This document shows positions 1 to 64,000 of a stretch of 64,000 nt of DNA, in pieces. This stretch comes from Phaeosaccion multiseriatum (lineage: Eukaryota; Protista; Ochrophyta, other classes): positions 434,001-498,000 of the forward strand of contig OZ218951.1 in NCBI GenBank assembly GCA_965112735.1, read 5' to 3'. How positions within the stretch are numbered: the stretch's first letter is position 1; each line of letters opens with the position of its first letter. Position numbers and translations under genes: made by a program. The notes beneath the pieces are model-generated. The model saw only the letters and a program-made list of their open reading frames with translations, had not been told where the DNA came from and ran no database searches.

Positions 1-3
1 GAG

Positions 4-267
4 ATGGACAGACTGCAGGCCCAAGATGGCACCACCCAAGACGATATCGATAACTTGACTCGCGTCCAAAGGAGTGTCTGGGACAAGTTCAATGCTGGGG
101 TGAAGCGTTTCTTCCAAGGGTATGAATTACTGGAAAGTTCCCCCGAGGCTTTGAGCCTCGATGACCTACTGAATCGAACACAGGATTCTGTACCGCTTCC
201 AGGAGACCCCGCCAGTCCAGGAGCCGACAGCATATTTGGTAGCGCACTGGATGACGAAAACGAGTAG
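4..267 (+). CDS. Hypothetical viral protein, probably the C-terminal part of a gene starting upstream of the window
   Basis: Open frame at the window edge, convergent with the A32 gene; no recognisable motif. Confidence 0.45.
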   Translation: MDRLQAQDGTTQDDIDNLTRVQRSVWDKFNAGVKRFFQGYELLESSPEALSLDDLLNRTQDSVPLPGDPASPGADSIFGSALDDENE

Positions 268-292
268 ATTCGGCGCGTGACCTCCTTCCCTC

Positions 293-1189
293 TCAGCTCG
301 AGGACCTCCTATTTTTCTTAACTCTCACATCAATCTTTCTCTTTGGTTTGAAGTAGTTCTCCTGTTTTGCTCGCGTCGTTTCGGGTGTAGTCCGTGCGCC
401 CCTGTTCCAGAAGTGGGGTTGGTTCATTCGAAAGTTCTTTGGAGGAGGAGCCTTGTACCAAAAGACCTGGTCTTGGAAGTTATTGGAGCGAGAAGTATTG
501 TCCACGACCAGGCAATGGTAGTCCTCAGTACACTGATCCAGTACAGCACAGAAAACTTCAAACGTCGGAAACATGCCCGCATAGTTGTCGAAAATGCGCC
601 TACGGTTGGAAAGGTTGGTTTCCCGCAGGATAAAGGTGAAGTCCACGTTCGTTCGGAGATTGGGTGGGATTCCCAATGGGTATTGCATTGTGATAATGAA
701 GAGCATTTTCATGTGCCGGCCATTCATAAAGATTGTACGGACGCTCCTCTCTTTGGTCCACGAAGCGTCGTCCAGACAATCATCGAGAACTACGACCGTT
801 CGCGGATCAATCTTTGACATGATGGGTGCATTTTTTTGCATCTGGGCTCCTTTGGGTTTGCCTTCGACCTCCTGGGCCTCTTTCTTCTGTTGCACCATCA
901 GTTTGGTAATCCTCTTCTGTCGTTTCAGCACGTCCCCCATGAGCTCTTTGCTGTATTCGTAGTGGATAAAGATGCTGGGTACAAAATCGCCGAAAAACTC
1001 GTTCACCTCTTCCGTTCCTGATATGATGGTGCTGACAGGAATGGTCTGATGGTGGGAAAGCAGGTCCTTTACCAGATAGGACTTGCCTGTCCGGCGCTTA
1101 CCAATGAACACCACGACATTGTCATCCTTGATGTTTTCCATCGAGAACTCATTGATGTTCAAAGGCACGGGTCTAGTACTACTACCCAT
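293..1189 (-). CDS. A32-like virion packaging ATPase (NCLDV core gene)
   Basis: Walker A VFIGKRRTGKS, ISGTEE, Walker B VVLDDCL, IFMNGRH and ITMQYPLGIPPNLRTNVDF, all typical of giant-virus A32 ATPases. Confidence 0.95.
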   Translation of the reverse strand: MGSSTRPVPLNINEFSMENIKDDNVVVFIGKRRTGKSYLVKDLLSHHQTIPVSTIISGTEEVNEFFGDFVPSIFIHYEYSKELMGDVLKRQKRITKLMVQQKKEAQEVEGKPKGAQMQKNAPIMSKIDPRTVVVLDDCLDDASWTKERSVRTIFMNGRHMKMLFIITMQYPLGIPPNLRTNVDFTFILRETNLSNRRRIFDNYAGMFPTFEVFCAVLDQCTEDYHCLVVDNTSRSNNFQDQVFWYKAPPPKNFRMNQPHFWNRGARTTPETTRAKQENYFKPKRKIDVRVKKNRRSSS

Positions 1190-1339
1190 GATATACCTCT
1201 CGAATTAACTACTACTTTTAGCCAACATTATAAAAAAAAAGCGTTCGGGTCGCGCATTGCGAGATGAATGAAGTTGCGTGACCTCGGTGAAGGTGTCGTG
1301 ATTGTCGGCTGAATGAACCAGAAGGTTGGGTACAGGCAA

Positions 1340-1642
1340 CTAAGCTTTCTGTGTGATTGCGACGTGTTTCTTCAGAGCTGTGTACCCTCCCAGAAAAGAT
1401 TCTCGGTGGAAAATCATCGGGAACTGAGTAGCGCCTGTCTTGGTGAGAAGATCGTCATACGCCTCGTCAAAGCCTGGATCGTCGACGTAGTTCGATACGT
1501 TCACGACGTGTACGTCAAGAATCCCTTCCCTGTCCAGAAACCTCTTGGCCTTGTCACAAAAGCTGCACCCATCGCGAGAAACGATGGTGTAGGTATGTGT
1601 GCCCAGATGCGCGAGCCACGTTGGAAAAGGCGAATTAATCAT
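1340..1642 (-). CDS. Glutaredoxin-like protein
   Basis: CSFC dithiol motif followed by TQFPMIF and FLGGY, the glutaredoxin fold signature. Confidence 0.8.
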   Translation of the reverse strand: MINSPFPTWLAHLGTHTYTIVSRDGCSFCDKAKRFLDREGILDVHVVNVSNYVDDPGFDEAYDDLLTKTGATQFPMIFHRESFLGGYTALKKHVAITQKA

Positions 1643-1717
1643 GCTGTTCGCATTGACCTGTACGCCTATAATTCATCTTCCATTTTAAACGCCTTGGTTC
1701 GCATCGATTGGTCTTTT

Positions 1718-1787
1718 TCCTTGAGCTCGCTCGTCTTCCTTGAGCTCGCTCGTCCTCCTTGAGCTCGCTCGTCTTCCTTGAGCTCGC
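1718..1787. repeat. 19-bp tandem repeat (TCCTTGAGCTCGCTCGTCY), about 3.6 copies
   Basis: Read directly; lies between the divergent glutaredoxin and thioredoxin genes. Confidence 0.85.
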
Positions 1788-1858
1788 GGCTGATCTAACT
1801 TGGTGCGCTTTTTTTTCTCGCCTATACTCAAAGCGAAGGAGCAGAGGATACATACAGG

Positions 1859-2245
1859 ATGGTAAGAGGGGCTCTATCGCTGAGCCTTTTGATGATAGGA
1901 GTGTTGCTGGCCTTGTGGCTCTTGCGCAGCAAGATGAGGTCCAAGGAGAAGTTTCAGGACCATCAGATGAAGGTCGAGTTGTTCAAAGCAGAATGGTGCA
2001 GTCATTGTGTAGCTTTGGTGCCAGAATTCGAGAAGTTCGAAAAGGAAGTGCGGGCTAAGAGTTTACCGGTAGGGGTTCACATCTACGACGAAAGTGTAGA
2101 AGAGCACGAACAGAAGTTTGTGGATAACGGTGTCCAGAGTTTCCCTTACATCCTCTTTACTGACAAGACCGGTGCCAAGGTACCATATGAAGGTCCTCGT
2201 ACTTCGGAGGGAATCATGGCGAAGCTGAATGACATTCTTGTTTGA
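1859..2245 (+). CDS. Thioredoxin/PDI-like protein with N-terminal membrane anchor
   Basis: Hydrophobic N-terminus, FKAEWCSHC, GVQSFPYI and YEGPRT. Confidence 0.85.
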   Translation: MVRGALSLSLLMIGVLLALWLLRSKMRSKEKFQDHQMKVELFKAEWCSHCVALVPEFEKFEKEVRAKSLPVGVHIYDESVEEHEQKFVDNGVQSFPYILFTDKTGAKVPYEGPRTSEGIMAKLNDILV

Positions 2246-2356
2246 GACACGAATGTCTCAGTCGCCTCCAAACGTCTACGTGTTCCGCACAATTCGTAGT
2301 GTTTCGTACCAGCAGCCACTGCGAAGTTTGGGCTACGTGCAATTCGTTGACAAGTA

Positions 2357-3451
2357 TTATTTCTGGACATACTTGAACACCTCCAAATAGTTCGCCATAA
2401 ACAGCGAGTCCTTTGTCAGAGACAAACCGAGGGACTTGTAGGTGTCGTACGCCACATCGAACTTCTCTTTGCAGGCGACGTATTCCTTGGCTCGAAAATG
2501 TAGGAGAGCCTGTAGCACGATGAAGTCGACATTCCTCTCGCGTTGCTCCCGAGAAGCCAGAAGGTCCTTTCCCATAAAGGACGATGTAGTAGTGCGTGCC
2601 CCCTCAGTCTCGCCGAGGTCTGCATCGATTGTCACGTTCTTCTCCTTCTCAGTCTTCGAGCCTCCTTGCTCGTCGCCCATTTTGATCTCGTCGTTCACCT
2701 GTTGCGGTCCTCGTGAAAGGCCGTCAATACCATCCAGGGCTGCTTTCAGCTTCTTCCATTCACTGCTGAGGATTGGGCTGTTGTCCACGTGAGTACTACT
2801 TTTCGTGAAGCCGTGCTTGGATCCCTCGAGGACGACCTCCTGCTGGGTTTGCATGGGACCGAGTGCACTTGCTTCCATCTCGATTAGATAGGAAATGTGA
2901 ATGGCTGTGTGATACAGAATGGGGATGAACTTGCTGGAGAGGTGGTGAGTGCCTTCTTGCTTGATGAGGTAAGCCCCTGTGGATAGAATGGGTAGCTTCA
3001 GATCGATGAGTACGGGGTGATTCGTGTCGGATGGAATGGGAGGACCTGGATTCGAGAGAAAGCATATGTTGGACGTCCTCTCCGCCTGGAACAGAGACAA
3101 TGTCTGAAGCAGGTCATCCCAGGAGGGAATCGAGCAGTCGTCCTCGAGAACAAGGAAGGCAGACTCTTCTGGGTACTGTTTCTTGATCCGCTGTAAGACA
3201 GAGTAGTGCTTCAGGCACTTTGATATTTCCGGAACAGCATGGTTTCGCAAAAGAGGATTGTACTTCGTGCCGACGGGATCATCATGCTTCTGCAGCGCGG
3301 TGAGCGATTTGATCTTCTGCAAGTCCAGACTGGAGGACATGTAGTCTGTGATTACGTCCACGCCGATCGCGTTCGACTGCAGAAGGTTCTGCAGCTTCTC
3401 AGTGTTCTCTTGCCTTCTCGGCAGCTTGTCTGAAAGGATGAAGGCTCGCAT
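2357..3451 (-). CDS. Glycosyltransferase family 25-like protein
   Basis: EISKCLKH...FLVLEDD and STGAYLI resemble the GT25 motifs (E-x-x-C-x-x-S/K-H, LILEDD). Confidence 0.6.
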   Translation of the reverse strand: MRAFILSDKLPRRQENTEKLQNLLQSNAIGVDVITDYMSSSLDLQKIKSLTALQKHDDPVGTKYNPLLRNHAVPEISKCLKHYSVLQRIKKQYPEESAFLVLEDDCSIPSWDDLLQTLSLFQAERTSNICFLSNPGPPIPSDTNHPVLIDLKLPILSTGAYLIKQEGTHHLSSKFIPILYHTAIHISYLIEMEASALGPMQTQQEVVLEGSKHGFTKSSTHVDNSPILSSEWKKLKAALDGIDGLSRGPQQVNDEIKMGDEQGGSKTEKEKNVTIDADLGETEGARTTTSSFMGKDLLASREQRERNVDFIVLQALLHFRAKEYVACKEKFDVAYDTYKSLGLSLTKDSLFMANYLEVFKYVQK

Positions 3452-3759
3452 GGCTCGTGAGTGGAGAGTGTTTGTGGTGCGCTTTCCTTCTTCTCCGGAC
3501 CGCTCAATCGACCTCAGTCACTTGAAAAATTATTATGGAATCGAGTGGTCGAAGCAGACAGAGAGGGGTGTTTCGATTGAAAAGAATCAGTACGGTGATG
3601 GTCTTGGAAAGGCTGGAGGACTGCCTAACAAGCAAGGTCAATTAAAAAGGAACAGGGGTGGGGAGGGAGGCGAAGGCTATCATTGCATACATCGAGCGAG
3701 GCATATTGGCATCTTTTTTTTCTCTCGACATCATAAATCGTATTCCGGCGCAGACAGTG

Positions 3760-4137
3760 ATGATATCCTTCTGCGAGTCTTGCGACAACCGCATGTATAT
3801 GTCGTTCGTGGATGGAGAGCTGTATCAGAAGTGCTTCAACTGCAACTCTGCAGTCCCACAGGAGCCTCCTCCTGGTTCCGAAGCGGGCAATGTGAGTGTG
3901 CTCGTGCACGAAACGAATTACGTAGCAAAGAAGACGGTCCACGACCTAAAGGACCTTATGAGCAAACACGTCAAGTACGACAACAAGGTCCCCCGGATCA
4001 ACACGATTCTCTGCACGAACAAGAAGTGTTCGAAGGCAGTGGGCGAGGACAACGAAGTGGTATTCATCAAGCACGATCCACAGGCGATGGGGTACGTGTA
4101 CATTTGCGTACACTGCGATCACGTGTGGGTCCTGTAG
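3760..4137 (+). CDS. DNA-directed RNA polymerase subunit RPB9/RpoM-like (viral)
   Basis: Two zinc ribbons: FCESCDNRMY...CFNC and PRINTILCTNKKC...YVYICVHCDHVW. Start set at the ATG at 3760 rather than the track's 3658. Confidence 0.85.
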   Translation: MISFCESCDNRMYMSFVDGELYQKCFNCNSAVPQEPPPGSEAGNVSVLVHETNYVAKKTVHDLKDLMSKHVKYDNKVPRINTILCTNKKCSKAVGEDNEVVFIKHDPQAMGYVYICVHCDHVWVL

Positions 4138-4231
4138 GTATGTATGTGGGTCCTGTATGTAGGGTATGTATGTGTCTATTGAGTAGCCCTTGCGACCGCG
4201 TACGGGTCCAGTAGGAGACTCGTCTCTGACC

Positions 4232-4774
4232 CTATACCTCGAGAGCTTCGATATCGAAGTAGGCAATAATCTTGTCAAGTTTCGCGTTCATCTCTTCGAC
4301 GGACGGCTTCTTCTTTTTGAGTTCACTCGGCGTGGTGCGAGACGCCGGTTTGGGGCTATTCCCTTTCCTTTGACCCTCACCCTTGCCTGCTGCACCAGCT
4401 GCGCCAGGCCTGTTGAGACCGCTCATTCCGCTCATTCCGCTCATTCCGCTCATTCCGCTCATTCCGCTCATTCCGCTCATACCACCCATCATACCGTCCA
4501 TATCGACATCCCCGTCAGCATCCACGCCAGTACCTACTTCCTCATCATCCTCGTCCTCGTCTTCGTCTTCGTCCTCGTCCTCGTCCTCGTCCTCGTCTCC
4601 ACCATCATCGTCGTCGCCCTCTTGGGGGTTTGTGTCTGAGACGTCCATATCAATCTGATCGTCTTCCTCTGAGAAGCGTTCCTTTGAGGTCGTTCCTCGG
4701 CGACGACGCATCGCAAGGAAGATACAGAGTGCAAGCACTAGAGCACTTGCCGCGAATAGAACTTTGCCTCTCAT
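4232..4774 (-). CDS. Small membrane-anchored protein with acidic tract and (MSG)n repeat
   Basis: ATG at 4774 gives MRGKVLFAASALVLALCIFLAM (TM)...KERF, then a poly-DE tract and the 9-bp repeat at about 4420-4480. Confidence 0.65.
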   Translation of the reverse strand: MRGKVLFAASALVLALCIFLAMRRRRGTTSKERFSEEDDQIDMDVSDTNPQEGDDDDGGDEDEDEDEDEDEDEDEDDEEVGTGVDADGDVDMDGMMGGMSGMSGMSGMSGMSGMSGMSGLNRPGAAGAAGKGEGQRKGNSPKPASRTTPSELKKKKPSVEEMNAKLDKIIAYFDIEALEV

Positions 4775-4798
4775 TTTAAATATGAAGTAGATTATAAA

Positions 4799-5596
4799 AT
4801 GCGTTGCCAAACCATTCAGCTTCTCGCTAAGTATGAAGACGTAATCTTCAAGTCCTTTGATTACCTGCACGTGCCCTACATTACAACAGATAAGACGAAA
4901 TGCCTGAACACGGCTTTGCTGTTCATCTTGCTCCTGACAGGGACCACTGGCTTTCAGACGGTATGCGAATGCAATGTTCACGCGATGCGCCGAAGACGAC
5001 ACACACGAAAGAACAGCATACGTATGTTTGAGGCGTTCGAAAGAGACATCGTGCAGTCGTTCGACCCTTCTGAAGCTTCTGGAGATTCTCCTTTGCTCTA
5101 CTTTGTCATGCTGACGGACGCAAACGACGTGGGCACATCAAAATACTTTCCCGGACACGTTTTCATAATCCAACGTACCGAAACGAATGAGTGGTATATT
5201 TACCAATCCTATGTCTCGAAGTACTCGTTTGACGAATACCGGAAGGAGATGGGCTTCAAAGTTACCAAAACGCGCGTGGACAACATTGTGCACGGGTTGG
5301 GAAAGTTCCTAACAGAAGATAAGACGTTGGAAGCAGCGGACCTCCAGATTCTGAAACAACTCACGAATGTATCCCATAGCCAGTACCTGGGCTTTGATAA
5401 CAAGGATCTGCAGTTCTGTTACAAAGCCGTTCCACCGGCGACCTGTCGCAAGCATCTGAACAAGTTTTGCAACGATGCGATCACGTCCTTCATAGCCAAT
5501 GACTTCATAGAGGCGTCGTTGCGCACCAACCTTGTGCAGGAGTTCAAGAAAATGAGGGATTCCATCTCAAACGAGGCCGTGAGTTGTCCGACGTGA
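4799..5596 (+). CDS. Hypothetical protein, possible papain-fold Cys-His-Gln enzyme
   Basis: Intact 265-aa ORF with motifs KCLNTA, FPGHVFII and WYIYQSY. Confidence 0.7.
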   Translation: MRCQTIQLLAKYEDVIFKSFDYLHVPYITTDKTKCLNTALLFILLLTGTTGFQTVCECNVHAMRRRRHTRKNSIRMFEAFERDIVQSFDPSEASGDSPLLYFVMLTDANDVGTSKYFPGHVFIIQRTETNEWYIYQSYVSKYSFDEYRKEMGFKVTKTRVDNIVHGLGKFLTEDKTLEAADLQILKQLTNVSHSQYLGFDNKDLQFCYKAVPPATCRKHLNKFCNDAITSFIANDFIEASLRTNLVQEFKKMRDSISNEAVSCPT

Positions 5597-5645
5597 GGAC
5601 GTACGTGTGCCATGTCTGAAGGACCCGACCCGAACAGCATTCACG

Positions 5646-6989
5646 TTACATATCAAGTGTTCGGCGATTCGCTTGGGTTTTTCGTACGCCGTTCGATGGA
5701 GGGGCATTGCCAGAAATGCTGGACGTATCCGGCAGCTCAGAAATGTTACTGTCCGTGTCGTCAGTAAGGACCGAAGCAGTGTCGAAGTTGGACTTCATGT
5801 TGAGTCGCGCCATGACATCGTCCATGTCTGAAGGACCGGACATGCTGCTACTGCTAGGTGCCGGCGCAGCGGCGGACGAGGACAGTAGTCCTTGTGGTGC
5901 GGAGGGAACGGGTGGAGAGAAGGTGCTTCGCCTTTGCTGCTGGGTTAGGTTCTCTTTGGCCTGATTGAACATTGGGGTAATGTTCGGGTTCTGCATGTTA
6001 ATGGCGGTGTTCGTAAACTCGCGCATAAGACTGGGGTTCTGCTTGAACACTGCGTTCACGTCCGGCGTCAAGTTGCCGAGCATCTGGTTGGACATGTGGA
6101 AGAAGAATGCGGACCCAGAAACACTGAGTAAGAGGTTGATCTCGGGGGCCATCTTTCCTTTGCCACTGTACTTCTCGAACAACTCCTCGAAGATGTCGTC
6201 GTACCCTTCGACCTCGTCTGTGAATGCATCGGACCACCCGTCCAGCTTGATGGAAAACGGGTCCCATCGATGGTTTGCATACTCCAACCCTGCGGCGAAA
6301 GTAGTTAGTACCTTCCTCTGGAATAGGATACCATTGTCCACCTTCTTGTCGTGGAGCATCCTGTCATAGTCGGACCTCATATCGTCTAGGTTACTGCTCG
6401 TCGTGTAGTCAGGAACATGGTACCCCTTCTTCTTGAGTCGTTCGAACTGGTACAGAAGTCGCTTCTTCTCCTTCATTCCGTCCTCGTAGGTATGGTACTG
6501 CATGTCTACTGCAGCGCTGCGATTGTACACAGCCTGCTCATGATGAACGGCTTCGTGCTCACTGTTCCCATCGCTTTCACTATCATCATCTCTGCTCATT
6601 TCAATCTCTTCGCTAGGTGTATCATCCACAGCTGCGGGAGAAGATGTGGGAGCACTTTTCTTACTCGTGACATTCTTCGTCTTTGCCTTCGAAGTTGGTT
6701 TTGTGACCGTGCTCGACTTCGAAACAGGCGTCGGACGCAGAGGAGCCGGTAGGTTCTGGTGACTGATATCGACGGACTCTATGCTGCTCGTATCACTCAT
6801 ATCCCCATCCTCCTCGCGATCATCTTGTCCAATCTGGCTCACATCAGATCCGTGTCCCGCGACTGTATTGTACACTCCGTCAAGCTCAGAAATGGTGTAA
6901 CTCTCCTCGCCCATCGTATTTTTATACATTTCCACATTAAATTTCGTGTTAACCAAACGCGACGATACAGACATGGACGTACGACGCAT
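5646..6989 (-). CDS. Conserved giant-virus protein (DUF5767-like)
   Basis: EKKRLLYQFERL...LEYANHRWDPFSIKLDGWS...YDDIFEELFEKY...MAPEINLLLSVSGSAFFFHMSN is a block I recognise from NCLDV hypothetical proteins. Start codon uncertain. Confidence 0.75.
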   Translation of the reverse strand: MRRTSMSVSSRLVNTKFNVEMYKNTMGEESYTISELDGVYNTVAGHGSDVSQIGQDDREEDGDMSDTSSIESVDISHQNLPAPLRPTPVSKSSTVTKPTSKAKTKNVTSKKSAPTSSPAAVDDTPSEEIEMSRDDDSESDGNSEHEAVHHEQAVYNRSAAVDMQYHTYEDGMKEKKRLLYQFERLKKKGYHVPDYTTSSNLDDMRSDYDRMLHDKKVDNGILFQRKVLTTFAAGLEYANHRWDPFSIKLDGWSDAFTDEVEGYDDIFEELFEKYSGKGKMAPEINLLLSVSGSAFFFHMSNQMLGNLTPDVNAVFKQNPSLMREFTNTAINMQNPNITPMFNQAKENLTQQQRRSTFSPPVPSAPQGLLSSSAAAPAPSSSSMSGPSDMDDVMARLNMKSNFDTASVLTDDTDSNISELPDTSSISGNAPPSNGVRKTQANRRTLDM

Positions 6990-7021
6990 GCCGCAGGTGC
7001 TTACGTATTCGACCGAATGCT

Positions 7022-7309
7022 TTAGATCAAGGAATGGAGTGCGAAAGGGAGAGCATAGATGGCAATCATTCCCCAGGCGAGAAGCATGCACCACTTGCCG
7101 CTTGCCCCTCCGACGAGGCAATTGACATTCAGCGTCCACGCAGAGACAATGGCCGACACCAAAAGTGCGTATATTACGAATACGCTAAGTTCTTGCCCCA
7201 GAGAAAGCTTGGGATCCTTCTCCTCCTCCGGTTGGGTAATGTACCTCACATACTGCGCGACAAAGCCAAAAGTGAGTAGGGAAATGATAATCTTCACTTC
7301 CTGTTTCAT
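7022..7309 (-). CDS. Small two/three-TM viral membrane protein
   Basis: Hydrophobic segments and an NVNCLVGG...CMLLAW motif like that of small NCLDV membrane proteins. Confidence 0.6.
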   Translation of the reverse strand: MKQEVKIIISLLTFGFVAQYVRYITQPEEEKDPKLSLGQELSVFVIYALLVSAIVSAWTLNVNCLVGGASGKWCMLLAWGMIAIYALPFALHSLI

Positions 7310-7391
7310 GGTAGTATGTGGTGTTGCGAAATGAGTAGCGATCGTACGTGTTTACACTATCGTTACATTTTTTTTCAATCCTTCGGTACTA

Positions 7392-7712
7392 CTACTCTCC
7401 TTTCTCCTTCTTCTCCATGAGAGGTACCTTTGGGGTGATGTACGTGTGCATCAGAGACTCGCCTATCTCTGCAGAGGCATTGTACTGGGTTATCTCATTC
7501 TTTTCGATCCTTTCGAGCATGTTCAGCATGCTGTCGAGCCTTTGCACGTCGAAGTTCTTTTCGCTCCGCATCGCGGACCACAAGTTGGTGAAGTCCTTCT
7601 CCATGATGGCCTTGGCTTCCGTTTGTCCTGCAAGGGCATTCATCATTAGCTGCTTGATCTCCTTCGAGTCACGATACGGCTTTGTTTGCTCTGTTTCCTC
7701 TCTCTGCTCCAT
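7392..7712 (-). CDS. Conserved giant-virus hypothetical protein
   Basis: MLERIEKNEITQYNASAEIGESLMHTYITP resembles a widespread NCLDV small-protein motif. ATG at 7712 follows an A-rich leader. Confidence 0.65.
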   Translation of the reverse strand: MEQREETEQTKPYRDSKEIKQLMMNALAGQTEAKAIMEKDFTNLWSAMRSEKNFDVQRLDSMLNMLERIEKNEITQYNASAEIGESLMHTYITPKVPLMEKKEKGE

Positions 7713-7887
7713 CTTCTTTTTTTGATACACTTTGATATATATTATCGCCTGAGCCAGACGCGAAACCCCTTTTCGATATGTATATACGATGGTGGTGCCG
7801 TTCGTTTGTGACGATCCCTCGTCAAGCGTAACGGTAAAGGAGAGCCCGAACACATATATTTCGTGTATCCGTACCTGTACTTTGGAC

Positions 7888-8760
7888 ATGGTGTACAGAA
7901 ACCTAGTGATTGCTGGGTCGCACATCCGATTCTTTGCGGTGATGGGAGCGCTAGCTCACTTGGAAGAGCAGGACATGATGCAGTACTTCACCTCGTTTCT
8001 AGGCGGGTCGAGTGGGTCCATTGTTGCTCTCATGGCAAATCTGGGTACTCCAGCAAAAAAGATGCAGGCCTTTGTCCAACATTACATGCAGCAGGAACGC
8101 ATTTTGCAACTTGATATTGACGAAGCCATGCGTTTCATGGAAACCTTCGGGTTTGACTCGGGTCAGAGAATTAGCGACCTGTGTGGTGAGATTCTAGCGC
8201 TTCATCACTGCAGCAAAGACATTACGTTCATGGAGCTGTACGCGGAGACGGGAAAGGAATTGGTCGTTACTGGTTCCAACCTGCAAACGCGACAGGTGTC
8301 TTACTTCAACTTCGAGACAGAACCGGACATGAAGGTCCGTGAAGCCATTCTGATCTCAACGTGCATACCTCTGCTATTCACTCCCAAAGTATATCGGGGC
8401 CAAGTGTATGTGGACAGCGTTGTATTCAACAATTTCCCACTGGAGTACTACTCGCGCGAAGCGAAGGAATGTACGCTTGGTATAAACGTATGCCATCCTC
8501 CCCCCGAGGAGCTAATTTCCGAGAAGCTTTCATTGCAGAGGTACATTCTGACAGTGTTGCAGGGACTCTTTGACACACAAACTCCCCTCAAGGAGACCCA
8601 TGTGTTGTCGCTTCGTGTAAACGAGAAGAGCTTTTTCTTTTCGATGAGCTCCCTTGGGATTCCCTTCGACAAGGACGCATTGGATTCGTTCTTTCAGCAA
8701 GGGTTCGAGCAATGCCAGGCTTTCTTTTGCAAGAGACACGCGCGCTCGGATGATTCGTAA
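7888..8760 (+). CDS. Patatin-like phospholipase (viral), with degenerate Gly loop and DGG motif
   Basis: GGSSGS nucleophile elbow, ITFMELY...GKELVVTGSNL, ISTCIPLLFTP and YVDSVVFNNFP. Confidence 0.85.
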   Translation: MVYRNLVIAGSHIRFFAVMGALAHLEEQDMMQYFTSFLGGSSGSIVALMANLGTPAKKMQAFVQHYMQQERILQLDIDEAMRFMETFGFDSGQRISDLCGEILALHHCSKDITFMELYAETGKELVVTGSNLQTRQVSYFNFETEPDMKVREAILISTCIPLLFTPKVYRGQVYVDSVVFNNFPLEYYSREAKECTLGINVCHPPPEELISEKLSLQRYILTVLQGLFDTQTPLKETHVLSLRVNEKSFFFSMSSLGIPFDKDALDSFFQQGFEQCQAFFCKRHARSDDS

Positions 8761-8878
8761 GCGCTCCTCCTTACTTCTCCTCACTCCTCATCCTTACTGC
8801 TCCTCCTCCTCCTGTTCGACGTCCTCTCTCTCGCTTTCTACTTGTCCTCCTCCTCTTTGACGTCCTCCTTACTCTTCC

Positions 8879-9409
8879 TTACTCCTCCTCCTCCTGTTCG
8901 ACGTCCTCCTGGTCTTCGACGTCCTCCTGGTCTTCGACGTCCTCCTGGTCTTCGACGTCCTCCTGGTCTTCGACGTCCTCCTGGTCTTCGACGTCCTCGC
9001 GGTACTGTTCGACCTCCTGATCGTCGTCATCGTCGTCCTCGTCGTCCTCGTCGTCCATTTCCCAAGTGGAAGACAGCTCTGCTTCACTTTCGCTGCTCTC
9101 CCCGTCATCTTCCTCCAATTCAGAGGACAGTAGTCCTCCCTCACTTTCGCTACTCTCCTCGCTATCTTCCTCCCAGTTGGAAGATAGTTCTGCCTCGCTA
9201 TCGCTCGTATCCTCAGCCTCTTCTGCATCCCAAGATTCACCTTCTTCTCCACCCTTTTTGCGCGATGCTGACTTTCTATTCTTCAGAATGAACTGCACAT
9301 GCGCGTCCTTGATATAGGAGTTATATGAGCGATACTGCTGACAGTACTGTACAAGGTCCTTCAGTGAGAGATTCGATAGCTCGTCACGCACAGCCTTCAC
9401 TCTAGTCAT
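8879..9409 (-). CDS. Acidic low-complexity protein with (EDVEDQ)n repeat
   Basis: 176-aa ORF; 18-bp tandem repeat at about 8895-9000 and three ESEAELSSxWE-type repeats. Confidence 0.55.
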   Translation of the reverse strand: MTRVKAVRDELSNLSLKDLVQYCQQYRSYNSYIKDAHVQFILKNRKSASRKKGGEEGESWDAEEAEDTSDSEAELSSNWEEDSEESSESEGGLLSSELEEDDGESSESEAELSSTWEMDDEDDEDDDDDDQEVEQYREDVEDQEDVEDQEDVEDQEDVEDQEDVEDQEDVEQEEEE

Positions 9410-10399
9410 GTTCTTTTAGTATACCCTGAGAATATTTTTGCGGACATATTCGACTGGTGCCACACATGTCATCAGAAGGTTATTCCAACCAGGCAGCACA
9501 CCACACCGCTCGCTCTCCGCTGAAGTTCGAAAGGAGAATGAGGGACGTCTTCCTCGAAGTCGCAATTGCATGTGATCTTACCAATCGTGTAGTTGTGAAC
9601 CACAGTGTCCTCTTGTCGCATAGCAACGCCCTCTTCGTCGCTTGTACAGAGAAGGTCGCCCGTTTGCAATGCTCCGTTCTGATTGCAGACCCATATAGCA
9701 CTCTCTCCATCCGTACTAATCGTCACTCTTCGATCCTTCTTTTCCTTGTCTTTCTCAAACTGCAAGTTGCCAATCGCAAAAGTTCGTCGCTCATCCCCTT
9801 CGCTTTCACACGAAGAGAGTACTCCAAACACGGCCTTATCAGTTGCCTTCTGAGACAAAGTCACAACCGGAATGGCTTCGTCAATATCAATTGATGATTC
9901 CATTTGCAAATTACAATACTTTCCAGTCGAGCATACTACCTTTCCAACCGCATGGGATTCAAAGAGACCGTCATCTACTGTGCGACAACTATGCGATCCC
10001 GTGAAATTCAGCACTCCTTCTTTGAATTCCTCAGCAAACAGAACGGCGGTGCCTTTGTTGCTCAGAAACAACAGGTCCGACTTCGTATCGTCCTTCTGCC
10101 GATTTATGATATGCCAGTGAGTCTCGTTGGAGGAGTTACTCAACGTCATATAACTGTCGACCGTCATGTTGTTACTGACAGAAAGGTGATCTTCAATGTG
10201 CATGGTCTCATACTTGCGATCCACAATTTCCGCGAGAAGGTCCGCAGTTAGCGTGTTGGAGTTAATTGTGAGGTCCTGTGCCTCGATATGACCGAATACA
10301 ACTGACGAGTCCCCAATTGAATCCGAGTCTCTGCTGATAAAGCTAGATATGAGCGTTTCGTTGAGGAGGTAGTCTCCAATCTGGATCTGATCAATAATT

Positions 10400-11445
10400 C
10401 CATCACTGGCAAATATAGTTCCGTTCACGGTCAGAGTGTAATCCGCTGTGTCCGTGTTGATCCCCACATTTCCTTCCTCCTTTATGACAAGAGCTGTCTC
10501 GTCCTGGTAGCTGAAACGCGCCACGTCCTCCTCTGCGTACTGGTCCACGAGTAGCGCCACGTCCGTTCCAGTGTTCGAGAGGCTGAGCTGATCCGTAATT
10601 TCGGTGGCGGCATTGATGTGCGCGGTGTCTCCCTCTACGAGGAATTCTCCTGAGATGGAGACGTTCGAACTGACAATCGACTCGAAGTTGACCTCACCCA
10701 GGAATTTGGAAGTGTCCTCATTGATCAAGAGAGAGTCTCCGATCTTGATCTCCGTGGCAAACACGGTTCCGTCCACGGTTAGTGTGTAGTCCGCTGTGTC
10801 CGTGTTGATCCCTACATTTCCTTCCTGCTTTATGACGAGAGCAGTCTCGTCCTGGTAGCGAAAGCGCGCTACGTCCTCCTCTGCGTACTGGTCTACGAGC
10901 AGCGCCACCCCCGTTCCCGTGTTCGAGAGGCTGAGCTGATCCGCAATTTCGGTGGCGGCACTGATATGCGCGGTGTCTCCCTGTACGAGGAAGTCGCCTG
11001 AGATGGAGACGTTCGAAGTAGCAATCGACTCGTAGTTGACCTCACCCAGGAATTCGGAAGTGTCCTCAGTGATCAAGACAGAGTCTCCAATCTTGATGTC
11101 CGTGGCAAATACGGTTCCATTCACGGTCAGCGTGTAGTCCGCTGTGTCCGTGTTGATCCCCACATTCCCTTCCTGCTTTATGACGAGAGCAGTCTCGTCC
11201 TGGTAGCTGAAACGCGCCACGTCCTCCTCTGCGTACTGGTCTACGAGCAGCGCCACGTCCGTTCCAGTGTTCGAAAGGCTGAGCTTGTCCGTGATTGTCG
11301 TAGCGACGTTGATTTGCGCCGTATCTCCTCCCTGCACCAGGAAATCCCCGGAGATAGTGACGTTCGAACTAACAATGGATTCAAATTGGACTTCACCCAG
11401 GAATTCGGAAGTGCCCTCGTTAATGAAGAGTGAATCCCCGATGTT
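10400..11445 (-). repeat. Three 348-bp (116-aa) tandem repeats inside the fibre gene
   Basis: TCCGTGTTGATCC recurs at 10451, 10799 and 11147. Ends of the repeated region are approximate. Confidence 0.9.
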
Positions 11446-12129
11446 GATGTAGTTGTCCTCAGTGATGGTTCGCTCTGTTGTATTGTAAGGCAAGAGGACA
11501 ACATTGTTCGATCCTGTATTGACGATGTTCTCGCCCATGATGATGCTCTGTGACCCACTGTTCTGGATGGAGTTTCCCATCGCGATTGCTGATCCGCCTA
11601 CAGAGTAGGCATTGTACCCAGAAGCTATGTTGTAGTTTGTACTGTTGGTTTGCTTCAGATTGTTGTTGCGCCCGATGCTGATATTGTAGTGTCCGCTTGT
11701 GCTTCCCGAGAAAGAGTTCCCCTCACTTCCGAGAACAATATTGTAGTTCCCTTTCGTGTCGGTACCGGCTTTTGATCCGAGGAGAATATTGTATGACCCT
11801 GAGGTATAGGCACCGGCCGAAACTCCTTGAATAAGGTTGTAGGAGCCCGAGTTGTACTCCCCTGCTTGTGTGCCGAGCAGAGTGTTGTAATGAATAGACG
11901 TATCTCCCTCTGCCCCAAAGCCTGTCCGAGAGCCAATATACACATTATTTCCACCGCTCTGGAGGTTGTACCCAGAGTTGTGCCCCATCATCACATTTCC
12001 CGTACCCGAAAGCGAATGCGTGTATCCGCTGTAGTTGCCCAAGAAGATGTTGGAGTTCGTTGTTGTGGAAGAGTATCCAGCCTGGTGGCCTATAATGAGC
12101 ATGTTCTTGCCCGTGAGCAAGTTATACGC

Positions 12130-12365
12130 TGTGCTATTGTCCTATACAGTGTTGGTCATACATTCAGGGGTCACAGAAATATGAGTGTAACCTTCATGGA
12201 CACCCCTGACCCAGGGGGGATAGATAGAAAGCGTGTGGAGAGCACTCTTTTTCTTGCAAGCTCTAAGTGAGTAGTAAAGACTTAATACGGACACCGACGC
12301 CCCACCAGAGGCGCGGCGAATACTTGGTCCAAACCCCTTAAGCTTTTCTACGTCAGCTTAGCACA
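12130..12365 (+). repeat. 5' LTR
   Basis: Matches 17674-17909 except for one visible substitution (cctataCagt vs cctataAagt). Confidence 0.95.
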
Positions 12366-12491
12366 GAACTAGTTCTCGCATAAAGAGTTGCGAAAGAAGA
12401 ATAACAGCAGTTGCAGGAGTTCTGAGGAGACGTCCAACGAGACATCAGCAGCGACAGACATCAGTGCAGTCTTCTAGGGGAACCTAGGAGG

Positions 12492-15400
12492 ATGGTTACG
12501 CCTTCAGAGCAGGATAAGTATGACACCAGCGATTGGAGAGGAGATTGGCCGATTCTTAAAGGGCAGAAGACTCCGATCAGAGTGAACACCTTTGTGTATG
12601 GCTATGAGAGGTGCGCAGAGAGAATGAGACTCGCTAGACAGCAAGCTCGCATTCCCGACATGGCTACTTTGTTGGACCCTGTTCTGAGAACGCAAGCCAG
12701 CGTTGAGTTAAAGGTACAGGTAACAGAGCTGAACACTGAGAACGTGAAGAAATGGCTCAAGGATTGGTTGAAGGAACATTCTGAGAGCGACGTGCAAGGA
12801 GAGACACTTGCATCTATTGCCGACGAGATCACGATAGAATGTGCGAATCGTGAGAACGCCGGAGCGCTGAAGGAGGCTTTAATATATGCCCATACGGAGT
12901 TTTTGGGTATGATCAAGAACAGCTCCTTCAGCTCCCTCTTGCAGACGGAGGATGGCACTGCAGACAATTGGTGGCTGCCCAAAGATAAGGCGGCTACGAA
13001 GTCCATCAGGTTTGCTTTCAACAGTGTCTTGAACCGATTTGATTCCAATATGGTGAAGCTCATTAAAGATGCCGAGAGACAGTGGCAGAGCTCGATTGAT
13101 TGGGACAAGAACTACAAGCAGTGGTTTGAGCTCGTGATTGATATCCACATGGGGTGGGCTAATGCTCGAGCTGCTGCCGCGCGAGCGAATCTCACGGCGG
13201 AACAGGCCTTGCCCAACTTGAAGAAGACGGGAGGAGGCAGCTCTGCTAATTCTGGAAAGGGGGGAGAGCCCGCCTGGAAGAAGAAGAAGCAAGAGCAGGC
13301 GGCGGCCAAGAATGGTGCAGCTGCGAGTGGTGGTCCGGTTGAAGCAAAACCCAAGGAGGATGTTAAGCCTGCCGGAGGAGGGGGGGCTAAGGAGCCACGC
13401 CCTTTCTCTGGAAAGTGTCTTTCATGTGGGTTAGCCCACACCCTCAGGAAGTGCCCAACGACCTCCCAAGATCAGAAAGATCGGCTGTGGGCGGACTATA
13501 AGAAGAAACACCCGCACATTAAGGTCCTGGCATCAGCAGAGGCAGATGCAGGAGCCGTAGCAGAGGATGTGGAAGGGGAGAGAGTCACAGTTGATCTCGT
13601 CGCCAACCCATCTGAGACGGTGTCGGAAGCCGCACGGCTGAAGATTTCCGCAGTTTGGGACTCGGGCTGTGATGTGGGGCTGGTTATCTCCCGCCGAGAT
13701 GCAGACAAGTTTGTTGCGCTCGGGCGAGGTGGCGAGCTCACAGTCATTAAACCCCGGAGCCTCAAGACTGGAAATGGCCTGGTCGAAGCCACGCAGGTTT
13801 TGACAGGAGCGCATTTGTTGTTTGACTTTCCATGGGGGCCAGTGAGTACCCTTCAGATGGAAGAGAGTCTGCGCAATGCGTACGTGTTGGAGGAGATCGA
13901 CATGATGTGTCTAGGTCGTCCTCTTCAGAAGGCTTTTGGACTATCATCCATTCGAGCCCAGTTCGAGACGATGCATAGCGAAGAAGCTTTGCGTCGCGAA
14001 CGAGAGACTGCGGAGAAGGAGAAGGAGGCAGAGCCTCACAGCTCCAGCGCAGGTAGAGTGATGAGTCTCTTTTCGTCGGCTCCCTCAGAGGAGAGTGACG
14101 ATTTGTGTCCTGTTGAGCAGGGGACGGGCAAGACGCCCATAGTAGGATCGGTAGGAACCTACCACCTTAACAATGAAGAGATCAAACAGTATGACGGTGT
14201 AGCTGATACCATTCAGCAACCTGAGGACGGACTGCCGCCCACATACGAGAGCCTAGAGGCACGTTTGGGGTCAGTCGTCGACAATGCTATAGCAGAGCAT
14301 GATTTTCCCGAGCGGTTGAAAGAACCGATGCTGAGGGCACTACTGAAGTGGCCTGACGTGTGGCGGGATGAGTTACTGTGGGAGGACGGTGCTGCTAAGG
14401 TTGAGCCGATGAAGGTGCAGTTCAAGAGCTCTGAACCACATTCGCAGCTCCCTATCAAGCAACCCGGTCCGAAGGCGGCCTTTGTGCGCGAGTTCACCAA
14501 TAAAATGGTAGACAAGGGCTTTGGCTACAGCAACCCGCAGAGCGTGTATTCTAACCGAGCCTTCGCAGTGGGAAAGCCGGGAAAGCCCGGTAAGTACAGA
14601 CTGGTGTGTGACCTTCGGGCAGCTAACGCAAACACAGTCAAGGTTGATTTCGGTATGACTGACACGGAGACTATCTCTCTCGCACTGCGAGGGGCCAGAT
14701 GGTTTATTGAGATTGATGGCAAGGATTTCTTTTGGCAATTTCCGCTCGAGGAGTGGTGCCAGGAGCATTTCACTTACATAACCTCAGACGCAAAGGTGAC
14801 TCCTACGAGAGTACCACAGGGAGCCCTCAACTCAGCGGCATATGTGCAAGGTACCATGAGCGAGGTCTTTCGCGAGGAAGTCGGTAAGACTCACGCTGTG
14901 TACATTGACAATATCGCCTACTGGGCTATCGAGGGTGAGGAGCTGGTCGAGAGGACCGAACTCACCATGGACAAGCTTCACGAGAAGAACTTGAAGATGG
15001 GAGTCAGCTCATTCAGTTTCGGAAGTGAGTTGAAGTTCGTGGGCAGAGTGCATGACAGACATGGTACTCGTCACGATCCGGAGCGAATTCAAGGTCTGAC
15101 AGACTTGGGTACGCCGGAGACAGCGGGCGATCTGATGACGTTCCTGTGTGGAATACAGTGGTTCAACCGCTGGGTGAAAGATTTCGCACAGTGGGTGGGG
15201 CCTCTGTATGACTTGTTGAATGAGTGTTTGGGGGAGGCTAATGCCAAACCGCATCAGCACAAGCGCTCTAAGGCTGTGGCTGCAACTATTCAACTAGACA
15301 AGAGGTGGACAGCTGAGCATGACGCGGCTTTCTTGGGGATCAAGCGCGTGCTCGCAGAGAACACGGTGCGCGCTCACCCGGACCCTGAGCAGGTAGTACT

Positions 15401-17606
15401 AGTGTTTGCAGACGCCAGTGACCGCTACTGGGGGGGCATGATCGCACAGTGTAGACCCGAGAACGTGGGTCTTCCTCTTGACGAGATGGACATGGAGCCG
15501 GTCGCTTTCTGTTCAGGTGGCTTTGGGAAGCATGAGCTCAAGCGAGCAACTGTGGACAAAGAGGCAGATGCCACTTACCGGACTGTGATTCAGAATGAGT
15601 ACGCTTTGGTAGGGGCGAGGAAGGTATACATTTTCTGCGACCATCGCAATTTGGCTTTTCTCTGGTCTAACGACCCACAGTACCCGGGTCTGACCAAACC
15701 CATGCGAGAGCGGCTGCAGCGACAGGCACTTCGATTGCAGGCATTTGACTATACAATTATGCATTTGCCTGGCGACAAGCACTTGTGGGCTGACCCTCTG
15801 AGCCGTTGGCGCAAGAGGACGAGCCATGCAGCGCCTTGCGTGTTGGCTCTACGAGGCGGGAAATTCGGAGCCATGCAGGTCTTTGACATGATGGCGCCTG
15901 ACTTTCTTTGGCCCACGGAGCAGGAGATTGTCAGCGTTCAGCAGGAGGCCTTTGCAAAGCTCCTGGACGCTGGCAAAGAGGTGGGAGAGAGTGGTCGCCA
16001 ACTGCTTCTCTCACAGACTGGCGACGGCGGTCTGATTCGAGCAAAAAGTAGCACAGATGACGACGCTCAGCAGTCAAAGATTTGGATACCGCGTAAGGCA
16101 GAGGATTTGCGCCTTCGGCTCAGCGTAGTGGCCCACCAGGGGGGCATGGGCCATCGTGGGATGACCAACACGCTGGAAGCTGTAGGGAAGGACTTTGTCT
16201 GGCATGGCCAGCATGAGGATATCAAGCGCTTTGTGAACGAGTGTATTCATTGCCTTAGCAATGGCGTAGGGCTGCGCGTTCCTCGACCGCTTTTGGGTCA
16301 ATGGCATGCTACCAAGCCCCAGCAGATGATATGGTTTGACTATGTCAAGATGGGCAAGGGTATCATTTGGGTTGATGGACCTGATGGGTTCATGCAGATT
16401 CAAGTACAGTACGCGCTATGCATTTTTGATGACTTTTCGTCCTTGACAATGTACGAGCCGTGCTATGAGGCTACCGCACGAGGGTGCGCGCGGGCTTTGC
16501 TGAGATGGTTTGCTCAGCATGGCATTGTGCCTCGATGGCAGAGTGACAGAGGCAGTCATTTCCTCAATGAGGTGATGAGCGAGCTGAGAGCAATGTTGAG
16601 GTGTGATCATCATTTTGTGGTGGCACATGCGGCTTATAGCCGTGGACTTGGGGAGCGCGGAGTGCAAACGCTTCAGAAGCTTATGCAGCCGCTACTATCA
16701 GAGATGAGGGCGCTACCAGAGTCGTGGCCGCAGTTTCTGCCAGTGGTCGAGTCCATCGAGAACAGTTGCACCAAGAGCAGTCGTTCCAGCAAGTCTCCGA
16801 TTGAGCTGCATTCAGGCCATGTACCTCAGCGCCCTATCGACACGGTTATGCTTCATGATGCTGATCGAGCGCAGAAGGTGGAGTTGAAGCAACTCACCCA
16901 AGCGCAGGTCGACACGATGGCTGAGGGGCTGCAGCAAATTCGGGAGCAGTTACGTACACGGGTCGAGGAGCACCTCTCCAAGATCAGGGAGCGCAAGCGT
17001 GATGGCATCAACGCACGTCTATTGCAGGGGCGGCGTGGCGCCGAGCACAGGAAGGATCTTGATCGCGCGCGCGAGCTCGCCAGCGAGTCAATTTTCCAGC
17101 CTGGAGTATTTGTGACGGTGGCGTCAGTGGGGCCTACGAGCAAGGTCGTTGGCCGATGGCATGGTCCTTGCCGAGTGACTGAGGCTCTCGAGCACCACGT
17201 ATATCGCATTGAGGAGTTAGTGGGACAGAAGCGCACTTTGGACGTGCACATCAACCGGCTACGCTACTACTGCGACGGTGATGTCAATCTTACTACCGAC
17301 GTCCTCCACCAGATCTCACACAGCACTCAGAGTTTCGTAGTCGAGTCTTTTGAGGGGCTGGTTAGGCGTGCTGATGGCAGCTGGTTCTTAATCGTCAAGT
17401 GGAGAGGCTTCGACGCAGTCGAGAACAGCGAGGAGCCCATCGAGCAGCTTATGGCGGATACACCCCAAGCAGTGGAGCAGTATCTCGCCAAGCATCCGGA
17501 CAAACAGCGAATCAGCGCAGTCCGAGCCTACTTGCGGGCCCTCTCGGAGCGGAACGCAGAGCGGGTAGTAGCGCCCAAGCGCAAGCGTACGCGCAAGAAG
17601 CGGTAA
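12492..17606 (+). CDS. Gag-Pol polyprotein (Gag zinc knuckle, protease, RT, RNase H, integrase, chromodomain)
   Basis: CLSCGLAHTLRKC; WDSGC; YRLVCDLR/FWQ/PQG/YIDN; FADASD; H-H-CC zinc finger with D,D(SDRGSHF),E; WHGPCRV; VKWRGF...SEEP chromodomain. Domain order PR-RT-RH-IN is Ty3/gypsy. Confidence 0.96.
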   Translation: MVTPSEQDKYDTSDWRGDWPILKGQKTPIRVNTFVYGYERCAERMRLARQQARIPDMATLLDPVLRTQASVELKVQVTELNTENVKKWLKDWLKEHSESDVQGETLASIADEITIECANRENAGALKEALIYAHTEFLGMIKNSSFSSLLQTEDGTADNWWLPKDKAATKSIRFAFNSVLNRFDSNMVKLIKDAERQWQSSIDWDKNYKQWFELVIDIHMGWANARAAAARANLTAEQALPNLKKTGGGSSANSGKGGEPAWKKKKQEQAAAKNGAAASGGPVEAKPKEDVKPAGGGGAKEPRPFSGKCLSCGLAHTLRKCPTTSQDQKDRLWADYKKKHPHIKVLASAEADAGAVAEDVEGERVTVDLVANPSETVSEAARLKISAVWDSGCDVGLVISRRDADKFVALGRGGELTVIKPRSLKTGNGLVEATQVLTGAHLLFDFPWGPVSTLQMEESLRNAYVLEEIDMMCLGRPLQKAFGLSSIRAQFETMHSEEALRRERETAEKEKEAEPHSSSAGRVMSLFSSAPSEESDDLCPVEQGTGKTPIVGSVGTYHLNNEEIKQYDGVADTIQQPEDGLPPTYESLEARLGSVVDNAIAEHDFPERLKEPMLRALLKWPDVWRDELLWEDGAAKVEPMKVQFKSSEPHSQLPIKQPGPKAAFVREFTNKMVDKGFGYSNPQSVYSNRAFAVGKPGKPGKYRLVCDLRAANANTVKVDFGMTDTETISLALRGARWFIEIDGKDFFWQFPLEEWCQEHFTYITSDAKVTPTRVPQGALNSAAYVQGTMSEVFREEVGKTHAVYIDNIAYWAIEGEELVERTELTMDKLHEKNLKMGVSSFSFGSELKFVGRVHDRHGTRHDPERIQGLTDLGTPETAGDLMTFLCGIQWFNRWVKDFAQWVGPLYDLLNECLGEANAKPHQHKRSKAVAATIQLDKRWTAEHDAAFLGIKRVLAENTVRAHPDPEQVVLVFADASDRYWGGMIAQCRPENVGLPLDEMDMEPVAFCSGGFGKHELKRATVDKEADATYRTVIQNEYALVGARKVYIFCDHRNLAFLWSNDPQYPGLTKPMRERLQRQALRLQAFDYTIMHLPGDKHLWADPLSRWRKRTSHAAPCVLALRGGKFGAMQVFDMMAPDFLWPTEQEIVSVQQEAFAKLLDAGKEVGESGRQLLLSQTGDGGLIRAKSSTDDDAQQSKIWIPRKAEDLRLRLSVVAHQGGMGHRGMTNTLEAVGKDFVWHGQHEDIKRFVNECIHCLSNGVGLRVPRPLLGQWHATKPQQMIWFDYVKMGKGIIWVDGPDGFMQIQVQYALCIFDDFSSLTMYEPCYEATARGCARALLRWFAQHGIVPRWQSDRGSHFLNEVMSELRAMLRCDHHFVVAHAAYSRGLGERGVQTLQKLMQPLLSEMRALPESWPQFLPVVESIENSCTKSSRSSKSPIELHSGHVPQRPIDTVMLHDADRAQKVELKQLTQAQVDTMAEGLQQIREQLRTRVEEHLSKIRERKRDGINARLLQGRRGAEHRKDLDRARELASESIFQPGVFVTVASVGPTSKVVGRWHGPCRVTEALEHHVYRIEELVGQKRTLDVHINRLRYYCDGDVNLTTDVLHQISHSTQSFVVESFEGLVRRADGSWFLIVKWRGFDAVENSEEPIEQLMADTPQAVEQYLAKHPDKQRISAVRAYLRALSERNAERVVAPKRKRTRKKR

Positions 17607-17673
17607 GCGTTGTGTTAGGTACTGGGATAGTTTCTTTCCTCTTTTGACGGCTCGGGCTGTCGCTTGGGGGTAG

Positions 17674-17909
17674 TGTGCTATTGTCCTATAAAGTGTTGGT
17701 CATACATTCAGGGGTCACAGAAATATGAGTGTAACCTTCATGGACACCCCTGACCCAGGGGGGATAGATAGAAAGCGTGTGGAGAGCACTCTTTTTCTTG
17801 CAAGCTCTAAGTGAGTAGTAAAGACTTAATACGGACACCGACGCCCCACCAGAGGCGCGGCGAATACTTGGTCCAAACCCCTTAAGCTTTTCTACGTCAG
17901 CTTAGCACA
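17674..17909 (+). repeat. 3' LTR
   Basis: Preceded by GGGGGTAG polypurine tract; ends TAGCACA followed by the TSD ACGC. Confidence 0.95.
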
Positions 17910-18270
17910 ACGCCGCATTATATCCCAATACCGTATTGAACTGACCTTCGCTGTCAGGAGCCGCATTTTGGCCAATGATACTCGAACTGTTTTCAGTCAA
18001 ACTAATGCTTGTCAAGTCATCTGACACCAAATCACCCCACGTGTATCCGTCTGTAGTGAGACGGTTTATTTGGGAAACCTGTGTCATCTTTGTGCTACTT
18101 GAAAAGCGTCAGAGGACCTGCAAAGACCAGCGCCAGCAGGTACCTTTATTTCTACAAAGAGGATCTTTTTGTGTGGGCCTACAGCCACCCGAAGTCGTAA
18201 ATGGAACGGGTGCCGTCGGAGGAGGTGTGTCATTGCGTATCTCCTCGGCTGAAGAATACGCGCATCTCTC

Positions 18271-20406
18271 CGAGTGATTCGGGACAAACCACGACTTCGA
18301 GCGCATTTGGCCGACCATTTCGTGGAATTTACACTTCCGGTCGAAGCCATGATATGAGGCCTCGTGTACCGCTGGTCTACCGTGTTTGGCACCCTGAGAC
18401 GTAGTTTGGGATCCCTACGCCCCTGCGACGGGATGGTGGAGTGGTTCGAGTGATTCGGGACAAACCACGACTTCGAGCGCATTTGGCCGACCATTTCGTG
18501 GAATTTACACTTCCGGTCCGAGCCATGGTGTAAGGCCTCGTGTACCGCTGGTCTACCGTGTTTGGCACCCTGAGACGTAGTTTGGGATCCGTACGCCCCT
18601 GCGACGGGATGGTGGAGTGGTTCGAGTGATTCGGGACAAACCACGACTTCGAGCGCATTTTGCCGACCATTTCGTGGAATTTACACTTCCGGTCCGAGCC
18701 ATGATATGAGGCCTCGTGTACCGCTGGTCTACCGTGTTTGGCACCTCGAGACGTAGTTTGGGATCCGTACGCCCCTGCGACGGGATGGTGGAGTGGTTCG
18801 AGTGATTCGGGACAAACCACGACTTCGAGCGCATTTGGCCGACCATTTCGTGGAATTTACACTTCCGGTCCAAGCCATGATATGAGGCCGCGTGTACCGC
18901 TGGTCTACCGTGTTTGACACCTTGAGACGTAGTTTGGGATCCCTACGCTCCTGCGACGGGATGGTGGAGTGGTTCGAGTGATTCGGGACAAACCACAACT
19001 TCGAGCGCATTTGGCCGACCATTTCGTGGAATTTACACTTCCGGTCCAAGCCATGATATGAGGCCTCGTGTACCGCTGGTCTACCGTGTTTGGCACCCTG
19101 AGACGTAGTTTGGGATCCGTACGCCCCTGCGACGGGATGGTGGAGTGGTTCGAGTGATTCGGGACAAACCACGACTTCGAGCGCATTTGGCCGACCATTT
19201 CGTGGAATTTACACTTCCGGTCCGAGCCATGGTATGAGGCCTCGTGTACCGCTGGTCTACCGTGTTTGGCACCCTGAGACGTATTTTGGGATCCCTACGC
19301 TCCTGCGACGGGATGGTGGAGTGGTTCGCGTGATTCGGGACAAACCACGACTTCGAGCGCATTTGGCCGACCATTTCGTGGAATTTACACTTCCGGTCCA
19401 AGCCATGATATGAGGCCTCGTGTACCGCTGGTCTACCGTGTTTGACACCCTGAGACGTAGTTTGGGATCCCTACGCCCCTGCGACGGGATGGTGGAGTGG
19501 TTCGAGTGATTCGGGACAAACCACGACTTCGAGCGCATTTGGCCGACCATTTCGTGGAATTTACACTTCCGGTCCGAGCCATGATATGAGGCCGCGTGTA
19601 CCGCTGGTCTACCGTGTTTGGCACCCTGAGACGTAGTTTGGGATCCCTACGCCCCTGCGACGGGATGGTGGAGTGGTTCGAGTGATTCGGGACAAACCAC
19701 GACTTCGAGCGCATTTGGCCGACCATTTCGTGGAATTTACACTTCCGGTCCGAGCCATGATATGAGGCCTCGTGTACCGCTGGTCTACCGTGTTTGGCAC
19801 CTCGAGACGTATTTTGGGATCCGTACGCTCTTGCGACGGGATGGTGGAGTGGTTCGCGTGATTCGGGACAAACCACGACTTCGAGCGCATTTGGCCGACC
19901 ATTTCGTGGAATTTACACTTCCGGTCCGAGCCATGATATGAGGCCTCGTGTACCGCTGGTCTACCGTGTTTGGCACCCTGAGACGTAGTTTGGGATCCCT
20001 ACGCTCCTGCGACGAGATGGTGGAGTGGTTCGAGTGATTCGGGACAAACCACAACTTCGAGCGCATTTGGCCGACCATTTCGTGGAATTTACACTTCCGG
20101 TCCAAGCCATGATATGAGGCCTCGTGTACCGCTGGTCTACCGTGTTTGGCACCCTGAGACGTAGTTTGGGATCCGTACGCCCCTGCGACGGGATGGTGGA
20201 GTGGTTCGAGTGATTCGGGACAAACCACGACTTCGAGCGCATTTTGCCGACCATTTCGTGGAATTTACACTTCCGGTCCGAGCCATGATATGAGGCCTCG
20301 TGTACCGCTGGTCTACCGTGTTTGGCACCTCGAGACGTATTTTGGGATCCGTACGCCCCTGCGACGGGATGGTGGAGTGGTTCGCGTGATTCGGGTCAAA
20401 ACCACG
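18271..20406. repeat. Tandem array of a 176-bp unit, 12 full copies plus a partial 13th
   Basis: Units start at 18271 + 176k up to 20383 with no length variation. One GGATCC per unit; few substitutions. Confidence 0.97.
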
Positions 20407-20523
20407 GTCTCGTGCCAGCTCACAAAGTGTCCTGAGACACACTTACTCCACCAGCTTAAGGCTCTGACGTGTTACATCAGATATAATAAGAAAAAGGGGG
20501 GTATCTCAAGCCCTCGTTCCATC

Positions 20524-22071
20524 ATGGCGTTCCAAAACGTGCTCGATATGACGAAAGGATGTCTTCGTGAAAGCACGTCGAATCAAGCTAGCAGCACGAT
20601 TTTTACAGAAGACGAGCCGGTGGGAGTCCGCGAGGGTTACAGGGAGGCCCAGAGGGGTAAGAAACCTGAGGACTTCAGCGAGACCAAGGAGTCCAACGAG
20701 ACCAGCGAGACCAGCGAGTTCGAAGACACCAACGAGTCCAACGAGACCAAGGAGACCAAGGAGACCAAGGAGACCAAGGAGACCAAGGAGACCAAGGAGA
20801 CCAAGGAGTCCAACGAGACCAGCGAGTTCGAAGACACCAACGAGTTCGAAGACACCAACGAGACCAACGAGACCAGCGAGTTCGAAGACACCAACGAGAC
20901 CAAGGAGACGAACGAGACCAAGGAGTCCAACGAGTCCAACGAGACCAACGAGACCAAGGAGTCCAAGTCTTCTAATGACTCTCGAGGGTCTCCAGATTCA
21001 CGAGAGGCGCGAGAGGCAAGTGGAATCAGTTTGCAGGAAATGCTTCGCTCAATGAAGACTAGCCAGACGAGTGATAGTAGCCAAGCAAGCATAACAACAG
21101 GTAGAAAGGAATCTCCTGTCCGCCCAAGGACAAGGTCCGGGAAATTCTCGAAGGACCAAATGTTCTGCGAACCATTGAGAAGCAGTTTACTACGACAACA
21201 GGCCAATACACGTCATCTCGAGTCCTTCTGCACCGTTCGAGCTGGGTCTGAGGAGTATACATCGCCATCACCGTCTTCTCGGGCCGTGGTGAACCATGCT
21301 CTTCCTGTCCTTGATCGTAACCTGATGGAGGCTCCGGCTCCGATATGGAAATGGTCGGAAGGCATCGACTCAGCTTTCTGGCGTGCTTGCATCGGCGAAC
21401 TAGTTGCGACGATGCTTTTCCTCTTTATCTCCATCTCGAGTGTTGTGTCTGTGGTGCGCACGGAAGAGAGCTGCGACGCTTCTGCCTCCAGTCTATTGTC
21501 CATATCCCTCAGCTTTGGTTTCACCATCATGGTGTTGGTGTACGTATTTGCAAACGTTAGTGGAGCTAATATGAACCCTGCTGTATCTCTTGCTCTTGTT
21601 CTTTCGAGACGGATGAGTGCCCTGCGTGGTGTGGCGTACACGGTTGCACAGTGTGGAGGGGCAGTTGCGGGTACAGCTTTGGCGAGGGCTGTACACGAGG
21701 ATGCATTCGATTTTCTCGGGAATGGGGCCATCAATTCGATCTCAGATTCCGCCTCAACACTTTCCGCTTTTGTAGGTGAAATGCTGATGTCTTGCTTCTT
21801 ATGCGGCACTGTTCTAGTGGCAACGGACGCGTCTTTGGCGCAAAAAACCGAACATAACTTCTCGCTGCTACCTTTCTCGATCGGTATGGCGGTGTTTTTG
21901 GGGCATCAAGTGCTGATTCCCATCACAAACTGTAGCATCAACCCAGCTCGATCATTTGGTACCAGCGTTCTCGAGAATGAATGGGACGACCACTACATAT
22001 TTTGGGTGGCGCCAGTCACAGGGAGCGTATTGGCAGCCGGGCTTGTGGCCGCAACGAAGCGATACTTGTGA
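20524..22071 (+). CDS. Aquaporin (MIP family, PIP-like) with long N-terminal extension containing 9-bp (ETK/ETN/ESN) repeats
   Basis: [36 protein letters not shown]...H...[27 protein letters not shown] and [11 protein letters not shown]. Intronless; ATG at 20524. Confidence 0.93.
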
Positions 22072-22242
22072 GCCCGTCAATCGAACGTATCGCCACTAGA
22101 CAGAGTTGCTGTTCTTCCATGATTTTGATCGGGGTTCTTTTTTTTTGCATGTGAAAGGAATCAGTGGCTCGACCCAATTCCAGTCCCTCCTTCACTTAAC
22201 GAAATAAAAACGGCTGTAAGTACAGACACAAGCAAAGAGACA

Positions 22243-23217
22243 ATGGAAGGGGAAGATGCCTTGTTCGCAAAGAGTATACTGCGGGACACTATTAAAATCC
22301 ATCCTTCTGAGATGAACAAACGGAGAGACGACATTGTGCTCACCATATTGCGAGACAAGTTTGAGGGGAAGTGTTCTCACTACGGATACGTGAAGAAACA
22401 TAGCATTCAATTGATGCGTGTATCCATTGGAGTGCTGGAGTTTCCAAGCTTCCACGCCTATACTACGTACGACGTGGAGTTCACTGCAGACGTGTGCAAC
22501 TTGCTGGAAAAGACTCGCGTCTCTTGCAAGGTCTCCAAAGTGAACAGCTTTGGCATTCTTTGCTGTTTGAGCACTTCGGAGACGGAGCAAGATGTGTTTG
22601 CACAAGTCCTCCTTCCCAAGAACACCATTTTCATTCAGCATGATATCAACCTTGACAATGCAGCTGTTGGAGACACGATCATGGTCCAGATTCTGTCGAA
22701 GCAGTTCTCCCAGAACGACACCTACATCAGCGCTATTGCCACAGCTATAGATCCCAATCGCACCGAAACAGGGGTAGGAGAGCCTAGTCAAACGGGAAAC
22801 AAAGACACGAAGGCGATGGAAGAAGACGATGATGGGGGGAACACGGGTGTTCGCGATACGAATAGAACCCGGAGGAGCGAATCAGGCGACATAGGGGTTG
22901 GAGATGAGCAAGATGCGGATGTGGCGAGCAACGAAGATGCAGGCGATGCAGACGATGCAGACGATGACGTGGACGAGGATGAGGATGAGGATGAGGAAGA
23001 GGACGAGAACGAAGATGAAGACGAGGACGAGGATGAAGACGAGGACGAGGAGCCACAAGGCGACGACGAAGCTTTCAGTGAGGTAGACGATGATGACGAT
23101 GATATTGTCAATGATGATGATGATGATGATGATGATGATGTGGAATCGGAGGGTATCGTGAGTGACATGGAGGTTGATGAGGATGATGATGGTAGTGCGC
23201 TCGAGACGAAGGTATGA
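22243..23217 (+). CDS. DNA-directed RNA polymerase subunit RPB7-like (viral) with long acidic tail
   Basis: IKIHPSEM...LRDKFEGKCSHYGYV...YDVEFTADVCN...VNSFGI followed by an S1/OB-like segment and poly-D/E. Confidence 0.85.
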   Translation: MEGEDALFAKSILRDTIKIHPSEMNKRRDDIVLTILRDKFEGKCSHYGYVKKHSIQLMRVSIGVLEFPSFHAYTTYDVEFTADVCNLLEKTRVSCKVSKVNSFGILCCLSTSETEQDVFAQVLLPKNTIFIQHDINLDNAAVGDTIMVQILSKQFSQNDTYISAIATAIDPNRTETGVGEPSQTGNKDTKAMEEDDDGGNTGVRDTNRTRRSESGDIGVGDEQDADVASNEDAGDADDADDDVDEDEDEDEEEDENEDEDEDEDEDEDEEPQGDDEAFSEVDDDDDDIVNDDDDDDDDDVESEGIVSDMEVDEDDDGSALETKV

Positions 23218-23238
23218 TTGGGCACAGGGGTTTGTTGG

Positions 23239-23284
23239 CACACACACACACACACCCACACACACACACACCCACACACACACA
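23239..23284. repeat. (CA)n microsatellite inside the viral segment
   Basis: Read directly. Confidence 0.9.
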
Positions 23285-23313
23285 TCAGTGGTTTTTTTTG
23301 GCAGTAGAAGTAA

Positions 23314-23952
23314 ATGGAGCATACCTTCTCGTTACTGGAGTCATACAATAAAGAGCCGAATGGTAAGAGAAAGAGTGAGATTCTGAAAGAGCTGAACGCT
23401 CTGAAGAAAGCCAACCTCGCCAAAGACAACCTTCTGTATGCCTTCAATCAGGAGAGCGTAAAGCTTCGGCTCGCGTACAGCTCGATTGGATCCAGTCCAG
23501 AGGTGTTTAGTTTGACACAGAATCAGCGATTGCTGAAGTACCTCTTCAGCATGGAGACACCGAACACCGCGCTCGTTCTCTTCCATGGCACAGGGTCGGG
23601 AAAAAGTTGCACCAGTCTCCAAATCGCCGAGAACTTCAAACACAAGTATAAGAAGAAAGCCCTCATTCTGGCACAGTCAGGAATCCAAGACCAGTTTCGC
23701 CGCGAAATCTCCAGTGTTGCCAAAATTGCGAACGAGGAGTCTTTCACGCAGCAGTGCCTATCAAATGCCTACGTCCCTAGAACCCAAAGAAAGAGCGATC
23801 CGCGATCAGTTCAGCGATCTGTCAATCGCCTCGTGAACAAGGACTTTGAGTTCCAGAGTCATGCAAAAATGTCGAACGAGGTGCGTGCTGCTCGAGAGAC
23901 GCTCAACCCGAAAGATTTCCGACGCTGGGTGGGAAAGAAGTATTCAAGATAG
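23314..23952 (+). pseudogene. D6/D11-like (VETF-S/NPH-I type) SF2 helicase, N-terminal fragment truncated at the virus/host junction
   Basis: Q motif (LTQNQRLL) and LVLFHGTGSGKSCTSLQIAE; ends at KKYS just before the expected DExH Walker B. Confidence 0.85.
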
Positions 23953-23958
23953 GATTGT

Positions 23959-26900
23959 GGGGGGGAGCGGCGGGAGTGTCGCTGTTGTTCTGCCGGGTTC
24001 GCTGATAGCGAAGCTGAGCAACCTATGCTCGAGCAGCTCCGTCACGCTGTTTGTGGGGCTCATGGGCGCGTTCCAAGTGCTGCTGGCTCGTGTGTGCGGA
24101 GCTGAGGATGTGGTGGTGGGCACTGCGCACTTCGGAAGAGACGTGGCGCAAGGCTTGGAGGGCGTGCTGGGATGCTTCGTCAACACCCTCGCGTTCCGTC
24201 TGGGCCTGGGAGGAAGCCCCAGCTTTCGGGAGGTGCTGCTTCGCGTACAGGTCGCGTATCTGGGTGCCATGAAGCATGCCCAGGCACCGTTCCACAAGGT
24301 GGTGGAGCGGGCCCAGCTGGGCACAAAGAGTGGTGGCAAGGCGCTGCAGGCCTTCTTTGTACTGCAGGAGGGAGATGCCAGCGCCGTGGAGGAGGAGGCT
24401 CTGCTGTCAGCTGGAGCACTCCACAAGATCATGACGGAGGAGGCTGGAGAGCAGCCGGCCAATAATTTTAGCAAGACTGACATCGAGCTAAGCCTTGTGC
24501 GCAGCACGGACAGTGCGTCGGACATGCACGGCAGCCTGTGCTACAATACGGCGGTGCTCGACCAGGCCACAGTGGAGACCCTGGCGCGGAGTTTCCTGGC
24601 GCTGCTGGAGAGTGCAGTGGGCAGGCCGGGCGAGAGCGTGTGGAAGCTGAGTCTCTTGGCACACGAGGACCGTGTGAAGGTGGTGGAGACGTTGAGCGGC
24701 GCTGCACTGGTGGCGGGGGATGCCAATGGAGACGAGGAGGGAGGTGCAGAGGAAGCATCGCCACCACCGCCCCTCCTGCACGCGGCTTTCGAAGGGATGG
24801 CCTCTCGCAGTCCGGAGCAGGAAGCCCTGCACGAGTATGAGACGGGTCGGGTGATGAGCTACGGGGAGCTGAATGGGCATGCGAATGCGGTGGCATGCAT
24901 GCTGCAGGGGAGGGGCGTGGGGCCGGAGTGCCTGGTGGGGGTGCTGATTGCTGGGGACTGCGTGGAGGCGGTTGTGGCAGTGCTGGGCGTGCTCAAGGCC
25001 GGGGCGGCGTACGTGCCCCTGGATCCCGAGCATCCCGACGATAGGCTGTCGATGATCGCACAAGACACCGGGCTGAGCGTCGTTCTGACGACGGCAAAGG
25101 CATCAGGCGAGTCTGAGGTGCTGGCAACCGCCGATGCCAGCTTAGCGCGGCGTGTCGGAGACGTGAGCTGTGTGGACGTGGTGGCTGTGATGCAAGTGGA
25201 GAGTACAGCGGAGCCTGTGTGCCACGCCGTGGGCGAGAACATGGCGTACGTGATTCACACGTCCGGTAGTACGGGCCGGCCAAAGGGCGTGATGATTGAG
25301 CACAGAAGCACGGCCAGCTTCATGGCGACTCTCTACGAAGAGGAACTGACCATAACGGCATCTTCGCGCGTGCTTCTGTGCAGCGCTTTGACATTTGATG
25401 TGTCTGTGGCGTCGCTGTTCGGGGCGTTGTCGTGTGGGGCGACACTGTGCTTGGCGGAGAAGGGCTCCATGCTGAACGACCTGCCGGGGCTGATACGGTC
25501 TTTGATGGTAACGGACATGTGCTGCACCCCGTCACTGCTGTCGCTGCTTCGGCCGGAAGACATCACCAATGGAGCTAAGGAGGCCACCTTACGGTCCATC
25601 GCATTGGCTGGGGAGCCGATCAAACAGGACGAAGTGGACATGTGGAGGAACCATGTGCGCCTTGTCAATAGCTACGGCCCAACAGAGGCGACGGTTTTCG
25701 CGACCGCACATGAGTACAGTCCGGGTGCCATGTCGAGTGGGTTTGTCATCGGCAAGCCTCGAGCCGGCGTGCAGGTGTATGTGGTGGACAAGCGTCTTCA
25801 GCTGGTGCCTCAGGGCGTGGAGGGCGAGCTGTGCATTGGGGGGAGGCAGCTGGCGCGTGGGTACTTGAATCGCCCAGAGCTCACGTCGAAGGCCTTCATC
25901 CCCGCGCCCTTCCTGGCGGACCAGCGCAGAGTGTATCGTACGGTAAGTCGAAAAGGTTGCCCATGGGTGTGCGGCTTTGTGTGTGTGCGTGTATTGTGTG
26001 TACATTTGGCTTGCTTTTGGCATGTCATGCAGTGACAAGCAGAGCGCAGGGGGGGGTGGAGGTAGGTTTATCTGCTGCCTATGGTGTAGTGTTCTGACGC
26101 GTCTCAAACTGAACACGTTCGGACAGGGTGACTTGGTGCGGCAGCTGGCAGACGGATCGCTGGTGTTTAGCGGTCGCCGAGACTCTCAAGTGAAGGTGCG
26201 CGGCTATCGCATTGAGTTGGGCGAGGTGGAGGCTGCGCTGCTCCATCAAGAGGGGGTGGTGAGCGCTGTGGCAGCGGTGGACAGAGAGCGCGAGATGATT
26301 GTGGCAGCTCTGACACCTTCTAGTGCCGAAGTTGAGATGGTGCTGCAAGGAGTGAGCAGGCTGCTACCGTCATACATGGTGCCGAGCACGGCTGTGGCCG
26401 TGGATGCTCTACCGATGACGAGGAGTGGGAAGAGAGACGTGAAAGAGGTGCTGAGGATGATCAAGGCGGAAGCGAAGGGAAACAAAACCGCTGTAAAGGC
26501 GTCCGACGGCGACGAGGCGTTAGGCGACACTGCCCGCCAAGTGCTGGGCATCCTGAGGCAGGCCACGGAGCAGCCTCACTTGCAGGCCAATGACGACTTG
26601 TTCGCAGAGGGAGGCACATCGTTGAGTGCAGCTCAGGCGGTTTCGCGTATTCGGGCAGAGGTTCCCGGCTTCGAGGTGAGTGACTTTGAGCACAAAGCTT
26701 TCGTCGTGTTGTGTCTCGCCCTTGTTGCTGACCCTGTTGTGTCTGTGTGACTTCTGCAGGCTCTGACAGTAATGCAGATCTTCCAGAACCGAACCGCTGT
26801 GGCACTTTCAGTGCTTGGTGCCGCGGAGGAGGGCGGAGGTCGAGGAGACAGCGGGCAAGAGTCGTCGGCAGCAAGCGAAGCCCGACTGAAGGACGAGGAG

Positions 26901-29402
26901 CGCGATTTTGAGTCAGTCGGTGAAGAAGGGGAAGCGATGAAGGCGCACAGGAGGCTCAGCACTGGCAAGCAAGTGGTGCTGCAGGTTCTGACTTGGCTGC
27001 TCGTTGTTGCTGTGCTCAGCTGCGGGTTTTCTCCCAGCTTCGTTGGCGTGTACTTGCTACGTAGAGCAGGGCGCGGCAATACGACGATTCTTTCTTGGCT
27101 ACCACTCCTCGTCGTCGTGTCAGTAAGCTGGTTCCTTGCCCTGATTGTAGTGGTGAAGTGGACTGTGCTTGGCCGTATGCGACCGGGGCGATGGTCCGTG
27201 AGGAGCTCGTACTACTGGCGGTGGTATGCTGTGCAGAATGTGCTGAAACTTGCCGCACTGCTGATTTCTGTCCTCCGTGGTACCTTCGCCTTGCGGGTGT
27301 GGAACCGCCTGCTGGGGGCACGAATCAGTGGAAGCGCGCGCTTAGAGAGCTGGCTGCTGCACGAGCATGACTTGATCGAGATTGGAGAAGGGGCAGTGAT
27401 CGAGTACGGAGCCGTCATTCGCCCGTCTGTCATTACTCGAAATGGCATGCTCCATGTCCATCGCGTGAGGATCGGGAAGGGAGCAAAGGTGTGCATACTG
27501 TCCAACGTGTGTCCGTCTCCATGGGAGGGGGGGCAGACGCAGGAGGGGGGGGAGGGCCTGAAGAAGGAGCCAAAGGACTTGGTCATCGACGAGGGGATGG
27601 AGCTCGGTCCGTACGCGTCGCTCGGCCATTCGCTACTCTCTGGCCCGCTGGCAGAGGTCGAGCGCGAGGAGGGGCTGCGGCGGACAGGAAAAGAGCTTTG
27701 TGCTTTGGCCCTGCTTTCAGTGACCCACTTGGGGTCGTACCTGCTGCCCCTCTGGATACTCGTGCTTGCCGGTGGGGGTGATGACGACGGCGCGGGGGAG
27801 AGTGTCCCCATCTTCGCTCGTGCATTGGCGTTCCCCGTGCTGCTGCTGATCGGAAGCATGCTGTACATGGTGGCAGTGCTATCGCTACAGCGTGTGTTCT
27901 TGCTGCTGGGCCCAAGCGCCACCACACGGCTGTCACTCGGAGTTCTTCAGGAGAGTCCTCTCTTCAAAGTTGGCTCCCTTCTTGTGGCACAATGTGGGCT
28001 CAACCGTGTTTTTGCTTCCGCCATGGGCGCCAGGCTGGAGCGGGGGTGCGCATTTCTTACCCTTCCTATCACTACGATATGGGACAAGCTCAGGATAGGG
28101 GAAAACTCCCAGCTCGCGGGCTCTGTGCACCTTTTCGCTGATAGGGGTGGTCGTGGAGACGAGGATACGCAAAGCATCACAATTGGGCGCTTCAGCATTG
28201 TTGCGAACGAAGCTCTTCTCCTAGGCGGAGCTTGCATTGGGGACGGAAGCACGGTGGCAGATCGCACCGTTGTGAGTAGAGACGACGGCGTACCGTGCAA
28301 CTCTTCTGTAGTGGGCGCCCCTCGGCCATTTGTATTGCCGAACCCAGTGAGTGCTGCCGCTGAGAAGGGTGGCGTCGATGCAGCAGCCAGTCTTCCTGTT
28401 CCGTCGAGGATGCACAATGCGCTCCGTGGGCTTGCGACTGTGATAGTGCTCCTCGGCGTATGGTGTCCGGGGGTGTTGATCAGCGCGTCGGTATCTGACC
28501 TGCTGTTGCGCAATGGCCATGTGCATGGGGCTGCCGCCTTCTGTCCCTTCGTCCTTCCGGAAGTGGTGGCGAAGGATACTCTGAGCGAGAGCCATACTGG
28601 AGTGTTCTTCCTTGTGTTGGGGAGCTTCGTCTTTCAAGTTCTTATGGCCTTGGCGGGCGCTTGCTCAGCCATTCTTTTCCATCGAGTTCTGGGCACATCC
28701 TTGCATGCCAAAGAGGGGCAGCCTCCCATAGCGCTCGATTCGCCTTCGTTGGATATATACCGCTTGGGCAGCATGGCCCCTGCCTTCATTGAGGCTCTCT
28801 GCATCAAGTACTTCGCGGGCGGGCCGGTGTACGCGGCGTGGCTGCGGCTGCTGGGGGCAAGTGTTGGCAAGGACACATCTTTATGGCTCAGGCCTTATGA
28901 TGCGCATCTTCTCGTCATTGGAGACGAAGCGGTGGTGTTGCAAGACTCCACAATCTTCGCGCACACCATCGAAGGCACGGGAGGGCTCATCTTCAAGACT
29001 GTGCAAGTCGGGGAGAACGCGTGGCTCGGAGCAAGGGCTCACTTGCAGCCTGGATGCCGCGTTGAAGCAGGAGCTAACGTTGGTGACCTGAGCATGGCTA
29101 TGAGAGGTGAAAGTGTCACCAACTCAAAGCGTGGAGACGTGGCGTGGGTGGGCATACCGCTGAGAAAGCACGTCTTGTCCTCCCGAGCGCTCGCTGCGCC
29201 GCGTCGTCACGGAACGGGGCTGGACAGCGGCGGAGCACCTGCAGAAGAAGAGCAAAATCTTCGCAGCAAGGGCAGAGGGGGGTCGAGGAGACATGTGGTT
29301 CGAGAGAGAAGCAGCCCGCTCCGAGGAGGAGCGTCTTTCCGGCGGAAGAGTGTGCATCGGCCGGAGGAGACCAAGAGTGCCGATAGATTCGATGTAGTTT
29401 GA
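23959..29402 (+). CDS. 5'-truncated NRPS: partial condensation domain, adenylation, PCP and Pls-like membrane/hexapeptide terminal region; introns 25943-26126 and 26676-26759
   Basis: C-domain second half ([15 protein letters not shown]). A motifs [46 protein letters not shown]; YRT|GDL is restored across a GT-AG intron; [28 protein letters not shown]. Then three TM plus LLGAxIG/hexapeptide blocks. Confidence 0.88.
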
Positions 29403-29478
29403 TCCCTCTAGTACGATACGGGCCATTGAAGAATAGTCTAGGGCGGTGATGTATACTTGGCTGACTGGTCCCGGACCC

Positions 29479-29658
29479 ATGATCGATGGGTGGATCCGCT
29501 TCTCCGCCATGGCGCGCATCTCCGTGCTTGTGAACGAGCTCCGTGAGCGCGTGGACCAATTGTTGTTCGACAAGATAGAGTGCCCGGGTCTTGACATCAC
29601 TGCAAGCCCGGTGGTACAGGTGCTGGTGACGCTGCTGCTCACGGCCGGGATGGCCTAG
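29479..29658 (+). pseudogene. Orphan C-terminal fragment of a DExH-box RNA helicase (DHX57/DHX29/DHX36-like)
   Basis: IDGWIRFSAMARISVLVNELRERVDQLLFDKIECPGLDI resembles the C-terminal extension of this helicase group. No room upstream for the rest of the gene. Confidence 0.65.
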
Positions 29659-30126
29659 GGGGAGGGGGGGGAGAGGGGAGGAGGAGCGGAGGGGAAGGAG
29701 AGGGAGGAGGAAGGGAGAGAGGGAGGCCCAAGAGTCGTGGCAGAGGAGTGGCCAGAGATGACAAGGGGGATGCGGCTTACACGATGCAGGCAGCGTGTGG
29801 AGCACGCAGCGAGAGCTAGCATCTTGAGGTTTTTCATTATGATTATTTTAACCACACACACACACACACACACACACACCTTATTTTTAATTTAATTTTT
29901 GATTTAAAAAAAAATGAATAAATAAAAAACTGGAAGTAGAGAGCCGCTCTTGAGCCGCGAAGAAGACTTGTGGCATTTGTCTTGCTTGCTACTCCTCGAG
30001 ACTCCCAGCTCACTGCCCCCCTCCAACATTGTGGCGCATGTGTATACGGCACCCCGGCCACGGCTTCCCTCTCTCTCTCCCCTCTCCTTCCCGCTCTTCG
30101 TCTGATTCTCGTTCGTCCCTCCTCCC

Positions 30127-30571
30127 CCTCCTCCTCCTCCTCCTCCTCCTCCTCCTCCTCCTCCTCCTCCTCCTCCTCCTCCTCCTCCTCCTCCTCCTCC
30201 TCCTCCTCCTCCTCCTCCTCCTCCTCCTCCTCCTCCTCCTCCTCCTCCTCCTCCTCCTCCTCCTCCTCCTCCTCCTCCTCCTCCTCCTCCTCCTCCTCCT
30301 CCTCCTCCTCCTCCTCCTCCTCCTCCTCCTCCTCCTCCTCCTCCTCCTCCTCCTCCTCCTCCTCCTCCTCCTCCTCCTCCTCCTCCTCCTCCTCCTCCTC
30401 CTCCTCCTCCTCCTCCTCCTCCTCCTCCTCCTCCTCCTCCTCCTCCTCCTCCTCCTCCTCCTCCTCCTCCTCCTCCTCCTCCTCCTCCTCCTCCTCCTCC
30501 TCCTCCTCCTCCTCCTCCTCCTCCTCCTCCTCCTCCTCCTCCTCCTCCTCCTCCTCCTCCTCCTCCTCCTC
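30127..30571. repeat. Perfect (CCT)n microsatellite, about 148 units
   Basis: Read directly. Confidence 0.98.
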
Positions 30572-30612
30572 ACACCCTCACCAAAGGGTGCCTCACCAAG
30601 CAAACATCACCT

Positions 30613-31250
30613 TCAAGCCTGGCTGGCTGCAGGAAGGGTCTTGGCTGGGGTGGTGACAAGCCCTCCCAATCCCAATCCACAGCTCCCTCCCTCAGGCTCG
30701 CAGCCAACACCTCTCTCTGGCAGGGGTCGAGAGAAGCCTCTTCCAAGCTTCAGACTGCGAAGAGAGGCGGGAAGGCTAAGGTCTTGATCGAAGCGGCTGC
30801 CGAACGCAGCCGTCAAGAGTGATGGTGGTGGGAGAACGATCGACTTGTTCCACGCCCGGCCAAGTTGTACGTCCTCCAGCTCATGTGGAAGCGACAAGTC
30901 CTGCTCAAAGGCGTCTCCTAGCTAAAGTGAGGTTTTTCAGTTAGGTCGAACGAGTCCCCGAAGGATCCCTTCTTGAGGAACTCAGGAAGCACGAGGACAA
31001 TGGCCTTGAAGGCTCTGCCGAAGGCCACCTCCTCGAGTAAGTCTGGCAAGATAGTCCCTGATTAAATTCATCTCCGAAGGAGACCTTCTTCAGCGAGGAA
31101 GGCAAGGGAGTGTGACGCGTTTTGATTGAAGCAGCTGTCGCGGGCCGGGCGAACCAACGTGAGCTCCTCCAATGAGTTCGGCAACATCAGCTTGGGTTGG
31201 TTGAACTCTCTCCTCGGAAGCTAAGTTTCCGCAACGACGAGGGAAGGAAG
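30613..31250 (-). pseudogene. Degenerate FNIP-repeat gene fragment
   Basis: LPxSLxxLxFGxxFNQ-type units (LPHELEDVQLGRAWNK, AFGSRFDQDLSLPASLRSLKLGRGFSRP, LPSSLKKVSFGDEFNQ) scattered across frames with stops. Confidence 0.65.
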
Positions 31251-31740
31251 ACACCTGCGTGCTGCGAAACAGATGATCAATTACAGTTGTACAGTGAAAT
31301 GAAAGGAAAAAAAAAATTCTAAATTCAAGTCGAGCTTACTGGCGACGTCGGGTCACCAACATGTTATAAGGCTCGATTTGATAATCTCGATTTCGGCAGA
31401 AAAGCATCACAACAACAAAAAACCGCACACAAGGGTGAGGTGGACTTCCGCGCTTCAGAAAGTGATCACTGTCAGTGGTCTTATCTAAGTCGTGCGTCAG
31501 TCTTTCAACGGCTTCCTTCGTCACTCTTTCCCTGCAAACTCTCTTCTCCCATTTTCCTCCCTCCCCCCTCACTCCCTCTTTCCCTTCTGGTGGCGCCTCC
31601 ACTCCCTCCCCCCGCCCCAATCTACCGCTTCTACATTGTTTTGGTCCTGCCACGCCTCCGGGGTCGAAAGGCAAACTCCTGACTCCTCCATACCTCCATA
31701 GGATCGATAGGCGGGAGATTTTTTTCTCTGGACCCCTCCG

Positions 31741-34700
31741 ATGGCGGAGGGAGAAGGCATACTGACGGTGAAGCACGGCGGCAAGAGCGTGGAGGTCGAG
31801 GTTCCCGAGACGCTGGGGGCGCTGAAGGACAGACTGCACGCGTTATTTGCGGTGCCTTCTGCCCACCAGAAACTAATATATCGGGGCAAAGCGCTTGGAG
31901 GAGGAACAGCTTCAGGCGAGGATGTGCTTCTCTCCGACCTCGGCATCGATAAGCAGCAGCGTAGCAAGCTTCTCCTCGTTGGGAGCACACAGGTGCGCGC
32001 TGAGGTAGAGAGGGGGCGGGGCGAGCGGGGGGGGGAGGAGGGGAAGGCGGGGGTCCCTTCAGAGGCTGCGGGGCATTAGTGGGGGGCTTGATGTGTATCA
32101 TCGATAGGACGTCGTCCTGCTTATGCTGCGTGTCCTTGCTGGCGACAAGTGACCGGAGTTTGGGGAAGGGGTTCCGCCCTATTTGGGCCTCAAGTCGGTC
32201 CGTAGCTACGGCAGTCGGTCAAGCTCATACACGTCTCGCTCTTGCGAACCCGACAGGAGGACGTGGAGGCTCTGGAAGCAGGTCGGGAGGCAGCGCTGGC
32301 AAAGATGGCAGCAGACAGGACCAGACCGCTGGTCATGGACAACGAGGCCGGGCCCGGGGGGGCGGGGGGCGTGCCCAAGGGTTACAAGAAGATTCCTCTT
32401 GGCGCCGGAAGGGGGGGAGGGGGCAGCAAGTACCGCTTCGGACGCATAGAGACCCTCCCCGGGCTGCCCGAGGAGGACAAAGCTCGGGCCATCCTGGAGG
32501 GGCTCGCCAACGATCCGGGCATTCTCGCGGGTTCGTACAGTACAGTAGAGGGTGTCAGGCCTGGCTGGTGGGTGTTTGCAAGGGCTGGGGCAGGAAGGCG
32601 AGCACAGCACTGCAAAACAGGACAGGCCCATTCAGGCCCATTGTGTTGTACGTCGTTCTGTGCTGAGCTCCAATGAGTGGCGTGAAATGATATGGCGTGC
32701 ACTGCCCCCCTGACCTTGTGCTGGCCCCGTATCACCCCCAAAAAGGCAAAGGCAGGCCCTCAGCGCCCTTCCGCTCCCCTCCCTCCCTCTCTCCCTGCCC
32801 CACCCTCCCATGCCCTTGACCTAAGCAGTGCTGGAGCTGCACAAGTGGAGCGTGGGTGCCCTCTGCGAGTTGCCCCCCGAGGGCAAGGTGGGGGTGAGCG
32901 AGCGGTGCATCATGGGGCTCAACGAGAACTTCGGTCAGAGGATCCTGCTGAGGCTCAGGACCGACGACATGCAGGGCTTCCGTAAGGCGCTGTCCATCAA
33001 GAAAGTACTCTATCACGAGTAAGTCACTGAAGAGCTGAAGAGGGGAGGGAGTGCCCAGTGGGTTTTGTGATGGGGGCGGATGGCGCTGGAGGGGTAAAGG
33101 TGGAGGGACGGGAGAGGTAGACGCATCGTCTTCTCTCATCTTCGCTTCTCCCGGTGCTCGCATCCCCCACCTTGCCTCTCAATCTCTCTCCTCCCTTCCT
33201 TCCCTCTCTTTCTCTCTCTCTCTTCTTTCCCGCTACCCCTTGTCCGTCCCTTTCAACCCCCTAAAGGCTCGCCCACAACGAGGTAGGACCCCACAACGAC
33301 GCCTTCTACATTCTCATGCGCCAAGTAGAGAGGGAAGCAAACGCCTCTGACTGGACCCAAAGCAGGGGCAAGTCTGTCTCGGCAAGCAGGGCCGTATACC
33401 GAGACGAAGAGCGCATGGCCAATGGACCCTACGTGCTTGTCAAAGAGGCCTTTGAGGGAGGCTCCGGGCGCTTGGGAGGCGAGAGCAGCGGCCTCACTGC
33501 TCTTGTGCCTGCAAGGGACTTGGCAGCGACGGCGGCGATGGGGCGGTTGAGCGCGGAGGAGATGGAGGTGGAGGAGGGGTGCGGGTGCTCGTCAGGAAGG
33601 TTACGGGGGGGGGGGGCGAGCGTGATGGAGCAGGAGGAGGAGGAGGAGAAGGGGCACGAGGAGGAGCAAGAGGAGGGGGGTGTGGTACTGGCAGGAGAGG
33701 AGAGCATGGCACTGGAGCAGCCCGAGCCACCTCAGCAGGCAAGCGACCAGAGCAGGATAGGGGGAAGCAATCCGCTCACGGGGGCGGAGGAGGTTCGAAG
33801 GGAAGACGAGGCGGAGGGGATGGATGCGATGATGGCAGAGGCATCGCTGGGGGTTCTGCCGTCTTTACCATCGCAGTCTCTTCAAGCGCCACCAGCAGCG
33901 CCGTCACCACCACCGGTAGCTTCAGGGGTATCGGAGGAAAAGCAGCAGCTGGGTATAGTACATCAGCAGGAGAGAGAGAGGGAAGAGGAGGAGGAGAAAG
34001 AGAGGAAGAGGGAGGAGGAGGAGGAGGAGGAAGAGAGAAGGAAGAAGAAGGAGGAGGACGAGGAGAGAGCGGCAGCTCTCTCGCAGCTGCTGGCGATGGG
34101 CTTCGACAGACCCGCGGCAGAGGCGGCCCTGGTGCGCTGCTCGGGAAGGGCAGAGGAAGCCATCGAGTGGCTCCTCACAGGGGGTGGAGGGGGGTGGGGG
34201 GCGAGGAGGGCACAGAAGCAGTAGCCCCAGGAGCCCCAGGAGGAGGAGGGCTGTCCCCCCCTGCGCACACACCTTCGCCTATGGACGTGGACGCTTCTCC
34301 TCCTGCTGTTGCTATACCACCAACTGCCGTAGCTGCTGTACCTTCCTCCCCTGAGGAGCGCGTACGGATGGCTGCGGCGGCTCTGGCGTGTGACGCGGAG
34401 GCCTCCCGAGCCCGCTTGGCGCTGGACACGTTGTCAAGCATGATGGGGGCCATCCTCGCTGAGCCCAAGGAGCAGAGGTTCAGGAGAGTGGTGAGTGAGT
34501 CTAGTGAGGCTGTGGGAGTGGTGTGGGGGGGGGGACGAGAGCGGCATCTCGTGTGATATTGATACATGTTTTATGTATTGTTTGTTTATTTCATGAAGGT
34601 ACAGTAGTTGTGGTGCAAGGTGGGGGCGTGGATCGTTATTCGCCTTCGTTCCACTCTCCCCTGCCCACCCCCCTCTCTTTTTCTCTTGTCTCTCCACTCA

Positions 34701-35046
34701 CGTGCGCGCACACACACATACGCACTTCCTCTCCCTCCCTCTCTCTCTATGCCTTTCTTTGACTCTTGTCTCTCCACTCCATCTCTCCTTGTCCCCCCCC
34801 CCTCTCCGATCCATCGGCCGACCCCCCCCCCCCTCCAAACACACCACCCCCCCCTCCTCTCTGCAGCGACTGCAAAACAAACGCGTGGTGTCCGCCCTGG
34901 GCTTTCGGCCCGAGGGCTTTGAGACCCTCCGCGCCGCCGGCTTCCAGGAGAGAGGCGGGGAGATGGTGCTGACGCGCAATGACTTGGGGCTGCTGTGGCT
35001 GGCCAAGAGCATCGTTGACTCACATCGGACATGGGCAGCGAGCTGA
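31741..35046 (+). CDS. Wss1-like WLM metalloprotease with UBL, UBA and PUB domains (spliced)
   Basis: UBL (HQKLIYRGK). WLM (LANDPGI, GLNENFGQRILLRLRTDD, YHE|LAHN...H restored across an intron). UBA (LLAMGF...AIEWLL). PUB (EPKEQRFRRV...LRAAGF...RNDLGLLWL). Apparent frameshift in G-runs near 34180-34200. Confidence 0.85.
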
Positions 35047-35938
35047 CGAGGGGAGCCTCTTGGAGCGCCTTTGTAGAAGGGCCTGGTGAAGTGTGTATTG
35101 TATTGTTATTGTACATGTATGTATGTGGCGTGAAGAAGTGCTGCTACCCGCACTGAGGTGCTGTGTGTGTCCGTCGTGAATGAATTTTGGTGTGGCGAAG
35201 CTCGGAGCAAGCTGAGCGAGGAGAGCGGAGCGGACGAGCGAGAGGAGAGGCGGTGTCACTGCGGAGATTGGCATGGAGCCCGCATGCTTGCACCTCGAAT
35301 CTCGTTAGAGAGGAGAGACTCAAAGGCAAAGCAATCAAGGGAGAGGAGAGACTCACAGAAGCCAAAGCAATCGAGGGAGAGGAGAGTGGGCTCGGTGTGG
35401 CAAGGTCGGGTGCCGCGGCTCGGTGAGCGAGCGGGAAGCCGCCAACCTCCTCGCTTGAAGTACCCTTGGCTGCACGTGCCATGAAGAGCGGGACGCGATC
35501 GCGGCACGAGTCAGGAGTCACAAGTGCCACAGGCCAAGCCATCGAATCCAGTGAATTAGTCGGCTTTGGCTCACTCGGGGCTGAGGACGCGCAACGAAAA
35601 GAGAGAGCTTGCTGTGCTCTAGATGAGATGAAAATTCGAATGTATTTACCCTTCGTCTCTTATTCTCGCACTGCCCTGTTACTCCTCCGCGAATACGTGT
35701 GTGCGTGAGACACTTCCTGCTTGCACCCGAGCCTCCCAATCCAAGTCCCTGAAGCGGTGCAGCCCTCCACCCCCTCAGTCCAGCATCCCCTTCCTCCCTG
35801 CTGTGAGGCTGTTCCCGTACCTCCTCACCCCATGCCGCGGCGCCTGCCCAACCCGCCCTCATCGAACCAAAATGAAACGCCAAATGAAACGCCGCCCCTT
35901 ACGTCTCTCTCCTAACACCCTAGCTCAAGGACGCATGC

Positions 35939-36223
35939 TGCGGAATCTCATGGGCAGCTGCACCTCGTCCCCCACACGAAGGGCCTTCCTCTTCTTGGCT
36001 GCACGGCGGCGGCTTGGGCTGCTGCTGCCCCTGGCCTGAGGCTCCCTGTCCACGAGTAGCGGTGGCGCGCTGCTTCCTCGCTCCTCGCGGCCATCGCGGT
36101 GGGGAAGGGAAGGCTTTCTTTAGCGCCGCCTCTCTCCTCGGCCTCCTCCTCCCTGCCGATGCTTGTGATGCTTGTGATGCCTCTTGCGCATGTCGCTGCA
36201 CTTCCCTCCCTGCTGCGGGTACT
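35939..36223 (+). repeat. Dispersed repeat of about 280 bp, copy 1
   Basis: Near-identical to 47431-47704, same orientation. Confidence 0.9.
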
Positions 36224-36673
36224 TATCACACCCTTCCACTCGACAGCGCTTGAGCTGGGCCCCACACACAAGCCTCCTTTCCTCGCATGCTTGCCATAGC
36301 CCTCTCCCCCCTTACTGTGGGGGCATGAGGGGCCCAAGGAGTATGAGGACTGACGGAAGAAGACACAACGGACACCAGCGACAGCAAGAGCAGCAGCAGT
36401 TTGTCGACGGCAGGCAGACAGCGCAGGACAAAAGGACATCAGCGCTGCACTCCAGCACCACTCCTCCCACACCTTGACCCTCCCCTCGCCATCCTCCAGT
36501 GGTGCCACTCCCTCCTCCTCACCTCCTTTCTTCCAGGCTGCACCCTCCTCGCACGTCACCCCTCTCTCTCATCCTACTGCCCTCCTCACCACTCGCTACC
36601 CACCACCCACTACTCTCCTTCCACCTCTTTCTATTGACCTTCCCCCCTCCCTCCCGCCCACTCTCCATGGCCT

Positions 36674-36714
<41 letters not shown>

Positions 36715-37848
36715 CCCATAGTCAGCACTCACCTCAAGCGCACTCACACCGAGTCCATAACCTCTTAAACAAACGCCGCAGCCCTGCACAGAGCGGAAGC
36801 GCTCCCCACCATGTGGAGTGGAGCACACAAACACAAAGCCCTTCTCGCACGCCCAGCCAGAGGCCCCGCAGACAAGCAGGAAGGGCACGGTGTGGGTCCA
36901 AGCTCCAAGCTCAAGCTCCAAGCTCAAGCTCGAGGCCAAAGCTTTTTGGTCAGAGAATCGGGGCTGAAGCCGTCGCCCCGGCCAAAGTTTGTGCCCTTTC
37001 AGTTAACGAGCGGAGAAATCTCCTCATAGGAAACTGCCACCAAATAAGACACTGAGGGCAGGAGGGACTGCGTCAAGCACCTTCTAGTCGAGTCGTCAAG
37101 CACCTTCTAGCCGAGTCCTTTCCGGAGGGATCAACAGTGAACTCGAAGGAGGACCGTGTCCGCGCCCAACGCCAGTCACAGGGGAAGAGCACCATCACCA
37201 TGTACTGCTGCTGTGTCACCAACTGCTGCTGTTTCTGCCGCCGCCGATCCCTGCCTTGTCCCTTCAGCGTCAGCCTCATACTCCGGCGTTGGTGGACCCA
37301 CTGCTGCTGATAGGTGAGCCCCGTCTGCCTGCGTTGCGGCACCTGAGCGAGCAGCTCGAAGGTCCAACGGAGTCTCCTTCTCGCTCACCTCCATAACAGA
37401 ATATTCCAGGCCATCTGTAGTAGGTCGGGCGTCTCCCTGCTTCCATCCGCCCTCCTGCAGACCCAACAAAGAGGGAAGAAGGTCCCCATAAAGAGGGTGA
37501 AGTGGATGTCGCTTGACGCCTCGATGCCTCGGGGCAAGCCAAGCGACAAATCGACTCCCGCAGGTTACCTCGATCACCTCTGTCGATCATCTCTGTCACC
37601 GAGGACCGCAAGCGGCGGCAGTACACGTACTTTTTGCTTGGAAGGCGTGATTTGCCTGTTTGCCGTACTGATGCACCGCCGCTGGGAGGAGGATGTGGTG
37701 CGAAAGGCACACACACACACGCATACCACGTCCATCTGCGAAGCGTAGCCCCTCGCGCGAGGAGTCGCTCCGTGGCTTGATGCTTGATGAGTGAATCACC
37801 ACTCCGTCCACTGCCGCCGCCCAGCTTTACCTCACCTACCCCGCGCGA

Positions 37849-38422
37849 TCAAAAGTGGATGAGCTTGAGACCGAAGATGGCCACAAGTACAACTAGCTCG
37901 GCAATGGCCGTGGGGACGTTGGTCAGGGCCACAATATACCACAGGGAGCGGTAGTCCCACTCCGCCGTGATGAACTGACAAATGGCCACGGCCCCGAAGA
38001 AGTGGAAGGCCGTTTGCAGGAGGTTGACCACGGAGATGAAGATGGAGAAGCCCACCAGCATGGACACAAAGTCCAGTGCAAAGCACACTAGCGCCATGGA
38101 TAGAGCGCTCTGGGTGGGTAGAGGGTAGAGGACAAAGGCAAAAGATCAGGAGGAGGGAATGATGACTACAGTGGGGCTTGCGCCCAGGGAACCCCACCCC
38201 CTCCCCGCAGTGTATACGTGGTGCATGAGTTCACTAGTGCGTCTGTCCTTCTCTCACCTGCATCTGCGTCTTCGCGGCCTCCACGGCGTCCTTGGAGGCG
38301 TCCTCGCCCAGCGTGCCGTAGACGTTGGTTTGCATGCTGTCGAACACCAGCAGCGTGCCTATCAGGTGGCCCAAGGTCACGAGGAAGCGCGCCGGGATGA
38401 CGGTGTGGTCGACCCGCGCCAT
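37849..38422 (-). CDS. TMEM107: Transmembrane protein 107 (ciliary transition zone); intron 38257-38110
   Basis: VIPARFLVTLGHL...GFSIF...HFFGAV...FI...W...LWYI...PTAIAE matches the TMEM107 pattern. A GT-AG intron joins the two exons in frame. Confidence 0.8.
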
Positions 38423-39103
38423 TGCTCGGCAGGGCCCACTCTCAGGCGGTGCTGCAGTTCTTTCTTACGGGGAGCAAGAGTGGGGGATGGGCCTTCTGTC
38501 CCTGGGGGATAGAAGGTGCCAACGCTTCTCGGCTTCTTCACTTCTTCTCTCTCCAGACCTCGTCAGCAGCCGAACCTCCACATTGGAGTCGTGTGAGACA
38601 AACAAGTGACCCCTTGCCCGTGCCTAGAGCTCATTAAATTACGGAAAAAAACAGGTGAACAAACGCCCCGGGCCGGCCTTGAATTCGTTGCCTTACCACC
38701 GCGACGGAATTCAAACCTTTTCTCCAGCGACTTGTAAGAGAGAAAGGAACGCACGGCGAACGCGAAGACGCAAAGAGAGTCCGGCACCACGATCGAGAGA
38801 TCCTTTTTGGCATATTCAATCTCCACGAAGAAAGGCGGGCGTGGAGAGGCCCGGCGTAAGGTCAAAGGCTCTCGTCCTCCTTCCCTCTCACATGCCCTTC
38901 CATCGCTCCTCCTTCCTTGGATAGGGGCAGGGCCAACAAAGCCAGGAGGGAGGGACGCAGCAGGGGTAGTTAGAATTGGGTGGCAGTTGTCGTAGCCAGG
39001 CAAAGACGCCTTGTAGAGGGGAACGGTTGAAATCAGCAGGGGGGAGGCGAGGAGGCAAGGAGGGGGTGAACGACGAGCGCCTTGGGGCCAACAATAAGTG
39101 GCC

Positions 39104-47139
<8,036 letters not shown>

Positions 47140-47192
47140 AGGGGAGGCATATGGGCAGGCAGGCAGGCAGGCAGACAGACAGACAGACAGAC

Positions 47193-47237
<45 letters not shown>

Positions 47238-47430
47238 GGCAGACAGACAGACAGGCAGACAGACAGACAGGCAGACAGGCAGAGAGGCCGGGAGGGGTTG
47301 GGCGCTAGGATCAATGTACGTGTATGTCCCCTCGAGTTGAGCAGGTGGGGTGATTGAGGAACAGTAAAGCCAACGTAAGTCTTTTCTACTTTGTACTTCG
47401 TAGTAGTACACTGTATTAATTCCTTTGTCA

Positions 47431-47704
47431 TGCGGAATCTCATGGGCAGCCGCACCTCGTCCCCAACACGAAGGGCCTTCCTCTTCTTGGCTGCACGACG
47501 GCGGCTGGGCTGCTGCTGCCCCTGGCCTGAGGCTCCCTGTCCACGAGTAGCGGTGGCGCGCTGCTTCCTCGCTCCTCGCGGCCATCGCGGTGGGGAAGGG
47601 AAGGCTTTCTTTAGCGCCGCCTCTCTCCTCGGCCTCCTCCTCCCTGCCGATGCTTGTGATGCTTGTGATGCCTCTTGCGCACTTCCCTCCCTGCTGCGGG
47701 TACT
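47431..47704 (+). repeat. Dispersed repeat of about 280 bp, copy 2
   Basis: Near-identical to 35939-36223 apart from small indels. Confidence 0.9.
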
Positions 47705-48010
47705 CAGCTCCAGAGGCCTCCGGAGCTGCCCCCTCCCGCTCGAGAGACTCTCATTCCCATCCGATACACTGTACAGGCATTGAGAGCATTGCTCAAGCGG
47801 TAGACAATGACGCATAGCATAGCTGACAAATCGCGCGAGCTTCGATTACTGCTTAATTTACTGACGTCTGTAACTGCTGTGGCATTTCTCCGACACACAG
47901 AAACCTCTGCCTGGTCTCGCCTCTTCGCCACTTCGCACACACAAGTGCATCACTCGATCGATCGTGAGCTGTCCTGTCTCTCTTGCTTTGCCGCTTGGTC
48001 CACCTTCCTC

Positions 48011-51000
48011 TCATATCCAGCAGGCCCCCTTGCAGCGACACGTCCCGCCGCTCAGGGCACAGCTCTCCCTCTTTGCCGTCAAGAAAAGCACTCGCACGAA
48101 CTGCCGTGTGTCGTTGTGGTTGTGGTTGACCATGGCGAAGGACCGGCTATAGACAATGTCCGCAGACTTGGGGGGTGTGATTGGGGGGCTCTCGTCATTG
48201 TCCACCACCGTCAGACCCTGCAGAGAGTCGGGCAACTCGCCCAAGGGGTGCACGTAGCTGCTCCCCAGGGTCAGGAACTGGAGGCATACGGGACGGATGG
48301 AGGGAGCATTCACAAAGAATGCATGTGAGCCAAGGCCAAGGCAGAGAGAGAGAAGAGAGAGGCAGGTAGGTCGGTGCAGGGTACCCGCCCCCCCCCCCCA
48401 AACATCTGCACAGGAGGACCACCCCTGGGGATGGACACATTCACAGGTAGGTACGCAATGGGCAGTCTTCACTCAGCCGCCACCACCACTGAACACCACC
48501 CCCCCCCTGTTGCCTCTCCCCCAACTGCTTCGCTCCCCCCGCCTCTCCATGCTCTCGTTACCTTGAGGCTGGACACGAGAGGCCCGAGGGGGCGACTGAA
48601 GTCCGCAATGAGAGGGAAGGAGAGCTCTTCTAAGCCCTCGCGCAGCCTCGGCAGCGGCCGATCGAAGGAGCGGCCCAGCCGGAGCACGCGCAAGTTACTC
48701 TTTCGTCTATAGGGGGGGGGTTGTTGACACGGCGTTGACACGGTATACGGTGCCAGGTTAGGAGAGACTCGCAACGGATACAGAGAACGCACGCACGCAC
48801 ACACGCACACGTGCAGACAGGCACAGGCCAGGGGCTTGGAGGAAGGACATGCAGAACGCTTCGGATGAACACAGGAACACGGGTGGTGAAACGGCTCGCT
48901 GGGCTGGCCAGGGGCATTTCATAGCCGGCAGCGCCATGCCATCACCTCGGGGCCTTCCTTCTTCCACAAGCGCAATGGGAACCACCGCTTAGTCAGCCCC
49001 CAAGTCCCGGCCATGGTCTCCTGCCATCACCTGCCATCCCGCTCCCGTCCCCTTGCCCACGCGCTCTGTGGAATCAAGCACCCCCCCGACGTGCACTTGC
49101 CCTTGCGCTTGCCCTTGCTCTTACCCGCTTCTGCTGTGGTAGAAGAAGGTGTCATCTGGCGGCCAGGAAATGGTGCTGTTGAAGTTGTCCCCCACCGTGA
49201 GAGAGCGCAACGAAGACACAAGCTCCAAAGGATGGTTGAAGGTGTGGCCTAGCCGAAGCGTCTCAAGACAGGGGGGCAGCAGGGGCAGAGGGAAGTTGAA
49301 GCCGCACCGAGGGGCGAAGATGAGCTCCCTTAGACCGGCGATCCTGCTGCCCGATAGCAGCCCTCCAGGGGGGTACTCCAGGGGCAGCGGACGGCGATAG
49401 GCTGGGGGTGGGGGAGGGTGGACAGCGAAGACAAAGTTGGATTGGACAATGGACCGGACGGTAGGTGCACAGAGCAGCAGAGAGAGGAGCACGGGGCGTC
49501 AAGACGCTGTTAGACCACGGATGCCCAAGGAAGGGATGCCCAAGGAAGGGCTCTTGAGGGGCTCTGGACCGCCCTGGAGGCAGCGCTATGAGCCGTGCAT
49601 CAGCCTCAGGGAGTTTCTCAGGGAGGGAGGGCGGAGGGCGTGGAACAGATGAGTCTGAGTGAGGGCCTCACGCTCCACTCGCATCGAGGGCCGTTCTGCA
49701 ATTCAGAACCCGTCCGTCCTTGTGCGGAAGGCAATTCAGCACCCTTCCTTTGCGCAGAAGCGTTTTCTTCCTCCCTTCAAGTGTCCCTCACCTGCCCCGA
49801 GTCGAAGGCTCCGCAACCCCGCGGGGAGCGTGTCTCTGTCGAGAGAAGAGTTGAAACCGTCACCGAGAGTCACTGATGCGTGCAGAAAAGAAGGAGCGTG
49901 GGGGGGGGGGGGGGCGTGTCTGTCTGTAAGGGGCGGGGTTGTCTGTCTGTAAATCTGGGGTGTCAGGACACATTGGGGCCATTCCCAAGCACAACTTGCT
50001 TGACTGAACGCGCCTGATTCAGACAAAAGTGTTCTGTTCTCCTTTCACTCACAATGCTGGAGAGAGGACGGCAGACATCCCGCGACGTTGCCATTGAAGT
50101 GGTTACTGTACGTCACGCTCAAGAGCCCCTCTGGGAGCTCGAGGAACGGCTGACTGAAGCCCTGTACATTGCAAGAGAGGAGAGGAACAAGAGAGGCCGT
50201 CGAGGGAGGGGCGGGGCGGGCGGTGAGCGGGTCTGATGATTGCATACCCGCCGTGTGTGCAATGCGGCAAGCGCAACAAGCACAGCCATCATTACCTTTA
50301 GGAAGCAGATGTGTGTGACTGTGTCGGGCAGCTGGCACGTCTTGAAGTGCGAAAAGTACATGTCCGTCGCCACGTGCGTCACGCTCTTGGGCAAGCAGCG
50401 CAGCAGCGTGTTCACCGCGAACCTCGTCCTCAGCACGCCCCCTCCGGCTGTGCTAAAGCCCGTGAGCCTTACACGGGAGATGGGGAAGTATCGAGGCGTG
50501 TCCTTCATCTTGTTCCTCTTGCTCTTCTTGCTCTTGCTTTTGTTCAGCGGTGTTGCCTTTGCCTTGCCCTTTGCCTTGCTCGTGCTCTTACTCTTGCCCC
50601 TTTTCCTCTTTCGCCCCCTCCCTCGCCCCTGCTCGCCCTCTGTCTCCTCCCCCTCCCCCTCCCCTACCTCCTCATCCTCCTCCTCCTGCTGCTGCTGCTG
50701 TCCCTGCTGCTGTCCCTCCTGCTTCCCCCCCCCCACCCCCTCCTCCTCCTCCTCCTCCTCCTCGACCCCTTGCCCCCTGCACTCCTCATCCTCCACGAGG
50801 GCCTCAAACGCTGAGCAGCGCCGGAGAGCCCCATCCATGAGATCCTCAGATGGCGTACCGTGTTCGACCCTCACTGCTCGGGGCAGGTACCGGTCCAACG
50901 CCTTGCACACGCCCCACAGCGCCCGGTTTGTGGGGCCGTCGCTGTTCAGAGCCACAGCGGACAGGACGCTTACGCGCTTACTGTGGGAAAGGGTGGCAGC

Positions 51001-51924
51001 GACTGGCGTCTCCGCTGCTGCTGCTGCTGCTTGTGGTGCTTTTACCGCTGCTGCTGCTTTTGCTTCTGCCGCTACTCCTCTCGCTCTTCTTGTTCTTCTT
51101 GCTGCTCTTGCTGCAGCTTGCGTTGCTGCTGTTGTCGCTTCTGCCGCTGCCTCACCAACTGCTCCTACTTCGGCTGCTGGTGCCATTGCTGCTGCTACTG
51201 CTGCTAGTGCTGCTTCTGGTGTCGCCACTACTACCATCCCTGCCGCTGCCTCCGCCGCTGCTGCTGCCGCCGCCGCCACTGCTGCTGCCGCTGTAGCTCC
51301 TCCTCCTGCTGCTGGCGGTGCCATGTCATCATGCCCTCCCCACCCTTCCACGATGCCCCTAATCTCCAACACGCAGCAGCGGAGGAGGCCTCCCGTACCC
51401 CCCAAGATGGCCGTATTGAGCCGCCACCGCAGAGCGCTGTACAAGTGCTTAAGCACAATGACAGTCTGCGGAAGGCGCAGGCGCGACTGTCGCAACAGCT
51501 GGGCAGCCTGCTGGCGCATTCGGGCCTCCACAGCCGAATCACTGATGGCTGCCTCGCTTCCGTTTCCGTTTCTGACAATGGCTCTCTCTGCATCCAGCGC
51601 CGCGCTCTCCTCCTGGGCGTAGTGTGTCGCCGCCGTCGCCATCCCCGCCACGCCGCCCCCCTCCCCTGCTGCCCCCGCTGTCCCTTGAGCTACTGCTTCC
51701 TCCCCGCTGTCCGCCGTCGGACTGCTACCCGCCCCCCCCTTCCCCGCCTCGCTCCTCTCCCTCTGCCACTCCCTGACCTCCTCCAGCCCTAATCGCATGA
51801 CGAGTCTGTCTAACACGCACACGGCGGCCCCGCTCAGCTCGTCGAGGAGGTCTAGGCGCATGCGTTGCTGAGCGATGAGGCGCGCGCCACAGCTAATCTT
51901 TTTCTTCATCAGAGGCAGAACCAC
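48011..51924 (-). CDS. Spliced FNIP-repeat protein with low-complexity N-terminal region
   Basis: Successive exons encode LPKSVTHV, LPEGLLSVTYSNHFN, TLGDGFNSSL..LPAGLRSLRLG, LPPCLETLRLGHTFNHPL, LRLGRSFDRPL and LTLGSSYVHPLGELPDSL. Ends are approximate. Confidence 0.7.
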
Positions 51925-52199
51925 CGTCTGGTGCCATCGTGCAATCGTGTATCATGGTTTGGGAGTTGTGCGAGATTTTGAGCAAAGAGAATACGGTAGG
52001 ATTAATCGACCAATCCATCAATCAATCACCATCGCACAGAGACAATAAAAGTGAACGCACCACGCACTGTGTCCTTTTGTGCGTTTTCCACCAAAGCAGG
52101 AGGAGCTGCTCAACACTCAAGACGTTTCAAGTCAAGTCAAGTCCAGTCCAGTCAAGCCCTCCGACACAGTAGATACAAGTGTTGGAAAAGATGAATGAA

Positions 52200-54649
52200 G
52201 GGCGGCACACACACGCCACTGGTGCCGCTGCTGCTGCTGATTTTGGGTAGTGTATCTGTGCTGTGCTGTATCTGTCTCACCTGCACCTCTTTCCTGCACC
52301 AGTCCCTCAGCATCGGGGCAACGCTTCCGTAGTCTATCCTCCCCACCGCATCCTCCAGCCCCCCTGGTAGACGAGAGAGATGGCAGCAGACACACACACA
52401 CACAAAGATGAAGAGGGAGAGAGAGACAGAGAGACACATATGGGGAATGATTAACGAAGAGACGAGCACGCAGGGGCAGGGGCAAGGGCAGGGGCGAGAA
52501 AGGATTCTTGGGGTAAGGTACTTTGCACCTCCATTGGGGCGGGACTGTGTATGAAAATGACGAGAAGTGACTATGTATGATTACGTATGACTACTGTCCT
52601 TGTCACCCGAGGTTAGCTTCAGGGCCACCACACGTACCGTGCAAGTCGGGAACGCCTTTCAGGAACTGCGACGGAGTAGGCAGGAGGGAGAGAAAAGAGG
52701 AGGAGGGGGGGAGGAGAGGCAGGGGCAAGAGGAGCGAGGAGAGGAGTGAAGATGGGAGAGGTGAGAGAGGAGAAGCGGCACAGATGCATGGAATTGATCG
52801 ACCCATGCCGCAACCCTCTCACTCGCTCACAACATGCACCTACTCCCTCCCTCCGTCCCTCCCTCCGTCCCTCCCTCCCATCCGTTCCATCCGGCAGTAC
52901 CTCCGTGGTGCGGCGATCCACCTCCTTGGCCATAAACAGGTGCACAACGCGTGCCGTCCGATTCTGTAGGGAGCTCGCCGCCTTCAGAACATCTCGGGCG
53001 CTATTGCCGGAGGGGGGTTGGTTGGGGTTGGGCTCACTCGCGGCTGCCTGCTGGTGCTGCTGCTGTTCGTTCGCAATGATGCTGAGTACGAAGTTGTCGA
53101 CGGCCTGACAGATGGGCAGGAGAGGAGAGAGAAAGGGCGGAAGAGTGAGGCGGGGTGAAAGCGAGGGCGAGAGCAAGAGAGAGCGGGGAGGAGAGCGCAA
53201 GGGTCGGAGGGGAGGGTGAGGAGGGGAGAGAGTGAGAACAAGCAAGACTGGCACCAGCGTGTAGGACCTGTTACTCCTACGTATTCACAACAACGCCCTT
53301 CTCCTCACGCCCCTGAGGCCCTGACCGTTACACACACGGCATGCCATCAGACCGCAGAGCCGAAAGGGGGAGAGCATTCATTCCTTACACATTCCAGGCT
53401 TCATTCATTCCTTATATATTCCAGGCTTCTTACCGCTTCTTGCTTGCCCCCGGCCTTCCCTTTGAGCGGCCAGGACGCTTCTCCATCGGAGGGCACAGGC
53501 GAGGTCGCTGCCATGTGCGTGGAGATGGAGCTCAGCCATTGAGAGCACGAGTGGATGGCTGCAATGTCCACTTCGCGCCGCTCCTGGTTCCATCATCAAA
53601 GGTCACGGAGAGAGGAGGAGAGGAGGGCAAGGGGCTCCATCATAAGTCACGAAGAGAGGGAGGAAAGGGGGGCGGAGAGCCTCCGAGATGGGAGCCTCCA
53701 TGGGGAAGGGGAAACACGCACGCACACGTACACACACACACATACGCACCACGCTTCGTTCCGGGAAAAGCGACCAGTACGCCTCATTCAGCGCAGAATG
53801 CGGGCTGCACAGGAATAACAGGGGGCCGGGGGAGGGGGAGAGGGGGCACAGGCAGATGGGTAAGCGAGCCGGGCCATTCCCTCTCGACTGGACACACCAC
53901 ACAAGACACACACGGTGGGGGAGGTGGGCGGCTGCATATACGCCATTTGTGCGCCATTTGTTGGGTTGAGAATAGCGTTACGTGCCTCTGTCGGTCCGTC
54001 CCCGCGATGAGCCGCGCCCTGCACATGTTGGTGGCTGTTTCCGTGACCTTCAAGAGCTGCAGGGAGTCCAGACAGAGGAGGAGGAGGAGGCAACACACAA
54101 GGAGAGGGGGCGGAGAGCCAAAGTAAAGTAAAGGGCACCGCACGCAGCAGGGGGACGCGCGGGAGCGAGGATGGAGGACTAGTGAGGAGCGAGGATGGAC
54201 GACTAGTGAGGTTCGTGGAGGCTCTACTGACGGGGGGGGCCTCCCCCTCTGTCTGGTCTCTATGGTAGACTCTGCCACTCTCTGCATGCATCCTGATCTT
54301 TGACCAGGTAATGCAGAGCGATCGACGCCCACATACATGTGTAGGCCTTGCAAATGCCTTCACCAGATCAGATCGCACAGACGAAATAGCCCCCCGACCC
54401 ACCTCCATACCCCACCGAGCGGTTCACGCACCTCGTCGCGAGTCTGACTTAGAGCCCCAAAGTTGATGGCCCTTTGTCTCTGGCTCGTGATGTAGGCCAG
54501 GTGCCCATCGATGCTTTCCAAGTCCAAGGGGGGGGGTGTGAAGCTCTGTCGGACGTGGCGGTAGAGGGTATATACCATGCCCAGCCCGCGCGTCGTCTGC
54601 TGCATCTGTTCGGCCTCCTTGGCCCCGTCGCCTTCCTCTCGGCCTGCAC

Positions 54650-54680
<31 letters not shown>

Positions 54681-55200
54681 TGCTCCTGGTGACACGTCTG
54701 GTGCTGCTGCCGTATCATCACCAGCTCCTGCTTGTGCGGCTGTTGCTCCTGCCCCTGCCCCTGCTCCTGCTCCTGCTCCGGCATCGTTCGCCGGAGCTGG
54801 AAAACAACTCAGTCCGTGCCTCGCCCGAGCTCGGGCTCTGCAGTGTCACCAAAAGGATTAAGGATTTTGAAAGAGACTGTTAACACACGACATGCAGCAG
54901 TGGGGAGGTCGACCGGACTTGCGTGCTTTCAGAAGAGTTACACAGGCGAAAGTCAGCTTTACACAGTGCAAGTCTCCCCCTTGGTACGTGTCGTACTTTT
55001 GTGTGATGGTCTCTAGAATGTGCTTGCAGCGATCCTCCTCCACGACATACAGCTGCTGCTGTATCCGGGGTGGGAGCCTGAGCAGAGAGGGAGAGGCAAG
55101 GGGCAAGGAGGTGGAACGTAGTCAAGGGCAAGTGCAAGGACACTGACGCATCTCGGAAGGACGGAGGATCAGCGATCAGCACCTCAGGCGACGAGAGGAG
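52200..55200 (-). CDS. Uncharacterised multi-exon gene (boundaries approximate)
   Basis: Coding-like blocks flanked by pyrimidine tract-AG and GT signals on the minus strand, with Ala/Gly- and Gln-rich segments. No family recognised. Confidence 0.4.
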
Positions 55201-56469
55201 CGGGAAAGAGAGACGGGTATCACATGCCGGGTGAGCACGGGGTTGGGAATTGACGGACTGGCAAAGGCTTGGGGATTACGGAGAAACGTACAAGGGAGGA
55301 GAGGGACAGACGGGTCCAAATTACCTTCGCAATGTTCTGTGCAGAGGCAACAGCACCTCCCGCGCAAAGTGGACAGGGCCGTCCCTCGACAGCTGCAGGG
55401 AGAAGCGATTTGACGCTGCGGCCCCTCCCCCATCCTTCTTGCGCCCCGGCATGAGCTTCCAAAGCGTTAGAGAGGAGGGGGATCGGAGGGGGGAGGAAGG
55501 GAAGGAGAACAGAAACTGAAACTCAAATTAAGCATTGAAACTCAAACTATGTTGCGTCAACGCTGCTTAAAGGACCACAACTGCTACATTCCAGCAGCGG
55601 TAATGGCTTAGTAAAGGCCTGCTCATGGCAGGAAGGTGGCAGGGCTGGTAGTAGCAGCAGCAGTCAAGCAAAGAGAGGTATTTCACCACCACACCACCAG
55701 CAGCAGCAGAGACAAATGGAGGAGAATGAAGAAGCTGCAGCGGGGCAGCACAAAAGGATGGAACAGCACCACCTGTGTGACAGTCCTGAAGAGATTTCTG
55801 GCGCTCAGGGCTCTGAGAATACGAGTGGAAAGGCCGCAGGAGCGCACGACGACGGTGGCAGTGGTTGGGACGACGAGACTTGGACGCAAACCGTTGCTCT
55901 GGCAGATGGAGCCGGCGGTACAACCAGCGACCGCTTCGAAACCGGGCACTCAAGCGGCAGTGGAGACTGAGCTTGCGACCATCGCCGCAGCACAGGAGGA
56001 GACGCGGTGAACCAAGTGCAGACAGCTAAGCAGAGATTGAAAATCGAGAAGGCGGCTGTAGAAGATGCTTACAAAGTTAGAGGAGGACGAGGCCGGCCTC
56101 TGAAGGGAACAAGCGAGAAACTGCGGTTGAATGGTGCAGCTATGAAAGGAATTGATGAGGATTTGCTTCTCCCAGCGGAGAAGGAAGAGAAGCGAAAGAA
56201 GGAGATGGAGGAGAGAAAGAAGGGGGTGGTGACATGTCTTCAAGCGCAGACAGGGTAGATGGTGCAAGTAATGACCACTTCGTAGGGTTTTCTTCGCCGC
56301 CCCTTGGTCGCACGTCTAAGCGGTACGTTCTCAATTATCTCCTCTTCCTGCTTGATGCCTGGCTGCTCTTGTCCGCGGCCCCCGCCCACTCTCGGGCCGC
56401 CCTTTCTGAACATACCTTGACACACTTATTCCCCCTGTTGTTCTCGCCCCCTTTTTACATCTTTTTTGT

Positions 56470-58019
56470 GTGAACAGGGGTGAGAAAGACGAGGATGAGG
56501 ACGAGGAGGATGGAAATACGGGCGACAAGGGGGGCGGTGGTGCTGGGGGAGGGTTTGGGAAGAAGAATAGACCACCAGCGCAGACTGAGTTCATCCAAGT
56601 AGCACTCGAGGCGGCAAAGGGTCCAAAGGAAGGGTTGCCTTACTTGGCATACTCCCTACTACAGGGCCTCGACACCAAGCCGCCAGTCTGAAGTGGGAGG
56701 GTACTACGCCCAACGTGACGTGTTTGTCTGGGCCCCCCACCTCTTCCACAACCTTGGAGAGGACCACCAGCAGCCTCTTTGCGGATGGGATGCATCGTCA
56801 GAGTGTGTGCAAGCTTATGGGTGGACATCACCGCAGCGGGCTGTGTATGTCACAGCCTCGAGGACGATTTTTTTATGGTGGGGACAAGGCATCGGTGTAC
56901 AGAGCGATTGGACGAGAAGAAACGGATGAAAGCGGAGTACAACGAGGCGGAGAGAAAGAAGGAAACATCACAAGAGCAGGTTCGTGTGCTTCGGTTGTGT
57001 CTCATTTGCGCTACTCTCTAGGGTTCTGGATGAACACGCCGCGCCTCACTTCTTCCCTTCTCCTTCCTCACTTCGCCCTCCTTCCTTGTCCCCATCCCCG
57101 TCCATCTTGCCGCTCAGAAGAAAGCCGTAAACGAGTACTCGAGCTCCTTCTACTCCTACGACCCGCGCGTGACCACAGTGTACAAGGAGAACGTGTGCTT
57201 CCAGTGGGTGACGGCAGAGCTGCCCGTTGAGGTAGGACCAGGCAACACGGCCCTTGCAACCTCAGCGGCCCTGCTTCTCGTGCGGAACGGTACATCAACT
57301 GGCAGCATCGGTGACGCGGAGAAAATGATGAAGGAAATGAAGTCGCATTCCCTGAGCCAAAAGCAGCTACAGTTTCTAGGGTCTGCCGCATTATCCTCCA
57401 GGCGGTCGACTCAAGCGGCGTGGTGAGGCCAAGGGGCCGAAGCAGAAACACAAAAACAAGGGCGTGTCGCAGGGAAGCGGGACAGCGTCGAGCACACTCG
57501 ATGGTTGGGTACGCCGCAGCAGCAGCACGGGGCAGGGGCAGCACCAGCGGGGGGCAGCAGCAGCAGGCGTCGGCAGCAGCAACAGCAGCAGGAGCAGCAG
57601 CAGTACGGGGCAGCAGCACAGCAGCAGGAGCAGCAGCAGCAGCAGCAGCAGCAGTCGATAACTGCTGATAGTCTGGGCATCTATGTCCCAGGCTTGGAGT
57701 ATTGCGCAGGTTTTTACTTCTAAAGTGTGCGCGCGGAAAGGAGCGGCAGCTGCTCTATAGGCTACAGATGATCTGGGGGCGCATGCTGCAGGTCAGGAGC
57801 AAGAAGAATGGCTTCATTCTCGTAGCCAGAGTCAGAGGATGCTGCCTGCTGGTGTGTCCCATTCCTGAGGCCTTCACTCTTGCATGCCCTTACCCCATTT
57901 TCCACTCTTCCCCGCCCTCCATTGCCATGTGCTTTGCCGATGTTCAGCTGGATCACTCTTTCAAGGTGTTCAAGTCCGTCGAGTTCGAGAATGTGCTGTA
58001 CGGATTTCTGCAGAGCTGA
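56470..58019 (+). pseudogene. Degenerate DUF6729-like, putatively transposon-derived gene
   Basis: DVFVWAPHLF...C...C...GW..P.R...RHRC...FYSYDP...ELP...MKEMKS...QLQFL and a downstream LDHSFKV, broken by stops and frameshifts. Confidence 0.5.
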
Positions 58020-59099
58020 ATGATCCAATTCTTAGCTTGAACGGTATGAAAGTGAGCCCAAAAGCAATTATCAGGTCCGCTGGCGCCGGCCACAATCAAT
58101 AATCAGATAATCATGTCCACTCTGCGCACGCTTTGTTGAGCACGTAGCTAGGCAGGTAGGGGTGGCAGGGGGTCGGCCCCATGCGAGGTTTCTGTGGCCC
58201 CCGAGCGACAAGCAGAAGCCAGAGGCGTGTGGTTGAGAGCCGAGAGGCCAGGGGTTGGGCTGCGACCAGCGGGAAAGAGTGACAATCGGCTCCAGGCGAG
58301 GCTTCTCGGGCTCCGAGCTTCTGGGCCATAGCCCCCAGGCTTCGGGCTTCTGGCCGCAGGCCAGCGGTCTGGGCTTCAGGCAGGCTTCTCAGGCTGGGAG
58401 AAAAAAAATAGAAATTAGGGGGAGCCACGCGCGCACACACAGGCCCACCTTCATGCAGCATACGCTAGGAGATGACCTGACCCGCCTTGCTATATGAAGA
58501 TGACCACACCAACTTGAGTAAAGCAAAAAAGAAACTGGTCGAAGAAAAAGGAGGGGTAAGCAGTGTTCAGAGGGGAAGGGATGAGCAGCCTGCTGCTCTC
58601 AGAGAGATGAAATGAAGAGTCGCGAAGCGCGGAAAAAAAATTGGAGACTTGGGCTTCTCGCTACTTTTCTGCAGGCTTCTGGGCGCAGGCCAACCCCGGG
58701 CTTCTTGCTTTCGGCCGCAGACCGCCTCTCGCGGCTTCTGCTTATCAAGCGCCCCTCTCCTGGAGCAAGGGGTACTACTAATAATTCATTCTTTGTACCC
58801 CTTGCCTGGAGCCGATGCCAAGGCAGAAGCCAGCCAGAGGCGGCCGTACGGAGGGGGCTAGCTACGACCCAGAAGCCAGGAGCCAGAGAAACCTCGCGTG
58901 ATGCCGAAGGGTGTTTACCTTTTTCTTCTCCTTTCAGGAGGGTGATTTACTATTCCATCAGAAAATCGTCTCTCTCTCTCTTATCAAGGGGTAGAGTTGC
59001 CCTTCTAAAAGGGAACCCCGGGGGAGAGTTGGCCTGAAAACAAGAAATCTGCGTTAAGTTTGTCTTTCTTGCAGCGGGAGTGATTGGCACACTGCGGCA

Positions 59100-59735
59100 G
59101 AGGAGAGCAGCAGCAGGCACGCAGGAGGATAACAGCAGCACAGCAGGAGAGAGGAGAAGAAGAAAGGTGGGTGGGAACCAATGAACTGGCTGACCCCCCA
59201 ACCGAGGTTTAAAATAAGCAATTCCTTGGCACCCAAACGCGCAAAGCTTCCGCGAAAATTGCTGCTGCTGTTCAGGCCATCGGCACTCCCAAAGGACGAG
59301 TGTCTTCAAGCTCTACACGCTTGCACGGCCCATAACCCTCTGTTTCTGCCCCCCCCCCTCGCCTCCTCATGACTCCCTTTCCCTTTCCTCCACTGCTAAA
59401 TCTTTTTTCTTTCGCTCTCGCTCTCTCCTCTCACCATCGTTAATCGCCCATGTTTTCTCACTTGCCCCTCCAGCAGAGAGAAAGACAGGAGGACAACAGC
59501 AGCACAGCAGGAGAGAGGAGAAGAAGAAGGTGGGTACAAGAGCTGACCCGGCCCCCCAACCGCCGAGGTCAGCTAAAAAAACAAATCCTTGGCAAATGCG
59601 CGCCGAAAATCTTCCGTGAAAATTTCTCTGCTGCTCTTCAGGCCATCGGCACTCCCAAAGGACGAGTGTCTTCAAGTTCTACACGCTTGCACGGCCCATA
59701 ACCCTCTGTTTCTGCCCCCCCCCCCCTCGCCTCCC
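59100..59735. repeat. Local direct duplication (about 59100-59370 and 59470-59735) just upstream of the PKS
   Basis: CAGGCCATCGGCACTCCCAAAGGACGAGTGTCTTCAAG...CCCATAACCCTCTGTTTCTGCCC and GCAGCACAGCAGGAGAGAGGAGAAGAAG each occur twice. Confidence 0.85.
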
Positions 59736-59850
59736 CCTTTCCTCCAATGGGGGAAGCAAGTGCCGAGAAGGAATCTCTCTCTCACCATTTCCCATATCAT
59801 GTTTGCTCACTTGCCGCTCTAGCGTTGGATCGGGCCAAGGAGGAGAGAGA

Positions 59851-62800
59851 ATGCCCGGGGCCGGCAAGGAGCCGGCACAGGGTCAGCCTGAGGGTGCAGC
59901 AACGGGTGTGGGGGAGGGATCGGCGGCGGAGACACCCGCAGCAGCAGCACCAGTGCCAGGCAAAGAGGAGGAGGCTCGAAGGGCGCCTCTCTCCTCCCCC
60001 ACGCACCCAAACATGGGCAGCGGACCAAAGAGGAGCGAGAAAGGCGGCCATCGTCGTGGCGACATTGCCATTGTTGGAATGGCCTGCCGCTTCCCTGGAG
60101 GTGCCAACTCCGTTCCTGAGCTGTGGGACCTGCTCTGCAGGGAGGGCAGCGGCATCACAGGCATGCCCACAGATAGGTGCGTGGCTGAGTGGGTGGTGAC
60201 TGGGTCTGGACGACGGAACCTTGGAGATGATGGGCAGCGTGCATCACGGCGCTTAGCGAGCAATTTGCCCCCGCCCCCTGGCTGCAGCCAACCGCAGCAG
60301 ATCTTGCTGGAGTGGTTGGGCGGGAGGGAGTTGGGATGGTAGTGGACGGGATGAGGGGCTGAAGAATCACTGTACACACGGTCGAGGAGAGCTGATGGCA
60401 TTCACACTTATCTTTCTCTCCTTCACCCCGCCCCCTCCCTGCTTCACTGCCCTTGCTGCCTGGCGCCTCCCAAAACACTCCTCCCGCGTTCGCGCACGTC
60501 TATTTCACAGATGGGAGCCTGCGGCCTTGGACAGCGGTTACCCCACGCGGGGGGGCTTCCTCCCCGACGTAGAGCTGTTCGATAACGCCTTCTTCAACAT
60601 CTCTGACCCGGAGGCGTCCGCAATGGACCCTCAGCAGCGAGGTACGCAAAGCGTCACAATGGTGACTCGCTCGGACTTGTTTCGTCTTCAGTATAACCAA
60701 CAAGGGTCTCACCTGCTTTGCTGTTCTCCTCAACACACGCAGTCATGTTGGAGGTGGCCTACGAGACATTTCGCGACGCAGGGCTTGACAAGGAAGCTCT
60801 TCTTGAGAGCAAAACAGGTGGGTCAATGTACCCCTTTCAGTAGTAGCTAGTGATGACTGAAGCAAATAGTGAGCAGAATCAGGCGAAGAGGGAGAAACTG
60901 CTGATGGCACTGATCACACCGTATACCTCACCACAAAGTCCTCTTCTTGAACGTCCAGGAGTGTTCATCGGGTGCGGCAACGGAGACTGGATGTCCAAAA
61001 TGCAGTCCCACGCTCCTGGACCGTACGTTGCTACGGGCGCCTCAGAGGCTCTCGTGGCCAATCGGGTCTCCTTCGCCCTCGGTCTGACTGGACCTTCGCA
61101 GACCATCAACACGGCCTCTTCCTCCTCTCTCGTGGCCGTGCACCAGGCCTGCCGAGGCCTCCAAAGCCGCGACTGCGACATGGCCCTGGCCGGAGGAGTG
61201 TCCATCATGACCAACCCCGAGCCCTTCTCCGCCATGTCATCGCTGCACTTGCTGTCAGACAAGTGCATGGTCTTTGATGCCGCTGCCAACGGCTACGTGC
61301 GGGCAGGTGAGCACAAGCGGCGCCTGCGAGACCGTAGAGAAGACTAAAAGGACGAGAAAGGGAGGAGCTTACCGCAGTGCTTCTAATTATGATGACGGCC
61401 CGCCCTTTCCAGCTCCGCAAGGAGGGCGGAGAGAGGGAGAGGGAGAGGCGGGGAGAGGGAGAGAGGGGAAGAGGGAGCAGGAGCGGGAGAGGGAGAGGGA
61501 GAGGAAATGAGATAGGGGGGGAGAGAAGGGGAGATGGAGAGAAAGAGCGGGAGCGCGAGAGAGGTAGCGGGACAGAGAGGGAGAGGGCGGGACAGGGAGA
61601 TATGGAGAGGGCAGGGGCACAGATAGGGAGAAAGGGAAAGGGAGAGGAAGGGGGGGGGAAAGGGAAGGAGATAAGTGCAGGATGAGCGGAGAGTGTTTCT
61701 TTGGGTCTGAGATTGTCCTTGTTTTATAAACCTGATGAGCACGGCTCGACCACCCCCTAGCTCACCCTCCAGTCACCTCCATTTGCTGCGTGTGCCCTCC
61801 GGCTGCGAGCAGAGGGCTGCGGCGCCGTCGTGCTAAAGCGCCACGAAGACGCCATAGAGGCCCAAGACAACATATTGGCGGTGATTCGAGGCTCCTGCAT
61901 CAATCACACGGGCCACGGCACGACCCTCACCGCTCCCAACGAAGCGGCACAGAAGGCCGCGGTCTTGGACTCCGTAGCAGAGGCGGGCATCGCTCTGTCC
62001 GACGTGAGCTTCATCGAGGCGCACGGCACGGGCACGCCCCTCGGGGACCGCACGGAGTGGGCTTCCATCGCCGGAACCTATGGAGACCACGACCTGGCAA
62101 CAGCCCGCCGTCTCGTCGTTGGAGCGATCAAGACCAACCTTGGTCACGCGGAGGCTGCGGCAGGCATTGCAGGGCTCATCAAGACGGTGCTGGTGCTCAG
62201 GCATGTCCAAGCGCCTCCCAACCTCAACCTGTCCACGCTGAACCCTGCACTGAAGACGGAGGGCAACAGCGCTCTGCTACCCATCCCCGGACGCATGACC
62301 CCCATCTCTACCCGAATCGGAGGTGCGTTGGGGCCCTTATTCAAAAACGTTTCCTGTGACCACTCACTCACTCACTCACTTCACTCACTCACTCACTCAC
62401 TCACTCACTCACTCACTCACTCACTCACTCACTCACTCACTCACTCACTCACTCACTCACTCACCCAATCACTCACTCACTCACTCACTCACTCACCCAA
62501 TCACTCACTCACTCATTCACTCACTCACTCACTCACTCACCCAATCACTCACTCACTCACTCACTCAATCACTCACTCACCCAATCACTCACTCACTCAT
62601 TCACTCACTCACTCACTCACTCACTCTCACTCACCCAATCACTCACTCACTCACTCACTCACTCACTCACCCAATCACTCACTCACCCACTCCCACTCAC
62701 TCACTCGCGTCTTCTTGAGACAAGTTAAGGATTACTTTAGAGGGTATGAGCTATCGTATGATGGTAAATGGCTCAACCCGTTCTCACCATGCACTTCTGC

Positions 62801-64000
62801 TCGCTGTGGTTACTTCTGCTCCTTTCGCAGCTGTCAACTCCTTTGGGTTTGGCGGTGTCAATGCCCACGTCATCCTGGAGGGGACGGCCACCTCACAAGC
62901 GGAGAAGACCAACGTCAGAGCCTCCCCGTTCACGAGCAGAAAGGCCTTCAAGCTGCTGCCCCCCCCACCGACATCGGCGGCCGGAAAAAGCTCCTTGGCA
63001 GTAGAGCTCCGCGGTGTCAGTCCAGCCGAACGCCAAGAGAGGCTTCGATCCGTCATCTCCGACATCGCCCTCTCCAGCACGGCAGGCTCTGTCGGCATCG
63101 ACATGGACAAGCCTCTCATGGAGGCTGGCATGGATTCGTTGGCGCTCATGGAGCTGAGGCAGCGTCTGCACCTGCTCACGGACATTCCCGTTAGCAGTGC
63201 CGCCCTCTTTGCCCACCCCACCGTGGCGGCCTTGGCGGAGTGGTTGGGCTCGGCGCTCATGGAGGGAAGTGCGAGCAGCCTGCGCCTGTCCAGGAGGATG
63301 CCATCGTCTCAAGGGGGGGGCGACGCTTCTGCCCCGCTGGCAATAGTGAGCATGGCGTGCCGCTTCCCCGGAGGCGCAGACAGTCCCGACGCTTTCTGGT
63401 CCATGCTGCTGGAGGGAAAGGACTGCATCACCGCCATGCCCTCGGGAAGACTCACTGGTGCGGCGAAGGAGTGGCACGGAGGCTTCATCGACGGCGTGGA
63501 GATGTTCGACAACGCCACCTTTGGCATCTCCGTGGCTGAGGCCGAGGCCATGGACCCCACTCAGCGCATCATGCTGGAGGTCGGCTACGAGGCGCTGCAC
63601 GAGGCAGGCTTCTCTATGGCCACGCTGCGCAACAGCAACACCGGAGTGTTCGTCGGCTCCATGCAGCACGGCGACTGGGCCGCGCTGAACAAGGATGGTG
63701 ACACCAAAGCTCACTCAATGATGGGCGAGTCAGCGGGCTGCCCTGCAAATCGCCTGTCCTATGCACTGGGCTTGCGAGGCCCAAGCATATCTGTTGATAC
63801 GCTTTGCTCTTCCTCGCTCGTTGCCTTGGACACGGCTTGTCGCTACCTTCGCTTCGGCACGTGCGATGCTGCGGTTGTGGGAGGAGTGAACCTGCTACTC
63901 GGCTCCCGTTCCTTCGAGCAGCTCGACAAGGGAGGTTTCTTGTCCAAGGACTGGTACGTACGGGAGAATGGGGGGGCTGGCCTTGGGGAGCATCGAGCTC
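59851..64000 (+). CDS. Modular type I polyketide synthase, KS(Cys to Ser)-ACP-KS..., spliced, continuing past the window end
   Basis: [50 protein letters not shown] and G|[21 protein letters not shown]. Second [14 protein letters not shown]...MDPTQR...DTLCSSS. True start uncertain. Confidence 0.93.
62360..62705. repeat. (TCAC)n microsatellite within PKS intron 62323-62830
   Basis: Read directly. Confidence 0.92.

Follow-up and report, generated by a model that had tools for sequence, protein, structure and literature searches.

A probable recent, already damaged giant-virus insertion in an intron-rich chromosome of a flagellated eukaryote

How giant-virus DNA comes to lie beside spliced eukaryotic genes, and whether it is still an intact or even latent virus there, is the question raised by the 64-kb stretch of DNA analyzed here (the window). 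The initial annotation described about 24 kb of packed, intronless viral ORFs. We delimited a giant-virus-derived segment at positions 1..23952 (no strand assigned), which continues past the left window edge and encloses a nested retrotransposon and a satellite. Within this interval, the giant-virus DNA is indeed intronless and 90% coding, but only 16.0 kb is viral DNA proper, the remainder being taken up by an LTR retrotransposon (5.8 kb) and a satellite with a 176-nt unit (2.1 kb). The segment is probably a giant endogenous viral element (GEVE) of Imitervirales type, recent and already damaged, that lies in a nuclear chromosome of a flagellated eukaryote with many introns, where it would now be inert.

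Homology searches verified A32, RPB9, RPB7 and DUF5767, in agreement with the earlier description of a giant-virus segment with NCLDV hallmarks; A32, RPB9 and RPB7 are joined as hallmarks by a helicase fragment. The A32-like packaging ATPase (293..1189, minus strand) is full length and matched thousands of NCLDV A32 proteins at 50-58% identity over 85-97% of its length, with matches in 82 IMG/VR loci. The RPB9-like RNA polymerase subunit (3760..4137, plus strand; 125 aa), recognized by profile and alignment, has two zinc ribbons with eight cysteines that are invariant in the alignment with its relatives. Its homologues occur in 28 NCLDV loci, and the alignment profile matched solved RPB9 over the full length (E = 8e-13). 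A longer ORF in another frame (3348-4214) overlaps this gene and was judged spurious. The RPB7-like subunit (22243..23217, plus strand), which has an acidic C-terminal tail, matched the Pfam model SHS2_Rpb7-N at 26.9 bits (cutoff, 24.8) and was 33% identical over 160 aa to a helicase-adjoining gene of NCLDV locus L081; the RPB7 gene adjoins the helicase in the window as well. A two-sequence profile built from this protein and a giant-virus homologue matched solved RPB7 over nearly the full length (E = 1e-4). The DUF5767 protein (5646..7139, or 5646-6989 from the first ATG, minus strand; Pfam PF19071, E = 4e-29) had 144 relatives at 34-53% identity, including one from Dishui Lake large algae virus 1, and the gene was also found on a 402-kb NCLDV contig.

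Several of the remaining genes also have viral relatives. Thioredoxin (1859..2245, plus strand; Pfam PF00085, E = 7e-11) has homologues in 19 NCLDV loci and adjoins A32 in one of them (L041), and a patatin-like phospholipase (7789..8760, plus strand; Pfam PF01734, E = 3.5e-19) has homologues near DUF5767 in 35 NCLDV loci. A conserved ORF of 265 aa with no assigned function (4799..5596, plus strand) has homologues in eight NCLDV loci (best E = 1e-19), where they sit 2-3 kb from the DUF5767 gene. Two minus-strand ORFs, of 95 aa (7022..7309) and 177 aa (7392..7925), each had a single weak NCLDV match, in loci L083 (E = 0.001) and L162 (E = 1e-4), respectively. An aquaporin with a long repetitive N-terminal extension (20290..22071, plus strand; Pfam PF00230, E = 7e-56; MIP domain at residues 361-583) was closest among solved structures to plant PIP2 aquaporins (E = 2.5e-48) and had no IMG/VR relative in a single-protein scan; its GC3 and CpG are of viral type.

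Five viral ORFs had no detectable relatives. The small ORF at 4..267 (plus strand), possibly incomplete at the window edge, had none in the 2.5 Mb of NCLDV DNA searched, and its codon-position GC resembles that of the other viral genes. Codon-position GC of viral type was likewise found in a 149-aa ORF (1313..1762, plus strand) and a 364-aa ORF (2357..3451, minus strand), both without relatives in Pfam or NCLDV DNA. The ORF map and repeat searches further revealed two acidic minus-strand ORFs, one of low complexity with tandem repeats and only sub-threshold Pfam matches (4232..4774) and one made of 18-nt repeats (8879..9409).

Of the 17 viral genes, two are disrupted: one carries the retrotransposon and the other is shortened at the junction. 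The first encodes a fibre-like repeat protein (9472..18087, minus strand) and is split by one nested, complete 5.8-kb LTR retrotransposon, up to which its frame is open on both flanks; it contains an internal 348-nt repeat in three copies, and GVMAG-M-3300010354-11 has an ORF with 42% identity to the C-terminal 195 aa of the product. The second is an SF2 helicase of ResIII/DEAD type (23314..23952, plus strand), of which only the N-terminal 212 aa precede the truncation. Its relatives on NCLDV contigs are 1000-1300 aa long, carry DEAD/ResIII and Helicase_C domains, and aligned only around their residues 90-260. The fragment thus represents 212 of roughly 1150 aa, with about four fifths of the length lost. 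With these two genes broken inside the window, the view of the segment as largely intact could not be upheld.

The sequence data support an origin from an Imitervirales-type giant virus, as had been proposed. A32, thioredoxin, RPB9, patatin and DUF5767, which span 293-8760 in the window, lie within 10 kb in GVMAG-S-ERX556063-48 (IM_09). This neighbourhood is also shared by GVMAG-S-ERX555907-94 (IM_09) and GVMAG-M-3300010354-11 (IM_12), and individual homologues in the three genomes are 25-56% identical. NCLDV contigs also carry homologues of thioredoxin, patatin, the ORF at 4799-5596 and the fibre-like C-terminus, located in the same neighbourhoods. All classified metagenomic genomes that were syntenic or best matching belonged to Imitervirales families IM_01, IM_08, IM_09 and IM_12, with family labels taken from the Aylward 2021 supplement. 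The presence of RPB9 and RPB7 fits this order, since many Algavirales, such as CpV-BQ1, lack RNA polymerase subunits of their own (PMC12085832). DUF5767 alone is not decisive for the order, because it also occurs in the phycodnavirus CpV-BQ1 (PMC12085832).

Within this order, the syntenic block points to IM_09 and not IM_12, as does RPB9, and IM_12 genomes provided the best match for some other genes (the fibre-like C-terminus at 42%, DUF5767 and patatin). The free metagenomic genomes of both families differ from the window in GC content (27-34% versus 50%) and in local gene order, and carry no retrotransposon, satellite or host flank. The low identities to them indicate that the window virus represents a different genus at least. 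A32 was at most 58% identical to any match among 5.8 billion proteins searched, and when its 82 relatives and the window protein were placed in a neighbour-joining tree (83 A32 sequences), the latter formed a long branch outside all the others. Both results support the earlier proposal of an undescribed giant virus, whose lineage has no close sequenced relative.

To the right of the segment, the DNA is eukaryotic. The viral/host junction falls within 23953..23968 (no strand), between the end of the helicase ORF at 23952 and the onset of similarity to a nonribosomal peptide synthetase (NRPS) at 23969. The host NRPS gene (23969..29402, plus strand) lacks its 5' part and begins with half a condensation domain (Pfam Condensation, profile positions 227-452 only), followed by adenylation and carrier domains (AMP-binding, AMP-binding_C and PP-binding) and an 876-aa ORF with hexapeptide repeats (Hexapep). 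It shows 35-39% identity to bacterial NRPS, and its adenylation domain is split by a 185-nt GT-AG intron. Further along lie an exon of TMEM107 (37852..38145, minus strand; Pfam PF14995, E = 2e-15, profile positions 48-122 of 123), at least four 3' exons of MCM6 (43295..46701, plus strand), in which the MCM P-loop, MCM lid and MCM6_C fall on separate ORFs, and a modular polyketide synthase (PKS) with KS, carrier and KS domains (59620..64000, plus strand; Pfam ketoacyl-synt, Ketoacyl-synt_C and PP-binding, on several ORFs), which extends past the right window edge. The MCM6 introns are of GT-AG type, about 200 nt long, with (GT)n tracts inside. As the sequence stands, the viral block runs directly into eukaryotic DNA carrying NRPS, TMEM107, MCM6 and PKS genes, including the spliced host genes MCM6 and TMEM107 noted in the initial annotation, and TMEM107, a ciliary gene, bears out its suggestion of a flagellated host.

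The right end of the segment interrupts the viral helicase gene and, on the host side, an NRPS exon within its condensation domain. No inverted, direct or terminal repeats and no target duplication were found at the junction (23900-24000 examined). An end within the helicase gene and the NRPS exon indicates a breakpoint rather than a viral genome terminus, which argues against a complete latent provirus on the right side.

The two sides of the junction also differ in composition. GC is about 0.50 across 1-23000 and 0.58-0.62 beyond, with a step from 0.50 to 0.62 at the junction and a transition confined to about 200 nt around 23950. Mean GC is 0.50 on the viral side versus 0.59 on the host side, and the observed/expected ratio of CpG is about 1.0 versus 0.68. 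Apart from the retrotransposon insertion and the junction, the eight viral genes comparable with relatives showed no stop or frameshift, and for these the earlier statement that the viral ORFs are undisrupted holds. Composition and intact ORFs also make the proposed youth of the segment plausible. Nuclear residence is supported by a (CA)23 tract in a viral intergenic region, which resembles the tracts of host introns.

The element inside the fibre-like gene is a Ty3/gypsy-type (Metaviridae) LTR retrotransposon with a polyprotein ORF of 1704 aa (12492..17606, plus strand), which carries RVT_1 (residues 695-837), RNase H (939-1085), Integrase_H2C2 (1206-1256) and rve (1306-1375) domains in this order, and, where elements of the chromovirus type have a chromodomain behind the integrase, a weak Pfam Chromo match at residues 1634-1665 (18.5 bits, below the 25.1 cutoff). 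Its 236-nt LTRs have TG..CA ends, are flanked by a 4-bp target duplication and differ by one mismatch in 236 nt; the insertion is very recent. A retrotransposon with a target duplication inside a viral gene indicates that the viral DNA was once in a nucleus with active retrotransposons.

Comparison with described elements places the segment among several precedents. In green-algal GEVEs (Imitervirales IM_12; PMC9693826 and work cited there), Imitervirales DNA is likewise contiguous with intron-rich host sequence, GC lies above that of free relatives, and transposable elements and repeats occur at or in the element. However, those GEVEs have a GC of 58-65%, near that of the host, and spliceosomal introns, whereas the window segment lies 9 points below its host and no intron was seen. 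The 617-kb latent GEVE of Chlamydomonas reinhardtii CC-2937 (10.1101/2024.09.03.611062) resembles the window segment in that most genes are intact, a single Gypsy-type LTR retrotransposon is nested in it and satellite arrays are present. At its ends are 10-15 kb terminal inverted repeats, with a 6-bp target duplication at an intergenic-repeat site, in contrast to the window segment, which ends inside a viral gene and a host coding exon without an end repeat. In the flagellate Euglena gracilis (10.1101/2025.04.23.650285), giant-virus insertions are also invaded by transposable elements, but they are described as eroded and duplicated, whereas only the two genes mentioned are broken among the 17 in the visible part of the window segment.

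Could the junction be an artifact? Erroneous joining of a host contig to one from a giant virus, free or co-cultured, at about 23950 would account for the abrupt composition step, for both genes being cut at the join without target duplication or terminal repeat, and for the absence of any repeat family common to the two sides; the host side of the 64-kb window contains no second copy of the retrotransposon or of the satellite. We consider such a chimera very unlikely, because a retrotransposon whose LTRs are nearly identical and flanked by a target duplication lies inside a viral gene, the viral part holds a (CA)23 tract of host-intron type, and the join lacks any repeat able to mislead an assembler. 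An ancient insertion whose genes survived by chance or through host use is unlikely. The truncated end, the invading retrotransposon and the expanded satellite are what such a relic might show, and recall the erosion described for Euglena GEVEs (10.1101/2025.04.23.650285). Against this, GC has not drifted toward that of the host, CpG has not been lost, open reading frames still cover 90% of the viral DNA, the checked genes lack stops and frameshifts, and the retrotransposon itself inserted very recently (one LTR mismatch in 236 nt).

The possibility raised earlier of a latent virus, complete and potentially still active like the 617-kb Chlamydomonas reinhardtii element, is consistent with the intact ORFs and the virus-like density and composition, and a Gypsy LTR retrotransposon and satellite arrays do not prevent the Chlamydomonas element from making particles (10.1101/2024.09.03.611062). 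That element, however, ends in terminal inverted repeats and a 6-bp target duplication, whereas the window segment shows neither at its right end, a breakpoint within the helicase gene and the NRPS exon; moreover, about four fifths of the helicase is gone and the fibre-like gene is split. We therefore regard a complete, potentially active virus as highly improbable, and the copy is most likely inert viral DNA. MCP, PolB, VLTF3 and the large RNA polymerase subunits are absent from the 64-kb window, which shows only the right-hand 24 kb of the element. It is improbable that the window captures the margin of a genome that integrated recently, is complete elsewhere and belongs to an undescribed mid-GC Imitervirales lineage, possibly of family rank, with the flagellate as its natural host. 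If so, an uncultured clade would be tied directly to its host, and giant-virus latency might have its second example.

For the recent, damaged insertion that we favor, a viral genome or fragment may have entered the NRPS gene by illegitimate insertion of an end-joining type; alternatively, the right end may have been trimmed by a later deletion. The undecayed composition and reading frames point to recent entry. After arrival, the viral DNA took up a host-type LTR retrotransposon; it also holds the satellite array and the (CA)n tract.

Few means exist of tying uncultured giant-virus lineages to hosts, and integrated viral DNA is among them; the segment ties an Imitervirales lineage without a close relative in very large protein collections to a specific flagellated eukaryote rich in PKS and NRPS genes. 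The boundary of the insertion, visible at base level, falls in a host coding exon and is informative about how giant-virus DNA enters chromosomes, and the combination of mostly intact genes, unchanged composition and a very young retrotransposon offers a useful time-point for the decay rate of such insertions. The general picture is unchanged, as such elements are already known from green algae, Euglena, brown algae and others.

The satellite, located by tandem-repeat search at 18271..20406 (no strand), had not appeared in the initial annotation. It comprises 12 copies of its 176-nt unit that are 96-98% alike, recurs nowhere else in the window and, because 176 is not a multiple of 3, has no coherent reading frame.

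The left part of the window is a giant endogenous viral element (GEVE), a type of element that is already known; what it adds is an unsampled lineage of Imitervirales, a boundary located at base level within a host exon, and decay at a very early stage. GC content is near 0.50 over positions 1 to about 23000 and 0.57-0.62 from about 24000 on, and the step was placed between 23800 and 24100 at a resolution of 200 nt. Long ORFs on both strands cover the left part, of which 16.0 kb is viral DNA proper, 90% of it coding; the right part holds short ORFs and many microsatellites, with long coding stretches only in the exons of an NRPS and a PKS gene. The CpG ratio is near 1 in the viral part compared with 0.68 in the host flank. 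No tRNA genes or Rfam families were found in the 64-kb window. The initial annotation had proposed a giant-virus segment in eukaryotic DNA; this segment is real and was mostly read correctly.

We compared the ORFs of the window by tblastn with 187 loci (2.5 Mb) of IMG/VR giant-virus DNA surrounding A32, DUF5767 and RPB9 relatives. The gene at 293-1189 (minus strand) encodes a full-length A32-type packaging ATPase that matches thousands of proteins on giant-virus contigs, with 50-58% identity over 85-97% of its length; none was closer than 58%, and a single-protein scan of IMG/VR gave no close match. Exact-match queries with ten ORFs from the window, and a contig query with A32, returned no entry in the collections used. 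The DUF5767 protein at 5646-7139 (minus strand; Pfam, E 4e-29) has relatives with 34-53% identity, among them a protein of Dishui Lake large algae virus 1 and another on a 402-kb contig whose genes are typical of giant viruses. Pfam matches were clear for thioredoxin (1859-2245) and for a patatin-like phospholipase (7789-8760), which have homologues in 19 and 35 loci, respectively; the ORF at 4799-5596 has homologues in 8 loci. In the metagenomic giant-virus genome GVMAG-S-ERX556063-48, A32, a thioredoxin-domain ORF, RPB9, patatin and DUF5767 all lie within 10 kb, which is the set found at 293-8760 of the window, locally rearranged.

Two RNA polymerase subunits were identified. The RPB9 of the initial annotation was confirmed as a gene of 125 aa at 3760-4137 (plus strand), based on its cysteine pattern and a profile match to solved RPB9. 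Aligned with four giant-virus homologues, it shows eight invariant cysteines in two zinc ribbons, and the profile of this alignment matched solved RPB9 chains over their full length (best E 8e-13); homologues occur in 28 IMG/VR loci. A mechanical ORF list ranked first a longer ORF in another frame (3348-4214, 288 aa). Its codon-position GC is unlike that of all other viral genes (GC3 of 0.39 versus about 0.61 elsewhere) and its translation is noise-like. Because of this deviation the ORF was recognized as spurious, and tblastx placed the homology in the other frame, where RPB9 was found. A pseudogene at 3452-4231, suspected from the same wrong codon-position GC, was ruled out by the intact RPB9. 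RPB7 (22243-23217) matched the Pfam family SHS2_Rpb7-N just over the cutoff and is 33% identical over 160 aa to an ORF adjoining the helicase in L081, an IMG/VR giant-virus locus. The single sequence had no match among solved structures; a two-sequence profile matched solved RPB7 at positions 13-165 with E 1e-4. AlphaFold2 run on RPB7 without an alignment gave a pLDDT of 33, and that model was set aside.

To assign the relatives to families, we used the supplement of Aylward et al. 2021 (PMC8575486). GVMAG-S-ERX556063-48, which carries the syntenic block, and GVMAG-S-ERX555907-94, the best RPB9 match, belong to IM_09. GVMAG-M-3300010354-11 (fibre-like C-terminus, DUF5767 and patatin) belongs to IM_12, as do GVMAG-S-3300012000-62 and GVMAG-M-3300021962-46 (both DUF5767), while GVMAG-M-3300021958-1 (DUF5767) falls in IM_08 and three A32 relatives in IM_01. 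The classified relatives are thus Imitervirales throughout. DUF5767 by itself cannot settle the order, since a phycodnavirus lacking RNA polymerase has it too (PMC12085832); RPB7 and RPB9 are consistent with Imitervirales. Neighbour-joining of 83 A32 sequences placed that of the window on a long branch outside all others, with a median distance of 0.405 to the others compared with 0.289 among them. Assignment to the order Imitervirales, rather than to a family, is well supported, and the virus represents a lineage with no close relative among the sequences compared. The GC content of the viral part (50%) is far higher than the median of the relatives (29%) but is not unique: some loci have 45-64% GC, and an IM_01 genome reaches 50.6%.

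A complete 5.8-kb LTR retrotransposon lies inside the viral part. Its LTRs of 236 nt differ at one base, have TG..CA ends and are flanked by a 4-bp duplication, and they enclose an uninterrupted gag-pol ORF of 1704 aa (12492-17606) with reverse transcriptase, RNase H, integrase and a weak, sub-cutoff chromodomain match. This Ty3/gypsy-type element looks fully intact, and because of its single intact ORF and nearly identical LTRs we regard it as having inserted very recently, from a family that is probably active. Neither a second copy nor a solo LTR was found in the window. On both sides of the element a minus-strand frame is open right up to it, giving a piece of 882 aa on one side and a piece of 61 aa with an ATG on the other (span 9472-18087). 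The pieces, compared apart rather than joined, contain similar-looking short Gly/Ala/Asn-rich repeats, a similarity that is not significant. From the sequence, we read them as one putative fibre-like viral gene that the retrotransposon interrupted. Homologues of the C-terminus of the 882-aa ORF occur in two loci, with 42% identity over 195 aa in GVMAG-M-3300010354-11; the protein had no relative among solved structures. At 16412-18547 of L090, the IMG/VR locus of that genome, the fibre-like homologue adjoins a 711-aa ORF carrying DUF2345 and DUF3540, two domains known elsewhere from proteins of bacteria. There is a hint that a spike and a fibre gene may form a pair in these viruses.

Adjoining the split gene, between two viral genes, is a satellite of twelve 176-nt units that are 96-98% alike (18271-20406). 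Its CpG observed/expected ratio is high (1.21), and no further copy was found in the window. The first ATG of the following ORF, an aquaporin with a complete MIP domain (20290-22071), falls in the last, degenerate unit of the satellite. Among solved structures, plant PIP2 aquaporins are closest to it, and a single-protein scan of IMG/VR gave no close match. Because the aquaporin resembles the viral genes rather than the host in GC3 and CpG and has viral genes as neighbours, we regard it as a gene of cellular origin that the virus carried. A Mesomimiviridae genome has been reported to contain an aquaporin (PMC12338748).

At the right end of the viral part, an SF2 helicase fragment (23314-23952) begins with a ResIII/DEAD-type ATP-binding region. 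A full HMMER search returned 1351 relatives, located on giant-virus contigs and carrying DEAD/ResIII and Helicase_C; the best are mostly 1000-1300 aa long and match near their N-termini, mostly at about residues 90-260. By these lengths and positions, only about one fifth of the helicase gene is present. Directly past the helicase stop, NRPS similarity starts at 23969, midway through a condensation domain whose Pfam profile was matched at positions 227-452 only. Both genes are therefore cut within the 16-nt interval 23953-23968. This interval is G-rich, with neither a repeat nor a target duplication nor a plausible splice acceptor. An acceptor at the junction that would rescue the NRPS exon was rejected, as the upstream sequence is G-rich and has no pyrimidine tract. 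The NRPS gene (23969-29402) thus lacks everything upstream of the mid condensation domain; its remaining exons are open and the intron is clean. The ORF matched bacterial NRPS only, at 35-39% identity. A 185-nt GT-AG intron interrupts the adenylation domain, and the exon stops and restarts exactly where the bacterial relative P0241 continues unbroken. Because this intron splits a domain that is continuous in P0241, the NRPS gene is eukaryotic rather than a bacterial contaminant.

Eight viral genes could be checked against relatives or domain models (A32, thioredoxin, RPB9, ORF 4799-5596, DUF5767, patatin, RPB7 and the aquaporin domain), and no in-frame stops or frameshifts were found in them. 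Of the 17 viral genes counted, two are broken: a single insertion interrupts the fibre-like gene, and the helicase is truncated once, where it meets the junction. Five further ORFs had no detectable relatives in the 2.5 Mb of IMG/VR giant-virus DNA, but their codon-position GC follows the viral pattern.

The retrotransposon's insertion with a target duplication shows that the viral DNA has resided in a nucleus where retrotransposons were active, which strongly supports integration independently of the junction. The unchanged composition, CpG ratio near 1, high coding density and intact frames point to a recent arrival. Because the boundary falls inside two genes, the right end is not a natural genome terminus. 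A viral fragment may have been inserted into the NRPS gene by illegitimate joining, or a later deletion may have removed viral and host DNA together. If the insertion was simple, the missing 5' part of the NRPS gene would be expected beyond the other end of the viral segment.

For the virus to be complete and latent, other parts of the element would have to compensate for the helicase truncated at the broken right end. The one documented latent giant virus of an alga, in Chlamydomonas reinhardtii CC-2937, resembles the window in containing a Gypsy element and satellites, but it has long terminal inverted repeats and a 6-bp target duplication (10.1101/2024.09.03.611062), whereas the right end here lies inside two genes. 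The terms "largely intact" and "latent" in the initial annotation claim more than can be supported by 16 kb of viral DNA that ends in a break, and we retain the reading of a recently integrated GEVE.

A run of 8-9 T, with AGTAG after it within 30 nt, occurs just upstream of A32 (1209-1240, minus strand) and of the helicase (23292-23307, plus strand); the window contains five overlapping matches, at these two sites, with 0.2 expected. T-runs also precede thioredoxin and patatin. The combination was rejected as a shared upstream motif because it is present at two genes only; it may be a viral promoter or terminator signal, with too few cases to say.

In the host part, the exons of MCM6, TMEM107, NRPS and PKS were searched singly. 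MCM6 comprises at least four exons separated by (GT)n-rich GT-AG introns of about 200 nt, and a modular PKS occupies 59620-64000. The TMEM107 exon (37852-38145) points to a ciliated or flagellated organism. Two microsatellites are very long, (CCT) x151 on the host side (30118-30571) and (CACT) x87 inside the PKS gene region (62361-62706). A (CA)23 tract also lies between the viral RPB7 and helicase genes (23239-23284); this repeat type, unusual in giant-virus DNA, is that of the host introns, with four arrays of at least 8 units on the host side.

What the first reader, a model, noticed from the sequence alone, without database searches (positions are those of the whole stretch)
23959..29402. 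Spliced eukaryotic NRPS ending in a poly-epsilon-lysine-synthetase-like membrane polymerase region
Seen: after C-A-T there is no thioesterase or reductase. Instead about 870 aa carry three blocks of TM helices plus hexapeptide-repeat segments ([20 protein letters not shown]...[10 protein letters not shown]; AMGARLERG...[10 protein letters not shown]; [21 protein letters not shown]...HLLVIGDEA...FAHT), and two GT-AG introns restore conserved motifs. Known: Pls/PosA-family enzymes (TIGR02353 terminal domain) are A-T-(TM/C-like)x3 membrane synthetases of isopeptide homopolymers and normally lack a canonical C domain. Inference: a hybrid in which an upstream assembly line feeds a membrane-bound ligase/polymerase, pointing to an undescribed secreted poly(amino-acid) or peptide polymer in a protist. 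By eye the A-domain code is about DVACAASVFK; the conserved Asp suggests an alpha-amino acid substrate.
Basis: partly seen in the sequence, partly recalled or inferred. Interest (0 to 1): 0.8.

Follow-up and report, generated by a model that had tools for sequence, protein, structure and literature searches.

The report
Virus-severed NRPS with Pls-type membrane end
This is the intact-looking rear part of a large algal assembly-line enzyme gene, cut off at its front by an inserted giant virus, and it ends in a membrane-embedded domain related to bacterial polylysine synthetase that more likely releases the finished product onto an acceptor than builds an amino-acid polymer.

Summary
Three + strand exons (23951-25942, 26127-26675, 26760-29402) are joined by two GT-AG introns. 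They encode a condensation-domain piece, a complete adenylation domain (code DVACAASVFK), a thiolation domain and a tail of three units, each two membrane helices plus a left-handed beta-helix. There are no internal stops.

Two corrections:
- **The C domain is only its C-terminal half.** Homology starts at 23951, where GC jumps from 0.51 to 0.62 against a giant-virus-like segment. No HHxxxDG motif exists anywhere in the window. This is the 3' remnant of a larger gene.
- **The tail is outside the polylysine/polyornithine synthetase family proper.** It is homologous to TIGR02353 (E 3e-40) but scores 138 bits against a cut-off of 423. It falls in a separate, largely eukaryotic clade that ends PKS, PKS-NRPS and other carrier-protein lines. 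Its sisters are an uncharacterised metagenome oxidase-carrier-tail protein and a Chrysoparadoxa DH-ER-KR-ACP-C-A-T-tail protein.

The adenylation pocket lacks the Glu found in 104 of 113 tail-linked A domains. Chain release onto a membrane-side acceptor is therefore more likely than homopolymer synthesis.

The scan already found at least six other megasynthases with this ending in this genome; I did not read them.

The parts
23935..23975 (.). Junction between the giant-virus-like segment and the host gene
   Evidence: GC in 100-nt bins steps from 0.51 to 0.62 at 23950. The viral helicase-like ORF ends at TAG 23950-23952 after only its ResIII N-part. tblastn of Chrysoparadoxa P0044 begins at window 23951 with P0044 residue 828.
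23951..25942 (+). Exon 1: C-terminal half of a condensation domain (about 23975-24673) and the adenylation core (about 24797-25942)
   Evidence: Pfam Condensation model 227-452/456 and AMP-binding 4-384/384. TIGR01733 scores 322 bits, above its cut-off. 664 codons with no stop.
25943..26126 (+). Intron 1, 184 nt, GTAAGT..GGACAG, phase 0
   Evidence: Removing it joins ..VYRT to GDLVRQ, giving the YRTGD adenylation motif.
26127..26675 (+). Exon 2: adenylation C-terminal subdomain (A10 Lys at 26430-26432) and the first part of the thiolation domain (phosphopantetheine Ser of GGTSL at 26619-26621)
   Evidence: Pfam AMP-binding_C and PP-binding. Coordinates.
26676..26759 (+). Intron 2, 84 nt, GTGAGT..CTGCAG, phase 0
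   Evidence: Removing it joins ..EVPGFE to [12 protein letters not shown], completing the carrier domain.
26760..29402 (+). Exon 3: end of the thiolation domain, an acidic linker, the membrane tail and the TGA stop
   Evidence: 880 codons with no stop. TIGR02353 E 3.2e-40. 1208 homologues in the representative library.
26961..27521 (+). Tail unit 1: membrane helix pair (26961-27179) and beta-helix 1 (about 27279-27521)
   Evidence: Hydropathy scan and AlphaFold2 secondary structure. The invariant Lys of the KW..GR motif and the invariant Gly of LLGA are present.
27696..28331 (+). Tail unit 2: membrane helix pair (27696-27914) and beta-helix 2 (about 27999-28331)
   Evidence: This unit has about 16 fewer residues after the helix pair than most relatives.
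28419..29171 (+). Tail unit 3: membrane helix pair (28419-28694) and beta-helix 3 (about 28809-29171), with the conserved His of FAHT at 28962-28964
   Evidence: The His is present in 48 of 50 aligned tails. The Lys conserved in 45 of 50 at the unit-3 KW/KR motif is His here.

Best explanation
The stretch is the 3' remnant of a hybrid megasynthase gene, most likely PKS-NRPS. Its 5' part was separated from it by the integration of a giant-virus-like element at about 23950.

What remains is half a condensation domain without its catalytic HHxxxDG half, a complete adenylation domain, a thiolation domain and a Pls/PosA-superfamily membrane tail. The tail is three membrane-helix hairpins, each followed by a left-handed beta-helix, packed as a pseudo-trimer.

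In Pls and PosA this tail takes the carrier-bound thioester as acyl donor and a free amine as acceptor. This tail belongs to a separate clade that closes PKS, PKS-NRPS and other carrier-protein lines. I therefore infer that it is the chain-release step of the line, handing the carrier-bound product (in the ancestral gene, an acylated amino acid) to an acceptor at a membrane.

The present copy can no longer make the original product. Its open frames and splice sites are undamaged, which fits a recent cut.

Shown: anatomy, truncation, homology, clade placement. Inferred: the release mechanism, the PKS ancestry of this copy, and that the cut is recent.
For: - Domain content and introns.
- C domain truncated: Pfam model 227-452/456; alignment to solved C domains starts at their residue 223-244. 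P0044 aligns from its residue 828, while its HHSILDG lies at 743. No HHxxxDG in any frame of the window.
- Junction: GC step and cut helicase-like ORF.
- Tail topology and fold. Best fold matches are hexapeptide acyltransferases, matching the published PosA model (PMC10522769).
- Residue conservation: 16 of 18 family-wide conserved residues are kept, including the unit-3 His.
- Clade: the 21 canonical D..E tails form one clan (99 SH-aLRT). The window groups with P0044 and P0043 (99). FastTree on 157 tails gives the same split.
- Architectures in that clade: PKS-tail (P0114, P0137)..DH-ER-KR-ACP-C-A-T-tail (P0044/L001), C-A-T-tail (P0041, an amoebozoan transcript), and oxidase fusions. Wherever the segment before the tail was scanned, it is a carrier domain.
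- Code census: 104 of 113 have Asp+Glu. The window and all four C-bearing proteins lack the Glu.
Against: - No reads could be laid on the region, so the junction could be an assembly error, and neither transcription nor splicing is shown.
- The 5' part of the gene was not seen. That a PKS gene is cut at the far side of the virus is only an unchecked note (s1-334079).
- No member of the non-canonical clade has been studied biochemically, as far as my searches show, so the release mechanism rests on analogy with Pls/PosA.
- The window's tail has a long branch (1.8), a shortened unit 2 and a Lys-to-His change in unit 3. These could be early decay.
Confidence: 0.6

Rival explanations
1. One reading: a complete C-A-T-tail enzyme in which the tail polymerises an amino acid or peptide into a secreted polymer, as Pls and PosA do.
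For: - The tail is homologous to TIGR02353.
- It has the Pls/PosA topology.
- The A and T domains are intact, and Asp is kept at code position 1.
Against: - Only half a C domain is present.
- The code lacks the Glu of diamino-acid activating domains (PMC10522769).
- The tail scores 138 bits against a cut-off of 423, where two canonical tails score 593-687.
- The tail lies outside the canonical clan.
Confidence: 0.1
2. The remnant is still used. Translated from an in-frame ATG (for example 23861 in the viral flank, or Met at ORF residue 73), it would give an A-T-tail protein with a dead C stub. That is the stand-alone Pls layout, and it could aminoacylate an acceptor or make short oligomers.
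For: - 1727 codons with no stop and canonical splice sites.
- Adenylation core motifs, the carrier Ser and 16 of 18 conserved tail residues are intact.
- The NRPS frame is open back to 23846.
Against:
- Intactness may only mean the cut is recent.
- Unit 2 is shortened, and a conserved Lys is replaced.
Confidence: 0.15
3. The virus/host junction is an assembly mis-join, and the real gene is complete.
For: - Both genes are cut mid-domain at one point with a sharp GC step. A chimeric join would also produce this.
- A G7 run lies at the junction.
- No reads were checked.
Against: - An unchecked first-stage note reports a PKS gene interrupted at the far side of the same viral segment (s1-334079). 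That fits a single insertion into one gene.
- The viral segment carries its own retrotransposon insertion, a sign of residence in a chromosome.
Confidence: 0.1

Closest known systems
Epsilon-poly-L-lysine synthetase Pls (Streptomyces albulus) and delta-poly-L-ornithine synthetase PosA (Acinetobacter baumannii); NCBIfam TIGR02353
   Same: The A-T pair is followed directly by a roughly 730-residue tail of three membrane-helix pairs and three left-handed beta-helices. The tail replaces a thioesterase (PMC10522769).
   Different: - A condensation-domain remnant precedes A.
- Code position 3 is Ala, not Glu.
- The tail scores 138 bits, below the 423-bit cut-off.
- The tail lies outside the canonical clan.
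- The gene is eukaryotic, with introns.
Chrysoparadoxa australica CAM9397790.1 (P0044; ORF on L001), an unnamed and unstudied protein
   Same: The order C-A-T-tail. Its tail, with P0043, is the closest to the window's (99 SH-aLRT). It aligns to the window from the junction to the end of the tail.
   Different: - It has a complete C domain with HHSILDG and is preceded by DH-ER-KR-ACP in one intronless ORF that runs off its contig.
- It is only 26-34% identical.
- Its code is DAMMEGAVA.
Phalansterium solitarium transcript EP01116_P002995 (P0041)
   Same: C-A-T-tail in one transcribed ORF, and a code without Glu (DVSDVAIVT).
   Different: It has a complete C domain and a different sub-branch of the non-canonical tails. 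Its tail scores 330 bits on TIGR02353.
Hexapeptide-repeat (left-handed beta-helix) acyltransferases such as maltose and galactoside O-acetyltransferase, serine acetyltransferase and LpxA
   Same: The fold of each soluble unit, and a conserved His in the last unit.
   Different: Those are soluble homotrimers that use acyl-CoA or acyl-ACP. Here the three units lie in one chain, tied to six membrane helices and fused to the donor carrier domain.
Usual release domains of NRPS and PKS lines (thioesterase, reductase, terminal condensation)
   Same: The position at the end of the line, directly after the last carrier domain.
   Different: No sequence or fold relation, and this tail is membrane-embedded. 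None of those domains is present here.

Membership tests
Pls/PosA family synthetases (TIGR02353 equivalog domain) | Tail reaches the curated TIGR02353 score (423.1 bits) | tested here: not met
   138.2 bits, E 3.2e-40, in three stretches. Two canonical controls score 593 and 687; a third D..E tail (P0011) scores 393; non-canonical clade members score 147-330.
Pls/PosA family synthetases (TIGR02353 equivalog domain) | Six membrane helices in three pairs, each followed by a soluble beta-helix unit | tested here: met
   Hydropathy scan. AlphaFold2 model with pLDDT 84.7 and pTM 0.89. The units cross-match all three units of family members.
Pls/PosA family synthetases (TIGR02353 equivalog domain) | Architecture A-T-tail with no condensation domain | tested here: not met
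   The C-terminal half of a Condensation domain precedes A. The nearest architectural relatives carry a full one.
Pls/PosA family synthetases (TIGR02353 equivalog domain) | Adenylation pocket with Asp at position 1 and Glu at position 3, for a diamino acid | tested here: not met
   The code is DVACAASVF plus Lys, with Ala at position 3. 104 of 113 tail-linked A domains have D..E. The rule comes from PMC10522769.
Pls/PosA family synthetases (TIGR02353 equivalog domain) | Product is an isopeptide homopolymer | not testable with these tools
   Needs enzyme assay or LC-MS.
Non-canonical Pls-type tails that end PKS, PKS-NRPS and other carrier-protein lines (unnamed clade) | Tail falls on the non-canonical side of the split from D..E synthetases | tested here: met
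   IQ-TREE mixture model, 50 tails: the canonical clan is separated at 99 SH-aLRT, and the window groups with P0044 and P0043 at 99. FastTree on 157 tails agrees.
Non-canonical Pls-type tails that end PKS, PKS-NRPS and other carrier-protein lines (unnamed clade) | Carrier domain directly upstream of the tail | tested here: met
   PP-binding with the GGTSL Ser at 26619-26621, about 50 residues before the first membrane helix.
Non-canonical Pls-type tails that end PKS, PKS-NRPS and other carrier-protein lines (unnamed clade) | Complete upstream assembly line (full C domain, PKS or further modules) in the same gene | tested here: not met
   No N-terminal half of C and no PKS piece lies in 1-23950. 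The line is cut at the viral junction. The far side could not be read.
NRPS elongation module (C-A-T) | Catalytic HHxxxDG half of the condensation domain | tested here: not met
   Only Pfam model positions 227-452/456 are present. No HHxxxDG in any frame of the window.
NRPS elongation module (C-A-T) | Complete adenylation domain and carrier Ser | tested here: met
   TIGR01733 at 322 bits, above its 317.4 cut-off, on exon 1 alone. A10 Lys and GGTSL Ser are present.

The most novel reading that the evidence does not exclude
Pls-type membrane tails of this non-canonical, mostly eukaryotic clade are a distinct class of chain-release domain. The clade spans a stramenopile alga, an amoebozoan, a jakobid, a dinoflagellate, a chytrid and even Eucalyptus. 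These tails would couple off-loading of a carrier-bound lipid or lipopeptide to an acceptor at or across a membrane. This locus would show one such line broken by a giant-virus integration, leaving a still-open A-T-tail unit that could act alone.
Probability: 0.4. Interest if true: 0.75.

Novelty: new variant of a known kind. Interest (0 to 1): 0.55.

Why it matters
Release chemistry decides what an assembly line makes. A membrane-embedded acyltransferase in place of a thioesterase would mean that algal and other eukaryotic megasynthases deliver their products straight to a membrane or cell-surface acceptor. I found no paper describing this.

This locus adds two things:
- An NRPS-module-bearing example whose adenylation pocket is clearly not of the diamino-acid type.
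- A case where a giant-virus insertion has cut such a gene. If a virus-free allele exists, comparing the two could link the gene to a product.

It also sets a limit on the polymer idea. Homology to Pls does not make these enzymes polyamino-acid synthetases.

Tried and rejected
- **Reads.** There is no read evidence for the junction, the splicing or expression.
- **Joined protein.** The spliced protein was never built or searched.
- **Word-index protein search, exon 3.** It found only distant A-T-tail proteins. Its length filter hides longer kin, so I ran the exhaustive representative search. No relative above 34% identity was found, so this gene and any close orthologue are absent from that library.
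- **Exact look-up of a window ORF.** Not on record, so I could not walk to the far side of the viral segment.
- **IMG/VR scan with the helicase fragment and metagenome scan with exon 1.** No relatives.
- **PDB sequence search, exon 3.** Only weak hexapeptide acetyltransferase hits. No solved Pls-type tail appeared there or in the fold search.
- **Paper searches.** No description of a Pls-type tail ending a PKS or PKS-NRPS line. This is absence in the searched library only.
- **Substrate prediction.** Rejected, because no predictor was available. A roomy hydrophobic pocket is only my reading of DVACAASVFK.
Full report
**1. What is in the sequence**

Three long + strand ORFs cover 23846-29402. 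Pfam and NCBIfam place the following on them:
- a Condensation match, but only model positions 227-452 of 456;
- a full AMP-binding core (TIGR01733 at 322 bits, above its cut-off);
- AMP-binding_C;
- PP-binding;
- in the last 876 residues, Hexapep and TIGR02353 (E 3.2e-40, 138 bits, three stretches).

No thioesterase or reductase is present.

Two short introns join the ORFs in phase 0:
- 25943-26126 (GTAAGT..GGACAG, 184 nt) restores YRT|GD.
- 26676-26759 (GTGAGT..CTGCAG, 84 nt) completes the carrier domain.

The three exons (23951-25942, 26127-26675, 26760-29402) hold 1727 codons with no stop. I searched the exons one at a time by reference. The joined protein was not built or searched.

**2. 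The tail**

A hydropathy scan finds six membrane helices in three pairs, each followed by a hexapeptide segment. Each unit matches all three units of Pls/PosA-family proteins.

An AlphaFold2 model built with 50 aligned tails is confident (pLDDT 84.7, pTM 0.89). It repeats one pattern three times: two long helices, two or three short helices, then a beta-helix. This is the layout described for the PosA model (PMC10522769).

The best solved-structure matches are hexapeptide acyltransferases. No Pls-type tail appeared among the sequence or fold matches to solved structures.

Of 18 positions conserved in at least 90% of the 50 tails, the window keeps 16. These include the His of FAHT in unit 3, at 28962-28964. 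The two departures are Gly to Ala and Lys to His. Unit 2 is shorter than in most relatives.

**3. The gene is cut at its 5' end**

Four lines of evidence agree:
- The C-domain match starts at ORF residue 44. In solved C-A proteins that corresponds to residue 223-244.
- The Chrysoparadoxa protein P0044 aligns to the window from its residue 828, beginning exactly at window 23951. Its C domain spans 628-1068, and its HHSILDG lies at 743.
- No HHxxxDG occurs in any frame of the 64-kb window. tblastn finds no N-terminal C half and no PKS piece in 1-23950.
- At 23950 the GC content steps from 0.51 to 0.62.

The upstream DNA carries giant-virus-like genes:
- a helicase-like ORF cut after its ResIII N-part;
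- an Rpb7-like gene;
- an aquaporin-like gene;
- a tandem array;
- a fibre-like gene with a Ty3-type retrotransposon in it.

The first-stage notes s1-348198 and s1-348071 say the same. Note s1-334079 adds that a PKS gene is interrupted at the far side of the virus. I could not read that side.

**4. Relatives**

The word-index search found only distant A-T-tail proteins. The exhaustive representative search gave 1208 hits, the best at only 34% identity.

Four of the proteins retrieved by the two searches carry C-A-T-tail:
- P0044, Chrysoparadoxa australica. On its contig it is one intronless ORF reading ..DH-ER-KR-ACP-C-A-T-tail, and it runs off the contig end.
- P0041, an amoebozoan (Phalansterium) transcript.
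- P0117 and P0178, two metagenome proteins.

Other architectures also end in, or include, this tail:
- pure PKS lines: P0114 from the jakobid Stygiella (4380 residues) and P0137;
- oxidase-carrier-tail (P0043);
- A-T-tail-FMN dehydrogenase;
- a Eucalyptus amine oxidase-A-T-tail-catalase-like protein.

In every protein whose pre-tail segment was scanned, a carrier domain lies directly before the tail.

**5. Two kinds of tail**

I read the specificity codes from an alignment of 113 tail-linked A domains. Of these, 104 have Asp at position 1 and Glu at position 3. That is the diamino-acid signature discussed for PosA (PMC10522769). The window (DVACAASVF plus Lys) and all four C-bearing proteins lack the Glu.

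The trees give the same division:
- FastTree on 157 tails puts the window in a fully supported group of 32-35 rows. That group holds every C-A-T-tail, both PKS-tails and no D..E protein.
- An IQ-TREE mixture-model tree of 50 tails separates the 21 canonical tails as one clan (99 SH-aLRT). It joins the window to P0044 and P0043 (99).
- The window's end branch is long (1.8), so its exact sister is less certain than its side of the split.

TIGR02353 scores follow the same line:

| Tail | Bits (cut-off 423) |
|---|---|
| Canonical controls P0009 and P0001 | 593, 687 |
| P0011 (D..E pocket DSECYGGVT) | 393 |
| Non-canonical clade members | 147-330 |
| Window | 138 |

**6. How it most likely works**

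It is established for Pls and PosA that the tail uses the carrier-bound aminoacyl thioester as donor and a free amine as acceptor (PMC10522769).

For this clade I infer the same chemistry used once, as chain release. The product on the last carrier domain would be passed to an acceptor at a membrane.

In the ancestral full-length gene the C domain would have joined an upstream acyl or peptidyl chain to the amino acid. That blocks its alpha-amine, so homopolymer growth is unlikely.

The present copy lacks the catalytic half of C and everything upstream. It cannot make that product. Whether it is silent, or still translated as an A-T-tail protein, is open. The frame is open back to 23846, with an ATG at 23861.

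**7. Comparison and novelty**

The locus works like Pls/PosA at the level of the tail fold and the probable acyl-transfer chemistry. It fails three of the family's defining features: score, architecture and pocket.

I found no paper describing such a tail at the end of a PKS or PKS-NRPS line. PMC10522769 does report homologues in fungi, Metazoa, Alveolata and Amoebozoa.

The scan itself has already reported at least six other PKS or PKS-NRPS genes with this ending in the same genome. These are s1-343240, s1-350140 (about 42 kb beyond this window), s1-334000, s1-334004, s1-357168 and s1-352598. A further Pls-like gene is noted as s1-360444. I reached the release reading before seeing those notes (note), and I did not read their sequences.

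**8. Limits**

- The host organism was not identified by me. Other notes call it a stramenopile alga.
- The substrate of the A domain is unknown.

Noticed in passing
window 1-23950: Lower-GC (about 0.50) giant-virus-like segment. It holds a fibre-like gene (9472-12120, - strand), an intact 1704-residue Ty3-type retrotransposon ORF (12492-17606), a tandem array (about 18.2-20.4 kb), an aquaporin-like ORF (20290-22071), an Rpb7-like ORF (22243-23217) and a helicase-like ORF cut at 23952.
   Followed up: partly
window 60509-63948, + strand: Ketosynthase pieces of a PKS gene begin near the window's end. A scan note (s1-350140) says a PKS-NRPS line ending in the same kind of tail lies about 42 kb beyond the window. 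If so, two tail-ended megasynthase genes sit close together.
   Followed up: partly
P0151 cluster (Eucalyptus grandis and E. globulus, e.g. XP_039159797.1): Land-plant proteins of about 2300 residues read amine oxidase - A - T - Pls-type tail - catalase-like. They fall in the same non-canonical tail clade.
   Followed up: partly
P0055, P0063, P0095, P0119: Metagenome proteins (one cluster also holds an MMETSP transcript) with A-T-tail followed by an FMN-dependent alpha-hydroxy-acid dehydrogenase domain. In these the tail is not always the last domain.
   Followed up: no
P0058, P0113, P0164 (P0058 from the dinoflagellate Gymnodinium smaydae): Tail-bearing proteins whose adenylation pockets lack Asp at position 1 (AIW.., GVW.., GIW..). 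This suggests substrates other than alpha-amino acids.
   Followed up: no
window 23846-23975: The NRPS reading frame stays open for 35 codons into the viral flank and contains an ATG at 23861. A chimeric ORF therefore exists on paper.
   Followed up: no
window 33316-34221 and 45670-46698: Host-type genes downstream of the finding: a UBA-domain protein and an exon encoding the MCM6 C-terminal winged helix.
   Followed up: partly
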